A stretch of DNA of 64,000 nucleotides from Raillietiella orientalis (Eukaryota), in the NCBI GenBank assembly GCA_036172245.1, contig JAYWIR010000044.1, positions 434,001 through 498,000 on the forward strand, written 5' to 3'. How positions within the stretch are numbered: the stretch's first letter is position 1; each line of letters opens with the position of its first letter. The notes below the pieces were generated by a model that saw only the letters and a program-made list of their open reading frames with translations, was not told the DNA's origin and made no database searches. Below are positions 1 to 64,000 of this stretch, in pieces. Made by a program: the position numbers and the translations under genes.

Positions 1-1219
1 CTGCTATCTTTTGCAGCCCAGAACATCCTCGGAGCACGCAAGGAACAGCACCCACGGCACATCATCGACCTGCTCCACCCGATGACTTTTTAAGGCCGTG
101 TTCATCCAAAGGGTCGCCGCTGGCAGTCGCGCTTCCCCCAGGTGTCTTCGTCTTCGAGCACACAATCGAGGAGGGCACAGAGGCTCCTTCATCTCAAAAT
201 CTCCTGGAAAAGGAAGGTTGCCATTACCTCGCAGGCGGTCTGATGCCGCATTTCCCCCGCGAGTGGGCAGGCCGAGACTGGCTGAAAAATGCCAAGACAC
301 TCGGCCTCATCGATCTGCGCGACCTTTTCTAATGGATCCGTTGCTCCAGACACGCGAAATTCGTTCCCTGCACACTGTGGGGAAAAACCCAGCCGTTTGT
401 CCGATGCGACGAAAGTCCGCAGCGCTCACGGGGTACATGAATCATGCGAACGAACCCTGATCTGCGGCAAAATGCGCCGGAACTTTGACTTTCCATCTTC
501 CGGAGCATCAGGGGATCGCGTTGGGGATTGCGCTATCCTGCAGCCGCACTGGAAGCACGGGAGCCGACGACAGAAGAGCCAGGAGATACTCGAACGGCTG
601 CCTCACTGTCGGAGCAGCGGTGGATGCCCGCGCGCCGCAGAAGACTGCCGGCGAAATGGCGGCCGGCAGGTCAAATCTCTCCCCACCGGGCAAGCAGCTG
701 CGGACGCGCTTCGATCCCCGGGAGCTATCCTTTCCCTCCTGTCCACATGATGCACCTGAGAGAATGGATGGACTTTACCGTCTTGCAGGTTTCGAGTTCC
801 CTTTCCGTTCCGGCAACCTCTTCGTTTCCGTCCATCGAGCTCCCCTGCTCTACAGAAACCTCGCATATGCATGTGGCTGAGGCGGCAGATGAAGAGGTCG
901 CGATGAGAAACAAGAGAGCGCCGAACCGAATCTGGAGATTGGATTTGGCATTCTGGGAGGCGCGGATCTTTTACCCTGGGAGTTCAAGAAGTGGACGTGA
1001 GATGGGGAGCGTAAGGATGCTGGTGAGACACCAAAGCACTGCATTCCTGTAGCATCAGGAAGTAGAGGGATGAGAAATATACAACACATAGAGTCTCCTT
1101 ACCTGGAAAAGGGAGACGATTTGGAACCCAAGCACCAGGAAACAACATGTGCAGCAGCGGCGTCTGCAATTATTATAACAGTCATCCAGTGACTGCTGCA
1201 TAGACATGTAAGGATCCAT

Positions 1220-1700
1220 TCTTGAGCGTGTTTCGAGCAATAGTCAGTTCAGGAAGCAAGTTCCAGGCAACGACTCGTCCCATCCCATCCCTACAAGTAC
1301 ACGGCCTGAGATCACCGGGCATTCTAGCAAACCGTGTCTTTGCCAACGTCGGCGGCCGCTTTTCCTGCGAGTCTGCTTGTTGTCTTCCACGCCCAATCTG
1401 CCCAAGTTGATTTAGCGTTTGAGTCAGCTACCTGCTTCTTCCTAAGCCAGGAGGATTGACCTCCAAAACACGGTAGCAGAAGAGCAAAAAAAATCCCTAA
1501 TGATGGAATTTGTTCCCTGCCAAACATCTGAGTGATCTCTCAAATGATTCCGTCCATATTACGCAGCTCATCCGAGAGTGGACTCAACTTTGGCTCACAC
1601 TGGTCCTTGCTTTCGGTAAAGCGTTTAGTTCGCTCCCATCGCAAGACGTTCCAGAGAACTTGTAAAGTTCTTCAGTTCATGCCGAGAATTTCCGGAGGTT
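1220..1700 (+). pseudogene. Degenerate PPR-like fragments
   Basis: LSVFRAIVSSGSKF, ANRVF and SILRSSSESGLNFG loosely resemble plant PLS-PPR motifs; no continuous frame. Confidence 0.25.
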
Positions 1701-1949
1701 TCATAACGGACGACCATCCATCCCATGCTTCTAGTCCAAAGCCTGACATCCACTTGCAGTCCCCTCGGGAATTTTCAACCCCTCAACACTTCCGAACGAG
1801 ATTCCAGAGTTCCGACATTGCATCTCCCTTCTGTACGAGAGATGCAGAGTGCCAATCCGCGCAAAGGAGACTTTGTTTCTTCCGCCTTGCCTCAGGGCCC
1901 AGAGCATCCGTTGGAGCCCAAAGCATTCGTAGGGGCAAGTGACTTCCAT

Positions 1950-2350
1950 CGTGGCCATCTTCCGGCAACCCCAGAGCTTCTGCTGGATACGCTTCACCTC
2001 GGCTCCGTTCCTGAATACCCTGGTTGGCGGCGGCTACCAACCGCCAGTGCTTCAGGGCAGCCCTCTTCGGACTGCTTACGCGTCTGTCGGCGATGCGATC
2101 ATCTGCACGGACGCATCTTCCTCACAGGCGCTCGGCGCTGACCACCGTTGGGTCGCGCTCCACGAGTGCAAATTCGTCAAGAGAAGGTGCTTGCGGTGGG
2201 ACAGAAAGTGTTCCGAGGCCTGACGCTGCGCGTCGCAGGCCCGGGTTTGCCAACTCCTGCGGGAAGCTGCCTGGTGCTTGATGCTCACGAAGATCTGCGA
2301 GTCCGAGGTGCTGAAGAGAACGTACCGTGTGTCGATCTCGCTGCCGTGAT
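1950..2350 (+). mobile_element. L1-like ORF1 relic (DUF4283-like)
   Basis: CWIRFTSAPFLNTLVGGGYQPPVLQGSPLR then HRWVALH follows the F.S...L..GP...G.PL then WV.L order of plant L1 ORF1. Confidence 0.3.
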
Positions 2351-2999
2351 CCACCACAACAAGGATTGGCTGGGTTTTATGGACGGACGGTCATCAGTCT
2401 CCTAAGCCAGGGACGGATGCATTGAAAATGGGACCGTCTGCGGGCGTGCAATGGGATTTTGTGTGCCGACGAGGAGCTCTGCCTACCGACTAGCGATACC
2501 CGCTCACTGAGGGAGCAGCCCCTAGTGAGTGGAAATCCCTATTCGGTAGGCAGATTTTCGATATCGGAACTCACAGGAAGGTGTCCGTTGCTTTCGAAGG
2601 TGCACACGCGTCCCTGGCAGAGAAGATTCGCAAGGAATGTTTGGCGACCGTGGGCGGCGTGCGGAGACGATGGCTGCTCAAAGTCAACCTCAGACGTTTC
2701 CCGAGGATCGCTGGCTTTCGTTTCGAAGACGATTTGTCGCTGTCTGCATCGAAGTTTTGGGCAGCTCCGGAAATTCACGGCGTGTGGCAGTAACGGCCGC
2801 TTCCGATTGGTCCTCTGTGAGTGCGGTGGGGTGCACCCGGGTAAACAGAAATCCGCTGGGAGAATGGCAGCGGGTGAAGGATTCGTTTGTGCTCGATGGG
2901 TTCCGCATCCAGGATTCTTCTGGGAGACCCGCATCGCCTTGCGTTCCCTTAGGCGGGTTTTGTCGTCTTTGATTGCTGGGTCATTCATGGAAAAATGGG

Positions 3000-3300
3000 G
3001 GAGGGAAGAATTTACAATGGTCTGGAATAATGGGAAGAAAAAAAATGAAAGGAAAAGGTGCTACAACCTGTAAGTTCCTCGCAGTTGCCCTGATGTGCCT
3101 TTTCACTCCGAATTCCATTTGACCGAACTCCTGACGAACTCGGACGCCTGCCTTGGACGAAGAGTGCATCCTTCTCTCGCTTTGAATGTCGCCAGCGCTG
3201 TTGCGCGGCAGATGATGGGAGTGTAGTTGAATCGCTCTTGAGATCTTCTGTTTCCCGGAACACTCTCAAAGCATGCGTCAAAGAGCGTCCGCTGCTCTGC
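3000..3300 (-). mobile_element. LINE ORF2 C-terminus relic with T-rich start of 3' UTR
   Basis: ICRATALATF...SEFVRSSVKW resembles the post-zinc-finger region of other copies (CTRTALATRH...TYVRAASW at about 43800); a T/C-rich tract follows. Confidence 0.4.
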
Positions 3301-5229
3301 GGGTGGAGATTCTGCCTGCTTAGACGTGGCTTCCTTGCGATCGAAGAGCTTCCAGCGCACCAGTATCAAGACGGCGGCGCGGTAGCGCGATTGAAGGAAG
3401 GAGAGAACAAGATTTCAGAATCCGCACTGCAAAATGCTCAAGAGCGGATGCAGCTGGTACGGGGGGCGACCGCGCAGCACTGCAAGAAACTCAAGTAACT
3501 GCCTCTCTCTCTTCTCTGTAGGAGAGCGTTGCGTGAGAGCGAAAAGGAACACACAGTGGGGAAGCAGAACGCTACTGTCGCATCCGCGGCAAAACCTGTG
3601 CTAGTGGCGCCACAAACAACGTGGCTCAGGGTTTCCTCTTTTCTCCACTTATTCGGTTACTTTAATGACCCCTTCGCAAGGGTAGTCCGCACCCATGTCT
3701 GACTTGAGTGCCGGCGTTTTCCCTCGGGAGCAGACTGTGAGATAGGGAAAAGGGTCCTTACTTTCACAGCTTCATTTCTTGGATTATTCTCAAACGAGCG
3801 CTCCAGTCTGACCTCCTCGCTCCTGATAAAATTCTCCCAGTTAGGAGGGAGAGTCATATGGTGGCACAAACCCAAAAGCAACGACCCTCTTTATGGAATA
3901 CAGAGCTAGGGACAAAGAGGGAGGGAGAAAGATGGTCAATAAATAGACATGGCTGGTCCATCCTCTTAGTGCCGGGGCTGCTTCGGATAGAGATGGAATA
4001 AAAAGATCCAAGCTGCCCCACAATCTTACCAGCGAGGGATTAAGGTCGCGCAGCTCCTCTCCCCTGCTCACAAATCTCAGAGGATCGCCAGCGAGGTGGC
4101 AACGACTGGTAAGCCTGGACAGGCCTGGTGAAAGTTTCTTTAAACAGTTTCTGCGGAGCATCAGCAGCACTGAAGTGGAAAGCCTCTATGGTTGGTTGCT
4201 GAATCTTCTGAAGTATTTCAAGAGCACTTGTGGCAGGGTCCCCACAATCTCACAGTGGATGTGCTCTTCGGCCAATGCCTCCGCTGAATCTTTGAAACGT
4301 TCTCCGTTTCGTGTCAGCCCGGCATGACCAGCTAATAATCCGCAGACTGTGGACTCTCCAGCTCTTGTCCTTTTACCCTTCGACATCCGTTTGATGGTGC
4401 GGAACTTCCTCCAGTTTACCTCCAGAGATTTTTTTTTCCATCGGAGGAGCTCAGACTTGGTGTGTTGCGCGCCATTGTCTTCGCTGCAACCACAACGGAT
4501 GTGACTTTCTGTTGGAGCATCTGTGGGAGTCCTGTCTGGCTCCTGTTGGACCATCCTGCAGTGCTCAACTCGGCTGATGAACTCTTTGCTGCGCTGCCCT
4601 ACCGAAAAATTCCCTCTACACTATGAAAGGTCTCCTAGGGCAGTTGGGCCGGTCTTAAGAACGTGAAGACGTGAGCGGAACCTCCGCCGCTCTGGGGACA
4701 CGACGCGAATGTTTCGAACGTCTCCCGGTAACAGCAAGGATAAGACCACGAACCGAGAGAACTCGGTGGGAATGAAAACAGGTCAACAAGACTGCAGCCG
4801 CTCAACCGGTTTTGCTCCCGGAAGATAGGAAGGGCACACAGGAAGTGAGTTGGCGCGTCTCCGGGAAGCATTTCCTGCCGTTCAAGCCGGGCCTGAGGTG
4901 ACCTTTGGCTGGGACACACTCCGTGCTCCGTTAGCTTGGAGCCCTTTGTTCGCGAAAATGCAAGCCTTCGAGAAAGAAGAAATGAGATGGATGTTGCCTT
5001 CGTAATGATGTGAAAGGAAGAAGAGTTAAAGATGTAAGTAGGGTCGCTCTTTTCCATTACGTCTCCAGCGGAGAGTACCAATGCCGAGCAGCATCAAGAA
5101 CCCAGGAAACCAAAGAATAACAAACGATAACTCTTGGATCCGAAATAATAAGTGGGTAGAGCATTAAGGGATGCTGCGGCCTTGAATGGTGCGTCTATCC
5201 GCCTTCTCAGGCGGGGAGAAAACGGAGGG

Positions 5230-5370
5230 ACTTCACTCCCATAGCACTCGCATAGCTCGCCGCCACGCCAAAGCACTAGGGAGAGCAAAGCGGCAGAATC
5301 GGTGGTTTCCATGGCTGCATCCCCTTTGGAAGGCAGACTCGACAGCTCTCTCCTTGCAATGGAAACTCAA
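5230..5370 (+). mobile_element. LINE ORF2 pre-zinc-finger fragment
   Basis: PLWKADSTALSLQWK resembles LGADTSVFPLQWK (about 31160) and ANTSVYPLKWK (about 44390). Confidence 0.3.
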
Positions 5371-6042
5371 GCAAGCGTGACTGCGCCCCGCAGTTCCTTT
5401 TCGCTGCTCCCAAGCAAGCAAGCCCGAGTGCATCAGGTTGAGATCCGGGCCGAAAAAGAGAAGAAAAGACAAGTTGTCATGGGAACGCGGAAACCACTTC
5501 CATGCAGTCGAAATCGAATGGCTTTTCTGGCCAGCCTTTGTGCACGGAAGCGGGTCCGGAAAACCAACGGAGCTTAAAGGACAGGCGGAAAGACAGCCTC
5601 GCCGGTGAGCACAACCTGGCACTCTTAAAAGGGCTGGAGCAGAAGAAGCAACCGCAGTAGCGGCACAGCACGAAAGTTCACTCCGAGGGCCCGTGTCGTG
5701 CAACGCAGTGAGGCATGGAGATTCTTGACCGTTGGACATCTTGGTCAGAGAAATTCCATTCGCCTGCGCAATAAACCGCATTTTGTTTTGCGTTACTCAT
5801 GGAAGGAGAGAACTTTGGTTTTGAACAGACTAAAAGAAGCAGAGGAGAGTGACTGGGTGGCTGGTACGATGAGGTGCATCGGTCCTCTAACCACTTCCTC
5901 AACAGCCCCGTTGGTGGATTTGTGGTTAAGGTTTCCGCGCTTGGCACCATTCGTCGCGGGTTCGAATGCTCCAGCAGAAACTGACGCCCCTGCGTCGTTG
6001 GATTCCGAGTTTCTCCTGCAAGATGGCGCTGGCTGGTCGAGA

Positions 6043-6990
6043 CATTCGGGAGTGGCACCGGTGGTCGTTTAAGCCGGAGACCCCCGATGAAGGCCAGAGC
6101 AAAGGGAGTCGACCTTCGAGTCCTTCCAGGAATCAAGGAGTGGGGAGTTCCCCCTCCGTTCGTACAACGGAGCGTGAACCCCCGTCACCGGGGGACCGCC
6201 TCCGCTTTCAAGATGGAGCGGGAGTCCTCACGGGCACTCTCCAGTTGTTCAAAGAAGCGGACCCTTCCTGTTGCTGGAGGGACCCTCTGAGTCGTCACCT
6301 CTTCACAGAGTGCAAGGAAGCAAGCGAGAGCGATTCCCTGCGGGAAGCTGCAGCGCCCCCTCTGAGTTTCGGATGCGTCCCTTCGGGGTTCTCTTCAGAG
6401 GAGTGAATAGGAGCGGTTCCCATGCGGGTTCCCTCCGGAGAAGAAATTCCTACTAGCGGATCCTTTCAGGATTCCCTTCGGAGAAGATGAAATGGAGAGG
6501 GCCACCCCCCTTCCAGGGGGTGTCCCTCCAGAGAGAACGAGGAAGAAGATTCCCTTCGGGGTTCCCCTTCGGAGACAACCAGGGTGGGAGGTGCGATCCC
6601 CCCTGTCTGTGGGGGATCCCTCCCCAAGCGTGAGAGGAACGGACTCCGAGTCCCTCCTGGATTCATAGGGCGGACCCATCCAGGGGTGCCCCCTATCCTG
6701 AAGAATTACACGCCCCCCTGCGGGTTGCCGCAGGAGGAGAGGCGTGGAAACAAAGCACTCTGTTTACAAGAGCCACGTGCGCCGCGAGGCACGCGACCGG
6801 CTCTGCGGTACTTAGCGAACCAGCAGCGAAGACCATCTTCGCCTTGCACTGGAGTACCAACTGCAGCACAGATAAGCGATCGACCTTGCCGACAATGCAC
6901 CAGGAGTGGGGCTCATTTACACGGCGGTCTAGCCTGTGTGCACAGCAAATCTCCCTGGGGCGGAAAGTCTATGCTGGAGCAAACCATGCC
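6043..6990 (-). mobile_element. LINE 3' part: degenerate zf-RVT region followed by a 700-nt GC-rich multi-hairpin 3' region
   Basis: LLVHCRQGRS...EDGLRCWFA (6820-6910) parallels HLL.DC...R..W...DLLRRFF of other copies. 6044-6746 is a dense hairpin array ending (minus strand) in TAAACGACCACCGGTGCCACTCCCGA, a variant of the family terminal motif. Confidence 0.55.
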
Positions 6991-7239
6991 TTCCTGATTT
7001 GTCTCCGATGGCGCCGTCTGGATCAAATGACCGCTAGAAGCCTCACGTTTCGACATGCTGACACTCCTCTGTCGGCAAAGTGGACAGTCCAATAGCCTGT
7101 ACTTCTCTCATTGTCCAGCACAAAGGTCCTGCCTTCATTTGTACTGCAGAAAACGATCCGAATGAAGGCCTCATTCTTGCCTGCCACCATGGAGCACGGA
7201 ATCCTGAAGCAGTTTCTAATCTATTCTGAGCATAAGCTG

Positions 7240-7370
7240 CTTTGAAGTCAGCCCAAGGCGCACTTCTCTCGCTCTGTCCTGTAGAGAAGCAGCCCATGAC
7301 CATCAACGACCACACTTCCTCGTTCCCGATGCAATAATCGAAGGTGCTCTTCGTGAACGTGTAGCTGGAG
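7240..7370 (-). mobile_element. AP-endonuclease C-terminal relic of a LINE
   Basis: SYTFTKSTFDYCIGN...GQSERSAPWADF resembles the TF...S.IDY...SDH.P..A.F pattern; same strand and upstream of the 6043-6990 piece. Confidence 0.35.
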
Positions 7371-7714
7371 CTCTTTTCTGATGGTATAAAATGGAGCTAA
7401 ATGAATGATTTACGAATCCTCACATTTCTTCGTCGAACGGGAAGCCTGACTACTCAGCACACTGTACCTCGCTGGGGTTGGCATCCTTCTATTGGAGGAA
7501 AGAGATGCAACCTTGCCTAGGATCGCTCGTAAGCTGAAGATGGATTTCATCGCTCATCTGCGCATCCTTGAGCTGCAATTTAGCAGCATCTCAGAAATCA
7601 GAAGGCTTGAAATTATAATTACTTTGCAGAAGAGTGGCGCTTCTTGCCGGTATAGCAGGAAACGAGTTCCAGAAGAGTTCTCAGTAATGGAACAATCACA
7701 GCAAACTCAAATAA

Positions 7715-7820
7715 GGAAAATGTGCCAAACATGCTTACTTGGGATCTTATGTGGAAGTGGCGTATGCCCATGGCACGGTTCCTCTTCAGTTCAGGAAAGG
7801 AACTATTCCGAAAGTTTGTC
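7715..7820 (+). pseudogene. PPR-like motif relic
   Basis: MPNMLTW...VAYAHG...KELFRK across frameshifts resembles MP..D..SW..M..AYA..G....A.ELF. Confidence 0.3.
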
Positions 7821-8079
7821 CACCATCTTCGAACCATTCCAACCCACATCTCTTTTCAATTGTCCGGCGTCTCCCGAATTGCTTGCAGCAAGGACGAAGT
7901 GCAGCTGGCGAAGTGCAAATCCATCCAACGACCCATCGTGGGTAAGTCAGGGATCATCCAGCCCTTTGGGAAATTTTCTCTCCACCTCCGAAATCCGGGA
8001 CCTCCGAATCACACGGTTCCAATGCATTTTACAGGTTCCATGTTGTAGCAGAGGTGAGGGAAGATATTGAATGCTGTTT

Positions 8080-9000
8080 TCACCACAGAGTTATGAGACT
8101 GATCCACCATTTAAACTGTCGAGACTGTTTGGATTCGTCCGTATCCTCGATGGAAACGCCAGGAGCAACTGGATGCACAACTTGACAACTGGGTCCTGCA
8201 GAACGGAAGTCTGCAACTATGTGTCCGTAATTTTGCTCCATATCTAGGGCTTTTTCAAGTAACACCAGTCACTTGATATAATTACTCAACAAAATTAAGC
8301 TATTATATAAATAACTCATAATGATAAGTTGGATAGAATGAAGCCTTGCTTCAAGCGATGCGACTGCTAGTAGATTCTTACCTACTACTAAATTATTATC
8401 AGAATTGAAAACTTTATTGGGCTCACGTTCTGAACTCACATCACTTAAATCCTCATTCAACGAAAGATGAGAATTCTCAGTAATTTCTGTCATCATTGCA
8501 TCAAGAATAGATGGAAAGGATGGAAGAGCGCCAGAATTGTAAAGTTCACCAGAAGTTTCGCAGAGCACCTTGCAGACTTTTCGAAATTTGGCAGCAAATC
8601 CATCAGGATCACTAGCAGGAGAGCTCACAGAAACCATGATGCTGAGAACAATGCCTGGCAATGCAACCAAGCAACTAAGTTTTGAAACGATGGGGCAAAT
8701 GCATCTCAGTGAGTGTCACCTAATACACAGAGAGCTTCGTCGAGTTAACGTATGAAGATTGCCGTATACTAGAGAACACCTCTCAGCAAATGTATTGAAA
8801 ACCCAGCGCCATAGTGGCTGCAGTAATGCCAAATAAGAGTTCATTCTACAAATAGATCCTTTACATGGATATCAGAGAAACAGATAAGATTTGGTATAAT
8901 CACACACTTACAGCCTTCTTCACTGTTTCCTTGAGAACTGTTTAAATGAGGACCCACTAGTTGCTAAACGTTCTTTTGAAAAATTTCTTGTCATGACAGT
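8080..9000 (-). mobile_element. hAT transposase relic
   Basis: In order on the minus strand: RWVSIHLLR (about 8790, 1-nt frameshift; cf. RWNSTYLML.R), VCKVLCETSGEL...LPSFPSIL, LLAVASLEARL (cf. A..LDPR), FKWW (cf. dimerisation-domain WW). Confidence 0.45.
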
Positions 9001-9224
9001 AACTTCATCATTGACACTTCCAAAAGGTTCAGCGATGCATACTTAATCATAATTTAAGGCGTAGTTTCCACAAGGACAAATCACAACATCGCTCTGGCAG
9101 AAGCTTATCTGTCCAAACGCCCGGATGAACCTGAAATATAGCTGAGACAACTTCGTGAAGAAGGACCATCTCCGAAACCCAACACAATACCGAGGACAAC
9201 CAGTTGAAACTTCAATGTTGAATG

Positions 9225-11972
9225 CAAAATGTTCATGCAAAGAGCTCCTGCGCACACCACAACACATCGAACGACAGGGCGGTCAAGAGCCTCTGTGATT
9301 AATGCCCCTCAGCAACACACACAAAACAGCTAAACACACAAAACACACATACACAACACACGCGACAAAAAAGAAAAAAGAAAAACCGAACCCTCTGCGA
9401 TCTTCGAGGAAAAATACAGCGAGGACACAGAACGGGACAGCAGCGCGTTGCCTGCGATCCCCAACGCAACCATCGAATTTGCCGCATAGTCACCATCTCT
9501 CGGCACCCTCCAAGAACTCCTCCTTCGCTAGAGAGTGCAGCAAGGCTCCAGGCAACGAGTTGCCGCCACGAGTTTCCGTAGCTACCATGCCAAAGAAAGC
9601 CGCAACGGACCGCGAATGGGGACTCACGCGTTTCGCAGACTTCAGACGAGATTTCGCCGCGACTGCCCCCACACGGCACCGGATGCTTCCTCCGCTACGC
9701 ATCCGGCGTTCAACAGCTCCGTGGAGGCAACCCATGCTGACCTTCGCAAGCGTGGTCTCAAGTTGCAAACTGAACTTGCGCGAGCACCGCCATTCGGTTG
9801 CAGGAAGGAAGACATCCCTGACATCAGGGGAGCGAAAGATGCCGTGTGACCCGCCGAGCGCGTTCTTCACCTCCCGCAACGATCCAGAGGAAAACAAACG
9901 AACCCCGTGCCGAACCAGATCCGTGCTGACCGAGCCCGTATCCAGGCAACCGATTTGCAACTGGACGGTAGGCAAGGCGGTAGTCGGGTAGGAAGGAACA
10001 TGGACGATCTGCGCAGCCAAGTCCATGGCGGTGCCCTCACGCCTGGAAACTTCTTACAGAGGTCGGTGAAAGTTGGACCCCATCAAAGTTGGATTTTCTA
10101 CGCTGCCTCAGCACGAACTGAAGGGTACGTCATCCATCCATGAAGAACGAGAGACGAAGCGCCCCGTCCCAGACAATCGCCTTCCGTAGGGTCCGACGTC
10201 AGCGCAGGCAGAAACGCTTCCGAGCACGCGTCTCCAATGGTCTCTCCTTGCTAGCTCGGAAGCCAAATCTTTCTCTTCTTGTCCAAAGTGATGACCAGGA
10301 CGCCGGCAGACGAAGACGAGGCGCGCGAACATCCCGAGCACGCAGATTCGACATTCCTGGTCTTCACCGCTCGTCCGCGCTCGCAAACCGCAGCAGGGAC
10401 TGCGCTATGCCTTGCGGGAGGTCACTCTTCGCTAAATGTCCACCGTGGTGGAGGAATCGCTCCACGGCACGGGAGCGACCGTGGCTTATCCGCCACCCTC
10501 TGTCTGGGCTTCAGCGACAGCGTGTTGCGCACCCAACGCGAAGAGTGTCCCGACCGGCAGAATGACAACTCGTTCCCTCCTGTCCGCGGGACTCCGCTGA
10601 ACTGGAAGATCGTCGACCGAGCTGCGAGTTGCGGGGCGACTGCTTCCGCTTTCAGCTGACAAGCAGCGGAGTTGCCCAGCGAACAGAGGCGGCTGTCTTT
10701 GCAAGACGGCATCTCTTTGCAACCTCTGCTGCGACGACGTCTGCAGGGCCATCGCTTGGAAAGTGAGCGATGGCAATAAAAGTGGCACTGGGAAAAAGAA
10801 AATTTGGGGGGGCAGACCGGCGTGACGCCTACGGGCACGTGCGCCCTGGACGCACGGCACTCGTAGCGCTTCAGAACGGTAGGAGTCGTTGTGGATCTCC
10901 CGGGCGGTTTTGACTTGAAGAGGAACTTGAACTGGAAAGAGGATTGACTTGAAGAGGGAGAGAAAGAAAGTTGTCAACGATTTCCGTGCCTTCCCTGAAG
11001 GTAAACCCTGGGTATGCTTTGGCGGTTTGTTGCTTCCTCGTGATGGAATGCTGGATCCGCGCGTTCGGGTGCACTTGAGAAGAGTCATGCCTGCTTTGCG
11101 TATTGATCGTTGGCGTTCTCGTTGGCGCGGTGCCTTCGTAGGTGAAAGAAGGTTGGTTCCCTTCGTCCGTAAGAGCTCTTCGATTGCCAGATGACGAGGA
11201 AAGAAGGTCGACGACCTGCTCACCATGTCTTCAGGGCACGGGGAGATGGGTGACTGCAATGTGTGTGTTCTCCCTCTTTGGAGTTGATCGGCGATTGGTG
11301 AGGGAGGTGTGGCAGATGTGACCCACTCCAAGCAATCCTGGAGGAACCAGGAGGTCGTCGCTATTCAGAGCATCGTGATCAATCCGGCATGGACACCGTC
11401 TTCGTCGCTGACGTCACCAGAGTCCGAATCCCGTAGTGGAAGCTGCTCTTGCTGCGCACCAGAAAGGCAGGTGTTAGGGTCGCAGCTTGTCTTACCGATT
11501 GACTGAAGCTGCATCTTTTTCTTTTCTTTTTCGGGAGCCGGAGCCTCTCTCCGCGCGAGACGATTCCAGGGTACGAGGCTGAAAGGCACACCACGCTGAG
11601 AGCACCGTCTCTCGTTCGATCGGCGAAGTTAAGCTGCATCTTTGCCCCTACTCAACGACGAATATCTGTCACCTAGGAACAGGAGTTGGGAATCGCAGCT
11701 TTTTTCTCTTGCTTCCCCCGCACTTCTCGCTACCCTCATTCTGCTCTTCTCCGTCGTTTTTTCGTCCCTTCGTCCTCCTCCTTGTCTCCCTGCTTCCATC
11801 CTGTTTTTTTCCTTTTTGTCCTTTTCGTGCTCTTCTTCTTCTCCTCTTACTCCCTTCATCCTCTTTCTCTCCGTTTTTTCTTCTTTGATCTTGTCGTTGC
11901 CATCGTCACAATGATCGTATCCGTCTTTGCCGTCACCGTCACCGTCATTCCGTCTTTGTGTTGCGCTCGCTC
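9225..11972. repeat. Left arm of 2.7-kb inverted repeat
   Basis: Reverse complement of 21167-23957. Mirrored ORFs have identical translations and coordinates summing to 33139 (e.g. 10486..11331 and 21808..22653). Confidence 0.97.
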
Positions 11973-14389
11973 CTTATCTGGAGGAGAGTTGGGACTCATT
12001 GCGAGGGAGGATGTGGAAGTTGAAAAGGGTCCATTCAACTTCGGTGCATTGTGTATACGAAAGTTGGATGAAACGAATAAAAGTGTCGCTTCCAGTTCGG
12101 AATAATGCTGACTCCTACACTCGCGTAGATGTTCCATTGTGAGTTCTATGAAGAGGCAAGGAGAACCAGGACACTGTTTTGTGAACGTGCAAGGGATTCT
12201 TTCGGATCTCATGCTGGAGTTCCAATACTAATTTAATAGAGCATTAGTGGGAAAGCGGTACGAAATAAGAAGTTCTAGATACCGTTAACCATCTATAGTG
12301 GTATCTGAGAGGATGTTTGGAGTTGCTATGCAGTCTCGTGCATCCAGTGCAGAACGATGAAGGTTTCCACTCTGCAGTTCAAAAGGTGCCACCATCTCGT
12401 TGCACTGCTGAAGGTGGTCCTTGCCTGAAGGCGTTGCTGCAGCGTTGTGCTCCTTGTGACGAAACCGTTTGGCAGGCGCAGCAGAGGGTTGAAAGTTGCT
12501 GGGGAGTTCGCTCTAATGGAACTTCCACTTGCATCTTGCCACGACAGGTGAAATTCTAGCATAGTCTAAAAAAAACAGAGAGACAGGTGAAGTTCTTTAC
12601 TTGGCGCTATAAATATCTGCTTAGGAAGAAGGTGGTTCAGAAGTCTCAATCTTCTTTGCTGGCTCAGCGAAGAACCGAATGCTCCATTTTGTTTAAGTCA
12701 AGTACCATTTGCTCTACAAGACTGGCAGTGAGTGAGGTGCAGATGCCGTGGAATTCCTAAAAACCTTATTTGTTGCTACATCGGTTCTTTTTTCCGATTT
12801 CCATCACTGTGTACCTCATTCTTTTTTAAAAGGAAAAAAAAAAACACATTTGAATATCCACCGGCATTGATGCATGGGTCCACGATGCTTCTGCTCTGGA
12901 TAGTGAGAGGCGCAGTAGATTCCAAAGAAGGGAATTGCAAGCCAGTGCCGAACCAGATCCCTGAGGCGATGCAAAAGGGAACGAAATCAGCAGCCTGATC
13001 CATCTCGGGTGGACTCTTTTCGCTTCCTCATTCCAGGGAGGGATTCTGCATCTTCAGTTTCACAGCCGGCCAACTACGAGAGGAAAACGCCGAAGCTCCG
13101 AGATTGCTGAAAATGCTTCTTTACTGCATGAAACGCCCGAGCAAACTCCAAGCATCCTCGGGACGGGCAGCTTCTTTATCACATCTTCGATAGCGGAAAT
13201 ACACCAGCTACCATCCGTTCATCAATTTCGCATTTCAGGATTGCTTAGTATCGCTTGAGTGATGGAATGTCACTTGCGGCATCGACAACGCGAAAGGCGA
13301 AGAAAAGGACGCGATTTTCTCGTACGCCTTTCCTTCAGCCGTACGGTTCGGGAGGCGATGCTTGGGTGGGTGTACAGGGCCTCCTGAGTGAGGTTTACAA
13401 ATTCCTTTCCAATGCACCATTTCGACCTATCCCCGATGAAAGGAAAACATTTGTTCGGGACATTCTTGGCCGCTTCCACTCTGAGTGAAGAGATGCAGGA
13501 ACCCGCTGATGCTGGGAATTTGCAATGCCTCTTCTGCCTTCTCTTCCGCTGGTCCGCAGAGCGAGGCTGAGATTCCTGAGGATTTCTCGGACATCAGCGA
13601 TACCTCGTGGCCCACCTCCCGCTCCCCAAGTACAGTCAGCAGCTGATGAATCACCGGTCGCAGCATTTCCTTGCTGGATTTCCCACCCTTTGTACCTTCC
13701 TTTGTGGGGATCTTGCCACCACTTCGCTGCTCAGCAGGTCAAGAGCGTCCAAAGGGTAGTGCTCCTGCCGTTGCAGGCATTCTTCCTCGGAGACAGACAA
13801 AAGAGTCACTGCTGCCCTTCTTCCTCCTACTCCTTTCACGCACCGTTACTGGAGGTTCATAGGGATGGAAGAGTCCCCAAACGAGTGCTCTTCCTTCTGT
13901 CTGGAACACCAGGTCCTGCTTGAGCTCGGTGGTCATTGCCGCCCGAGTGTCATTACCTGGATGAAGGTCATCTGTCCTCCGATGGCTCCAGGTGGCACTA
14001 ACAGATCGCCTTGTCTCATCGTGGTCATGCCGTGGCTGCTGCTGATGCACCTGCCGAGAACTTTTCCCAACTTTCGCTTCTTCCACATGGGCAATCAGCT
14101 CTGCACATGGTGGGCGTTGCCAGCACTGTTTCAACGTCGGCTCACTACGCGTGAATTTAAAATCGGCTGGTGACTGATGAAGCAATGCGTCCATCTTCAC
14201 ATTATCTTGGAACCCATCTTCCTTCACATCTGTGTCCAATCTGAGTCTCCTCGTGCGACCACGCGTGCTTTCTCTCCGACAACCCATTCACAGCCCGACT
14301 CCTCTGGGAGGGCGGCCCTCCAACGCCAAACACTTTTCTCTGGGGTTCCGGGATCTACCCCAAAGACCTTAGGGGCATGCAACTGCCTG

Positions 14390-14830
14390 CTCGCCCTCTG
14401 GGATGAGGAACGCGCTCCAGGAGCAGGGCGAGGGGTGCACACCTTCGAACAAATACCCACAGTCAATCATCGCTCTCGCTTTCACCTCAGTCTGGTGGCC
14501 CGGAGCATGCTGCTGTCTTACCAGCTCACGCACGTCGCTTGGCCGCACTTTTTAGGCATGTCGTCCTCCTGATGCCATCGTGGGAGGACGTCCACTTCGC
14601 CCTCTGGAATCCGTTCGACATGAGCCACTCCGAGAGGGCTAATCCTCGTTGTCGCGGGGATGCTCCTCAATTCATTATGGCATCCTCTGCTGGGGTTGAC
14701 GGATGTCCCCTTTGCCCCTAATCATGGGACAGATGAAGGCACTCTCAAAGTGAGCTTGCCCTCAGATTCCGTCGTCCAAACCGCGTTCATGCGCCTGCGC
14801 CACCGCGTCGCTTCTGCCTAAGGCCTGCTC
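14390..14830 (+). mobile_element. L1-like reverse transcriptase relic, internally deleted
   Basis: Ordered motifs RAPG (cf. KAPGPDG), ARRLAALFRHVV (LA.RL...L..V), FDMSHS (AFD.V.H), RGDAPQFI (GF...FI), GVDGCPLCP (GVRQGCPL.P). Confidence 0.5.
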
Positions 14831-15490
14831 TTCCTTCCTCAATAGGTTCCACTGGAGCGGGACGTCGCAGGAAGCTCAGAAGGCAATCCACATGTTCCTA
14901 GCGATTCTGCTCCCGTCCTCCACGATGCCCTCGATGAACCTTCCGGCACTATGTAGCCCGTCCTCCCTGAGCTGTCCGTGCGATGCAGAATCCCCTTCGA
15001 AATGCAGGAACCCGAACATCATGCTATGCATTGAGGAGTTCCTCTCCTGTTCGCGGAACCCGATTTGCGGAAGGGAATTCCGTCCCAGGCCACCGCCACA
15101 TGGAAGAGTCCCTCTCCGCTCGACGCAGATCACCTGGCTGTGTGGACGAAACCACATCGGTGGAGGTGCAGCTTGCTCAGCATCCGCTGTGCTTATTGGC
15201 ATGGAGTTTCGGAATGCAGCTTGCGAAAACAACCCAGTGCACGACACTGAAGTAGAAAGCAAAGAAACGACTACTCCATCCGCAAGAAGGGAACGCGTCC
15301 AGATCGGTGCTTTGAGGGATGCCGAAATAAAAAGGCCAGAGGGGGGAAACGCTCTTCCATCACACATCTCTGTCTGTTCTCCATCACTGATCGTCCTGAG
15401 ATGTCAGATGTTGCCTTCATCAAGAGGTGCATAAAGGCAGCACGATGCAGCCACCGTCATCAGACACGGAGGATAAGCAACCATATTATT

Positions 15491-15716
15491 CTGCTGTCTC
15501 AGAGACCAACGTGTTCATCTTCAGCTGTTTCAGAGACTGGAGTGTTTTCTCACTGCTGTCTAAGATACCAACGTGTTTCTTCGGTCTAAGAGATTAGAGT
15601 GTCTTGAGCTTAGATACCAGAGTGTCCTTCGTCAGCTGTTTCAGGGCCAGTGTGTTTTTCTTCAGCTGTCTAAGACGCCAGCATGTGTTTCCCTGCCTGT
15701 CTCAGAGACCAGCGTT
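15491..15716. repeat. Degenerate ~30-bp minisatellite, about 7-8 units
   Basis: Repeated GCTGTYTMAGAKACCAR.GTGTTTTCTTCA-like units. Confidence 0.85.
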
Positions 15717-15734
15717 ACTCGTGCGACTATTTGA

Positions 15735-15930
15735 TTGGAATTGCGCGGACTTGGCGGGAAGGTTTCTTTAACCAACGCGATTCCCCAAGGATTTCCCACC
15801 ATGGAATTGCAACTGTCGGGACGTCGGTTCGGGGCACCCTTTCTGGAATCGGCAGCTGCTTTTGGCAGAAGCCCTTACCTTCCTCCAACATACCAAAAAG
15901 TTTTAATCTGGGGTGCCGATATGCTGCTCA
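15735..15930 (+). mobile_element. L1 ORF2 post-RT relic
   Basis: GLGGKVSLTNAIPQGFPTMELQL...KVLIWG resembles LS..GK..L.N..L...P.Y...F.WG; colinear with the RT relic at 14390 and with LDEVPASLWTSSSVF at about 17265-17310. Confidence 0.4.
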
Positions 15931-17665
15931 AGTGAAGATTAATTTTCCTGCCGACTTGTGCCCAGGTCTCCGTACCTGCCCTGTCTGGACACTCCCACTC
16001 CGGAAATTCCCTCTGAGATTTGATTTAATCCTCCTGAGCTCCTGCCCGGACTTTCTCTCCCTGACGCAGGAACATACCGGCAAGTCAGCTTGTAGGGAAG
16101 AGGCCATGTACAATTCTTCGTCGACAAGAGTTCTTTTAGCAGCTGTGGGCTGCCGCGGAACAAACTATCTGTGACTTGTTTAAGTGAGCTGAGCAGAACG
16201 AATTGCCACGTGGAAATTCTTGTTTATCGTCATCATTGGTACTCGCTGGGAACACAGTCGACGATTTCCAAAAGCGGCTTCCTTCAGCGTCTTGCGTAGC
16301 AATCCATAGGCCTTCCCCACGATACCAGCAAACGTTGTGGCAGTTCCGGAAGATTAGAGACCTTCCAGGTTCCCTTTCAAAATCCCCGTTCATAACTCAT
16401 TATCTTTTGACAGCGCCATCTATCTTGCGGGCTGCTAGAAATTCCGCTCTTTGGACGTGGTTTTATTTTCGGTCTGTCAGAGCAGCTTCTCAGGACTTCG
16501 CTTCCTGAAAATTTATTTATCCCCAAGATAGGTATCATGGGGATAAATAATCCAGGTACACTGGAAAATTGCAAGTTTCCCATTGACCCTTTCATTGGAA
16601 AGTGACTTTTTCGCTTTCGCCGAGTGGCCAGCGATTCTCTCGATGCTTGCGTAAGCAAAAGAACTCGACAAGCCCTGATTCCTCAGCAGCTGACTTGCAT
16701 GAGCCTTATATTCGCTCTTTCAGCGAGCCAAGATGCCTCACTTCCGGGTTCAAGAATGGATGCCACCACCATGTTCTTTTTCTTGTTTCCGAATTTTCCA
16801 GAAAATTATTCTCTCTACGTTCTTCGTGTTAACTCGTTCTGTTGCACATTGCACGGCGTCTCGATGGCGAGTCTTCCTTGTTCCACCACCTTCCCGACCA
16901 TCGGTCCGTTTCTCAGAAGAACCTCCATTTCGCTGATTAATTTACTGTACCATCCACCAAGGAGGCAGCTCACGTTTCACACCTCCAGGGCGCACTGGAA
17001 TGCCTGCCACTATAATCAAGATGCGCCACGACTGCAGCTCTAGGCGAACCACATCGCGCCTCGAACCCTCGCCTCTTTGGTTGGCACCCTCTCGCTGTTC
17101 ATAGCAACCAACGCCTCGCATGGGGTTCAATGCGTGTGGCGTGCGGTGATTCGGTCCTTCAGAGTCTGAGTCATCTGCACTTGCCAAAGTGGACTTCCTG
17201 GTCGCTCTCACGGGTTCCGACAGCCCGAGCCGGATGGTTCCAATCGCCATTCGCCACCTGCACCCTGGATGAGGTCCCAGCGTCTCTGTGGACCTCCTCC
17301 AGCGTTTTTTCTGATTTTGCTGACAATTAACCATTCTCGATCACCCGGAGAAGATGGGCATTTTGTTAGCTCATGCAACCTGCATCACCACATATGAACT
17401 TCTCTCTGAAGAGCTTTTTCTGGGTGCTCGCCGGCCCCGAAAAGGGGCAATTTTTGTTTCTATACCTAAGCCAAGGGGTCCACACGGTCAGAATAAGCGA
17501 GAAAGGACGGTGCCCCTTTTGCTCTGGAACTTTTAGACCTTCTTAGTGGGTAGGATTTGGGGATGATTTGCAGTTTTAAACTCCTTTGACCCTGACTCGT
17601 TGGTTCAACCAGTTTGCTGTCTCGAAGCGCTCCTCGGATTGCCGGAAGCGGAACAAGTCCTCGTG

Positions 17666-17705
17666 CTTTCCTCAAGGCAAGGTGACCACCTTGCCTTGAG
17701 GAAAG
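17666..17705. repeat. Perfect 19-bp inverted repeat with 2-nt spacer
   Basis: CTTTCCTCAAGGCAAGGTG-AC-CACCTTGCCTTGAGGAAAG. Confidence 0.95.
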
Positions 17706-18339
17706 GTGAAAGCAAGGACACCCCTCATCTAACTACCAATGCGAACAAATCGCCGCACTTCCCTCATCTTGGAAGGGAGGGATCGGTGGACAGAACAGAC
17801 AATAAATAAGGGAGGAAAAGGAGTGTCCTTGCTTCGAGAGCAGAATTGATTGCGTTTCTTGGTGCTTGTTCCGGGAATGCAATAATGCAACAACCCCATC
17901 ATATGCTTTCCCTGTTCGCGGAGTTAGGAGAGGGGCAGGAAGGAGAATTTGCTCCCTTCGAGACGCGAAAGCTCAGCTTGGTCATTCTCCTCAGCTGCCA
18001 GCTCTTTCCCGTAACGTTTTCTCCTTCCGTATGAGCAGCAGGAAAAATCCAGGAACGCGAACCACCGCAGATTTAACATGGTGGTTACACTGTTGAGATT
18101 TCTTACGCACGTTTTTTCTCCATGAGGTGGAAGGTGTCGTCAATAACAGGATAGAAGGGGGTCAAGCCCCTCAGAGAGTCCTAGACGCCCTTTTTCTAAA
18201 GCCTCTGAAATGCTCCAGTTCGCAGAAGGAGATAGATGTGCATCCCAGAGGCTGTTTGGCTGCCTCGAGACTGCCCCTTCGACTTCTTCAAAAGAGATCT
18301 GCAAATTCTTCGGGGCCACCGGTGGGCCGAGAATCGCAA

Positions 18340-19320
18340 CTCTTCCACTTCCTCTTTTTCTTGCTCATTTTCATCATTTTGCCGTCCTCGCAACCATCAT
18401 TATCACTGCGTCTGCTCCTCCGGATACCCACCGTCATGGTGATCGTCATAATCACTTCCAGTGTCATCAACACCGTGGCTACCGTCGTGACCATCGTCAT
18501 CATCTTGAGTTTGCTGTCGCGCTCACTCCATCCCAGGGAGACAGGTGTCAGGGTTTCACCTCTTGGCTCCGAAACCACCTTTGCCGCGTCACCTCTTGCG
18601 AAATTCAAGAAGGCAGCTGGATACACTATGGAGGTAGGAGGACCAAAAGTGTACCTTTGAACCGTTTTCTTTTGTTCCTCTTCTGGTCCTCTTCTGGTTA
18701 CTTATTTTCTTCTCCTTCCAGCACCTTTTGCCCCAGGGATCCTCTTTTGGTTCTCTTTTGTTCGTCTTTTGATTCTTCATTTGGTTTAATTTGCTCTTCG
18801 TTTCGTTCTCTCTGGGTCTTCTTTTGTTTCCTTTTTAGTTGCTCATTTGGCTCTTTTATAATCTTTTGCTACAGGGCAGCTGAGGAGGTACCAATGAATA
18901 TTCACTCCATTCGTTTCCCCCTGCCTCCCAGACGGTCCCTAGAAGAATGCAACCTTCCCGTTCTCAGCCTCTTCTCGCTGTTCAATCACGCCATCAGTTC
19001 TGTTCGGATCGTTTTTTGCCTCGAGCTTTCGGACCTCTGAGCCTTCCTTGGTCTAGTTGATTGACGTTATGCATCTCCGTTTTCTCGCATGTGCTGCACG
19101 GGCAGCCTGGCATGCCAGGTGAGCAGGAGGTGTACTCTGTGAAGTTGGTTCCGGAGTCACGAGGGAGTCGAGAGGGAAATCGACCTGTGCAGCGCATGCG
19201 CGAGATGCAGAGGCTGAGATGCAGTCGATCCACCCTTCACAGGCAAAAACCCGCCCAAGGAGTGTGGCACCCCAGCAACAGCACCAGGGAATTCCTTCCT
19301 CCTCAGGGCAAGTGGCCAAT
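18340..19320 (-). mobile_element. L1 ORF1 C-half relic with charged low-complexity tail
   Basis: LGRVFACEGWID...RACAAQVDFPLD then PGCPCSTCEKTEMH (decayed zinc knuckle), followed by K/E-rich and D-rich tracts (18340-18860). Confidence 0.4.
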
Positions 19321-20119
19321 CATTATCAATTTTGAAAATCCTGAAATGGAAAATAGAAAGCGTAATGGGAAGTTTCCAGTTCTGGAGAGCGCAAGAGTTG
19401 CGCTCTTGGGATTCGGTTCCTCGGAGAGGGTTCCCTCGAAGCTCTGCGGCCGGCACGCCGTGCGTGACTGCGCGACTCCTCGCGATGCGGCGGTGTCTTC
19501 GACTGCTGCTGGAAGTGCCCCCACAGAGCTCCCACAGGCGAAGGAGAAAGAAAATCGCTGAGCGAATGATAGAGAATGGACCGCAGTTCCAGTTCCCTTG
19601 CCCGAAAGGCAACCCTTCCACGTCGGCTCCTATGTCAGCGGGAATTAGGGAAACCGTCATATCGCGTCTTCCCGTCGCCCCGGAAAGTGAATTCATCGTT
19701 CCGATCCTGTCGTGGAGCGTCGAGGATAGCGCGGGTGCAAGGAATGGCCCGATTTCTGGCAAAATTGCATCAGAGGAGGCGGCGATGAAATCAATGATGA
19801 CCAACGCTCCGAGGACCACGGCAATGCTCCTGGGAACAGCTGCCCAATTACCCAAAAAATGGACGCAACGTAGGGACCCCTGTTTGCATCGCGAGGCATC
19901 AAGGAAATACTTCCGGGAGAATCCGTACTGACACGTCGTCATCCGTGGATCCGTAGATCATGGAAACCGCCTCCCTGCACTTCTTGCCTGGGCAGCAACG
20001 GTTCAAATTGGGTCAACTCCAGACATTTCGGCATAGACCTCAGGGTGCGATGTAGGGGTTTCTTTCTCTCTATGGGGAACATCCAAATTTCGGGGGTCAG
20101 TAAGACGCTGGGCATTGAA

Positions 20120-20560
20120 GAGCCCCATTTGATCTGGAATGCATTTTTTGTTACCCAATTTATTCCCAAACTTTCGACGTCACCTGATCTTAGTTCCCCC
20201 GATCAGTGTAAACGACAGCATCCCCAAGATGCAAGTCATACCTTGATTCCCCTTAGCCTTTGCATTGTGTCAGGAATAGAAGATTTCCAAGAGAGAGACG
20301 CATCTCTCTGCAGCAGATCCCAGGTGTTCCTTGGCATGTGCATTGATCCGCAAAGAGATTCAGAATTCTCTCCTCCCTGCTGCATCGCACCATCACCCGC
20401 TGACTGAAAAGAAGTCGGCCGCTCGTCCTTTGAAAGTGCCCATCAGCAAAGTGCACAAGAAGTCAACCCCGCGTGCTGAGGAACCGACTCACCAGCAGGT
20501 GGCACGGTGAGGCTGCAGCCAGGCGCAGTGGCAGTGCGCCAGTGTCACGCGTAAAGAACT
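20120..20560 (-). mobile_element. Ty3/gypsy-type aspartic protease relic
   Basis: Ordered motifs across frames: DTGA (about 20535-20546), LVHFADG (about 20440-20460), DVESLGINWVTKNAFQIKW (cf. DVILG..WL......I.W). Confidence 0.5.
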
Positions 20561-21166
20561 GGAATGCGAGGAGGAAGATCCGATGGATACAGAACCCAAC
20601 AGCAATAAGATGAATAGACTCGCCTCATGTTGTTGGGTAGGATTCCCTGGGGCAGCGTTTCCCAAACTTTTCCTATGACGGAACGCTCACAAATCCTGAA
20701 ATTTTCATGGAATACCTTCGTTATTTTATAGAACAGATAGATATTGACAATAAGTAAATTAAGCAAGCAAATATGAGTTAGGAAAACAAAACAAACATTT
20801 ATTCTCAAATTTAAATCTGTAAAATTTTCATAATTTTTAGCAGAACACTTATTGACTATCCATAGAACACTAATGTTCCGCGGAACCTAGTCTGAGAAAC
20901 TCTGCCCTAGGGAGTCAGTCCAGCAAGCGTGAGAAACCAAGGAATGGTAATGGGATGAAGCACGAGATGGAAAGAGGAACTGATTGCCTCAGAGCAACTC
21001 AGACGGCCGATTCATCTTCCATTTCGTCGTTTCTTTAGCAGGAATACGAATCCTTGGAAATCATCCAAGCCTTCCGTACGTAAAGCAAGAGGTGGCACAG
21101 AGAAGACAAGGCCGAAGGAAAGCGGTGCGCCACGGCTAAGAACTTGACATTTCTCTTCCTGATACA

Positions 21167-23957
21167 GAGCGAGCGCAACACAAAGACGGAATGACGGTGA
21201 CGGTGACGGCAAAGACGGATACGATCATTGTGACGATGGCAACGACAAGATCAAAGAAGAAAAAACGGAGAGAAAGAGGATGAAGGGAGTAAGAGGAGAA
21301 GAAGAAGAGCACGAAAAGGACAAAAAGGAAAAAAACAGGATGGAAGCAGGGAGACAAGGAGGAGGACGAAGGGACGAAAAAACGACGGAGAAGAGCAGAA
21401 TGAGGGTAGCGAGAAGTGCGGGGGAAGCAAGAGAAAAAAGCTGCGATTCCCAACTCCTGTTCCTAGGTGACAGATATTCGTCGTTGAGTAGGGGCAAAGA
21501 TGCAGCTTAACTTCGCCGATCGAACGAGAGACGGTGCTCTCAGCGTGGTGTGCCTTTCAGCCTCGTACCCTGGAATCGTCTCGCGCGGAGAGAGGCTCCG
21601 GCTCCCGAAAAAGAAAAGAAAAAGATGCAGCTTCAGTCAATCGGTAAGACAAGCTGCGACCCTAACACCTGCCTTTCTGGTGCGCAGCAAGAGCAGCTTC
21701 CACTACGGGATTCGGACTCTGGTGACGTCAGCGACGAAGACGGTGTCCATGCCGGATTGATCACGATGCTCTGAATAGCGACGACCTCCTGGTTCCTCCA
21801 GGATTGCTTGGAGTGGGTCACATCTGCCACACCTCCCTCACCAATCGCCGATCAACTCCAAAGAGGGAGAACACACACATTGCAGTCACCCATCTCCCCG
21901 TGCCCTGAAGACATGGTGAGCAGGTCGTCGACCTTCTTTCCTCGTCATCTGGCAATCGAAGAGCTCTTACGGACGAAGGGAACCAACCTTCTTTCACCTA
22001 CGAAGGCACCGCGCCAACGAGAACGCCAACGATCAATACGCAAAGCAGGCATGACTCTTCTCAAGTGCACCCGAACGCGCGGATCCAGCATTCCATCACG
22101 AGGAAGCAACAAACCGCCAAAGCATACCCAGGGTTTACCTTCAGGGAAGGCACGGAAATCGTTGACAACTTTCTTTCTCTCCCTCTTCAAGTCAATCCTC
22201 TTTCCAGTTCAAGTTCCTCTTCAAGTCAAAACCGCCCGGGAGATCCACAACGACTCCTACCGTTCTGAAGCGCTACGAGTGCCGTGCGTCCAGGGCGCAC
22301 GTGCCCGTAGGCGTCACGCCGGTCTGCCCCCCCAAATTTTCTTTTTCCCAGTGCCACTTTTATTGCCATCGCTCACTTTCCAAGCGATGGCCCTGCAGAC
22401 GTCGTCGCAGCAGAGGTTGCAAAGAGATGCCGTCTTGCAAAGACAGCCGCCTCTGTTCGCTGGGCAACTCCGCTGCTTGTCAGCTGAAAGCGGAAGCAGT
22501 CGCCCCGCAACTCGCAGCTCGGTCGACGATCTTCCAGTTCAGCGGAGTCCCGCGGACAGGAGGGAACGAGTTGTCATTCTGCCGGTCGGGACACTCTTCG
22601 CGTTGGGTGCGCAACACGCTGTCGCTGAAGCCCAGACAGAGGGTGGCGGATAAGCCACGGTCGCTCCCGTGCCGTGGAGCGATTCCTCCACCACGGTGGA
22701 CATTTAGCGAAGAGTGACCTCCCGCAAGGCATAGCGCAGTCCCTGCTGCGGTTTGCGAGCGCGGACGAGCGGTGAAGACCAGGAATGTCGAATCTGCGTG
22801 CTCGGGATGTTCGCGCGCCTCGTCTTCGTCTGCCGGCGTCCTGGTCATCACTTTGGACAAGAAGAGAAAGATTTGGCTTCCGAGCTAGCAAGGAGAGACC
22901 ATTGGAGACGCGTGCTCGGAAGCGTTTCTGCCTGCGCTGACGTCGGACCCTACGGAAGGCGATTGTCTGGGACGGGGCGCTTCGTCTCTCGTTCTTCATG
23001 GATGGATGACGTACCCTTCAGTTCGTGCTGAGGCAGCGTAGAAAATCCAACTTTGATGGGGTCCAACTTTCACCGACCTCTGTAAGAAGTTTCCAGGCGT
23101 GAGGGCACCGCCATGGACTTGGCTGCGCAGATCGTCCATGTTCCTTCCTACCCGACTACCGCCTTGCCTACCGTCCAGTTGCAAATCGGTTGCCTGGATA
23201 CGGGCTCGGTCAGCACGGATCTGGTTCGGCACGGGGTTCGTTTGTTTTCCTCTGGATCGTTGCGGGAGGTGAAGAACGCGCTCGGCGGGTCACACGGCAT
23301 CTTTCGCTCCCCTGATGTCAGGGATGTCTTCCTTCCTGCAACCGAATGGCGGTGCTCGCGCAAGTTCAGTTTGCAACTTGAGACCACGCTTGCGAAGGTC
23401 AGCATGGGTTGCCTCCACGGAGCTGTTGAACGCCGGATGCGTAGCGGAGGAAGCATCCGGTGCCGTGTGGGGGTAGTCGCGGCGAAATCTCGTCTGAAGT
23501 CTGCGAAACGCGTGAGTCCCCATTCGCGGTCCGTTGCGGCTTTCTTTGGCATGGTAGCTACGGAAACTCGTGGCGGCAACTCGTTGCCTGGAGCCTTGCT
23601 GCACTCTCTAGCGAAGGAGGAGTTCTTGGAGGGTGCCGAGAGATGGTGACTATGCGGCAAATTCGATGGTTGCGTTGGGGATCGCAGGCAACGCGCTGCT
23701 GTCCCGTGCCGTGTCCTCGCTGTATTTTTCCTCGAGGATCGCAGAGGGTTCGGTTTTTCTTTTTTCTTTTTTGTCGCGTGTTTTCTTTTCTGGAGGATGA
23801 ATCCATTTACGTCGAGTATTTGAGTAGAGGGGAGCTGTCGCTTTCCTGGGAAGCTGTTTTGTGTGTGTTGCTGAGGGGCATTAATCACAGAGGCTCTTGA
23901 CTGCCCTGTCGTTCGATGTGTTGTGGTGTGCGCAGGAGCTCTGCATGGACATTTTCT
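21167..23957. repeat. Right arm of 2.7-kb inverted repeat; possibly a collapsed LINE on the + strand
   Basis: The repeat itself is directly visible. LINE content is tentative (about 0.3): charged tract 21170-21480, FLQD, PGFTFREGTEIVDNFL (endonuclease-like), SRWVRNT, WMDDV, then a T-tract at 23754-23790. Confidence 0.97.
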
Positions 23958-24479
23958 ATGCAGCTCCGAAGATTGAACTGTTTGTGCGGAAATGGAGTGG
24001 TGCTTTGCAGAATGTGGTGGTTGAGTCGAGTTTTCATTCTGTGGAGACTTTTGCGTTGCACATTTTGATTGTCAGCATTCCTGGGTTAAGGATTTGGCTG
24101 AAGTGTTGTGGAAATTCCTTCGGATAATTTCCCTGTCTTGAGTGGTTTACTGCTGCCTGGAACATAAAGTTCTTGCGGTGTCTTTTATTGTATGCTGAGT
24201 TTTGGCGATTCAGTTTGGGATGCCATGGCGCATTGCCAACGGATTGTTTCCTTGTGTCACCTTGAAATAATGGGGCAGAATGGAATATCTCCATTGTCTG
24301 AAGGGATGAAAAATTGACCCTTCTTGTTTTACTCCTCCCATGCGAGCTCAGTTTCCAGGCAAGTTTTCTTTGAGGGCTGCTAAATAAAAGGACTGTTAAA
24401 TGAGCAAAGACGAGCGCGCCGTCGCCGGTCACTTGATGGTCGCTGAGCCTGCAGACTGCTCCTTGGTGATCTTTACAGA

Positions 24480-25255
24480 ATCATTGAACTCCCTTAGAAA
24501 TTGGAGAAGCCCTAAAGAAAACGGTCTATATCCATCTTCGTCTGCTCATTGGTTGGCTGTTCCCTTGCGTTCTGGAATAGTGGCGCCTTCTCCCTCAAGT
24601 GGCAGTTGTTGGCGTTGCTGGTGGTGCATGGAAGCATCCCGTGCAAAGCGCGACTTTACCACTGCACACGGGGGGCGTGGACTCTTAAGTGTGAGAGGTG
24701 AGGGAAGAGGGAGACCCTCCTGCAACTGCTGTTGAGCTGTGCTGCCCTCTGAACCCTTTGGGATCGAGTCGCGGCGTTGCTATGAATCCTGACGGGCGGT
24801 CCCAGGGACATTTGGAGACGTGCGCGTGCCGCTCTGCTGCCAGCCCCGTCCCTCGCGTCTGCTGCGTCTGCGGAATCGGAACGCGGGAAGAAGAGGCCAG
24901 AATGACAGAGACACCATCCACTGGGCGTGGACCTTTCTGAGGACCGCCTAGAGATAGCCTCACCTGGACACTATCCAAACAGAACTTTGGAGGATCCTGA
25001 ACAGGAAGCCAGAGAAGCCTGGCAGCGTACCGTGATCCCTTCCTCGATTGCCCACCTCTCTGTGCATGGACTTTCCTACTCCGTTTTGTTTGTTTATTTT
25101 TTGTTTTCCCTTCCCCACGCTGCAGAAGGGGACCTTGCCGGTCTGCGTACCGGTCTTCAGCAGGTTCATTGCCCGTGGTAGAACCAACGGTTCTACCAAA
25201 ACATGTATTTTTATTACTTTGATTAATAAGTGCCCTGGCATAACCGATCGATAAA
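24480..25255 (+). mobile_element. LINE 3' end: zf-RVT, C-terminal extension, 3' UTR
   Basis: WQLLALLVVHGSIPCKARLYHCTRGAWTLKCER*GKRETLLQLLLSCAAL*TLW (24600-24765), PHL motif at about 24960, T-tract, hairpin 25176-25198, terminal motif 25225-25255. Confidence 0.8.
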
Positions 25256-26099
25256 CATCCGAAGCCAATAGTAACGATCCTCTCGTAAGTTGGCTACTGG
25301 TCTTTTTTTTCAAAAGAAAGCAAAGAAAAAATGCCACGGTAGAGCTGGCTGCTGGAGCAAACCAACTCTTTCTTGATGCACTTGCTATGTCTTTTTTCAA
25401 CATCGCACGGTTCTTTAGGATTCAGCGTCGTCTAGGATCCCACAACGAGTGCTCTTCTTGACGCAGGGCGCTCTTTCGACCGAGAATATGTGCGGCAGTT
25501 CCGTAGTCTCTTCCTTTCCTTTGCCTAAACCCTTGCAAGGTCCCTGGAGATGTTTGAAAGGAAGCAAGGCACACCCAGGATGGCAACTCGTTCCTATTCT
25601 GGAGGCAGTAAGCTTCTAGCTGAGCGATAGGAATCGACGTCGAACTTGTTCTGCAGGCCACAAAAATGTTTGTATGTGTAGGAAAAAGGACGTCTGAAGT
25701 GGAAAACGCGCTGTTTCGCGTGGAAAAAAGATTGGCAATCCAAGGAAAAGATACCATCGTTAAACTGTTGAGGTAGGAAAGAGGAGGGAAGCACCCTAGA
25801 TTGCTGTGCTGTAGAAAAGGTGAGCTATAGAGCGATCTTTGCTCAGTTGCCAATCGTTTCCATTCCTCAAATTGAACTCATTAATATTTCGTGACCGTGG
25901 CGCTTGTTGAAATTTCTTTACCTTCTGTCCACCACGAGGTCCCTTTGAACAACCTTTGGATGAGCTCTTCCGCCCGTTGTCTGCATCGTTCCCGGCGTGT
26001 ACAGCTCGTCCGGACAGAAATTTCTCTTTCCATCTACAGGTTCTCCGTCCTTGCACTCGTGGGGTGCTCTTCGCAGACGCTGGAAACGCCTTTGAGTGA

Positions 26100-26340
26100 G
26101 GAACCATAGAATGTGCGGCAGCTGCCCGGTGCGACATCTACTTGGGGATTGCTCGCAGTGGGGGTTACAAAGCTACGAAGAAGAAGCAGCCACGGACCAG
26201 GATATGTTTGCAGGCCAGTGGATCCAATCGAGGCTGCTGATGAGCCGACCGTTTCGACCGCCGGAATCAATCATCGTGAGAAAGGCCACGACCACTCTTA
26301 CGTTCACCATCGAAGATCTCGACCCGAACGAAAGATGAAA
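26100..26340 (+). mobile_element. Possible L1 ORF1 relic
   Basis: SYEEEAATDQDMFAGQWIQSRLLMSRPFRP resembles F..EED...VL..GPW.....L...PW.P. Confidence 0.3.
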
Positions 26341-26379
26341 AGCGGAAAGTTCTGAGCAAACAGTAGCTTCAACGTTAGC

Positions 26380-26523
26380 GGATAATGAAAACAGGAGGTG
26401 TTAAACAAAAAAGTGGGGATTCCTCGACACATACCTCTGGCCAACTAGAGGATAATGAAAACAGGAGGTGTTAAACAAAAAAGTGGGGATTCCTCGACAC
26501 ATACCTCTGGCCAACTAGAGGAT
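26380..26523. repeat. Perfect 70-bp tandem duplication
   Basis: 26380-26449 equals 26450-26519, followed by GGAT again. Confidence 0.98.
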
Positions 26524-27239
26524 TAAGTGGTGCTCCACTATCAGGCACTCGCAGTGCCGAAGCAAATGTTTTCAGAGTGCGATTCGTTCGCGGTCACGGA
26601 GAAGTGGCCGTTCTTGCGGTGACTGCTTGTTTGTCCAAGACACGGAAAGGGAAAGCGAGATTCAATCCAGTTCCTCACTCCTGTGGATTGTGCCTTTTCC
26701 TTGCTCCACAAATCCCCGTGGCTAGTCGCCATCGACTTTGCCCTTGGGCACCCTCACCGAGCGCCCAGTAGCCGAGGTGCTGCTTATTGAAGCGAGATCT
26801 TTGTAGGGGCTTGGGCTCACCAACTGGTTTGGAATTCGTCTTTTCGTCGTTTCGTCCAGCAGCGGGGTTGGCCGCGTTACTGTTCCAAGTCTGCTAGCCC
26901 GAGTCGCTTCATTGCGCCGGTGAGAATGGGTTCTGGGGTGGGGGAGAATTGTGGAGGTTCGCCTTCTGAGGTTCCAGTGGGTGTCGCAGCTGCTGGAAAT
27001 CATGCTGAGCTGGCTCGCGGGATATCGTGCACGAAGTCGTTTCTCATAGACCGTCCTGACGACTAGTCTCAGCTGGTCGCCTCGCCGCCTGCTGCGATCT
27101 CCGCCGTGCAACTTCGAATTCGAGCTCATTCGGTTTGTTCTGAAAGTTGCCTGGTTTGATCGCAGGCACCTTCTCAGCCCTGGAGACCCTGCGTCATTCG
27201 GAGCAAGTCTCCCTTAAGTGGCACAGTGGCGGCACCTTA

Positions 27240-27600
27240 CACTGGAAGAGCCTCACGTGGAACGTGTTTCCGAATCGACTCTCCCGAAGAATACAGGAAT
27301 TTCTGGAATGTTGTCGCGTTCCGGAAATCTTGGGAAATTCAATTTTGACTTGGACTCCTAAGGAGTCCTCAAAGTCACCGATTCGGCGTAAGTCGGGATT
27401 AGGCAGTTTGAAGATCGGATAACTCGAGCTGCGGAGATCTCAGGTAAGACCTTGCTCTGCGTGTTCAGCCTCCACCCGATGCTTCCGAACTGCAGCTAAC
27501 CGGGCCGGCAGATGAATACTCTTGCAGTGGTCCTACATGGAACGGCTGACTAAGCGGCGAAATCCTTTGTGGTTTCGAACGATCTCCAGGAGTGTAAGCT
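27240..27600 (+). mobile_element. Possible LINE endonuclease N-half relic
   Basis: SLTWNV...RRIQEFLECCRVPEIL resembles the WNV.G......P.I..LQE start of L1 ORF2. Confidence 0.3.
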
Positions 27601-27949
27601 TCTATTTGGAGAAGAAACTCCCAGCGTCTCTCGTAAACGCTTGCTCCTCCTGCCGAAAACCCCTTCTGCCGTCCAAAAGGATCCCAGCAGTGCTGTCGTG
27701 CCAGAAGATGAAGGGTGTAGAAGGAGAAAATTTTCTTCGACGCAGCCACTTGGTGAGAGTCCAAAAGAAAGGAGGACTCAGTCACATCGGGTAAAGCGAA
27801 TGACAAGCGTCGACACGAAATGACCTCGACTTACCTCCGAAATTGAAGCAGAAGGTGCTCCTTCGGAGGATGGTGGTGGAGCGACGTAGACCTGTCGTCG
27901 ACGCGGTGGCATGTGCCAACGGAACGAGCCTTCACGAAGAACGTAGACA

Positions 27950-28670
27950 GAAGGATTTTCCGGAAGCAGCACGAATGTTTCGTGGCATGGACTGTCGAAC
28001 TGAGGCTGGATGTGCGACTGCGTCACCGGCACGTGATGAACCAGTGCCAGCATCCAGAAGGAATAAAGTGCAATCAATGCCTCGATCTACTGAGAGCTTA
28101 CTATGATGGGTTCCGGCTGACCCACTGGCTGCAGAAAAGTCTTAAAGACTGGAACATCGAAAGCTGCACTCTCGCACAGAGCATTCCAGATTCACTCTCG
28201 AGTTGTTATCGATGGAACTTCCAGACAAGTTAGGAGGAATGGTTAAGCTGAGCGCACATGATTCCGATGCTCAGAGTGGTCATCTTCAAGATTCTTCGAT
28301 GTGAGGGTGGTGAGAATTGAAGAACGTTTAACCACTGTCACTAAAACCTTCAGATTTGTCGTCAGAAAAGAAAAAACTGGCAGCACCCACCCATGATTGC
28401 TGCCATGATTTTAACGAGTACCATGCTGTGCCAGATTCAAGGATGCGAACAAGAAATCCTCCTTGGGCACATGGTAAGGTCGATGTGATGAACTAGACAG
28501 AGTCTGCTCTTGAAGCTCTTACAAGAGTTGCTTGCTGAAATCCGAATCATCATGGCTGCGGATCGTTAGTCATGCGCTAGGGACGACATGTAACTCAAAA
28601 ATCCCATTGCAGCGAATAATGCAAAATCATTAAGAAACAATCATTGTGGTGGAAGATTCAAGGCTTAGCT
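27950..28670 (+). pseudogene. PPR(-DYW)-like relics
   Basis: EAARMFRGMD (about 27960), AQSGHLQDS (about 28270), KII...IIVVEDSR (about 28625-28665, weakly DYW-like). Confidence 0.3.
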
Positions 28671-30119
28671 GAAGCCGAGTGCTCGCTGTGCAAATCCAAA
28701 CTTCGAGCTCCCTCTATTCCAATTTCATGAAACCACTGAGGTCACGTTGAGAGCGATGGAAACGCAGTTTACCTGCTCAGGAATTCGAGTCTTTCGAGTA
28801 TTCTGAAGAGTATTTTCCAGCTAAGGTGTCCACGGATGGATGGAATCGAAACATGTGGGAACATTATTATCCTACGGAGACAGCGGCAAAATGAACTCCG
28901 TGTACTGAGAACAAAAATTTCGCCTCGTCCAAGAGGAACGCTGGCTTAGCGCTGAGCGTTCATCAGTGAAAAAATCTCCGAGGTGAAACGCACCCCAAAG
29001 AAGAGTCGCAGATCTTTAGATTCAAGTGCAAGAAAGATGGGTACCCCTGGGGAAAAAGGCATGCAGCTTCCCGAGACATCACTGCATTGGTGGATTTCAA
29101 GGACATGCTGCGATGCATCCAGTGGATGATCTGCTTCAAGATCGCTTAGAAATCTCGCTGGATGCATCAAGCGAGAAAAGGACTTCCGACTCCCAGGGTT
29201 GCTCTTTGATTTCATCGGGTCACGACGGAGTAAAGCAAACCAAAAACTGCATGAATGCTTACTCTCTTCCCTATTTAAAGGCGGCACGCCACTCTCTTCC
29301 CTACGAATCACCCACGACCTTGGCTTGTGTAATGATCGCTCTCAACGGGAAGTGAAACGCGGAAGGGGCTCAGCCTCTACCCCGTACCATTTTTCAAGAT
29401 GAAGCATTCTATTAGGATGAAGAGGGCAGTGCACCAGTTCATCTAAGAATAGTGACATGTGCTTCTCAATGAGCTTCATGGTGCAAAACGGAATGAATTA
29501 GCAAAAGGGCAGCCATGACCGTGGAACCCAAAATCTTCGAGCGTGCAGCCGCCCTCGCGAACAAGCGTCCGAAAGTGTTACAGATCTGGGTATGCGTGTG
29601 CGGCATGCGTGGTCCTGTACCCGTCAGCAGTAAACTCGAGGATTCTTCACTTTACGACCCATCGCGCCGGAACAAAACTGAGTCACTGGATAATCACGCA
29701 TTTGATTCCTGGAAACAGGATCCTCCGAAACTCTGCTTGCGTCCATTCTAATTTCTTGATTTATTGATTCAAATGCACACTCTGGAAGTACAGCTCTTGT
29801 ATACACGTCCGCAAAAATTCTTTCAAGAAACGGCAAACTCCCAGCCTCCATAGTAGCACCCGCTTCTGTCTGATGACTGGGTGGATGAGAATGAGCAAAT
29901 GGTCCAGCATGTGCTTTTCCCGCTAATATACCACTCCACTCCAGATCTTAGACTCTTTCGAGATCGCGTAAGCCGAACTCGAAAGCTTTGCTGCCGCCTC
30001 GCAACAAAACCATCTGCTATCATCAGCAACGCTTCCCACGATAATCTATTTCAACATTACAGTTCTCTTCGCCAAAAACTTCCTTGTCATTTCAAGATAG
30101 AATACCAGACTGACCTGGC

Positions 30120-30406
30120 TTTTAGCCAGTTACGCCAGGACATCTATTTAAAAACTGAACCACCAGTCAGAGGGCAACAGTGTCCGCGAATACCAAGGAC
30201 AAAGCGGGAGTTGATCGGAAATGACCACAAGCACGCAGGCTGGCTTCTATGAAAGCAGAGTACGAAGAGAGAGGACAACGAATAAATACAAAAAAGACGG
30301 GAAGGCAGGGACAGGGGTCTTTGGTTTTCTACCTTCCTTCTCTGCAGAAGCACATGTTTGTGGTGGCGACCTCACCCACGACCTTCTCTGGCAGATGAGA
30401 CCACCA
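30120..30406 (-). mobile_element. LINE 3' end (WSHL plus 3' UTR)
   Basis: WSHLPEKV, T-tract, terminal motif 30120-30150; direct homolog of 39390-39677. Confidence 0.75.
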
Positions 30407-30910
30407 GGTGGCTGTCATGCTGGTGGACTTCCTTTGGTGCGAACGAAACACGTGGCGGACTGTCATCATGGCGCGGGCACAGCATCTCGTTGCGATCACA
30501 GCGCCCCAGTGTCGTCGCGGCGAAGTGCGACGCCGAGGGAGGCCATAGCGACGGGGGGGCTGTCCCGCACGCCATCCACTTCCTGCAGATAGCTTTGGGA
30601 TGGCCCCACCTGGAAAGGGAGAAGGAGGAGCTCGCTGGCATGCTTCAACGGATGCAAAGGCCCCCCCACCACGAAATGTGATCCCTTCTCTTCCCCCTAA
30701 CTAATTTTTGTTTTTTTTTTGTTTTTATTGTTTGTTGTAGTTTGCTTCCTTTTTTTCTCTTTTCGTTTCATACCCCCTTCCCCTTCGTGGACGTGGTGGA
30801 CCTCTCCGACTGCCCCTCTTCTTTCAAGTATAACAATGGGATTTGATGGGCCATCGGCCCCATCGATTACTGTAACGGAATAAACGCCCCGGAGTACCCG
30901 GGTGTGAAAT
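30407..30910 (+). mobile_element. LINE 3' end, internally deleted copy of 42623-43655
   Basis: ALGWPHLEREKEELAGMLQRMQ, long T-tract, terminal motif 30879-30910; lacks the zinc-finger segment 43023-43552. Confidence 0.8.
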
Positions 30911-30914
30911 CCCG

Positions 30915-31300
30915 GCGCCATCGTCTTCAGCTTGCCTTGAATGAAGAAGCGCCGCAGCAAGTCGGAAGCGGAAGAGACCTGCTGATGACCGAGGCTGGTC
31001 TCCGCCACAAGTCGCCCAGGAAGTCCAACGGGAGTCGCGGGAACGATTCCATCGCCCCGCACCTGGAACAGTCCGGGGAAGCAACTTCCCCGATAAGCAG
31101 ATGTCTGCGCTGATTGCGTTGGAGTCTTCAGTGTAATAAAACAGTAGAGCATCCCGTTTTCCACTGCAGTGGGAACACGGAGGTGTCCGCACCCAGGGGA
31201 AGGACCGCGTGTTCATCGGGGGACACACCAAGCAGATCACTGCACCTGAGAAGTCCCTTTGCCTGGGGACGAGGAGTGGCGCCACCCACCAACTTGCTCG
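30915..31300 (-). mobile_element. LINE ORF2 C-terminal fragment, tail-to-tail with the preceding copy
   Basis: KGLLRCSDLLGVSPDEHAVLPLGADTSVFPLQW...DLLRRFFIQG. Confidence 0.7.
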
Positions 31301-31619
31301 TCTTGGCAGAACTCCTACCCCACCGGTTGGTTACTGTCATTGTCTGCCCTGAGGGCAAACGATGCTGTGGCAGGGGTGAGACGGCTATCTTGGACCGCTG
31401 AGTCCAATCCTGCATGATATCTCAGCGATTTGCGTAGGACATCCTGCGGAGATCGCGGTTCCTCTGAAAGCACTTTCAAAGTAGCAACCCAGGACTTCAG
31501 AACCTCCTGTCGCCAGGCATTCCAGTTTTTGGAGTGGCAGGAGGTCCAAGTCAGCTCAGCAATGAGGAGGTGTGCCTGAGGAGAAAGCCGAACCCTGACA
31601 TCCTGGGCATGGTCTGCGC

Positions 31620-31930
31620 CGATGTAAACTCACGCAGAACTTCCGACCGCAGGACTTATGATGAGGCTCCTCGCATGCAGTGGACTGACGACAGGGATGC
31701 GACTTGCTGTCGCGTCCGCGCCGTCGTCGGGTGCTCCACGTATTGGAGAAGGAAGGGCAGCGAAGGGAGATTACTTTCATGGCAGGCGCCTACACGAGGA
31801 CGGTTGCTAGGTGGCCTCACCTAGAAGAGCAAGTGAGGGCGGAGATGGCCAGCATCCAGCGTCGGCTCCAGGAGGAAAGAAGGGCCGAAACTGGTGTCCA
31901 CTATCTCTCCCCTCCCCTTTCCTTTACAGT
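31620..31930 (+). mobile_element. LINE ORF2 C-terminus
   Basis: AYTRTVARWPHLEEQVRAEMASIQRRL aligns with AAGWYHLPEEVRNEISGIQRRL (39930 ORF). Confidence 0.65.
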
Positions 31931-34900
31931 GGTACCTCGGTACTCGTCGGTAATTCGTTCCAGAACTCTTGACGAGTGCTGAAACCAACGAGTACCGAGC
32001 GAGATTCTTTCTAGGCTTCGTGGCATCATTTCTAACCATTTTAGAACCCAAGACTAACGCTTAAAATGCACATAAAGTTACAAAAAGGAGCGATTCGGGA
32101 GGCACTTTATGGAAGTGTTTGGCGCTGTTCCCGAGCTGGCATGAGACAAAAGTGTTCACTTGTGTTCCGTCATGAGAGCGGGGTGTCGAGTTCCGAGCAG
32201 GCGCCGACTGTCGAAGCACTTCTCGTCAAAATGCGACGAGAACCGAGTTTGGCGAATTCCGACACCGTCGAGTGCCTAAGTACAATTGTATTTTGTTTCA
32301 CCATCCCTCCTCGTTCTCTCCAGACCTTTCCCGGTTTTTCATTTTCACAAGGAGCGGTACCAGAGACTCGTGCCCATCCCTCCTGTATTTCCATGATTGT
32401 TTGCTGTCCTTTTCCTCCTGTTCCGCACTTTCAGAACCCTCTTTCTGAACTTCCTTTGTCTCCGGTCTCTCTTTCACCCTTCCATGATGAAAGGAATCAA
32501 AGAGTGACTTCTCATGCCTCAATCTGGTGACGTGTTTCCTTTTGATATTGAGCTGAGCGCTTCAAAACAAGGCAGCCTCATCCAATACAGTCTTTCAGTT
32601 GCGCTACCAATTAAACATCTGTTCATTACGCCAGGAAGACCACGAAAGGGATTTCGTTTCCTTCTGAGAGAGTATCAAATGCGTTCATCCTGCAAACAAT
32701 CTGAAACATCATCTCGAGTGCTCCCAGTAGATTGCGCCTCTTGTGCGAAAAATCGTTCGGGATGCACGGATGAAGGACTCCACGAAAGAAAAATCGAATT
32801 TCAGGATTCCCGATTGAAGATAACGATGCTCTCATCTGAAGACACTGTCTACCTCTTACTCTGATTATCCCGGATGCTTTGCTTCTTGCCTTCGGATGCA
32901 TCCTTCCAATGGGTCATGTCGGGCGTTCTCAGAGCTCTGCATCATGGGAGGCCTTTTGCGCAAAGGACTGCATTGGCAAGGACTTGCCTGTCATGTGCAA
33001 GCATCTACGCCTTGTTTCCCTGACGATCAGAGCATTTTCCGGAAGTGAACCAGAGCAGATTCGGGATCGAAAGCTGGAGCCACAAGAGTGCCCTAATCTC
33101 CTCTTTGGGAGGCGCACGCCTTCAAAATGGAGTACCTTTTAGACAACGTAAGAAGCATTCTAAATTTTCTCCCCATCTAACCTAGCCGTGACCTGAATAC
33201 TAGGAAGTTCTCTCAATAAGATGGGAGAAGTTGTGCTTTTTTTTTCCTGATGAAATGAGGCAGGGGCTCTTATCTTCCGTCAGTTGCGATGCCTTCTTCG
33301 AACAGGTTCCTCTGCTTCCTTTTCCCGAGTTCATCTTTCGCCTCCGTTTTGCTTCGCTAGTTCTTAGCTCTCGGCGTTCGCAGTCACCGCCGAAAAAGAC
33401 AAAGAACTTTTGAAGGGAGTACCAGCAGTCCAAGGATCTTCGAAACCAAAGGCTTGACACAGAGAAATGGTACTTACCAACACTGGATTAGCTGGTTGCT
33501 GCAGCTCGTGACTTTTATTTTCAATTCCGTAGTCTTTATGCCCGCAACTTTCACAACAAACTTGTCTGATTCTATGTGGAGTCCTTAGTACGTCTAGGGC
33601 TATGATCCTGTTGTCTTCGGAGGAAAAGCGATCCTTTCGGCTGTGCATTTCCTCCGTCAACACAGAAACCTGAGCTCAGTACGACCAGCAGCGCGTCTGA
33701 CTTTTTGTCTCAAGGTTCCTGGAATTCTCTTTGCACAGAATCTGATTCCTAGTCCACAAATTCACTCTTCTTCGATGTCTTCTTCGATGCTTTCAGTAGG
33801 TTCCGTGGATGTCTTGCCGTCCTTCCGCCAGCGTCGAGGTCGCCGCGTATCGTTCATGTCCCCTCTGGATCAAAGCTGGTCTTCCTTGGCTTACGACCGT
33901 TGTCGGGTATGGTCAGCGACTGGGGTTCGTCGCCGCGGTTCATCTGCCTCTACCTCCCTGCCTGCGGTTGTCTGAAATGCCCCTGGAGCATGCTGTCCTT
34001 CTTGCTCCACTGTTCTTGCGTCTGCCTCTGCGGTTCAATCGGAGGATGTGCCATCCAATCCGTGACTTCGCTAAGGGTTACTGGAGCGGATTAGAGGCAG
34101 AAAACTCTGAATTCGCAATTCTCGTTGCTAAATCCTTATGAGCTGACGCTGGGCATGCTGACGTCGATGGTGAGGCGACAAGCAAGGAGATCATTTTGTC
34201 TTCAAAAGGTGAAGGAAATTTTGAGGCCACCAACGAACGAAGGGAGAGACCTCCTGCAAAGTATGGACGACACCCGATGGCGGACTGGGAAGCACGAAAA
34301 GCGACCGAGAAGGATCCTCGCTTTACCAGGATACGAAGCTGGTCATGAGCGCTGCCAACGGAAGACTGTGGTCTTCTTTTAACTCTACTACAGAATAAAC
34401 CCTAGTAGCTATTGCTGGATGGATGGCCGATAAAGGATGCATCACAAGGGATGGAGTCTGCAATGGAAAACAAAAGCAAGAGGAGCTGCAGTGATGTGAA
34501 GAGAGGGCTGAGAAACAATTGGGATTAAGTAAGCTGATTCAGAGGGAGAAATCATTTTATTTTTGAGGTGAAGAAAGGACAGAGCCTGAAAATTGGTGAG
34601 TGAGCTGCATCCAAATGTATTCTAAGCGGTTCACAGCTGACCTGAACTTTTCGTAGCTCGCCATTGAGATACAATTGGAAGCCAATGCACATTGGAGATC
34701 ATTCTTTCCGGGCGCTCTGAAGATAACCAGATGATCAAAGAGCACCAAGCATCTTTGCATTCATGTAATCAAAAGCAGGAATGATGGATGTTTATTTTTA
34801 TTCACTTTGACTGCGTCCGCAGGGATGCGTGAGGTCTGAATATGCAGCATCTAGAAAGACTTATCCTCTCTTGGCTATAGATTTCGTCGCAAGTCCTCAT

Positions 34901-35389
34901 GCTGTTCATTCAGGAGAGTTTTAAAACTTTGATTCGTGCTTCCCCGAGGAATGCTTCCGCCCGGTACTTTCCTCCAAAGCTGGTCTCTCGGCAGGGTAAT
35001 GACTTCCTTCGACTCTCCTCCCGGGCTTCTGCCGGTGTCCTGGGTCTCCAATGACCATGAATGCCGGTGAGGAGGAAGGCCCCTTCGCTAGCAGTGGGCG
35101 GAAGGAATTCCAGCCGAGGGAAGCCGAGTGCGGACGAAGGCAAAGGTTTTCCTCCTGCTCTCCGGCACTCGAGACGCCTGCAAGTTTCTCGGTCCAGCCA
35201 CCCGAGCGTCAGCCGAATGAAAACGACACCGGGTCGCAGCTTCGCCACGCGGCGGCTTTCACGGATGGGGACCAGTAGCACGCTAAGCATCGCTCACGGT
35301 CCCAATTCCGACTTTCATGCAAATTAAGGACAAGGGCGACAGATATCCACTTTCAGTATCTCAAATAAGCAGCATCCTGAATTTCCAAA

Positions 35390-35600
35390 AAGGAACAACA
35401 GGAGTGACAAAAGAGGCTATTATAGGGTCATCGAGGAAGGGAAAGATTTGTCTCGGTTTATCGACTGGAAGTAAGTGACTTTCTACAGACGATTCCACTC
35501 CGTACCATCCCTTCAATTTGCTACTAAACGGAGCGTAATGGGGAACGCGGTACATTCCGTGTTCAACAGGGGTGGATGAGGGGGATTTATCTTGTGGATG
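35390..35600 (-). mobile_element. Possible Ty3/gypsy RT relic, collapsed
   Basis: TPVEHGMYRV...LLPVDK...PFLDDPIIAS (cf. YLDDILIAS). Confidence 0.35.
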
Positions 35601-36449
35601 TGTTTCGTGGGTGTTGGAGGGAGCGCAAACACCCACCAGGATGCCACTCTTACCATTCGGGTAGTGGTGAAGCAACTTGCATTCCTCATTGGAAATCCGG
35701 TCGCCGAAGAGCTCTGAAACGAGAGAAAGACTCAACAGTCCCACGTCACCAACTTTTTGGATTCCAACGATTTGAGAGGCAGATGATCCTCTTCTCTGTT
35801 TCTTTCAGATAATTTGTCTTGTGGTAGAAAATCCCACTTTCGGCTCGTCGTCCGCGTGCCTAAATTTATGGAATGCCAGCAAGCTTTCAGAATTTCTGTC
35901 CATGGTGTAAATCTTGATGTCATGTGTCTCCCAGAAGCAAACCATCCAAAGGCTGATTTCCTCTGGGAAGTTTAAATTGTCCTCTGTTTGCACATCCCTC
36001 TTTAGCTACTCACATGATCCGAAAGATGCCACATCATTTCCAATTCTTCCTTTACACGTCTCCATTAACAAAGCAGCGACTTGCTTGCTGGCGGAAATTG
36101 ACGGCTGCTTTCGAGTCTTGTTTCTCTGAAGAGAGGAGAACGAAATCCCATCGTAAGGAGAGAACCACTGCAGAGAATTCAACAAGGAGCCGACCAGAAG
36201 CCTTCCGGGTCTTCGAGGTGATCTCCCCGAAATGGTAATGAAGAAGGAAGCACGTGGCGGACGGGAAGCTCAGCGCCGACACTCTCAGCTGCCGCACCCT
36301 GACTCACCACTGGTAAGCGGTTTGGAGGAGACTGGACACTGCCGCGTCGATGAAAGTGTCCAGCCAGGATGGAGTGGGTTCGGCCCATGCCCGACTGGAC
36401 GGGTGCTCTCATGAACACCCAGGAGTCCTGAAAAAATTACAGCTGACCC

Positions 36450-36620
36450 CATGGGTGCAAAACGGCACCAATACCCCTTGTCGACTCACAAGACGATCCC
36501 AAAGAGCGAACAGAGTTCAAACGGAATGCTGAAGAGCGACCACTTGTGTGTACTACGGCGAACACAGAGCATAAGTGGAGAACATAAACTTGTTCGAAGG
36601 TTGTTTAGAAATGGTTGTTC
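36450..36620 (+). pseudogene. PPR-like relic
   Basis: VQNG...RANRV...NGMLKSD...RRLFRN across frames. Confidence 0.3.
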
Positions 36621-36859
36621 GAATTTGAGCCAGCGCTTGCCGATTGGAAACAGTGCGGTACTTCGTCCACACCGAGGCGATAGTTCCATTCTTCTAAGAG
36701 CCCTCAGTGTGCAAGGGGGTTCTTGGTCTCAGTCGTGATAAACGGGCTTGAAATCGACGGCGAACGAAGTATCCGGAGGCTCCGCGACCGACACTCACCT
36801 ATCAGGCACCGACATGCATGCATGGAATTCACAAGATCATGTTCGTAGCATTGCAGTCA

Positions 36860-37760
36860 ACAAGTTCACAGCCAATAAGGATGCCATGAAGTCGAACACA
36901 AGCAGAAAACAAGGTGGAGTTGATGACATGAAGTCGACGGAGGTCGAAAGAGTGAGGTCGACAGCACGACAATCAAGTAAACAGCATCAAGTGGACAACA
37001 TGAATGTCGAAAACATGGAGTTCACAACATGGAAGCGACAAATTGGTAACCACAACATGGAGTCAGAGACAGCGTGAAGCTGACCCTACATGAAGTTCAC
37101 AACATGGTAGCCATAAGATGAAGTCAATCGAGACAGCATGACGCCGACAACATGAAGTAGATAACATGGTGTAGATAACATGAATTTGGCATGTAGTCGA
37201 CAACATGGTAACCACAACATGAAGTCCATTGAGACAGCATGAAGTCACACAACACGGAGTCGATAATATGGATGTGACATCCCGAAGTCGATACATGAAG
37301 TTCACAACATGGTAGCCATAAGATGAAGTCAATCGAGACAGCATGACGCCGACAACATGAAGTAGATAACATGGTGTAGATAACATGAATTTGGCATGTA
37401 GTCGACAACATGGTAACCTCAACATGAAGTCCATTGAGACAGCATGAAGTCACACAACACGGAGTTGATAACATGAATGTGACATGAAGTCAATAACATG
37501 GAGTTCACAACATGGAAGCGACAACTTGGTAACCACAACATGGAGTCAGAGACAGCGTGAAGCTGACCCAACATGAAGTCGATAACATGGTATCCATAAG
37601 ATGAAGTCAATCGAGACAGCATCAAGCCGACAACATGAAGTATATAACATCAATTTGACATGAAGTCGACAACATTGTAATCACAGCGTGAAGTCCATTG
37701 AGACAGCGTGAAATTGACAGCATGGAGGCACACAGAATGGCAGCCACAACATGAAAAGAA
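36860..37760. repeat. ~14-bp-unit minisatellite with higher-order repeats
   Basis: Base unit about CATGAAGTCGACAA. Near-identical 205-bp blocks start at 37089 and 37294; the block at 37014 recurs at 37497 (483-bp offset). Confidence 0.95.
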
Positions 37761-39292
37761 ACACGAAGGCTGATTCTTCTTGCGACAGGAGTTTTAGAGA
37801 CCCCACATAGAGGAGAAGGCGAGGATGCCTATCCTGCTACAAGTGGACGAGCACTCGCAGAGAACTCAGGTGCTCTCAAGTGCAGGCCCGACTTTTGCAG
37901 CAGCAGCACAGGTCGGTGGCACTTCCGAAGATTCTATGCGAGAAATGTGTCCGGAACGACCATTCGGTGGCGGCGGCCTGCACGACACCCAAGTGCTTCT
38001 GTTCGTTGAGGGCAGCTGACCAGCCTTTTGTAGAAACTGCTGGTGCAAGAAGCGTCGCCCCAGTCCAGGACATTTAAGAAGCCTCGAGATAGCGCTGTAG
38101 GAAAAGCAGCGTCGTTTGGACCGTCGTCGCCGAGGGCGAGATCCACCTGGCGGTTCACAGAGTTTCGGTTTCGACGGTATGCACGCGGGGCGACCTTCGG
38201 GGAATTGTCCGCTGGCATGGACAGCTCCGAAGTGCTCGAAGACGATATTCATCGGAGTTTCCTTGGAACTAAGCTACTGCGACCAATCGCCCGTCGTGCA
38301 TGCTGGCGCTCACCGAACGCCGGGCGATCCACTTTTCCCAGCACGGGGAGGTGGTCGAGCTTCACCAAGAGGCGCAGTCTTCTCGGGACGGTTCTCTCCT
38401 GGAGTTCCAGAATAATCGGAATCGACGGCCGTTACCAGAAGGTGCAAATCTCGTAAGAGGAGGAGCCCGATTTCCTCCGGGGCTGCACGCCCCTAAGTCA
38501 CGGAACGGCAACGTGGAGAAGCGTGGAAGGTCCGCCCTCACGGAGCTGCCTGCGCCTGCTCTGACGGCTGCTGACTCGAGTCCAGCAGGAAAGAGAATCT
38601 CTCTCCTCCTTTCGTCGGAGCAGGACGACAATTTTGTTGAGGGATGTCGAGCTGGACCGCTGACCTCCCAGCAGGGACCCGCCTCGGTTCTTAGCTCCAA
38701 TGCCGGTGGCAAAAATCTCTGAAAGAAACGGCTTCGGGTAGGCGAGTTCTCCCAGGAAAACGCGTGAGGGCCCTAGAAAGCGTGCGTGGGAGGATGTCCA
38801 TTGCGCTGAAGACCTCTCAGGGTGCAGCGGCATTCTGGGAGTCCAGCTGCTGATTCGTCCCATTCATACCGAGGAGACTTACAGCTTTGCGGAATGGCGC
38901 TGTGGATGCAATCCTGGATCTCAAAATCCCGAAAATATAATTTATCCTTTATTAAAAAATCATCAATCAATGGAATTCTTTATATGATACCTGGGGTGGG
39001 ATATAATGATTATAATTATACCTCTAGAGCTCATAAAGAGTAAGCTGTGGATAATGTAATACTCTGAATGCTTACGTCATCAACAGGTAATTAATGATCC
39101 ATCATACGGTATGCAAATGAGACAATGAAATTAAACTCCTTGTGTTCCATAAAAGCTTTGACCCGCGTTGGCGGTCTCATAGGTGCATTCTCCGCGCGTG
39201 GTGCCAAGTGATGATGGTTCGAATTTCCAATTGATCAAACAACGCCGGGAAATAGGTGCGTCGTGGGTTTCAAGTTCCCCCCCACCCCGGCC

Positions 39293-39389
39293 TATTCGGG
39301 TACAGCACTGGTGAAAGCCGGAAAGCGGATGCCCCCTTGAATGGCTGGGATTGGAAGTCGGCCGTTCGGGGTCCCTCCTGGAATCAAGG
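39293..39389 (-). mobile_element. Distal piece of the GC-hairpin 3' region (homolog of 6044-6138)
   Basis: GGAAGTCGGCCGTTCGGGGTCCCTCCTGGAATCAAGG vs GGGAGTCGACCTTCGAGTCCTTCCAGGAATCAAGG; ATTCGGG...GCACYGGTG...AAGCCGGA is also shared. Confidence 0.7.
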
Positions 39390-39705
39390 TTTTTACCTGG
39401 TGACGCCAGGACGTCTGTTTAAAAACTAAACCACCAGTCAGAGGGCAACAGTGTCCGCGAATACCAAGGACAAAGCGGGAGTTCATTGGAAATGACCACA
39501 AGCACATAGGCCGGCTTCTACGAAAGCAGGCTGCGAAGAGAGAGGACAACGAATAAATAAAAAAAAGACGGGAAGGGAGGCACAGGGGTCTTTGGTTTTC
39601 TACATTCCTTTCTCTGTAGAAACTGATGTGTGTGGTGGTGACCTCATTCGTGACCTCCTTTGGCAGATGAGACCACCTTGCAGCTACCCTCATGGAGGTG
39701 ACTGC
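39390..39705 (-). mobile_element. LINE 3' end
   Basis: MRVAARWSHLPKEVTNEV, T-tract, terminal motif CCTGG-CGTCA-CCAGG-TAAAAA. Confidence 0.8.
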
Positions 39706-40300
39706 TTCTCACCCGGGTGCGCCGGGGTGTTTATTGCTAAACTATCCGGGAACAAAATTTCCGGACAAAGAACAGAAAAACGAAGGGAGGGCTCGCCGAC
39801 ACTCAGGTCAGTAAATCCGAAAGTCCGGAACGGGAGGGAGGGGGCCACAAATACATATTTAAAAAAATAGAAATAAAAATATGGGAAGGGTAGGGGACAT
39901 AAGTCTTTGGCTTCGGCCTTTGCTTCCTTTCAGAGCCGGCGTTGGATGCCGGAGATCTCGTTCCTTACTTCTTCCGGAAGATGATACCAACCGGCAGCCG
40001 ACGTCATGTTCTCGTCGGCTATTCCGGTGGCCTGTCGACGAATCGCCTGCTTCTCCAGCTCTCGGTGGGCCTTGTCGATGGCGCGGGTGCAACAGACCGT
40101 TGCGACCACCGCACCTAACGACAGGCCATTTGTCATGAAGAAGAGGCGCATCAAATCCCTTGCCGTGTTCCCCTGGTGCAGGAGAGCTGAGGCCAGCCTC
40201 CGCCACAGTCCTTGGAGGACACCGCAGTCCAAGAGCAGATGCAGGAGCGTTTCTGCCGCTCCGCACCGTTTACAGTTCGGGGAGACAACTCCCCAGAAAG
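39706..40300 (-). mobile_element. LINE 3' end with intact CCHC zf-RVT
   Basis: SPNCKRCGAAETLLHLLLDCGVLQGLW is open to the stop at 39930; T-tract; terminal motif 39706-39735. Confidence 0.9.
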
Positions 40301-41229
40301 GAAGTAGCGCGAAAGTGGTCCATGAGAGCTAATCGAGGTTTCCCGAGGGGCTTGTCCTTTGAATTTTCAGAATATGCTTCTTTGCCGGAGTGTATGGTCG
40401 CTGCTTTTGAATTCCCAAAGACGTGCTGTTGAATGCACTCCATCGGTAAGGCGGAACGAAAGATGAAACCTGGAGCTCCCCAATCAGTCGCTCCTGAATG
40501 ATCGAAAGAAGTGTGTACAGACACTGAAAGAGCGAGCAAAGTTCCTCGAGGACTCGCAATTACCGGCTTCTCAGAACTTTCGCTACCGGCGAACCATGCA
40601 CTTCCTAGCCCCATCTACTCATCGCTCGTTATCTATACTGGAATACTTGATTCCACTGTATAAGAAAGGACCTACAATTTGATGATGCCTACGTATGAAA
40701 CCTAAGATTGCCATGAAATCGATAGACAAATACTGTCTGAAGTCTTACGATGAACCTCAGATGCTGGAACACATTTCTCCTATTACTGCAGTTGAATGCT
40801 ACTTGTCCACTCCTCTTAAAATGGATATATGTTTCGTTAGATAAATGAATAAGAGACCATATGTAAAAAATCTAACAGCCAAGGAACAAAATCCTAAACT
40901 GAATTCGTGTACTTTTGTCATATTAGAAAATTACTGTAACTAATAATTTCTAAAGAATTCTTCTTCTTTGCTGTGAGCAAAATGCCAATCTTTGCGCAAA
41001 CTTCAAAATATTTCGATAAGATTCACAGAAAACTACTTTTGAGGACAACATCCTTGATATCTACATCTGCATTCATCAAGTCATTTTTTTTTCTGTTTAT
41101 TTTTAAGAGAAAAAAAGTCAGTAGCGACCTGAAGGGGAGACCGTTACTATTGGCTCAGGATGACGAAAACTCCTTTTTGGTTCTTTGTCTCTGTTTTCCT
41201 TCCAGCTTTTTTTTTGGGGGTGGTTTCAT

Positions 41230-41430
41230 GATTGGGTCGCTAAGTACCGAAGAACAGTTTGCCTTGCAGCTCACGAAGCTCTTCAACAGTGTCCACGCCA
41301 CCTGAGAGGGAGTGAGGACTCCTCAATTGAAGGAGCAGCTTTCTGGATCCAAAGGATTTCCTGGATCCCTGCGGATCCAGGAAGGCTCCGAAGGAAGAAG
41401 TCCTTTCCCCTCACTCTCCTGTTTGCCTCC
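41230..41430 (+). mobile_element. LINE C-terminus plus GC-hairpin 3' region fragment
   Basis: TCGCTAAGTACCG is shared with about 6806-6818 (minus strand); 11-bp hairpin TTCCTGGATCC-CTGC-GGATCCAGGAA at 41358-41383. Confidence 0.55.
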
Positions 41431-41431
41431 G

Positions 41432-42330
41432 ATATCCACTCGGCCACGCCGGGGCACTCATCAAAATTAAAAAACAAAACCATAAACTGTGGTAGGGCAC
41501 GTGGTCCCACCACACTCCGTTTGTCCACGTATCTGCCGGGTGCGTGGACTGGGTGGGGGTCACCTCGACAGTGGAGGGGGATGGGAGAAAACAAAAAGAA
41601 AAATAAAATAAGAGAATGAATAAAAACCTTTGAGAGGGTCAGGAGGGGACTACAGTCCACCGAAGAGAGTCCGCATCCTTTCCAGGACGCTAGATCCGTC
41701 CGAATAGGTCCCACGTGGGACTGTCTGGTCACTATCCGCAGGAGGCGAGCCGCGAACTGGACGGCATCCCTCCGGTTCTTTCTCTGTCGGTTTCTCTCCC
41801 CGCAACGGCACAATCCCACGGATGCAGCAAAGTGCTGTGGGACTGCGGATTGATGCAGGGAAATTCGCCCGAGAAGCAGCCACAAAATGACCCTGGGGTG
41901 CCATTAAGGATCCGCAGGGTCGTTCACAAGGCGTTCCCATTGGGACAGGAGGGCAACACAGTCCACAAGCAGGTGAGGGAGGGATTCCCACTCCCTGCAC
42001 CTCCGCAGCAGTTGGACTCCACAGCCTGCCGGGTCCAGTGAGACTGGCGGGAGTTGCACGGGAGACCCCGGTGCAGCAGCAGAAGTGCTGACTCCTGTCA
42101 ATTCAGAGGAAGGGCTCGGTTGTTCTTCAGAGCTGGGGACCACTCGAGGTCTTCCTGTAGGATTCCCAGCAGCTCACCTTAGCGCAATAGTCCTTTCGGT
42201 GGGGCGCTTGGAGTAGCTGCGACCGTTATTTGATCCGTGGCCCAACAACCTAATTCCTTCTTCCGAAGATCTATTTCACAACTGACCTCCCATTTGACCT
42301 GCTGGTTATTTCCTTGGCGCTCCCTGAGCG
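41432..42330 (-). mobile_element. LINE 3' end with zf-RVT
   Basis: VKWEVSCEI...KGLLR...LLHRGLPCNSRQSHWTR...RRCREWESLPHLLVDCVALLSQW; T-tract; terminal motif 41432-41462. Confidence 0.85.
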
Positions 42331-42385
42331 AGGACACAGCCGCAGCTAGGGAGGTTCTTTGCATGGACGCAAAGAATGACGTGGC

Positions 42386-42620
42386 CTGTCCCCGAAGAAC
42401 ACGCGGTCCCTTCCCTAGGTGCGGACACCGTGTTCCCACTGCAATGGAATGCTTCTTCCGACTGTTCCAGGTGCGGAGCGAGGAAATCGTTCCCGCGCCT
42501 CCCGTTGGACTTCCTGGGGGACTTGTGGCGGAGACCAGCCTCGGTCATCAGCAGGTCTCTTCCGCTTCCGACTTGCTGCGGCGCTTCTTCATTCAAGGCA
42601 AGCTGAAGACGATGGCGCCG
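42386..42620 (+). mobile_element. LINE fragment (inverted copy of 30915-31226)
   Basis: EHAVPSLGADTVFPLQW...DLLRRFFIQG; nucleotide match to the reverse complement of 30915-31226 with an internal deletion. Confidence 0.75.
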
Positions 42621-42622
42621 GG

Positions 42623-43720
42623 ATTTCACACCCGGGTACTCCGGGGGGTTTATTCCGTTACAGGAATCGATGGGGCCGATGGCCCATCAAATCCCATTGT
42701 TATATTTGAAAGAAGAGGGGCAGTCGGAGAGGTCCACCACGTCCACGAAGGGAGGGGGATGAAACAAAAATAGAAAAAAAGGAAACAAACTACAACAAAC
42801 AATAAAAACAAAAAAAAAACAAAAATTAGTTAGGGGGAAGTGAAGGGATCACATTTTGTGGTGGGTGAGGCCTTTGCATCCGTTGAAGGATGCAGGCGAG
42901 CTCCTCCTTCTCCCTTTCCAGGTGGGGCCATCCCAAAGCTATCTGCAGGAAGTGGATGGCGTGCGGGACAGCCCCCCCGTCGCTATGGCCTCTCTCGGCG
43001 TTGCACTTCGTTGCGACGGCACCGCGCTGCGATTGCGGCTACAGGCGTCATGGCGTCTCGCACGAAGAGGGGCCTCAAAGAGTCTCTGGAATCGTCCACG
43101 GGGCGCGGAAGGGACGCGGAGAAACGTTCCCACAGTTCCCGGAGGGCGACGCACTGCACTAAGAGGTTGGAGAAGGTCTCCTTCTCTCCACACCTGGCAC
43201 AGTTCGGCGATGCGCTCCCCCTTGTCCAGTGGTGCCGGCGCGCATTGCACGGAAGACCCCAGTGGAGTACCAGCAACGCCGATTGCTGCCACCTGAGAGG
43301 AAGGAAGCAGCTTTTTGTCCATAAATACGGGGGGAACTTCCAACTCTTTGGGCCGAATGGAGAAGAGTTCGTCCCAACGTTTCAGTCCTTTGGAGACGGT
43401 TCTTTCTGTTGCCGCGTCAGCCAGCTGCCTCGGAGTCCAGCAAACGATAAAGCCCATTCCTGCGGGCCGAGATCTCGCAGGAAACCTCCCACTTCACCGG
43501 TAGGCCGGTGCCATGTACCTCGACAGCGGAGGACACTGCTGATGCGAAGGGGGGGCACCGTGATCGCAACGAGATGCTGCGCTTGTGCCATGACGACAGT
43601 CCGCCACGTGTTGGAGTTTCGTTCGCACCAAAGTCCACCAGCATGGCAGCCACCTCCATTCTGATTGATAAAGGGTTTCCCCCAGAATATTTGAAAAGGA
43701 AAGAGTGAGTGGGTAACAAA
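42623..43720 (-). mobile_element. LINE 3' end with zf-RVT (most complete copy)
   Basis: KGLKRWDELF...LLVLHWGLPCNARRHHWTRGSASPNCARCGEKETFSNLLVQCVALRELW...GWPHL; T-tract; terminal motif 42623-42654. Confidence 0.9.
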
Positions 43721-43749
43721 ATCCGCCGCTGCTCACTGAGGTCTCCGTG

Positions 43750-44520
43750 ACAGATACGACAATGGGGCTGTAGTCACCATGAGGCTGCTCTCACGTAGGT
43801 GGCGGTCTCGCAGATGACCTCTCTTCCTTGAGACTGAGACTTCAACATATGGCGGGTTGCGAGTGCTGTGCGGGTGCAACGCAGCGCTGTGATCATGGCT
43901 CTTGTAGAGAGTCCGCCTCGCGCGAAGAATCTCCGCAGCAGGTCCCCTGCACGTCCTCAGGGTGCAGGAGTGCTGGTCACTGGAAAACTCCCCGGAGAAC
44001 ACCGCAGTCTACCAAGAACACTCGCTCACCTGGCGTCCAGGCGATCTAGGTCACGATGGAGATCCCTCCACAGTGAGGCTCGATCATTGCACTGAGATTG
44101 GACTGACCTCTGCGGTAACTACAAACGTGGGTCAATCAAAAGCAACAATTTTTCGAAGATCGCATGTGGGGCCTCCGGGACGCCAAACGACGGACCAGGA
44201 ATCCGCCATCTCTTCGCCAAGCGCGCGGACCGTCCGTCTCTTTCCTGATGCACAGGCGTCCTGTCCGCATCGTGCGAGGATGGGCGTGACGGGGTCGCAG
44301 ATCCCTCGGAAACCAGGATCCTACGCTGGTTGCACAGGAGACTCCAGTGCAGAAACAGCAGCCCATCCTGTTTCCACTTCAAGGGATACACCGAAGTGTT
44401 TGCGCAAATAGGAAGTACCACGAGCTCTTCGGAAGACACACTCAGCACTTCTGTCCACTTCACTCTTCTGAAGAGTGGCGGTGTTCATCAGCTCTGGGAG
44501 TTTCCTGACTCCTGCAACGG
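43750..44520 (-). mobile_element. LINE ORF2 C-terminal fragment
   Basis: KWTEVLSVSSEELVVLPICANTSVYPLKWKQDGLLFLHW...VDCGVLRG...DLLRRFFARGGLST. Confidence 0.7.
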
Positions 44521-45649
44521 CACAGGAGAACGCACACCCCTCCGGCTGGCAGCAGTCGTTGCTTGCCCCGAGGGTTGGCAGCGCTGCGGCCAGGGGTGCG
44601 GCTATCAGGCGATGTGCGAGCTCTCCTTTACTCACTGCAGGAGTGAGTTCATCGTCAAGTCCTTCAGGGGAATCTCCCGGAGGGTGGCCTCGGAGGCAAC
44701 GCAGGAGACAAAGTCGTTGCGGGCCCGGGTCTCAATCGCCACTCGCCGCCGCGCATTCGTCCGATCGGGCGGCGAAAGTTCCAAAGGCGGGCTTCCGTAG
44801 AACGAGGCGAGTTGTTTCGGTGGGATGCGAAACTCCCACACCCTGTACCGGCATCGCGACGGCAACGACAAAAGTCCTTCGCTCCCGAGGCAACGTCGGA
44901 GGACGAGGCACCCACCACGGGCAAGTCCGCAATCTGGTAAAATGAATCCGGGTGTTGGTGGTTGCCTGACGGACAATCCCAGGAAACAGAGTCAACGTCC
45001 AAACCAATCTTAGTGCCGCAAAGCGAAGGGAAGGTGCCATGTTGGGCGTCGCTTGCGTCTACTCATGTTCATCATCGGTGTCGAAGGAAGCAAGTTAGAA
45101 AAACAGCAGTCAAGGACTGTCTTTGTACTTCTCCTCCGAAGGCATGGCAGTAGCAGAAAGAGCTTCTTTGGAAGCAGCACGACCACTTTGATGCGTATTC
45201 AGCGGAAATGGCTGTTTGCAGAACTACCTATGCGGATTGAGTGAGAGGCTAGAAGAAATTTTTTTTTGCCCACGTTCTTCACCGGCCGAAGCAACGCGCA
45301 TCCTGCCAATTTCTGCTGGCCGTTGGATTTCTCTGGAGACAGCCTTCGAAACAATCCCATCTGCGATTTGAACTTTTAGATGCTGAACAGACTGTCAGTC
45401 TCCACTGTGGAGGACACTCGTGTGCCGTCCGAAAGGAAAGCCACGTGACATGTGACCTGATCTGCTTTTCGATGGACGATCGCCTCCGTGTCAGATGTAG
45501 ACTGATGTCATCGCACATATCAGGAAAATGCTTCATGTCATGGCAAGCTGCCGTAAAAGCTCAGAGAGCCCTAATGTCAGCTGCAGTTGCTGGGCAGCAG
45601 CAGAATGTAGCGTTCTGGGTCAGCACAAAACTCAAGCCAGGATGCTCGC

Positions 45650-45760
45650 TGCGGCTGGATCAAGATGACTTTTTTTTTTTTGTGTTTTTTCAAAGGAAAA
45701 AAGGCTTTTGTACTCCACACCGGTTTAGAAGCACAGAATTTGTGAAATTCAGCAATTCCT
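45650..45760 (-). mobile_element. Possible L1 endonuclease-RT linker relic
   Basis: WSTKAFFPLKKHKKKKVI (cf. W...G..NTK.FF...K.R...N.I). Confidence 0.3.
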
Positions 45761-46229
45761 TTCTCCTGGTTCCAGGCTCCAGTGCATGTATGATCTGGTC
45801 CGGTGGATCGATTCGCTTTATCGGTTTCTTCCCTAAATCCTTGCGTTGTCGAGTTCGGTTTCTCCTGTCGAATCGGCGATTGGTGAGTCGGAAATTTTGC
45901 CGTATATGTTGTATGAAAACCAAAGGGGTGGACTTCTTCCAAGATGGAGCAGATTTTCTCGCGAGTATTGGAAGTAGGATGTAGATGGGAGCAAAGAAAT
46001 GGAAGATGAACTGAGGTATTCACTTGCCAATGAATGCTGGCAAATCGGAAAGATGAAAATTAAATTATCTGACAGTAGGATAAGAACGAGGGAAGCACTG
46101 TGGCCGTGCCTGTGAACTGTGCAGAAAAAACTCATCTGTACCAATTTGAAAACACAAAAAATAACTTTGGCTCTCAATCGTAAGGAGACCTTTATCCACA
46201 GTGAGACACGTGAATGACACGTTGGCGAG

Positions 46230-46710
46230 ATGTCGAGCATGCATAGAGATAGATTCATTCGGAAGTTTCCGTGGTCATTCAAACCACGATTGCTCATAGT
46301 GGTACTCACAATGGCACAAGTGGATGGCATCGTGGTAAGGATCCAGGGCAGGAAATTGATAGCTACTGTCGGGCGAGTCTTAGAGGCCAGCCGCTGCTCT
46401 CGCTCTACAGAATTCCTCTTCGGTTGCTCCTGGTGCCTCATGCCTTCCTCAGGAGCTGAAGAAAAGACCCTTCACCCTGCACCCCTGCAGTTCCGATGCA
46501 CCTTTATCACATGATCATGTAATCCGTGCTTTGCAAACGGCGCTGCCCACCATCAGCTGGTGGAAGAGCAAAAAACTCCGAGAGCTGCATCGTCCGTACG
46601 AGCACTGGTCACCAGGAAACGCCCGCCGTATCTTCTCTTGCTTCAAAGTGCGGGCTGGGAAGAAAATCGTGTGAGGTGGATACGCTTAAGCGATCACCCA
46701 CGTGCTGACT
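46230..46710 (+). mobile_element. L1 ORF1 plus endonuclease relic, collapsed
   Basis: FPWSFKPRLLIVV...IVVRIQG...IATVGRVLE (DUF4283-like), FRC...HDHVIR (decayed knuckle), then VRALVTRKRPPYLLLLQ and LSDHP (endonuclease start and end). Confidence 0.5.
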
Positions 46711-47799
46711 CATTAAAATCATCTGCGCCTTGCGATCGAGTGCTGACCCGCTCTATCGTTCCTGCCGAGTTGCGCCATCGTTTGTGAGAATTCCTGTAGC
46801 CCCCTTCCCCTACAGCTACTCTTCCGTTCTAAAACGTTCTAAGACGTCCTATAAATCTCAGGAAGGGGCTAGCAATGCACGGTTCCTCTCTCCCAATCGC
46901 CGGCCAGCTAAAAAACGCAGGTCATCGAACATTAGCTGATGCTTCATTGGAGGAAGTGAAAAAAAAATATCGGTCCTTGCAGGGCGAGAAGGACTGTGCA
47001 GCATGAAGCCATGGAAACGACTCTGTTTGCTAGATCATTTGTTTTCGTTTCCAGCCGGTTGTCGTATTTCATGCGTGAAGGAACGGAGGAACGTCATAAC
47101 ATATTTGAGTAGGTCTATGAGGCCGCTCGCGTACTTGTAGATGCCATAACAGAGACGGCTGCTTTTCGGAGGTCCAAATAGGGTCTTCACTCGATGCACT
47201 CGAGACATCCATTTCCTCCGTCCTTATTCCAGCAGTATAAATGAGTTAAATTCTTGGGGTACGCTTCTCCTTCCGAGGACTTTCAAGCAGAGGAAGCGAA
47301 AAGTAAGCCCACAGCGAACTGCATCCTCTCCTCACAGCATCTGCCTGACATCTCCGGGGATCTCACTGTGTTCCCTTTCAGCGTTTTGCATCTCACATTC
47401 TTCATCGTGAATGATTAACTGCTTTCGGAAAAAGAGATGTCCCACAGAAAAAAGGGAGGAATTCTTCGTGTTTCCATCTTCCATCACATCTGTGTTGAAC
47501 CTAATAGCATTTTTTTTTTTTTTCTGTTCTCTCAATGCGTCCCCCACGCCTTAGGGACGGCAGCCACACCGTGGAAAACGGAAGGACATTCATTCTATAG
47601 ATCTTTGTAAAAGGGCCTCTAATGGTTGCCATATTTGCTCGATCCAAAGCAAAGACTGAGTGCAGACTACAGCAATCTCTGATTAGGTAGATAGGTGAGC
47701 TCGGGGTAGGTCGGGTCATATTAGGTAAGTTAGATCAGGTCATGTTGGCTCAGCTCAGCTCAGGTTTGAAAACTTATGACTCATGAAGGCGACTTGTAC

Positions 47800-47950
47800 G
47801 TGAAATCCGCACCCCCCAGGCGAACGCACACTTCCACATGCACTTCTGCTTGTCCGTATGCCGAATGCGCTTTTAATCTCTGATGCCCATGAGCTACGAT
47901 GAGGTTGCATACAGTGGACAGGAGCGATTGAGGGCAAGGAGTTTTCCAAC
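47800..47950 (-). pseudogene. PPR-like relic
   Basis: MQPHRSSW...SAYGQAEVHVE (cf. M...D..SW..MISAYAQ.GH). Confidence 0.35.
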
Positions 47951-48205
47951 CTCTTCTTGTGAGGCTTCCACGGCCGATAATGAGCTTAGGCATGAGTCTA
48001 TCTATTTCTGTTTTTGGTCCACGCAGAGGAAAGTTGGATTTCGGTTCAGAGAAACTGCTGCTACGGCGATGCTTGAGTTGGTCTTTGTGCTTGAAGAACT
48101 TGGAAGAGCTGCAAATTTTTCTCAGACATCCCATTTGCTAACGATTTTACTTTATACTGTTTGGGGGTGGCGTTTCTGACCGCTCACCATTGATACTTTA
48201 GTCGG

Positions 48206-49390
48206 GTGGTGGAATGCAGCCACCTGAAGGGTGAGAATCCCCACTGCACCCGGGACACTTCGGCTCTGAATCGTGAAGACACAGGCACAGATCTCCAAAG
48301 GGGGGGAACAGCCGCGATTTTACTTCGTAATGAGATGAGCGTGGAAGCTTCTGAAGAGCATCTCTCGCTAGAAGAGCAGTTCGCAGAATCGGAAATTGGT
48401 TTAGGCACCAAAAAGTTTCGCCTTCTACTGGAGCACGGACGTGTCGAGCAAGCTGGCCATCAAATCAACACGCAAGGCTATCCCGAATACGAAGAAGCAG
48501 AGAGCTCCATGGTTCGAAACCGACTCTATTTGTTCTCACGGACTGAAAGAAGCTTCCTCCATTCTGATCAATGTTCCACGAAGATTAACCTTCAGTCGGG
48601 AAGCAGAGAGTCTCTCTGCTGGACATGATTCCAGTTATCCGGAGGGGAAACATCCTCACCTGATAAAAACTTTGACGACTGATGAACTCCTACTTTGAAC
48701 GACGGACATTCCGGTAGCATTTTCCCACGGAATCCTTCTGATGGTGTCCCTTCTGATCAAGTATGCTGATTCCCAACGACGGGAAGACCCAAGTTCCGCA
48801 GTCTGGAACTTGGCTTCCTGCTAATCAGCGTTCCCTAATGAGACTGCGACGTCTTCCCCATCGGGACTACGATCGTTTCAACATGGAAGAAAAGTTAGCA
48901 CTCGGTGCTGAAGCCCTATTCTTCAACTGTCTGAGGATTAGTTAGAGAGGTCACCATAGGGAGGCTGGGTAGCTGGACGTAGCGAAAGAAATCTCGGAGG
49001 ATCTCGCAGTCTTTCGACAGCACACGAGTGTGGCAGCCTCTGCTCTGCTCTGCTTCTACGTTTTCAATATTTTTAGCTTCCCACTTGAAGAACGATCTTG
49101 GACAGGACGGAAATTCTTTTCCAGCTACTCTCCCACTCTTTGGAAAGGCACGCAGATATCCAAAAGACTGAAATCAGGCGAAACCTGAGTGATGCAGTTC
49201 ATTTTTTCAATTTTGGGGTGTACGGAAAAGCGCAGACGCGACGTTCCCATTTTATTCCCGGGTTTCCCAGGCACCAGAACAGACATGTGGGTGAGGAACT
49301 GGAACGAGGCCCTGAAAGAAGGGATCACCGCGAAGAACTCCCAGTCAAACCTGCTGGTGAACACCGCAGCCAAAAAGCTTTCACGTCGCA
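48206..49390 (+). mobile_element. LINE endonuclease relic and RT N-terminal relic
   Basis: RGGTAAILLRN...KKFRLL...RNRLYL...HSDQ (48290-48570); PGFPG...WNEALKEGI (49255-49330). Confidence 0.4.
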
Positions 49391-49396
49391 TCCGGA

Positions 49397-49720
49397 TGCT
49401 CACTCGGTGGCGCCGGGGCGTTTATCTAATAAGGGACATTGACAAATTGGGAAAAACTGCTCCCGGATCAACAAGAGCGTGATTGGGAAGCAAAAGACGT
49501 TCAAAGGAAGGGGAGCACCCACACGCAGGTCGGGATCTCTAAGAGTCCGGAACGGGAGATAGGGGGACGAGCAGTAAATAAAAAAAAGGTGTAAAAAAAA
49601 AAGGGCGCAACGGCCGTTCCTTCTTTCTAAACCGATGCTTCATGCTGGCGATCTTCTTCTTCTGGACTTCTTCTAGGTGAGGTCACCCAGCAGCCGTCCT
49701 CATGCAGACGGCTGCCATAC
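49397..49720 (-). mobile_element. LINE 3' end
   Basis: MRTAAG*PHLEE, T-tract, 3' UTR similar to 39706-39880 (shared CTCCCGTTCCGGACT), terminal motif 49397-49426. Confidence 0.75.
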
Positions 49721-49721
49721 G

Positions 49722-50160
49722 TCTATGTATTAATGTATACATATGAACCTAATATCTTACTAACTATTATACATATCTATATTTTTCTATCTCTGTCTCT
49801 CTATCCATATCTAATTTATCTATCTATTGCTCATCTATCTATCTATGCCTGTCTATGTCTATCTGTCTATTTATAGATAGATACATAAGAATAATGGCAT
49901 ACATGCATTTCCTGTAATCTATATGCAAATGGTATTTATATATGATAAAGATATTATAAATTATCTGAATAATATGCGTGTTGATAAATATTAATGCAGT
50001 TGCATGTTAAAATAAAGATGTTTATTAATTTTCATATCAATATACACATTAATATACTTAATAAGCATATTTATATTTTTATGATCTTTGTAGGATTTGG
50101 TAATCTAGACATTTATCTAGGTGTAAATATATGTATCAATATACGTAACACAGATGGGTA
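49722..50160. repeat. AT-rich low-complexity tract with decayed (TATC)n/(TA)n
   Basis: Composition and TATCTATC/ATATAT runs. Confidence 0.8.
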
Positions 50161-50169
50161 TTTATTTTC

Positions 50170-50400
50170 AAGATCTTTTGGGATTTGCATGGCTCGGGAC
50201 TTTGAAGGAGTTCCTGAAAGCTTCAATGTGCTGCAGTCCGGAAGTTCGTTGCCAAGATACTCCTTCCTACCTTTGTCTCCTGTTCTTTTATTGTGTTTAT
50301 GATTCACATCTTAGCCTGTGGAGTGGAGATGCATTCCGTGAGCTGCTCTATTATCTATGAGCACATTGAGCGGTTTTCACCAGCAACGAATTGTCAGAAG
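50170..50400 (+). pseudogene. PPR relic
   Basis: LLGFAWLGTLKEFLKASMCCSPEVRCQDTPSYLCLL (cf. I.GFA..G...EAL..F..M..EG..PD..TF..VL). Confidence 0.45.
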
Positions 50401-53400
50401 AGGTGCAAAACGTGCCACCAATGTAGATAAAGGAAAATTGCTTGCATATTCAGATAATGAGTTGCATCTTCGTTCTCGGCGGGCTCCCTGTTGCGAGAGG
50501 AAGGATGTATAGGTTGTGGATGAAGAACGGTCGGATGAGCTGAAGCGGAGAGCGGAGCAGCTGTTCTCCTTTCAAGCAGAGAACGACAGGCGCTCCTCAC
50601 ACCAAGGTGGTGGACACACCGTCGCCTGCAGGATTCAGCGCCGAGACGACAGCTTCCCCTGAAAGTGTGTCCATCTCATCCATCTTCTTTCCTCTTTCGT
50701 TATCCTTTCTTCATACGCAGATTCACTGTACACTGGCGTAACAGATCGGGCTGTAGCGGATCGTTCAGTAACGTCATTTACACTGCGGAGCCACCTACCA
50801 TCTCTAATTCACCATTGGCTAGTTGTCTCCGAGCCTCGGCTGCCCACAGCACACAGAGGACCACTTGTCCATCTCCAATGGAATGCGGACGCACTTGTAA
50901 TTCCTAAAAGATTCTCAAATTCTTTCACTTGTTGAGGACCAGAAGTCCCTTTTTGAACTGCGATGGCATGGCTTCTAAAGACGGACCTTCGGACTTTCGA
51001 AACGGAACACATTCGTGAACTGATTCAGGAGGGACCCTGAAATTGCCTTCTGGCTGGATGACACTCAGATTGGCTAGATGAGAACATTAGACACGGCCAC
51101 CTTGCAGATGGGGAACCTTGTTGCTGCCTATCGGAACACGCCCTTAACCCGAAGATGGATGAAAAAGGTAGGTGCGATATCATGCGAGCACATTATCACT
51201 TCAGAGTCACATAGTCATCGAAGTAACACGAGGACCTCAGCCGCTGGCTTCGCGCGGCTACCCTAAACAGAGTCCATAATTAGAGATGCAGCACTTTTGT
51301 TATCTTCCTTTTTTTTTCCGAGAGAGGATCCACTCACAGCAAACATGCAATCCAAACTCCTCTTTACGTCGCGTACGTTATATCGTGGCCTGCAAAAGTC
51401 TAATATAGGCACAAAACCAGTGTCCCTCTGTCCCCTGATATAGTTACCAACCCTCGCGTACTGGCATGTTCCCCATCCAAGATGTGCCAGTTTTATTCAG
51501 TGAGGAATGTGTCAGCAGCTTGATGTCATTTCCTGATTTAGGGATTCGCAGCCCCGAAGATTCGTCGGATGCAATCTTGTGCCCATATTTCACAGCACTC
51601 ATTCCGGGGAGTGGACTGCGAGGAATGTGCGCATTCATTTTGGAAGGTTCCTTGCCCGTGTAATGTTGTGAAGATGCCATCCACTGTGAAACCAAGGACA
51701 CAAAGTAACCCTGATTCACAATCCAGCTCCTGTCACGCTGGAAAAGGAGTCAAGTTCTTCGTTTATTGCCAGCCATCCAACTCTGGAAGAGAGGGTTTCT
51801 CCTCTGCTACAAAGCCTTCAGCAGTGAGAAGAGATCAGGAAATGGAGAACGCTGTTTCCAGTTTTGCAGGATTCAGAATCACTTGGGAGCTAATCGGATC
51901 AAATGACTGAAACTCGGATTTGTTCGGCGATGCAATTCTGATACATTTTTGCTGCTTTCCGCGCCCAGCCTGCTTTTTCTTTTCTTTGTACTCAGGAGCC
52001 GTTGCTGCACCAAGTAGGAACGTCGGAGAGGTCTGAGGCAACGCGGACACGCGGGGAATAACGGGACCCTCTCTTCCCCTGCTATGCATTCTAGTTGAGC
52101 GTGAATCCTGACGTTTACAGGAGAGAACGCCGAACGATCCACTCCTAATTCACCCGAAGCCTGAAACCGTCCCCAGGAGTCATCTTTCGGGGAAATTCGA
52201 AACCGAGCTCGCCATCTGTCCTTGAAGGTATTCGAACCTGCGACTCCAAGTACCGCGTGACCACACGGCTGCTGGCCACATTCCTAAAATCAGTGGACGG
52301 AAAACGGCACGCAAAAAGGGTTAGTCCACGGAGACAGGTTCGAAGAGGACGAATATCCGAGCACTGGAAAGATGACATTCCGTCTGTTTCACAGCAGGGT
52401 ATCTGCACTCGTGGAGCAGGCTGCCGAACTCTTTTATTGGCTGGTCATCTCTGTTCCCTCTGTGCCTGCCCGACACCTATCAGGCTTTTACATGTCCCAT
52501 AAGAAAAATGAGATCGGAAAACCAGTAGGGAAGAGAAACAAACACATTGCTGGCACGGATGGGCACACCTTCGTGCTTTAGAAGTGGTCACACAAGGACT
52601 GCGAGCCTGGAGGAGCTCACTTGGTCTGAGATCACCGAAGGCGGTCTGAGATCAAGTAAGGTGAAGGCGTTGCTGTTCACGAGGAGGAGCACAGCAAGTG
52701 TCACCCCTCCTCTTGAGAAAGGCAGGAGCGCGCACCACTACCGACACACCCCTTCCCTTGAAAGCGCTGCAGACGGTGCATCTAGACGGAAAAAAAATAG
52801 GAAATCCCAGGTTTCTGTGGCCCGTTGGAGCAAGCGGGCAGGAACCTATAGGTGGTGGCCTTTGAAGCGAATCTCGCTCGGAGATGCGCAGCCCACTGCA
52901 TAAGGTGCACCCTCCGAACACATAGAAACCATCGTAACGTTCGTCAAGGACTTACCGGTGTAAACCGACAGCGACGACCTTGCGAATGACTCCATCAAAC
53001 AAGGCGTCCAGGCTCAATGAAAAAAAAAAAAAAGAAACAGAAACTGAAGAAGTTGATGGAGTGCCACTGGTGTAGTCTCCTCGTCTCTGGAGGGAATATG
53101 TCCCCAAACTGTATAATCTGCGGGAAGGTGGAATCGTTTCTGTCCCGGCATGATCGGGAGAAAAGTTGGTATGCAGAGGATTCTAACAGCGCAAGTCAGT
53201 GTTCAAGATCTCAAAAAAAAAAAAAGCAAGGTCATCAACCGGATTTCTCTGTTCCTCGTGGTGACCAGAGCGAGGATATTTTAGCACTTTTGAGGGGCAA
53301 GGATTCCGAGGATTCCATATGGAATGGCATCCATTTCCAGCAAGCATCAGGATGCATCTCGAGAACCTTCAATACCGGAGAATACGGAAGCAAGGAAAAC

Positions 53401-53760
53401 CGAAAAGAAATCAAACCGGAAAATCTTTGTTAGGCCCGAGAAGGAGGCGGTATGGGAATGAAGCAGCGGGAGCTTGCGTCAAGACTTTGGGACGCAGAAA
53501 GTGACCCGCGCCTGGGACGATAGCCCGTTGGTTTTCCACATAGAGTATGCAGAATGGATGATTGGTTCAGAGTGACTTACGCCAGCGCTCATCCACGGCA
53601 GGAAGAGAGTGGGACATCACTGACTCCACTCGTAGAGCAGAAAGCAACAGTTGGTCATCGACAAAGCCCTCCTAGTGGCGCCGAAATTTAAGGAGCCGAA
53701 CGGGAAAGAGCTTGCAAGATGTTTGCTTACGTCTGCACCACCGACGACAGCGACATAGGC

Positions 53761-55150
53761 TTTCACCAGGTCACTCCGGGGTATTTATTCATGAAAAAGA
53801 GATAGACAAATTGGGAATGCAGATGCCAGGAACAGCGAAAAGGAAGTTCGAAGGGATAGTTCACTGGGACGCAGGCCGGGTCCTTAGGAAATCCGGAGCA
53901 AGCGGGAGAGGACAATGAACAAAAAAAAAAACGAAAGGCGGGAAAAGACGTCTCTGGTATCGGCTGCTCATTCCTCCTTAGAACAAGAACAGAATTCTGG
54001 CGATCTCCAGCCCAACTTCTTCTTCCAGCTGAGATCACCTCGCAGCCGCCTTCAAGTAGGTGATGGCCATGGGGTGATCTCCCTTCGCTGCGCTTAAGGA
54101 TCCAACAAATGGCAGGCTGTGACGTTGGCACGGATGCAGCATGTCGTCGCTGCGTCTGTCGTGACTCCGTCTCTCACGAAGAATCGCCGCAGCATGCCCT
54201 TAGCAGTTCTCAGAATGCAGGAGCACCGAAGACATCCTCCACCAAAATTCCCGGAGGGCACCGCAGTCCATTGAGAGATCCGGGAACAATTCAGTCGTCC
54301 CCTCACACCATTGGGGAAGCAACCTCCCCGAAAACCAGGTGTCCGAGCTGGTTTCACTCGAAACCCTAGTATAGAAACAGCAGCACACCCTGTTCCCACC
54401 TCATGATGAACACTGCAGTGTTCACAGCACATAGGAGGTACCACAGGTTCTTCAGAAGGGCATACTTAAGAGTTCATCGAAGCAATCCTTTCGTCTGGCA
54501 GCAAGGAGTGGCGGCATTTACCAGCTTGTTCCAGTTGTTCAAGAGCTGGCAACATGGATGGAGACGAAGAGTATGCCAACATGACATACTCTTTGTCTAC
54601 TGGCAACATCCATGCGGTGTAGCTCAGCAAGTGCAAAAGCGTACTCCATGCTGAGACTGTATGCAAAATGCGAGAAATCTGAAGAGCCAGGAGTAGGTAC
54701 TGAATCGAAATCGGATAGGGGCATGTCCAGCAAACGACTGCACGTTAGCGATGCAGAAATCCGATCTGCCGCAGCAGGTGCAGGATGATGTGCTCATATT
54801 TTATCACTGTGATCTCTTGTGCTCCAGGAAACTGATCCTCTGGACACTCGACTCACAGGAGTATGAAGAAAAGGAATTCTTGCGCCTCTACGCTTTCCTT
54901 TAGTTTCCAGACCACTGGCAAGGACCGGCATGTGATCAAGAAGGTGATCAAATCCAGAGTATTCAACCAAGACAAAAACACTGAATGTGCTGTTTGAGAG
55001 AGTTGGCAGTGACCACAACCACGATCCGATGATGAGGATGACAGTCGCCTCCTTCGTAAATAGCACCGTGACTAGAAGAGCACGAGCAAGAGAAATGACA
55101 GGCACAGAAATAGCGACTCCTATTGATACGCAGCATCGAGATCTGGAACA
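53761..55150 (-). mobile_element. Collapsed LINE: endonuclease end, C-terminal region, 3' UTR
   Basis: LDHMPVLASGLETKGKRRG (cf. SDH.PV), MDCGALREFWW, MLRRFFVRDG...CCIRA, T-tract, terminal motif 53761-53789. Confidence 0.7.
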
Positions 55151-55319
55151 TTCCCAAATCGACCTATCATTTCATGATAAATAAAACTCAAAGAACGTCT
55201 TAAGCGCGGCAAGGACACGTTCCTCATGGATGTCAGTTCCATTGTTCTTTTTAGTGTTTATTTAGACTCACATTCATCAGCAAACTTCTCTGAATGTTCG
55301 CGTGTCCCTTTGATAGGTG

Positions 55320-55970
55320 TGCCTGGATGGTGTGTGGGATAACTCAGTACCAGAGAAACCCCAATTAGAGGCAGAATTGCAGCTACTGCATTTTGAAGGA
55401 CATTACTGGCCAGGAGAGTTTCGCTCAAGTCCTGAACAAGGACAACACCACCTGCAATCAAGGTTGCCACAGCCTCTGCTTGATCTGAGAACTCAGGACG
55501 CGGTTCTCGAAGCTGCAGCCCCCAAAGCATAAGACGCATAGTCTTCCAAGGAAGTCTCCAAATTTAGTGAAGAAGGTGACCCTATCACAGAAGACCTGCT
55601 TTGCAGTGGAAAAAATGATTTCCATGGATAAGCAGAAAAGTTTCCAGTGTGCGAGGGGAATAAATTTACCCATTTTTGAGGAAGAATTCTTCCATAGCAG
55701 CACGTACCTATGTGATGAGGTAGTTGCTGCATACCCCCGATTTCGTAGGGACGTTAGTCGCACCATGTATGATTAATACAATGCTAAGATGCTATGCACT
55801 CGAATTCACAGTTTAAGATAAGAGAGATGATTCAGGTCTCGAAGAACAAAACTTTCCTCAGCATGTGAGCTACTGAGAGGAATGCTAATCGTGAACTTGG
55901 GAACACGTGGCAATGGAAGATGAAGCAGTTGATGGACATAAATTGGAATTTGTTGGTGTGTTTACACTTA
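55320..55970 (+). mobile_element. Possible hAT transposase N-terminal relic (BED type)
   Basis: GVWDN...CSYC (BED-like), NLPIFEEEFF...AYPRFRRDVSR (cf. PF..VE...F....Y..PSR.T.SR), FVGVFT. Confidence 0.33.
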
Positions 55971-57249
55971 AAGAACATCGATGGTTCTTTGGAGACGTGG
56001 CAGCCCTGTATTCATGAACCTACTATGAGAACCAGGAGTTCCACACACACCCTCCAATTCAAAACAAAAATGAGGAGGCGGATTTGACGAATGAACAGCG
56101 CCAGTTGAAATGGTGAATGCAGGAGCGGATGATTTCCATGGCGAATGGATTCGTAGATGACGAAGACATGGGAACGAATTCCCAAGCAAAAGAATGACGA
56201 CGATTCCTTTAACAAAAACATGAGAAAGTTACAACGAAACCCACAGTTGATCTATTGGGTCCAAATGTTCCAGAACCTGGGAACAAATTCATGCAGTTAG
56301 CAGCAGCAAGAATTCCCGCAGATGATTTTCCTGTAATTAACAGAATGCTTGCTTCGAATGAGGTGGTGGCAGAGAGAGTCGGTTAGTCCAGAAGTCGGTT
56401 GCAGTAATGCAGATTGGAGCAGTGCAATGTGATGGCGTAATCCCCACTTCCGACATAACATTTGAACCTCCAAGTTTTCATCGAATAAATTGGAAGGAAG
56501 GGAGGGAAAAGGGATAGGGGGGGGGGGGGTACGATTGACTTGGACCTTCGCGCGTCAAGTGCTCAGGGAAGACGCACACAACGAAACGTGGAAGAAATAC
56601 GAGAAAGAGAACTGGAAGTTCAGACAGCCCTGATGTGTGTTCCCGCGCCTCCATAAAAACCGAGAAACGTTTAACGGCGTGCATAAAAGTCTTCGATTTC
56701 TGGGCTCGTAAAGAAGGAACCGGGACACCCATCGTGTCATGATTTCAAAAAGCATCACGACGCGTCAGATTCACGGGGATCAAACACGAAATTCGTGTCT
56801 TGAATATGAAAAGGTTGGTACGATGAGCGAACCATACCGAACAATAACCCACACAGATGGGATTAAAGTGCAAACTCCCTATCGTCGCTTCTCTACCTGG
56901 GATTGGCAGAGGTCTCCGATTATTATAGAGAGCTATAATAATTGGAGACCAGTGACCTGTAATCATTGGATCATAATCCTGGAATCACCGGAATTCTACA
57001 AGAACGAGGAGGAAGCGGCGGGCTTCGACGCGCACAACTTTCCTAACTTTACGGGAAAGGCAGGGACTCCGATTCACCAGACCGCAAATGCATTTCTTCG
57101 CAGAGCTGGGCATTATGAAGGTATGGCTGGTGACCAGCCTAGCGGTTTGACACGGTCCTTCTGCCCAAGTCCGCCATCCATGGTTGATTGCCAGACCTCC
57201 TGAGCAAATTAGGGCAAAGACAGTCGCCAGTAGGCAAGCTTTTCTGTTA

Positions 57250-58220
57250 TTAACAAAGTATTAATGCTTCCAGAAGAAATATCTGTCAATTTTTCACAGT
57301 CATGCGATTGTAGAAGATCCTGCTGAGTCGCAAGCATTCGGAAATAGTTCTAAGACACCTTCCGAGGGCGTTAGATGCCGCCACGAATCATTTCATTCTT
57401 GATGTCTTCTGACTGCCTCTTTTTCATTTGGAGTTCTTTTAACACCGTGTCGTTTCCTGAGTCCTGAAAACAGTGCTTCAAAATGATGCAAGCACTATTT
57501 TACAGGAGAAATGCCGAGCCACAGTAGTTACTCCCTTTCCCTGTAGTCTTCTAAGGTATAGGAATTGCTTTGTAAGGGTCAGGCAACGTCAAGCAGAATT
57601 CCTCTTCCGTCGCCTTGCAAGGCACGGTCCACGATAGCAGAGATCACCAGATCACCAGAGGGCAAAGGAAGGTTTCGGAAGAACAAAGACACCGCCCTGA
57701 ACATCTAAATAATCGACCTGAGTTCTCAGCCTTGGACACCAGAAGTCCAGTTCAACCACCGTCAGTCCTGGCTTCAAGACGACAAAACTTCTCAGGGGAA
57801 CTCCACTGTCGCTGCTCGACATAACTGTGACTGATGGGGGCAGGCAGATATGCCCTCAGTCCCAGGAAGCTTGTTCCTTGGGCCCAGCCTCGTGATGGAA
57901 CACTGCTATAAAATCGAGCACGTCTGGGCTACAATTTAGCGAAATCGGCAAACATTCGTCGGAGGGCGAGAGTCAACTCATATTTGCGTCAGATCGGTGA
58001 TTTCGATGACCCCACGAGATAGAAATGCGCTGCACTCTTACAGTCATTTCTGAGTGAAATGCATGGTGAAGTGCACACTTTCTTTGGCGGCGTGAAGCAG
58101 ACAGTATTGCATGCTCGTTCATTACTTGAGCTTCATTGCTTTTTCATAGCTTCTCTGTTTATTCGACACGTTCTTCCAATTACAAAAGCCACCATTTTTG
58201 AGATCATATGCACTTGACTG
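57250..58220 (-). mobile_element. Possible hAT relic (ZnF_TTF / DUF4371 type)
   Basis: GFCNWKNVSNKQRSYEKA (cf. GF.NWK......HE.S); downstream MIRG...GVLELF/RMLATQQDLLQSH...TDISSGSINTLL (cf. FRG...GNFLELL.LLA..D..L..H...Y.S..IQNELI). The first motif could instead be a host exon. Confidence 0.3.
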
Positions 58221-58299
58221 TGATGGAATGACACATGGTTGAATACTTACGTTACACAAATATACAATACACACACAATAAATACACAATCTATAAGGG

Positions 58300-60220
58300 A
58301 TACGTACAGACAAGTTGGAACCAGGAAATAAAAGGCATCAATATCAGATAAGTTCTTCATCAAGGCAATCTGTCCCTAATTGATAATAACACATTCTCCA
58401 TGAAAGTAGAAGCATCTCTATGTAAGCCACACAATTACTACATACGCTATGAATGCATTAAATTACTTTAACTCAAGTTGGGAGGTTGGAGAATTTGTAT
58501 TTGGAGCATTTTGCCAGGAAGATACACAGTTTTTGCCTGTGCACAAACAACTGTGTCTAAAGAGAAGACAAACGAAACCGGCAATAGATTGATCCCATTA
58601 ACAAACCAGCAATGCTAACACAATCTAAAAATAAAATAAGCAGCAGCATCTCAAGGAAGTGACACCAAAAAAATCTCAAAAAAATGGACAATCATCTGCA
58701 AGTATGTTTTCCATCAAAGATTTTTGGATTGTTTATTTTCCCTGGATTATTTTACAAATGTACAGCTGTACAGAGCACATTGGTCATGCAAAGGAGCAGA
58801 GCTTTAAAACAATACTGCAAACAGTACTTAAGTTATATCAGTTCCCACAACATTGACTTCAACTTTCTCCCTCTACCATGCACTATGGTTACAATTTATG
58901 CTGATGGAATCTCCCTATCATGACATGAAGGTAAAGCCACTAGTCCTAGAGAAAGGAACAAAAAATGGAACCATAAAAACATGCTATAACCTCTGCAGGT
59001 AGTAATATCCTCTCTTCAGAATTCTACAATTTTAAAAATGGAAGCTAAATATGAAAGAGATCAACTTACAAATGATGGAATGTTTGGAAAGTAAAAATGC
59101 ATGAGTAAAATGGATTGCAATGCAATGCTACAAAACAATGCAAGATATGGCAATTAGAACCACGAGCACATTTGGATGCCAGAAAACATTACCATCAAAA
59201 ATGTAGATGACCAAAATAGGCAATCCCACAGAAAACATTTGCACAAAAGGAAGCTTCATCTTGATTGGCTGTATTTCCAACATGCAAATTTGAAGTCCTG
59301 CTGACTGAATCACATAAATACGAACTTGTTTAAGCAGTTACAAATATGGTGCAAAACATAATGAGTTTCAGTTTAATACATTCCACTTTTCCGCTTGTAG
59401 GTTCAATTTCCCATTTTCTTTAAGAGTTGATAAAAAAACTTGAACCTAAAATCTGAGTTTTGTACAATTCCGCGCTTAAAAATTTCAGTCTGTTAGTATG
59501 CAGCAAACCATTTGTCATAATGGATATTCATATTTTTGATGATTTTAGGATTTCAAGAATGTGCCACCAATCTAGGAACATTCATTTGTACTACTGCATT
59601 TCATATCTTCCTGTTCTTAGAAATGGTCTCTAATTTCATAAGAAGGCTAATCAAGCATATTCGAAACTTACCATCACTGAATATTGACTAAACTAAGTGT
59701 GCTAACCTCTAGCCTGAGTGATGGTAGCAATGTTTATTTTCAACACAAACTGGGAAACAAGAAGAAATTGTGATTGTAAACCACAACCACGTCCTTTCAG
59801 ATGAAACTGAAGTCTCAACTAGAATTTAATGTAAATGAAATACTAAAGCAATTTAACACACTACAATAAGCTGCTGATTGGAAAAATTGTCCGGTTTAAG
59901 TACCTTCTTCAAATCCTAATTCCAAGCTTTTGAACTTGAGAAACCAATAAAAAATTTTCATCCACTCATTCGATCATTTGACATGCCACGGTACGCATTC
60001 TTTTCCATGTTTTTCCCTCCTCTACATAAATTCCCAAACACTCACTCTTGTCTTTTTTGAAATTCAGAGGCTTTCTGAAACCATGTAAACATAGTGCACT
60101 CACAGAAAAAGCACTTGCACCAATCGAAATTTCGAAGAATCAACGAGAATTTAAAACTAACGAATCGACTACCAAAGTACCTTTGATACACCTTTGATAG
60201 CAGGTCAAAATAAAACTGCA
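58300..60220 (-). other. Probable intron-rich spliced gene or pseudogene with micro-exons, product unknown
   Basis: AT-rich region with AG/GT-bounded short segments, e.g. 60215-60181 and 60074-60046, which splice to an open FYFDLLSKVYQRKPLNFKKDK; further donor-like sites near 59903, 59670, 59067 and 58249. Confidence 0.33.
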
Positions 60221-62149
60221 GTGGGCCAAACAGCTTGCCAAAGCAAGTGTTGCCAAGAGTAATAACACAAAAGTAGCCGAACCTTGACATCAAATGTGAG
60301 CAAACAAATATAAGATATTCAGCAAACTTGTCAACTATAGGAACCCTTGTTAAAGAAACACACAGTTAGCTCACAGTTAGCAGGAAAAGAATAATTGAGG
60401 ATAATAAAATGGCTTCAAATCGTCACTATGGAGGGTACATTAGCAAAGTCCAAGCTTGGATGTAACCATTAGATCTCAAGAACCGGAGAAGATGAGCTAA
60501 AAGGCGAGGAAAGAAGACAAAAACTGATACTTCTTGAGAAAATAATAAACAATGAAATAAGTAGGCTGTTTTTTAAGAAACGAAAAATAGAGTGCAATCA
60601 TCTTAGAGGATGGGAATACGATGGAGGAACAGACAGTTAGATTCCACTGATGGCTTTAAATCATTTCCAAACACAATTGATAGATTAACTTTTATTTTAA
60701 GTGCTTACAGATTGTCTGAAATTAGAAAAGACGAAAAAGTAGGATAAATCTGCTAATGAATGTCCACTGACAATTATCATTGGAACTCGAAAATCGGGAC
60801 TCCTAATGACCCAAGTGCTTTTGAAGATATGTATATGTAAGTCTATTGTTCGTGAGATAACGTCTACAAGAAGTGCTGTGGGTATCGAATGTACAGGAGT
60901 TCTTGATACACATCCCCAATCTTTGCTTGCAGAACTCCAGCATCATCACCAAAAGCACGGCTATCTAATCAATCTCATAGAAAAAAGCAACAAAAGGAAA
61001 ACGAGAGCACGTGATCCCAGACCAATCAATCTTGTAAGATCACTTGAAACTACGACCAGACGTGGTGTTTCAAAACTTAAGTCGAGCCATCACACTCGTG
61101 GCCTCCTGCGTAAAACGCAATATCACCATTGAAGGAAGCACGGCAGAGGAGACCAGATATAAAAAACTGCTACCAAGTCGCTGAAAGAGGAGTAAAGCAG
61201 CTGGTGATAGGATTACTCAGAGTCCGGGACTCGAAGAACGAGCACAGTCAGCTTAGATTGAGGTGGCTCTAAGATGTGGCATATAGGGAACATATCTAAA
61301 AAACACAACCTGGAACACCTAAAGGATCAACAAGTGTCAGTGTGAGCTCAACAGAAACACAAAATGATGCAAATTGTAGACAGAGTTTTACACACTCAAA
61401 AACGTTTTATACACTCTTTTCAATGAGACTTATGTAGAAAGTTTGTAGGAAGGCTTACATAAGCTTCACTAGCTTCCCATTGCAGCTTGGCATGAATCAT
61501 TACGACGATGCTAGTTTTTCAGACGAGGTTTAGATTTAATGAAGAGAAAGAGAAATAGATAATACCTATAGCGTTAAAGCAAATACTCTACGACTGCATA
61601 TATTAATCTCAATTATACATCACAACTTTGCAATATGTTTGCCTAAGAGAAAATTCATGTTGTGTCTCACGACCAGGTGAAGGAAAGCATTGCAAGCACT
61701 ACTAACTGTCACCTTGATACCGAATACAATTCTGCTGAACCTCCACTGTGCAACCCTTAGTTTTCATAGATTCGTGAAATATTGTTAATAGACAAGGAAA
61801 AACATAACGATACGGCAAGAGAGTTTACATCGGAAATATTTCAGTTTGCGTTACTTTCAGATTGGAACTTCTTGAAAGGTTTGATGAAAAAACTTCGTAG
61901 AGCACCAAACTCTTTCTTTCATCTTTTTTTTTTTTTTCCATGGAAGCAAAACATTTCCACTAAAGAAACCTCAACGAAATCCAAAAGTACATTTTTCCCT
62001 CTAGCCAGAAACTTTTAGTTTTGATAATGCCACACTTCTGGTTCCGTCTCACTTTTTCCAAGAAGAGTGCTCGCAGGTTGGGAGGCTGGGAGGAATCAAC
62101 GATCGGCAGCCACTTGCGACGTGGATCCAAATGTCCATTACCTGCTTTC

Positions 62150-63630
62150 TTGTTGTGTCTCATCTCACAGGGCATCAAGAGTTCCTATATGTTCTTTCCA
62201 GAGTGTGACAGTCTGCCTCAGCTGGAAACCAATAAGCCACATCCGGTCTCGGTTGACAGTTTCCTGGGGAGGGTAAGCAGAATGCCGATTCTTCTTTTCC
62301 AGAGAGTTCCAGAATTGCAGGAGTTTCATGATAATCGCACTATATCAAGGATCCTTGCGAAGTATGATTTTCACTTCATCAGGATCTTTGTTATCGTCAT
62401 CATCGAAAACAGAAAGTCCAGAGGGCTCCAAGGGAGAAGACATTATCCTCAATTCTGTGGACACGAAGGATAATCTGACGCAGTGGTAAATAGCAATGTT
62501 CCAAAGCATTTTGGCGTTTGGATCTTTTATGGTCACCTGACGAATTCCCGGGTGGTGAAGGATGTATCGATTACCGCGTTTATTGGTGGAAGCTCTCTTT
62601 CAGGCATACTTTTTTCTTCGTTTTTCTTCGCCAATCTGTTTCGGAAGTTCTTTGCACAGGAAGAGTCCATCATCTCATTCACACCGTCAGGCTCACTAGA
62701 AACCCGTTAAAGACCCATTACCACCACTGCAACCACTAAATAGATGCATCGACCTCCAGCATTTGCAGATGCTTCTTTAAAGTGGTAGGTTAGTACTGTT
62801 CCTGCATTTGTTTTTCAAGTTTGTTCCTGCTTCCCGAGAGTTTTTTGAAGGAAGAATAGCACAGAGCCAGTTATCATTTTTGATGACATATTTACTTGAG
62901 TTGAAGATGTTACGAAGAGCAAGGAAGATCAGGTTGAACATCCTCTTTGACGGTATTTCTGATTTCAACTACTTTGCTCTGGAGCCATAGTTGCCTTCTT
63001 GGCGTAACCCTTAAGTGATTGCCAGCGATAATTATAAATGGTTTACTTTTCCAAGGATTAAAACCAGAAATACCCGTGGAATTGGGTTGTATATTATATG
63101 CTCCAATTGCTTCTTTTCCATCTTTAGGATTGGATCTTTTTTACAGCTGTGAGATAAAAAAAAGGACATGAATGGGGTTTTGAAAGCTAACAAAAAAGGA
63201 GCAAAGGAGCCGGTCCGGTTCATTATTCTTAACATTCATGGCCAAAAATTAATACAACAAAAATGATAAAAGATTTTATTGCATAATTAGTGGAAAAACA
63301 ACAAGAACCGAGGCATAGTTAAATAATCAAAAAACGCATACCAGTGGATCACACAGCATTTTATAAGCAACTTTTGCAGACTGTCTAAAAGGATGTTCTT
63401 AGGATATGAACACTGTTGCTAAATTTACGGAGCTTTTTGTCAACATGGCTGCAAAGTTTCAGGAAGTGACTGCTTTTGAGAAAATTCGATCTTCTCCAGT
63501 TTTAGTGTTTTCATCCGCCATTGTTTGTCCTGAATTGTGGTCTGCCGGTTGGTAAGCTGCATACCTTCGGAAACCCATTCTGCGGTTTCCACTACTGCCT
63601 CCAACACTGTGTGCTGCCATACACTATTTC
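62150..63630 (-). mobile_element. hAT transposase relic
   Basis: Correct order on the minus strand: NSVWQH (BED start), LPCSS*HLQL (C..H.LQL), ICKCWRSMHLF (TRWNS.YLM), LLQFWNSL...AYP and FP...LERTY (dimerisation domain). Confidence 0.55.
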
Positions 63631-64000
63631 CTTTTTGATTTTTTCATCCCATTTGGCTTCAGCTGCTCTCAACACCCTTTCGAGTCTCAAGCTCCATGGG
63701 CTCCTACAACAGTGGCTCGTGCTGATGCAAGTCAACTTGAAGTATTCACTCCTGTGTTTCCCTAGAGTCTCACAAAGCAGAGAAGTTGCTGCCTTAAGGG
63801 TCAAATGACCTCGAGTGTAGGTCGGGAGCCGCATGTATGAAACGCGTATACGCGAAACCTATGTGGTGCCGGTTAGTAGCTGCAAAGACGGTCCTCACCA
63901 ACGCAGTTCATGACCTTTGCATGGTCAACATGCTTTTCTGTCAGGAAAAGCCCATGTTGTGCGCCGGAGAGAGCTCAGATCAGCACTTGGCTTCTTTCTT

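Follow-up and report, generated by a model that had tools for sequence, protein, structure and literature searches.

The choice of template by LINE reverse transcriptases (RTs) separates "stringent" elements, which mobilise SINEs with matching tails, from "relaxed" L1s, which turn polyadenylated mRNAs of any kind into processed pseudogenes. A 3′ poly(A) tail is typical of mammalian and most flowering-plant L1s, and the first-pass annotation of the DNA studied here took poly(A) dependence as the established state of mammalian and angiosperm L1s. This contrast is incomplete, as conserved 3′ hairpins have been published for stringent lineages of the L1 clade, namely the monocot 1a group (LINE1-1_ZM) and Chlamydomonas L1-1_CR (PMC3472496) and, shown by mutagenesis, the Dictyostelium TRE5-A C-module (PMC3159450). 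In monocot 1a (Ohshima 2012), divergence is 0.144 over the last 45 nt versus 0.570 overall, and the conserved end contains a hairpin interpreted as stringent 3′ recognition (PMC3472496). L1-1_CR is an L1-clade LINE whose 3′ end is common with SINEX-3_CR; among green-algal L1 families, only 2 of 15 end in (A)n (PMC3472496).

In TRE5-A, an essential hairpin is predicted within the final ~50 nt of the 3′ UTR; Siol et al. (2011) report that stem mutations lower retrotransposition by 98–100% and propose that the structure is recognised by the ORF2 protein (PMC3159450). A 2013 review places these slime-mould elements in the L1 clade (PMC3747384). UnaL2 and ZfL2, stringent LINEs from the L2 clade, have no poly(A) but a near-terminal stem-loop that the element's own ORF2 protein requires for recognition. 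In human L1, a position-conserved stem-loop in the 3′ UTR has been put forward as a possible RT recognition site by Grechishnikova and Poptsova (2016; PMC5135761).

The window considered here, i.e. the whole stretch of DNA that was analysed, is 64,000 nt long and holds nine LINE 3′ ends that carry a common terminal motif, named below by motif start and strand (p for +, m for −). As in monocot 1a, the last few tens of nucleotides are far more conserved than the rest. However, the monocot 1a stem varies with compensatory changes around a fixed UCU loop and a fixed CGAG 3′ flank, whereas the present ends conserve the sequence of the stem and have an MGYNN loop and a UGA flank; judged by the wording of that paper only, the UCU loop and CGAG flank do not occur here (PMC3472496). 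Monocot 1a elements also end in poly(A) and share their tail with SINE partners (ZmSINE2/3 and sorghum SINEs), whereas the ends in this window have no poly(A), and an unfiltered model search of its 64 kb, a small sample, found no non-autonomous partner with the same tail. L1-1_CR likewise ends in poly(A), unlike the copies here, and other green-algal families end in short tandem repeats such as (CATA)n or (CA)n (PMC3472496), of which the present ends have none. Compared with what these sources describe, TRE5-A is an AT-rich, tRNA-gene-targeting element with a multi-stem fold in an 87–137-bp module that was tested experimentally, whereas the present case is one 5-bp GC stem known from sequence alone; UnaL2 and ZfL2 belong to a different clade and have (TGTAA)n-type repeat ends used for template slippage (PMC3747384); and the human L1/Alu proposal, itself computational, involves an 8–10-bp stem with a bulge beside a long poly(A), against 5 bp and no poly(A) here. 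Conserved 3′ recognition in an L1-like LINE is hence plausible but not new in kind.

Nested LINE 3′ fragments

The part of the window from 25 to 54 kb is best explained as a nest of old, mostly 5′-truncated LINE 3′ fragments. All ten motif stretches listed in the first-pass annotation read as it had quoted them, and nine of these hold, each terminating a decayed LINE fragment in the orientation of the motif; the tenth, a "variant" at 6043–6072 (−), is not a member, having no covariance-model match at E ≤ 10 and no LINE remnant upstream. An ORF2-end box is common to all copies, and in five copies the motif starts at a fixed distance, 417–466 nt, downstream of a zf-RVT-type CCHC remnant.

Two fragments lie on the + strand. 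The fragment e25225p (24591–25255) has its CCHC remnant at 24591–24797 and its motif at 25225–25255 (CCTGG-CATAA-CCGAT), with a decayed stem of which 3 pairs are left. The fragment e30879p (30492–30910) carries CCCGG-AGTAC-CCGGG at 30879–30910 and is a duplicate of e42623m (42623–43550, −; motif 42623–42654) with an internal deletion of ~515 bp. The two are 94% identical and their homology extends ~245–320 bp beyond the motif, into a flank at 30911–31240 (−) with an opposite-strand LINE CCHC remnant (30978–31115) that is common with the 42.4-kb locus; there, its duplicate at 42390–42622 (+), with CCHC at 42448–42555, forms the 3′ flank of e42623m. This pair is a single insertion copied by segmental duplication, and the opposite-strand remnant in the common flank shows that it was a nested insertion before being duplicated. 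A further + strand ORF2-end fragment, x31730p (31730–32000), lacks the terminal motif because its homology ends before the 3′ end.

The other copies are on the − strand. In e39706m (39706–40330), the motif at 39706–39735 reads CCCGG-CGCAC-CCGGG, the CCHC remnant lies at 40140–40313 and the 3′ UTR spans ~200–230 nt. Its tail is directly adjoined by the 5′-truncated copy e39390m (39388–39705; motif 39390–39421, CCTGG-CGTCA-CCAGG), and this next LINE fragment begins within 7 nt of it, which bounds the tail. The copy e39390m is 88% identical to e30120m (30117–30520, 5′ limit approximate; motif 30120–30150, CCTGG-CGTAA-CTGGC, with 4 of 5 pairs formed, including two G.U), and their homology ends at TAAAA(A/G)CC; they are two insertions of one subfamily. 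We considered whether the ~300-bp copies form a SINE-like unit with a common 5′ end, and rejected this since e30120m continues upstream as LINE coding sequence, its ORF2-end peptide running on. Single mismatches occur in the motifs of e41432m (41432–42350; motif 41432–41462, CCCGG-CGTGG-CCGAG, C.A; CCHC 41910–42097), the 5′-truncated e49397m (49397–49725; motif 49397–49426, CCCGG-CGCCA-CCGAG, C.A; ORF2-end box ~49611–49718) and e53761m (53761–54430; motif 53761–53789, CCCGG-AGTGA-CCTGG, C.U; degenerate CCHC 54206–54421). With one duplicated pair and one subfamily pair, the nine sites amount to eight insertion events in seven lineages, in line with the two close pairs and about seven independent ends noted at first reading.

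The A runs after the motif are as short as first described, with 1–5 A in all nine ends and more than 5 A in none, so that the poly(A) tail of L1 is lacking here. The terminal position of the motif is bounded in three copies. A search for target-site duplications (TSDs), which covered 7 kb upstream and required exact repeats of 9 nt or more, returned just two chance-level matches; because no TSDs were found, most termini are deduced.

A conserved block at the very 3′ end

The nine sites align gap-free over 39 columns, with the consensus AATAAA-YR-C-CCYGG-(5 nt)-CCRGG-TGA-A. No site departs from CCYGG in the 5′ arm (9/9), and the loop is 5 nt throughout, which bears out the constant length claimed initially. 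Loops read AGTAC, CGCAC, CGCCA, CGTGG, AGTGA, CGTCA, CGTAA and CATAA, their first three bases (MGY) being largely conserved. The 3′ arm is more variable (CCGGG ×4, CCGAG ×2, CCAGG, CCTGG, CTGGC and CCGAT), the stem is followed by TGA or TAA, and the AATAAA hexamer is intact in 4 of 9 sites, one whole subfamily having AAYAGA instead.

The pattern is enriched. With up to one mismatch, CCYGGN5CCRGG matches the window 19 times against 6.18 ± 2.23 expected, and RCCCYGGMRYRNCC 10 times against 2.72 ± 1.60; none of 100 shuffles reached either count, and seven of the matches in each set are sites of the first-pass annotation. A covariance model of the nine sites, searched against the window, recovered those nine only (36–43 bits), the next match scoring 11.2 bits (E = 2.4). 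When the model was trained on four lineages, three of four held-out ends were the best non-training matches: e53761m (23.2 bits, E = 3.9e-4), e39390m (20.4 bits, E = 0.0026) and e25225p (15.4 bits, E = 0.075); for the remaining end, e30120m, the score was just 8.6 bits. Two other candidates were discarded, one at 53144–53158 (+) that scored 9.4 bits and is part of a CCHC coding remnant on the + strand, and one at 4318–4332 (+) that had no model match at E ≤ 10. An exact-pattern scan of a prokaryote-only genome collection gave no match.

Within the 3′ end, the ~29-nt motif block is the sole conserved part. Its mean identity across 34 independent pairs is 0.66, against 0.49, 0.47 and 0.52 in upstream UTR blocks, 0.47 in the downstream flank and 0.46–0.49 in shuffled controls. 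The UTR is thus as hard to align as initially reported, at the level of shuffled sequence, and the proposed comparison of the motif with the rest of the UTR comes out clearly in favour of the motif. Since neutral decay after insertion cannot yield such a contrast, we conclude that constraint acted on the block while the lineages were active. Conservation of the 3′ terminus among otherwise diverged lineages, a trait of stringent-type LINEs, is thus present here.

LINE affiliation

The initial "L1/Tx1" assignment is less secure: its basis is a weak CCHC match alone, and no RT, endonuclease or ORF1 was found in the window. An ORF2 of the L1 clade would have an APE-type endonuclease and an RT domain, but Pfam RVT and endonuclease domains were not found in any of the 253 stop-free frames that reach 90 aa, in 132 frames of 40–89 aa upstream of motifs, or, at E ≤ 1, in 40 upstream frames. 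This absence says little, because the copies are short 3′ fragments. A C-terminal CCHC zinc knuckle of zf-RVT type is present, with the CX2CX7HX4C pattern visible in translations and matches below the 27.5-bit Pfam cut-off in the ORF at 42986–43381 (−) of e42623m (E = 2.9e-4, 21.9 bits) and, more weakly, in that at 39933–40328 (−) of e39706m (E = 0.0033). CCHC knuckles are also present in other LINE clades.

A profile built from five pieces of the window and compared with 1.84 billion proteins gave 10 matches at E ≤ 1e-3, seven of which carry zf-RVT, six above the cut-off. Word-index protein searches with the zf-RVT ORF (at "longer" lengths) and the five-piece alignment (at "near" lengths) gave no match, and a protein atlas returned unnamed clusters and one zf-RVT cluster at rank 10. 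A tRNA scan of the window was empty, and no conserved gene was found in it.

Pairing potential of the motif

The hairpin itself is not demonstrated. In register, 86.7% of stem cells pair, versus 22–56% in slid registers. Positions 17/27 take the states C-G, U.G and U-A and are paired in 8 of 9 sites; at the middle pair, one lineage changed both sides with pairing kept, and two others hold U.G. This compensatory change, singled out in the first-pass annotation (CCTGG-CGTCA-CCAGG), is real but unique, e39390m holding the sole compensatory U-A pair among 45 pair cells. Over eight insertion events the suggested covariation check gave no significant result, and 166 of 500 shuffles reached the observed pairing and covariation counts. 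CpG decay is unlikely to be the main cause of the double change to CCTGG/CCAGG, because CpG observed/expected is 0.66–0.91.

Folding gave a similar picture. RNAalifold retains the inner 3 pairs only (−1.75 kcal/mol), single-sequence z-scores range from −1.82 to +0.48, and the in-register hairpin is the minimum free energy structure in 4 of 9 sites. The antisense strand pairs equally well (3 G.U versus 3 C.A cells), so nothing marks the sense RNA, and the same C.A mismatch (CCGAG) occurs in two lineages. The arms are conserved as sequence, not as variable pairs, which a sequence-specific site would fit equally well. Against Rfam 15, the whole window had no match at the gathering score; at E ≤ 5, the interval 39300–42800, with five motif sites, had two unrelated weak matches, none overlapping the motifs. 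Of the structured 3′ recognition element first proposed, the conserved, poly(A)-less LINE ends stand, but the RNA structure stays putative, covariation being non-significant.

Possible role of the terminal block

The most economical reading is a cis-acting 3′ recognition element, and we see about even chances that the module serves stringent RNA recognition by the ORF2 protein of the element. The fragments come from a number of deeply diverged lineages within one LINE group, with an ORF2 ending in a zf-RVT-type CCHC knuckle, and each lineage has retained the same ~29-nt terminal module ~200 nt past the ORF2 stop: an AAUAAA-like hexamer, a 3-nt spacer, a GC-rich inverted repeat (CCYGG, loop MGYNN, CCRGG) and UGA with 1–5 A. 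The ORF2 protein would pick its own RNA through this module, which would make target-primed reverse transcription begin at the extreme 3′ end of the UTR. The inverted repeat may form an RNA hairpin, to which the protein could bind and which could then position initiation. Stringent recognition of this kind would explain the near absence of poly(A) on the copies. More tentatively, and less likely than not, a deeply diverged L1-like group in a genome little depleted in CpG might use a minimal terminal module, the hexamer and a 5-bp GC hairpin with the end 6–10 nt beyond, to couple transcript 3′-end formation to RT initiation at the UTR end, bypassing poly(A) altogether.

A first alternative, which we regard as unlikely, is that the block is a transcript 3′-end formation signal (hexamer plus GC hairpin) instead of an RT recognition site, the short A runs being remnants of short or decayed tails. 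In its favour, three copies have a bounded terminus, the stem is preceded at 3 nt by an AATAAA-like hexamer, and copies end ~20–25 nt past the hexamer, the usual distance from hexamer to cleavage site. However, constraint is stronger on the arm than on the hexamer (CCYGG 9/9, AATAAA 4/9, and AAYAGA throughout one subfamily), and polyadenylation followed by poly(A)-primed reverse transcription would leave A-rich tails, of which none of the nine copies has a trace beyond 5 A. The two functions are not mutually exclusive.

It is rather improbable that the block is a linear sequence motif in which the inverted repeat is incidental, for instance a binding site recognised in DNA or in single-stranded RNA, or a segment pairing with the nicked target. 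The invariant 5′ arm and largely conserved MGY of the loop beside a varying 3′ arm point this way, as does the non-significant covariation; in addition, a C occurs within 1–3 nt past the tail in all eight insertions, and CC in five. Against such a motif stand the excess of in-register pairing (86.7% versus at most 56% when slid) and a middle pair that survived a two-sided change and is U.G in two other lineages; in addition, flank similarity does not reach beyond a few nucleotides (downstream block 0.47). That the block is functionless, reflecting chance, recent common ancestry or the repeated target site of a site-specific LINE, is very improbable and largely refuted. In its favour are the small number of insertion events (eight), the segmentally duplicated pair with homology past the motif, and the site specificity of Tx1-type relatives (PMC3472496). 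Against it, pattern counts exceed all 100 shuffles, held-out lineages were recovered, and recent ancestry cannot explain the block because the adjoining UTR is at random identity. Nor is the block target DNA, because no relationship links the downstream flanks outside the duplicated pair, whose flank is an opposite-strand LINE fragment.

Implications

One more L1-like group whose tail is conserved and lacks poly(A) would strengthen the case that, in the L1 clade, relaxed recognition is the exception, and matching SINEs and few processed pseudogenes would be predicted in the host genome. Should the coupled module be real and the host lie outside plants and animals, these LINEs would provide an independent data point for Ohshima's proposal of ancestral stringent recognition in the L1 clade. 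For annotation of this genome, the 29-nt block offers a convenient landmark for locating the 3′ termini of heavily decayed LINE copies.

A conserved motif marks the 3' ends of LINE fragments

Nine LINE 3' ends (e25225p, e30120m, e30879p, e39390m, e39706m, e41432m, e42623m, e49397m and e53761m, named by motif start, with p and m for the + and - strand) carry a common terminal motif. All ten stretches quoted in the first-pass annotation were confirmed exactly, and nine of them align gap-free over 39 columns (consensus TnnTnAATAAACGCCCCGGCGTAACCGGGTGAnAA). From 5' to 3', a hexamer resembling AATAAA is separated by three bases from CCYGG, a 5-nt spacer leads on to CCRGG, and the motif closes with TGA or TAA and a short run of A. 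All nine copies keep the 5' arm CCYGG unchanged, and the loop measures 5 nt in every case, the constancy first described. In this window (~50% G+C, no N, CpG o/e 0.66-0.91), CCYGGN5CCRGG with at most one mismatch occurs 19 times versus 6.18 +/- 2.23 expected (at least 19 in 0/100 shuffles), and the pattern of 5' arm plus loop 10 times versus 2.72 +/- 1.60 (equalled by 0/100 shuffles); the ten stretches originally listed account for 7/19 and 7/10 of these matches, respectively. An unfiltered covariance model from all nine sites recovered the same nine in the window at 36-43 bits, with no other match above 11.2 bits. Since this recovery is circular, a second model was trained on four lineages only, with the remaining ends held out: of the four ends left out, e53761m (E = 3.9e-4), e39390m (E = 0.0026) and e25225p (E = 0.075) came up as its top non-training matches, and e30120m was matched weakly (8.6 bits). 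A tenth stretch proposed as a variant, 6043-6072(-), was dropped, having neither a model match at E <= 10 nor an upstream LINE remnant. Two otherwise diverged sites, 41432-41462 and 49397-49426, share GAT in place of AAT in the hexamer and the 3' arm CCGAG, which makes the second pair a C.A mismatch; this may be a subfamily state tolerating the mismatch.

CCHC remnants and an ORF2-end box upstream identify these motifs as LINE-fragment 3' ends. Pfam, applied to all 253 stop-free frames that reach 90 aa, gave a single match, to the CCHC zinc knuckle family zf-RVT, at 42986-43381(-) (E = 2.9e-4, under the curated cut-off). Outside that scan, another weak zf-RVT match came up at 39933-40328(-) (E = 0.0033). 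The CX2CX7HX4C knuckle is visible in translations upstream of motifs (e.g. CKRCGAAETLLHLLLDC), and tblastx ties the copies together as protein (e.g. 24594-24896(+) vs 43297-42995(-), 39% over 101 aa). When a protein profile built from five window pieces was run against 1.84 billion representative proteins, 10 matches reached E <= 1e-3, seven bearing zf-RVT and three being repeat artefacts. Mapping those seven proteins back onto the window located CCHC remnants at 24591-24797(+), 30978-31115(-), 40140-40313(-), 41910-42097(-), 42448-42555(+), 43019-43327(-) and, weakly, 54206-54307(-). In five copies, 417-466 nt separate a same-strand remnant from the motif start downstream of it, and the ORF2-end box (..GW.HL.E..), common to all copies, lies ~300 nt upstream of the motif, which implies a 3' UTR of ~200-230 nt. 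Because Pfam revealed no recognizable RT, endonuclease or ORF1 in the stop-free frames of any copy, it is only the CCHC domain that suggests the label "L1-like".

Independent insertions and block-specific conservation

The sites represent eight insertions in seven lineages, in keeping with the two close pairs and about seven independent ends counted previously. The first pair, e30879p and e42623m, is 94% identical, and homology continues ~245-320 bp beyond the motif into a common flank, an opposite-strand LINE CCHC fragment; this is a single nested insertion copied later by segmental duplication, and the extension is no evidence of read-through of the motif by the element. The duplicated composite of LINE fragments (30406-31240 vs 42390-43655, 83-94% identity) lacks ~515 bp in the 30-kb copy and 75 bp in the 42-kb copy. 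The second pair, e39390m and e30120m (88% identity), loses homology at TAAAA(A/G)CC, with unrelated flanks beyond; they are separate insertions from a single subfamily, and their common boundary is the element's true 3' end. The end of e39706m lies at most 7 nt from the stem, where the next LINE fragment, e39390m, begins. The region 24500-54500 is a dense nest of LINE fragments, including a head-to-tail junction (39705/39706), opposite-strand CCHC fragments adjoining 3' ends at 30911 and 42622, a further piece at 43552-43655(+), and remnants at 44287-44400(-) and 53086-53139(+). This density could reflect self-targeting, or just an old repeat-rich region.

Of all results, block-specific conservation speaks most strongly for a function. 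Lineages share 0.49-0.63 identity across their UTRs. For the motif block (-9..+19 relative to the start of the stem), mean identity across 34 independent pairs is 0.66, versus 0.49, 0.47 and 0.52 in three upstream UTR blocks, 0.47 in the downstream flank and 0.46-0.49 in shuffled controls, matching the earlier description of the flanking UTR as barely alignable. As post-insertion decay is uniform, the outstanding block was held constant in active lineages while the other UTR diverged. Between the sister copies 30120-30150 and 39390-39421, the block is just 79% identical and the neighbouring 50 nt of UTR 98%; the e30120m 3' arm has three clustered changes relative to e39390m, two retaining pairing as G.U.

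Status of the proposed hairpin

In the 5-pair register, 86.7% of 45 cells pair, versus 22-56% with the partner slid by 1-3 columns. Several further findings are weak or speak against a hairpin. Minimum-energy folding gives the in-register hairpin at only 4/9 sites (z-scores -1.82 to +0.48). Opposite the unvarying 5' arm, the 3' arm occurs as CCGGG (four times), CCGAG (twice), CCAGG, CCTGG, CTGGC and CCGAT. The compensatory change noted in the first-pass annotation survives as one real double change (C-G to U-A, in e39390m only), but covariation is not significant, the observed values being reached in 166/500 column shuffles, and RNAalifold retained the inner three pairs alone (-1.75 kcal/mol). 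Two lineages have a C.A mismatch in common. Three stem cells are G.U and three C.A, so that the antisense strand would pair equally well. A stem-loop is a reasonable hypothesis, but with arms this conserved and so few copies the present data cannot prove it.

Tails and candidate roles of the block

After the stem, copies read TGTGAAAT, TGAGAA, TGAGCA, TGGATAT, TGAAAG, TAAAAA, TAAAAG or CGATAAA; none of the nine exceeds 5 A, in line with the 1-5 A initially reported, and none carries a tandem repeat. Past the short A run, 3-10 nt after the motif (e.g. 30908-30912, 39386-39390, 53756-53760), most copies show A-N-C-C (AATCC, AAGCC, AAACC, CATCC); by plain counts, a C follows the tail within 1-3 nt in 8/8 insertions and CC in 5/8. 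These are either the element's true last bases or an endonuclease target-site preference.

Our favoured reading, at roughly even odds, takes the block as a cis element for RNA selection by the element's own ORF2 protein and for the start of target-primed reverse transcription. The ORF2 protein would pick its own RNA through the terminal block, and reverse transcription would begin at the UTR end, which would account for the missing poly(A). Such stringent recognition is plausible but unproven: of the structured 3' recognition element first proposed, the conserved terminal block and the lack of poly(A) stand, and the structure itself is likewise unproven. A 3'-end formation signal is an unlikely alternative; the hexamer is AATAAA in 4/9 copies and AAYAGA in one subfamily, and is thus less constrained than the 5' arm, a mild argument against a pure polyadenylation signal. 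It is doubtful, too, that the block is a linear motif for binding or annealing, with an inverted repeat that is incidental. A block without function, or one of target-site sequence, is highly improbable given unrelated flanks and adjacent UTR at random level.

Comparison with known systems

The original contrast between stringent L2 elements and poly(A)-dependent mammalian and angiosperm L1s is incomplete, as L1-clade hairpin tails have been published (PMC3472496). A monocot L1 lineage shows conservation in its final 45 nt (divergence 0.144 vs 0.570 overall), which form a hairpin with compensatory changes and recur in maize and sorghum SINEs; Chlamydomonas has an L1/SINE pair with a common tail, and of 15 green-algal L1 families only 2 have (A)n ends. 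The same paper proposes stringent recognition as the ancestral state of the plant L1 clade (Ohshima 2012, PMC3472496), an account repeated in a 2013 review (PMC3747384). In Dictyostelium TRE5-A, point-mutating a predicted hairpin of the 3' UTR lowered retrotransposition by 98-100% (PMC3159450), and human L1, too, has been proposed to carry a conserved 3' stem-loop (PMC5135761). An L1-clade LINE with a conserved terminal hairpin-type tail is therefore not new in kind. The details differ: as worded in PMC3472496, the monocot hairpin has a variable stem and a UCU loop, whereas the window motif has a fixed stem sequence, an MGYNN loop and, unlike that lineage, no poly(A). Rfam holds no family matching the motif, and a prokaryotic genome collection searched for it gave 0 matches.

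Other repeats and composition

An inverted duplication of 2.8 kb (9196-11987 / 21152-23985; 97.4% identity over 2836 bp) has its arms separated by ~9 kb. The long open frames in it (e.g. 10489-11364-, 292 aa) are without Pfam match and look non-coding. A tandem array at 36998-37750 has periods of ~101 and ~205 bp with AACATGAAGT-like subunits (65-95% matches), and a 70-bp unit is repeated 2.1 times at 26376-26523 (98% identity). G+C falls to 0.35-0.38 at 58001-62000, versus ~0.50 in the remaining window, and CpG o/e is down to 0.66 at 56-64 kb, versus 0.78-0.91 elsewhere.
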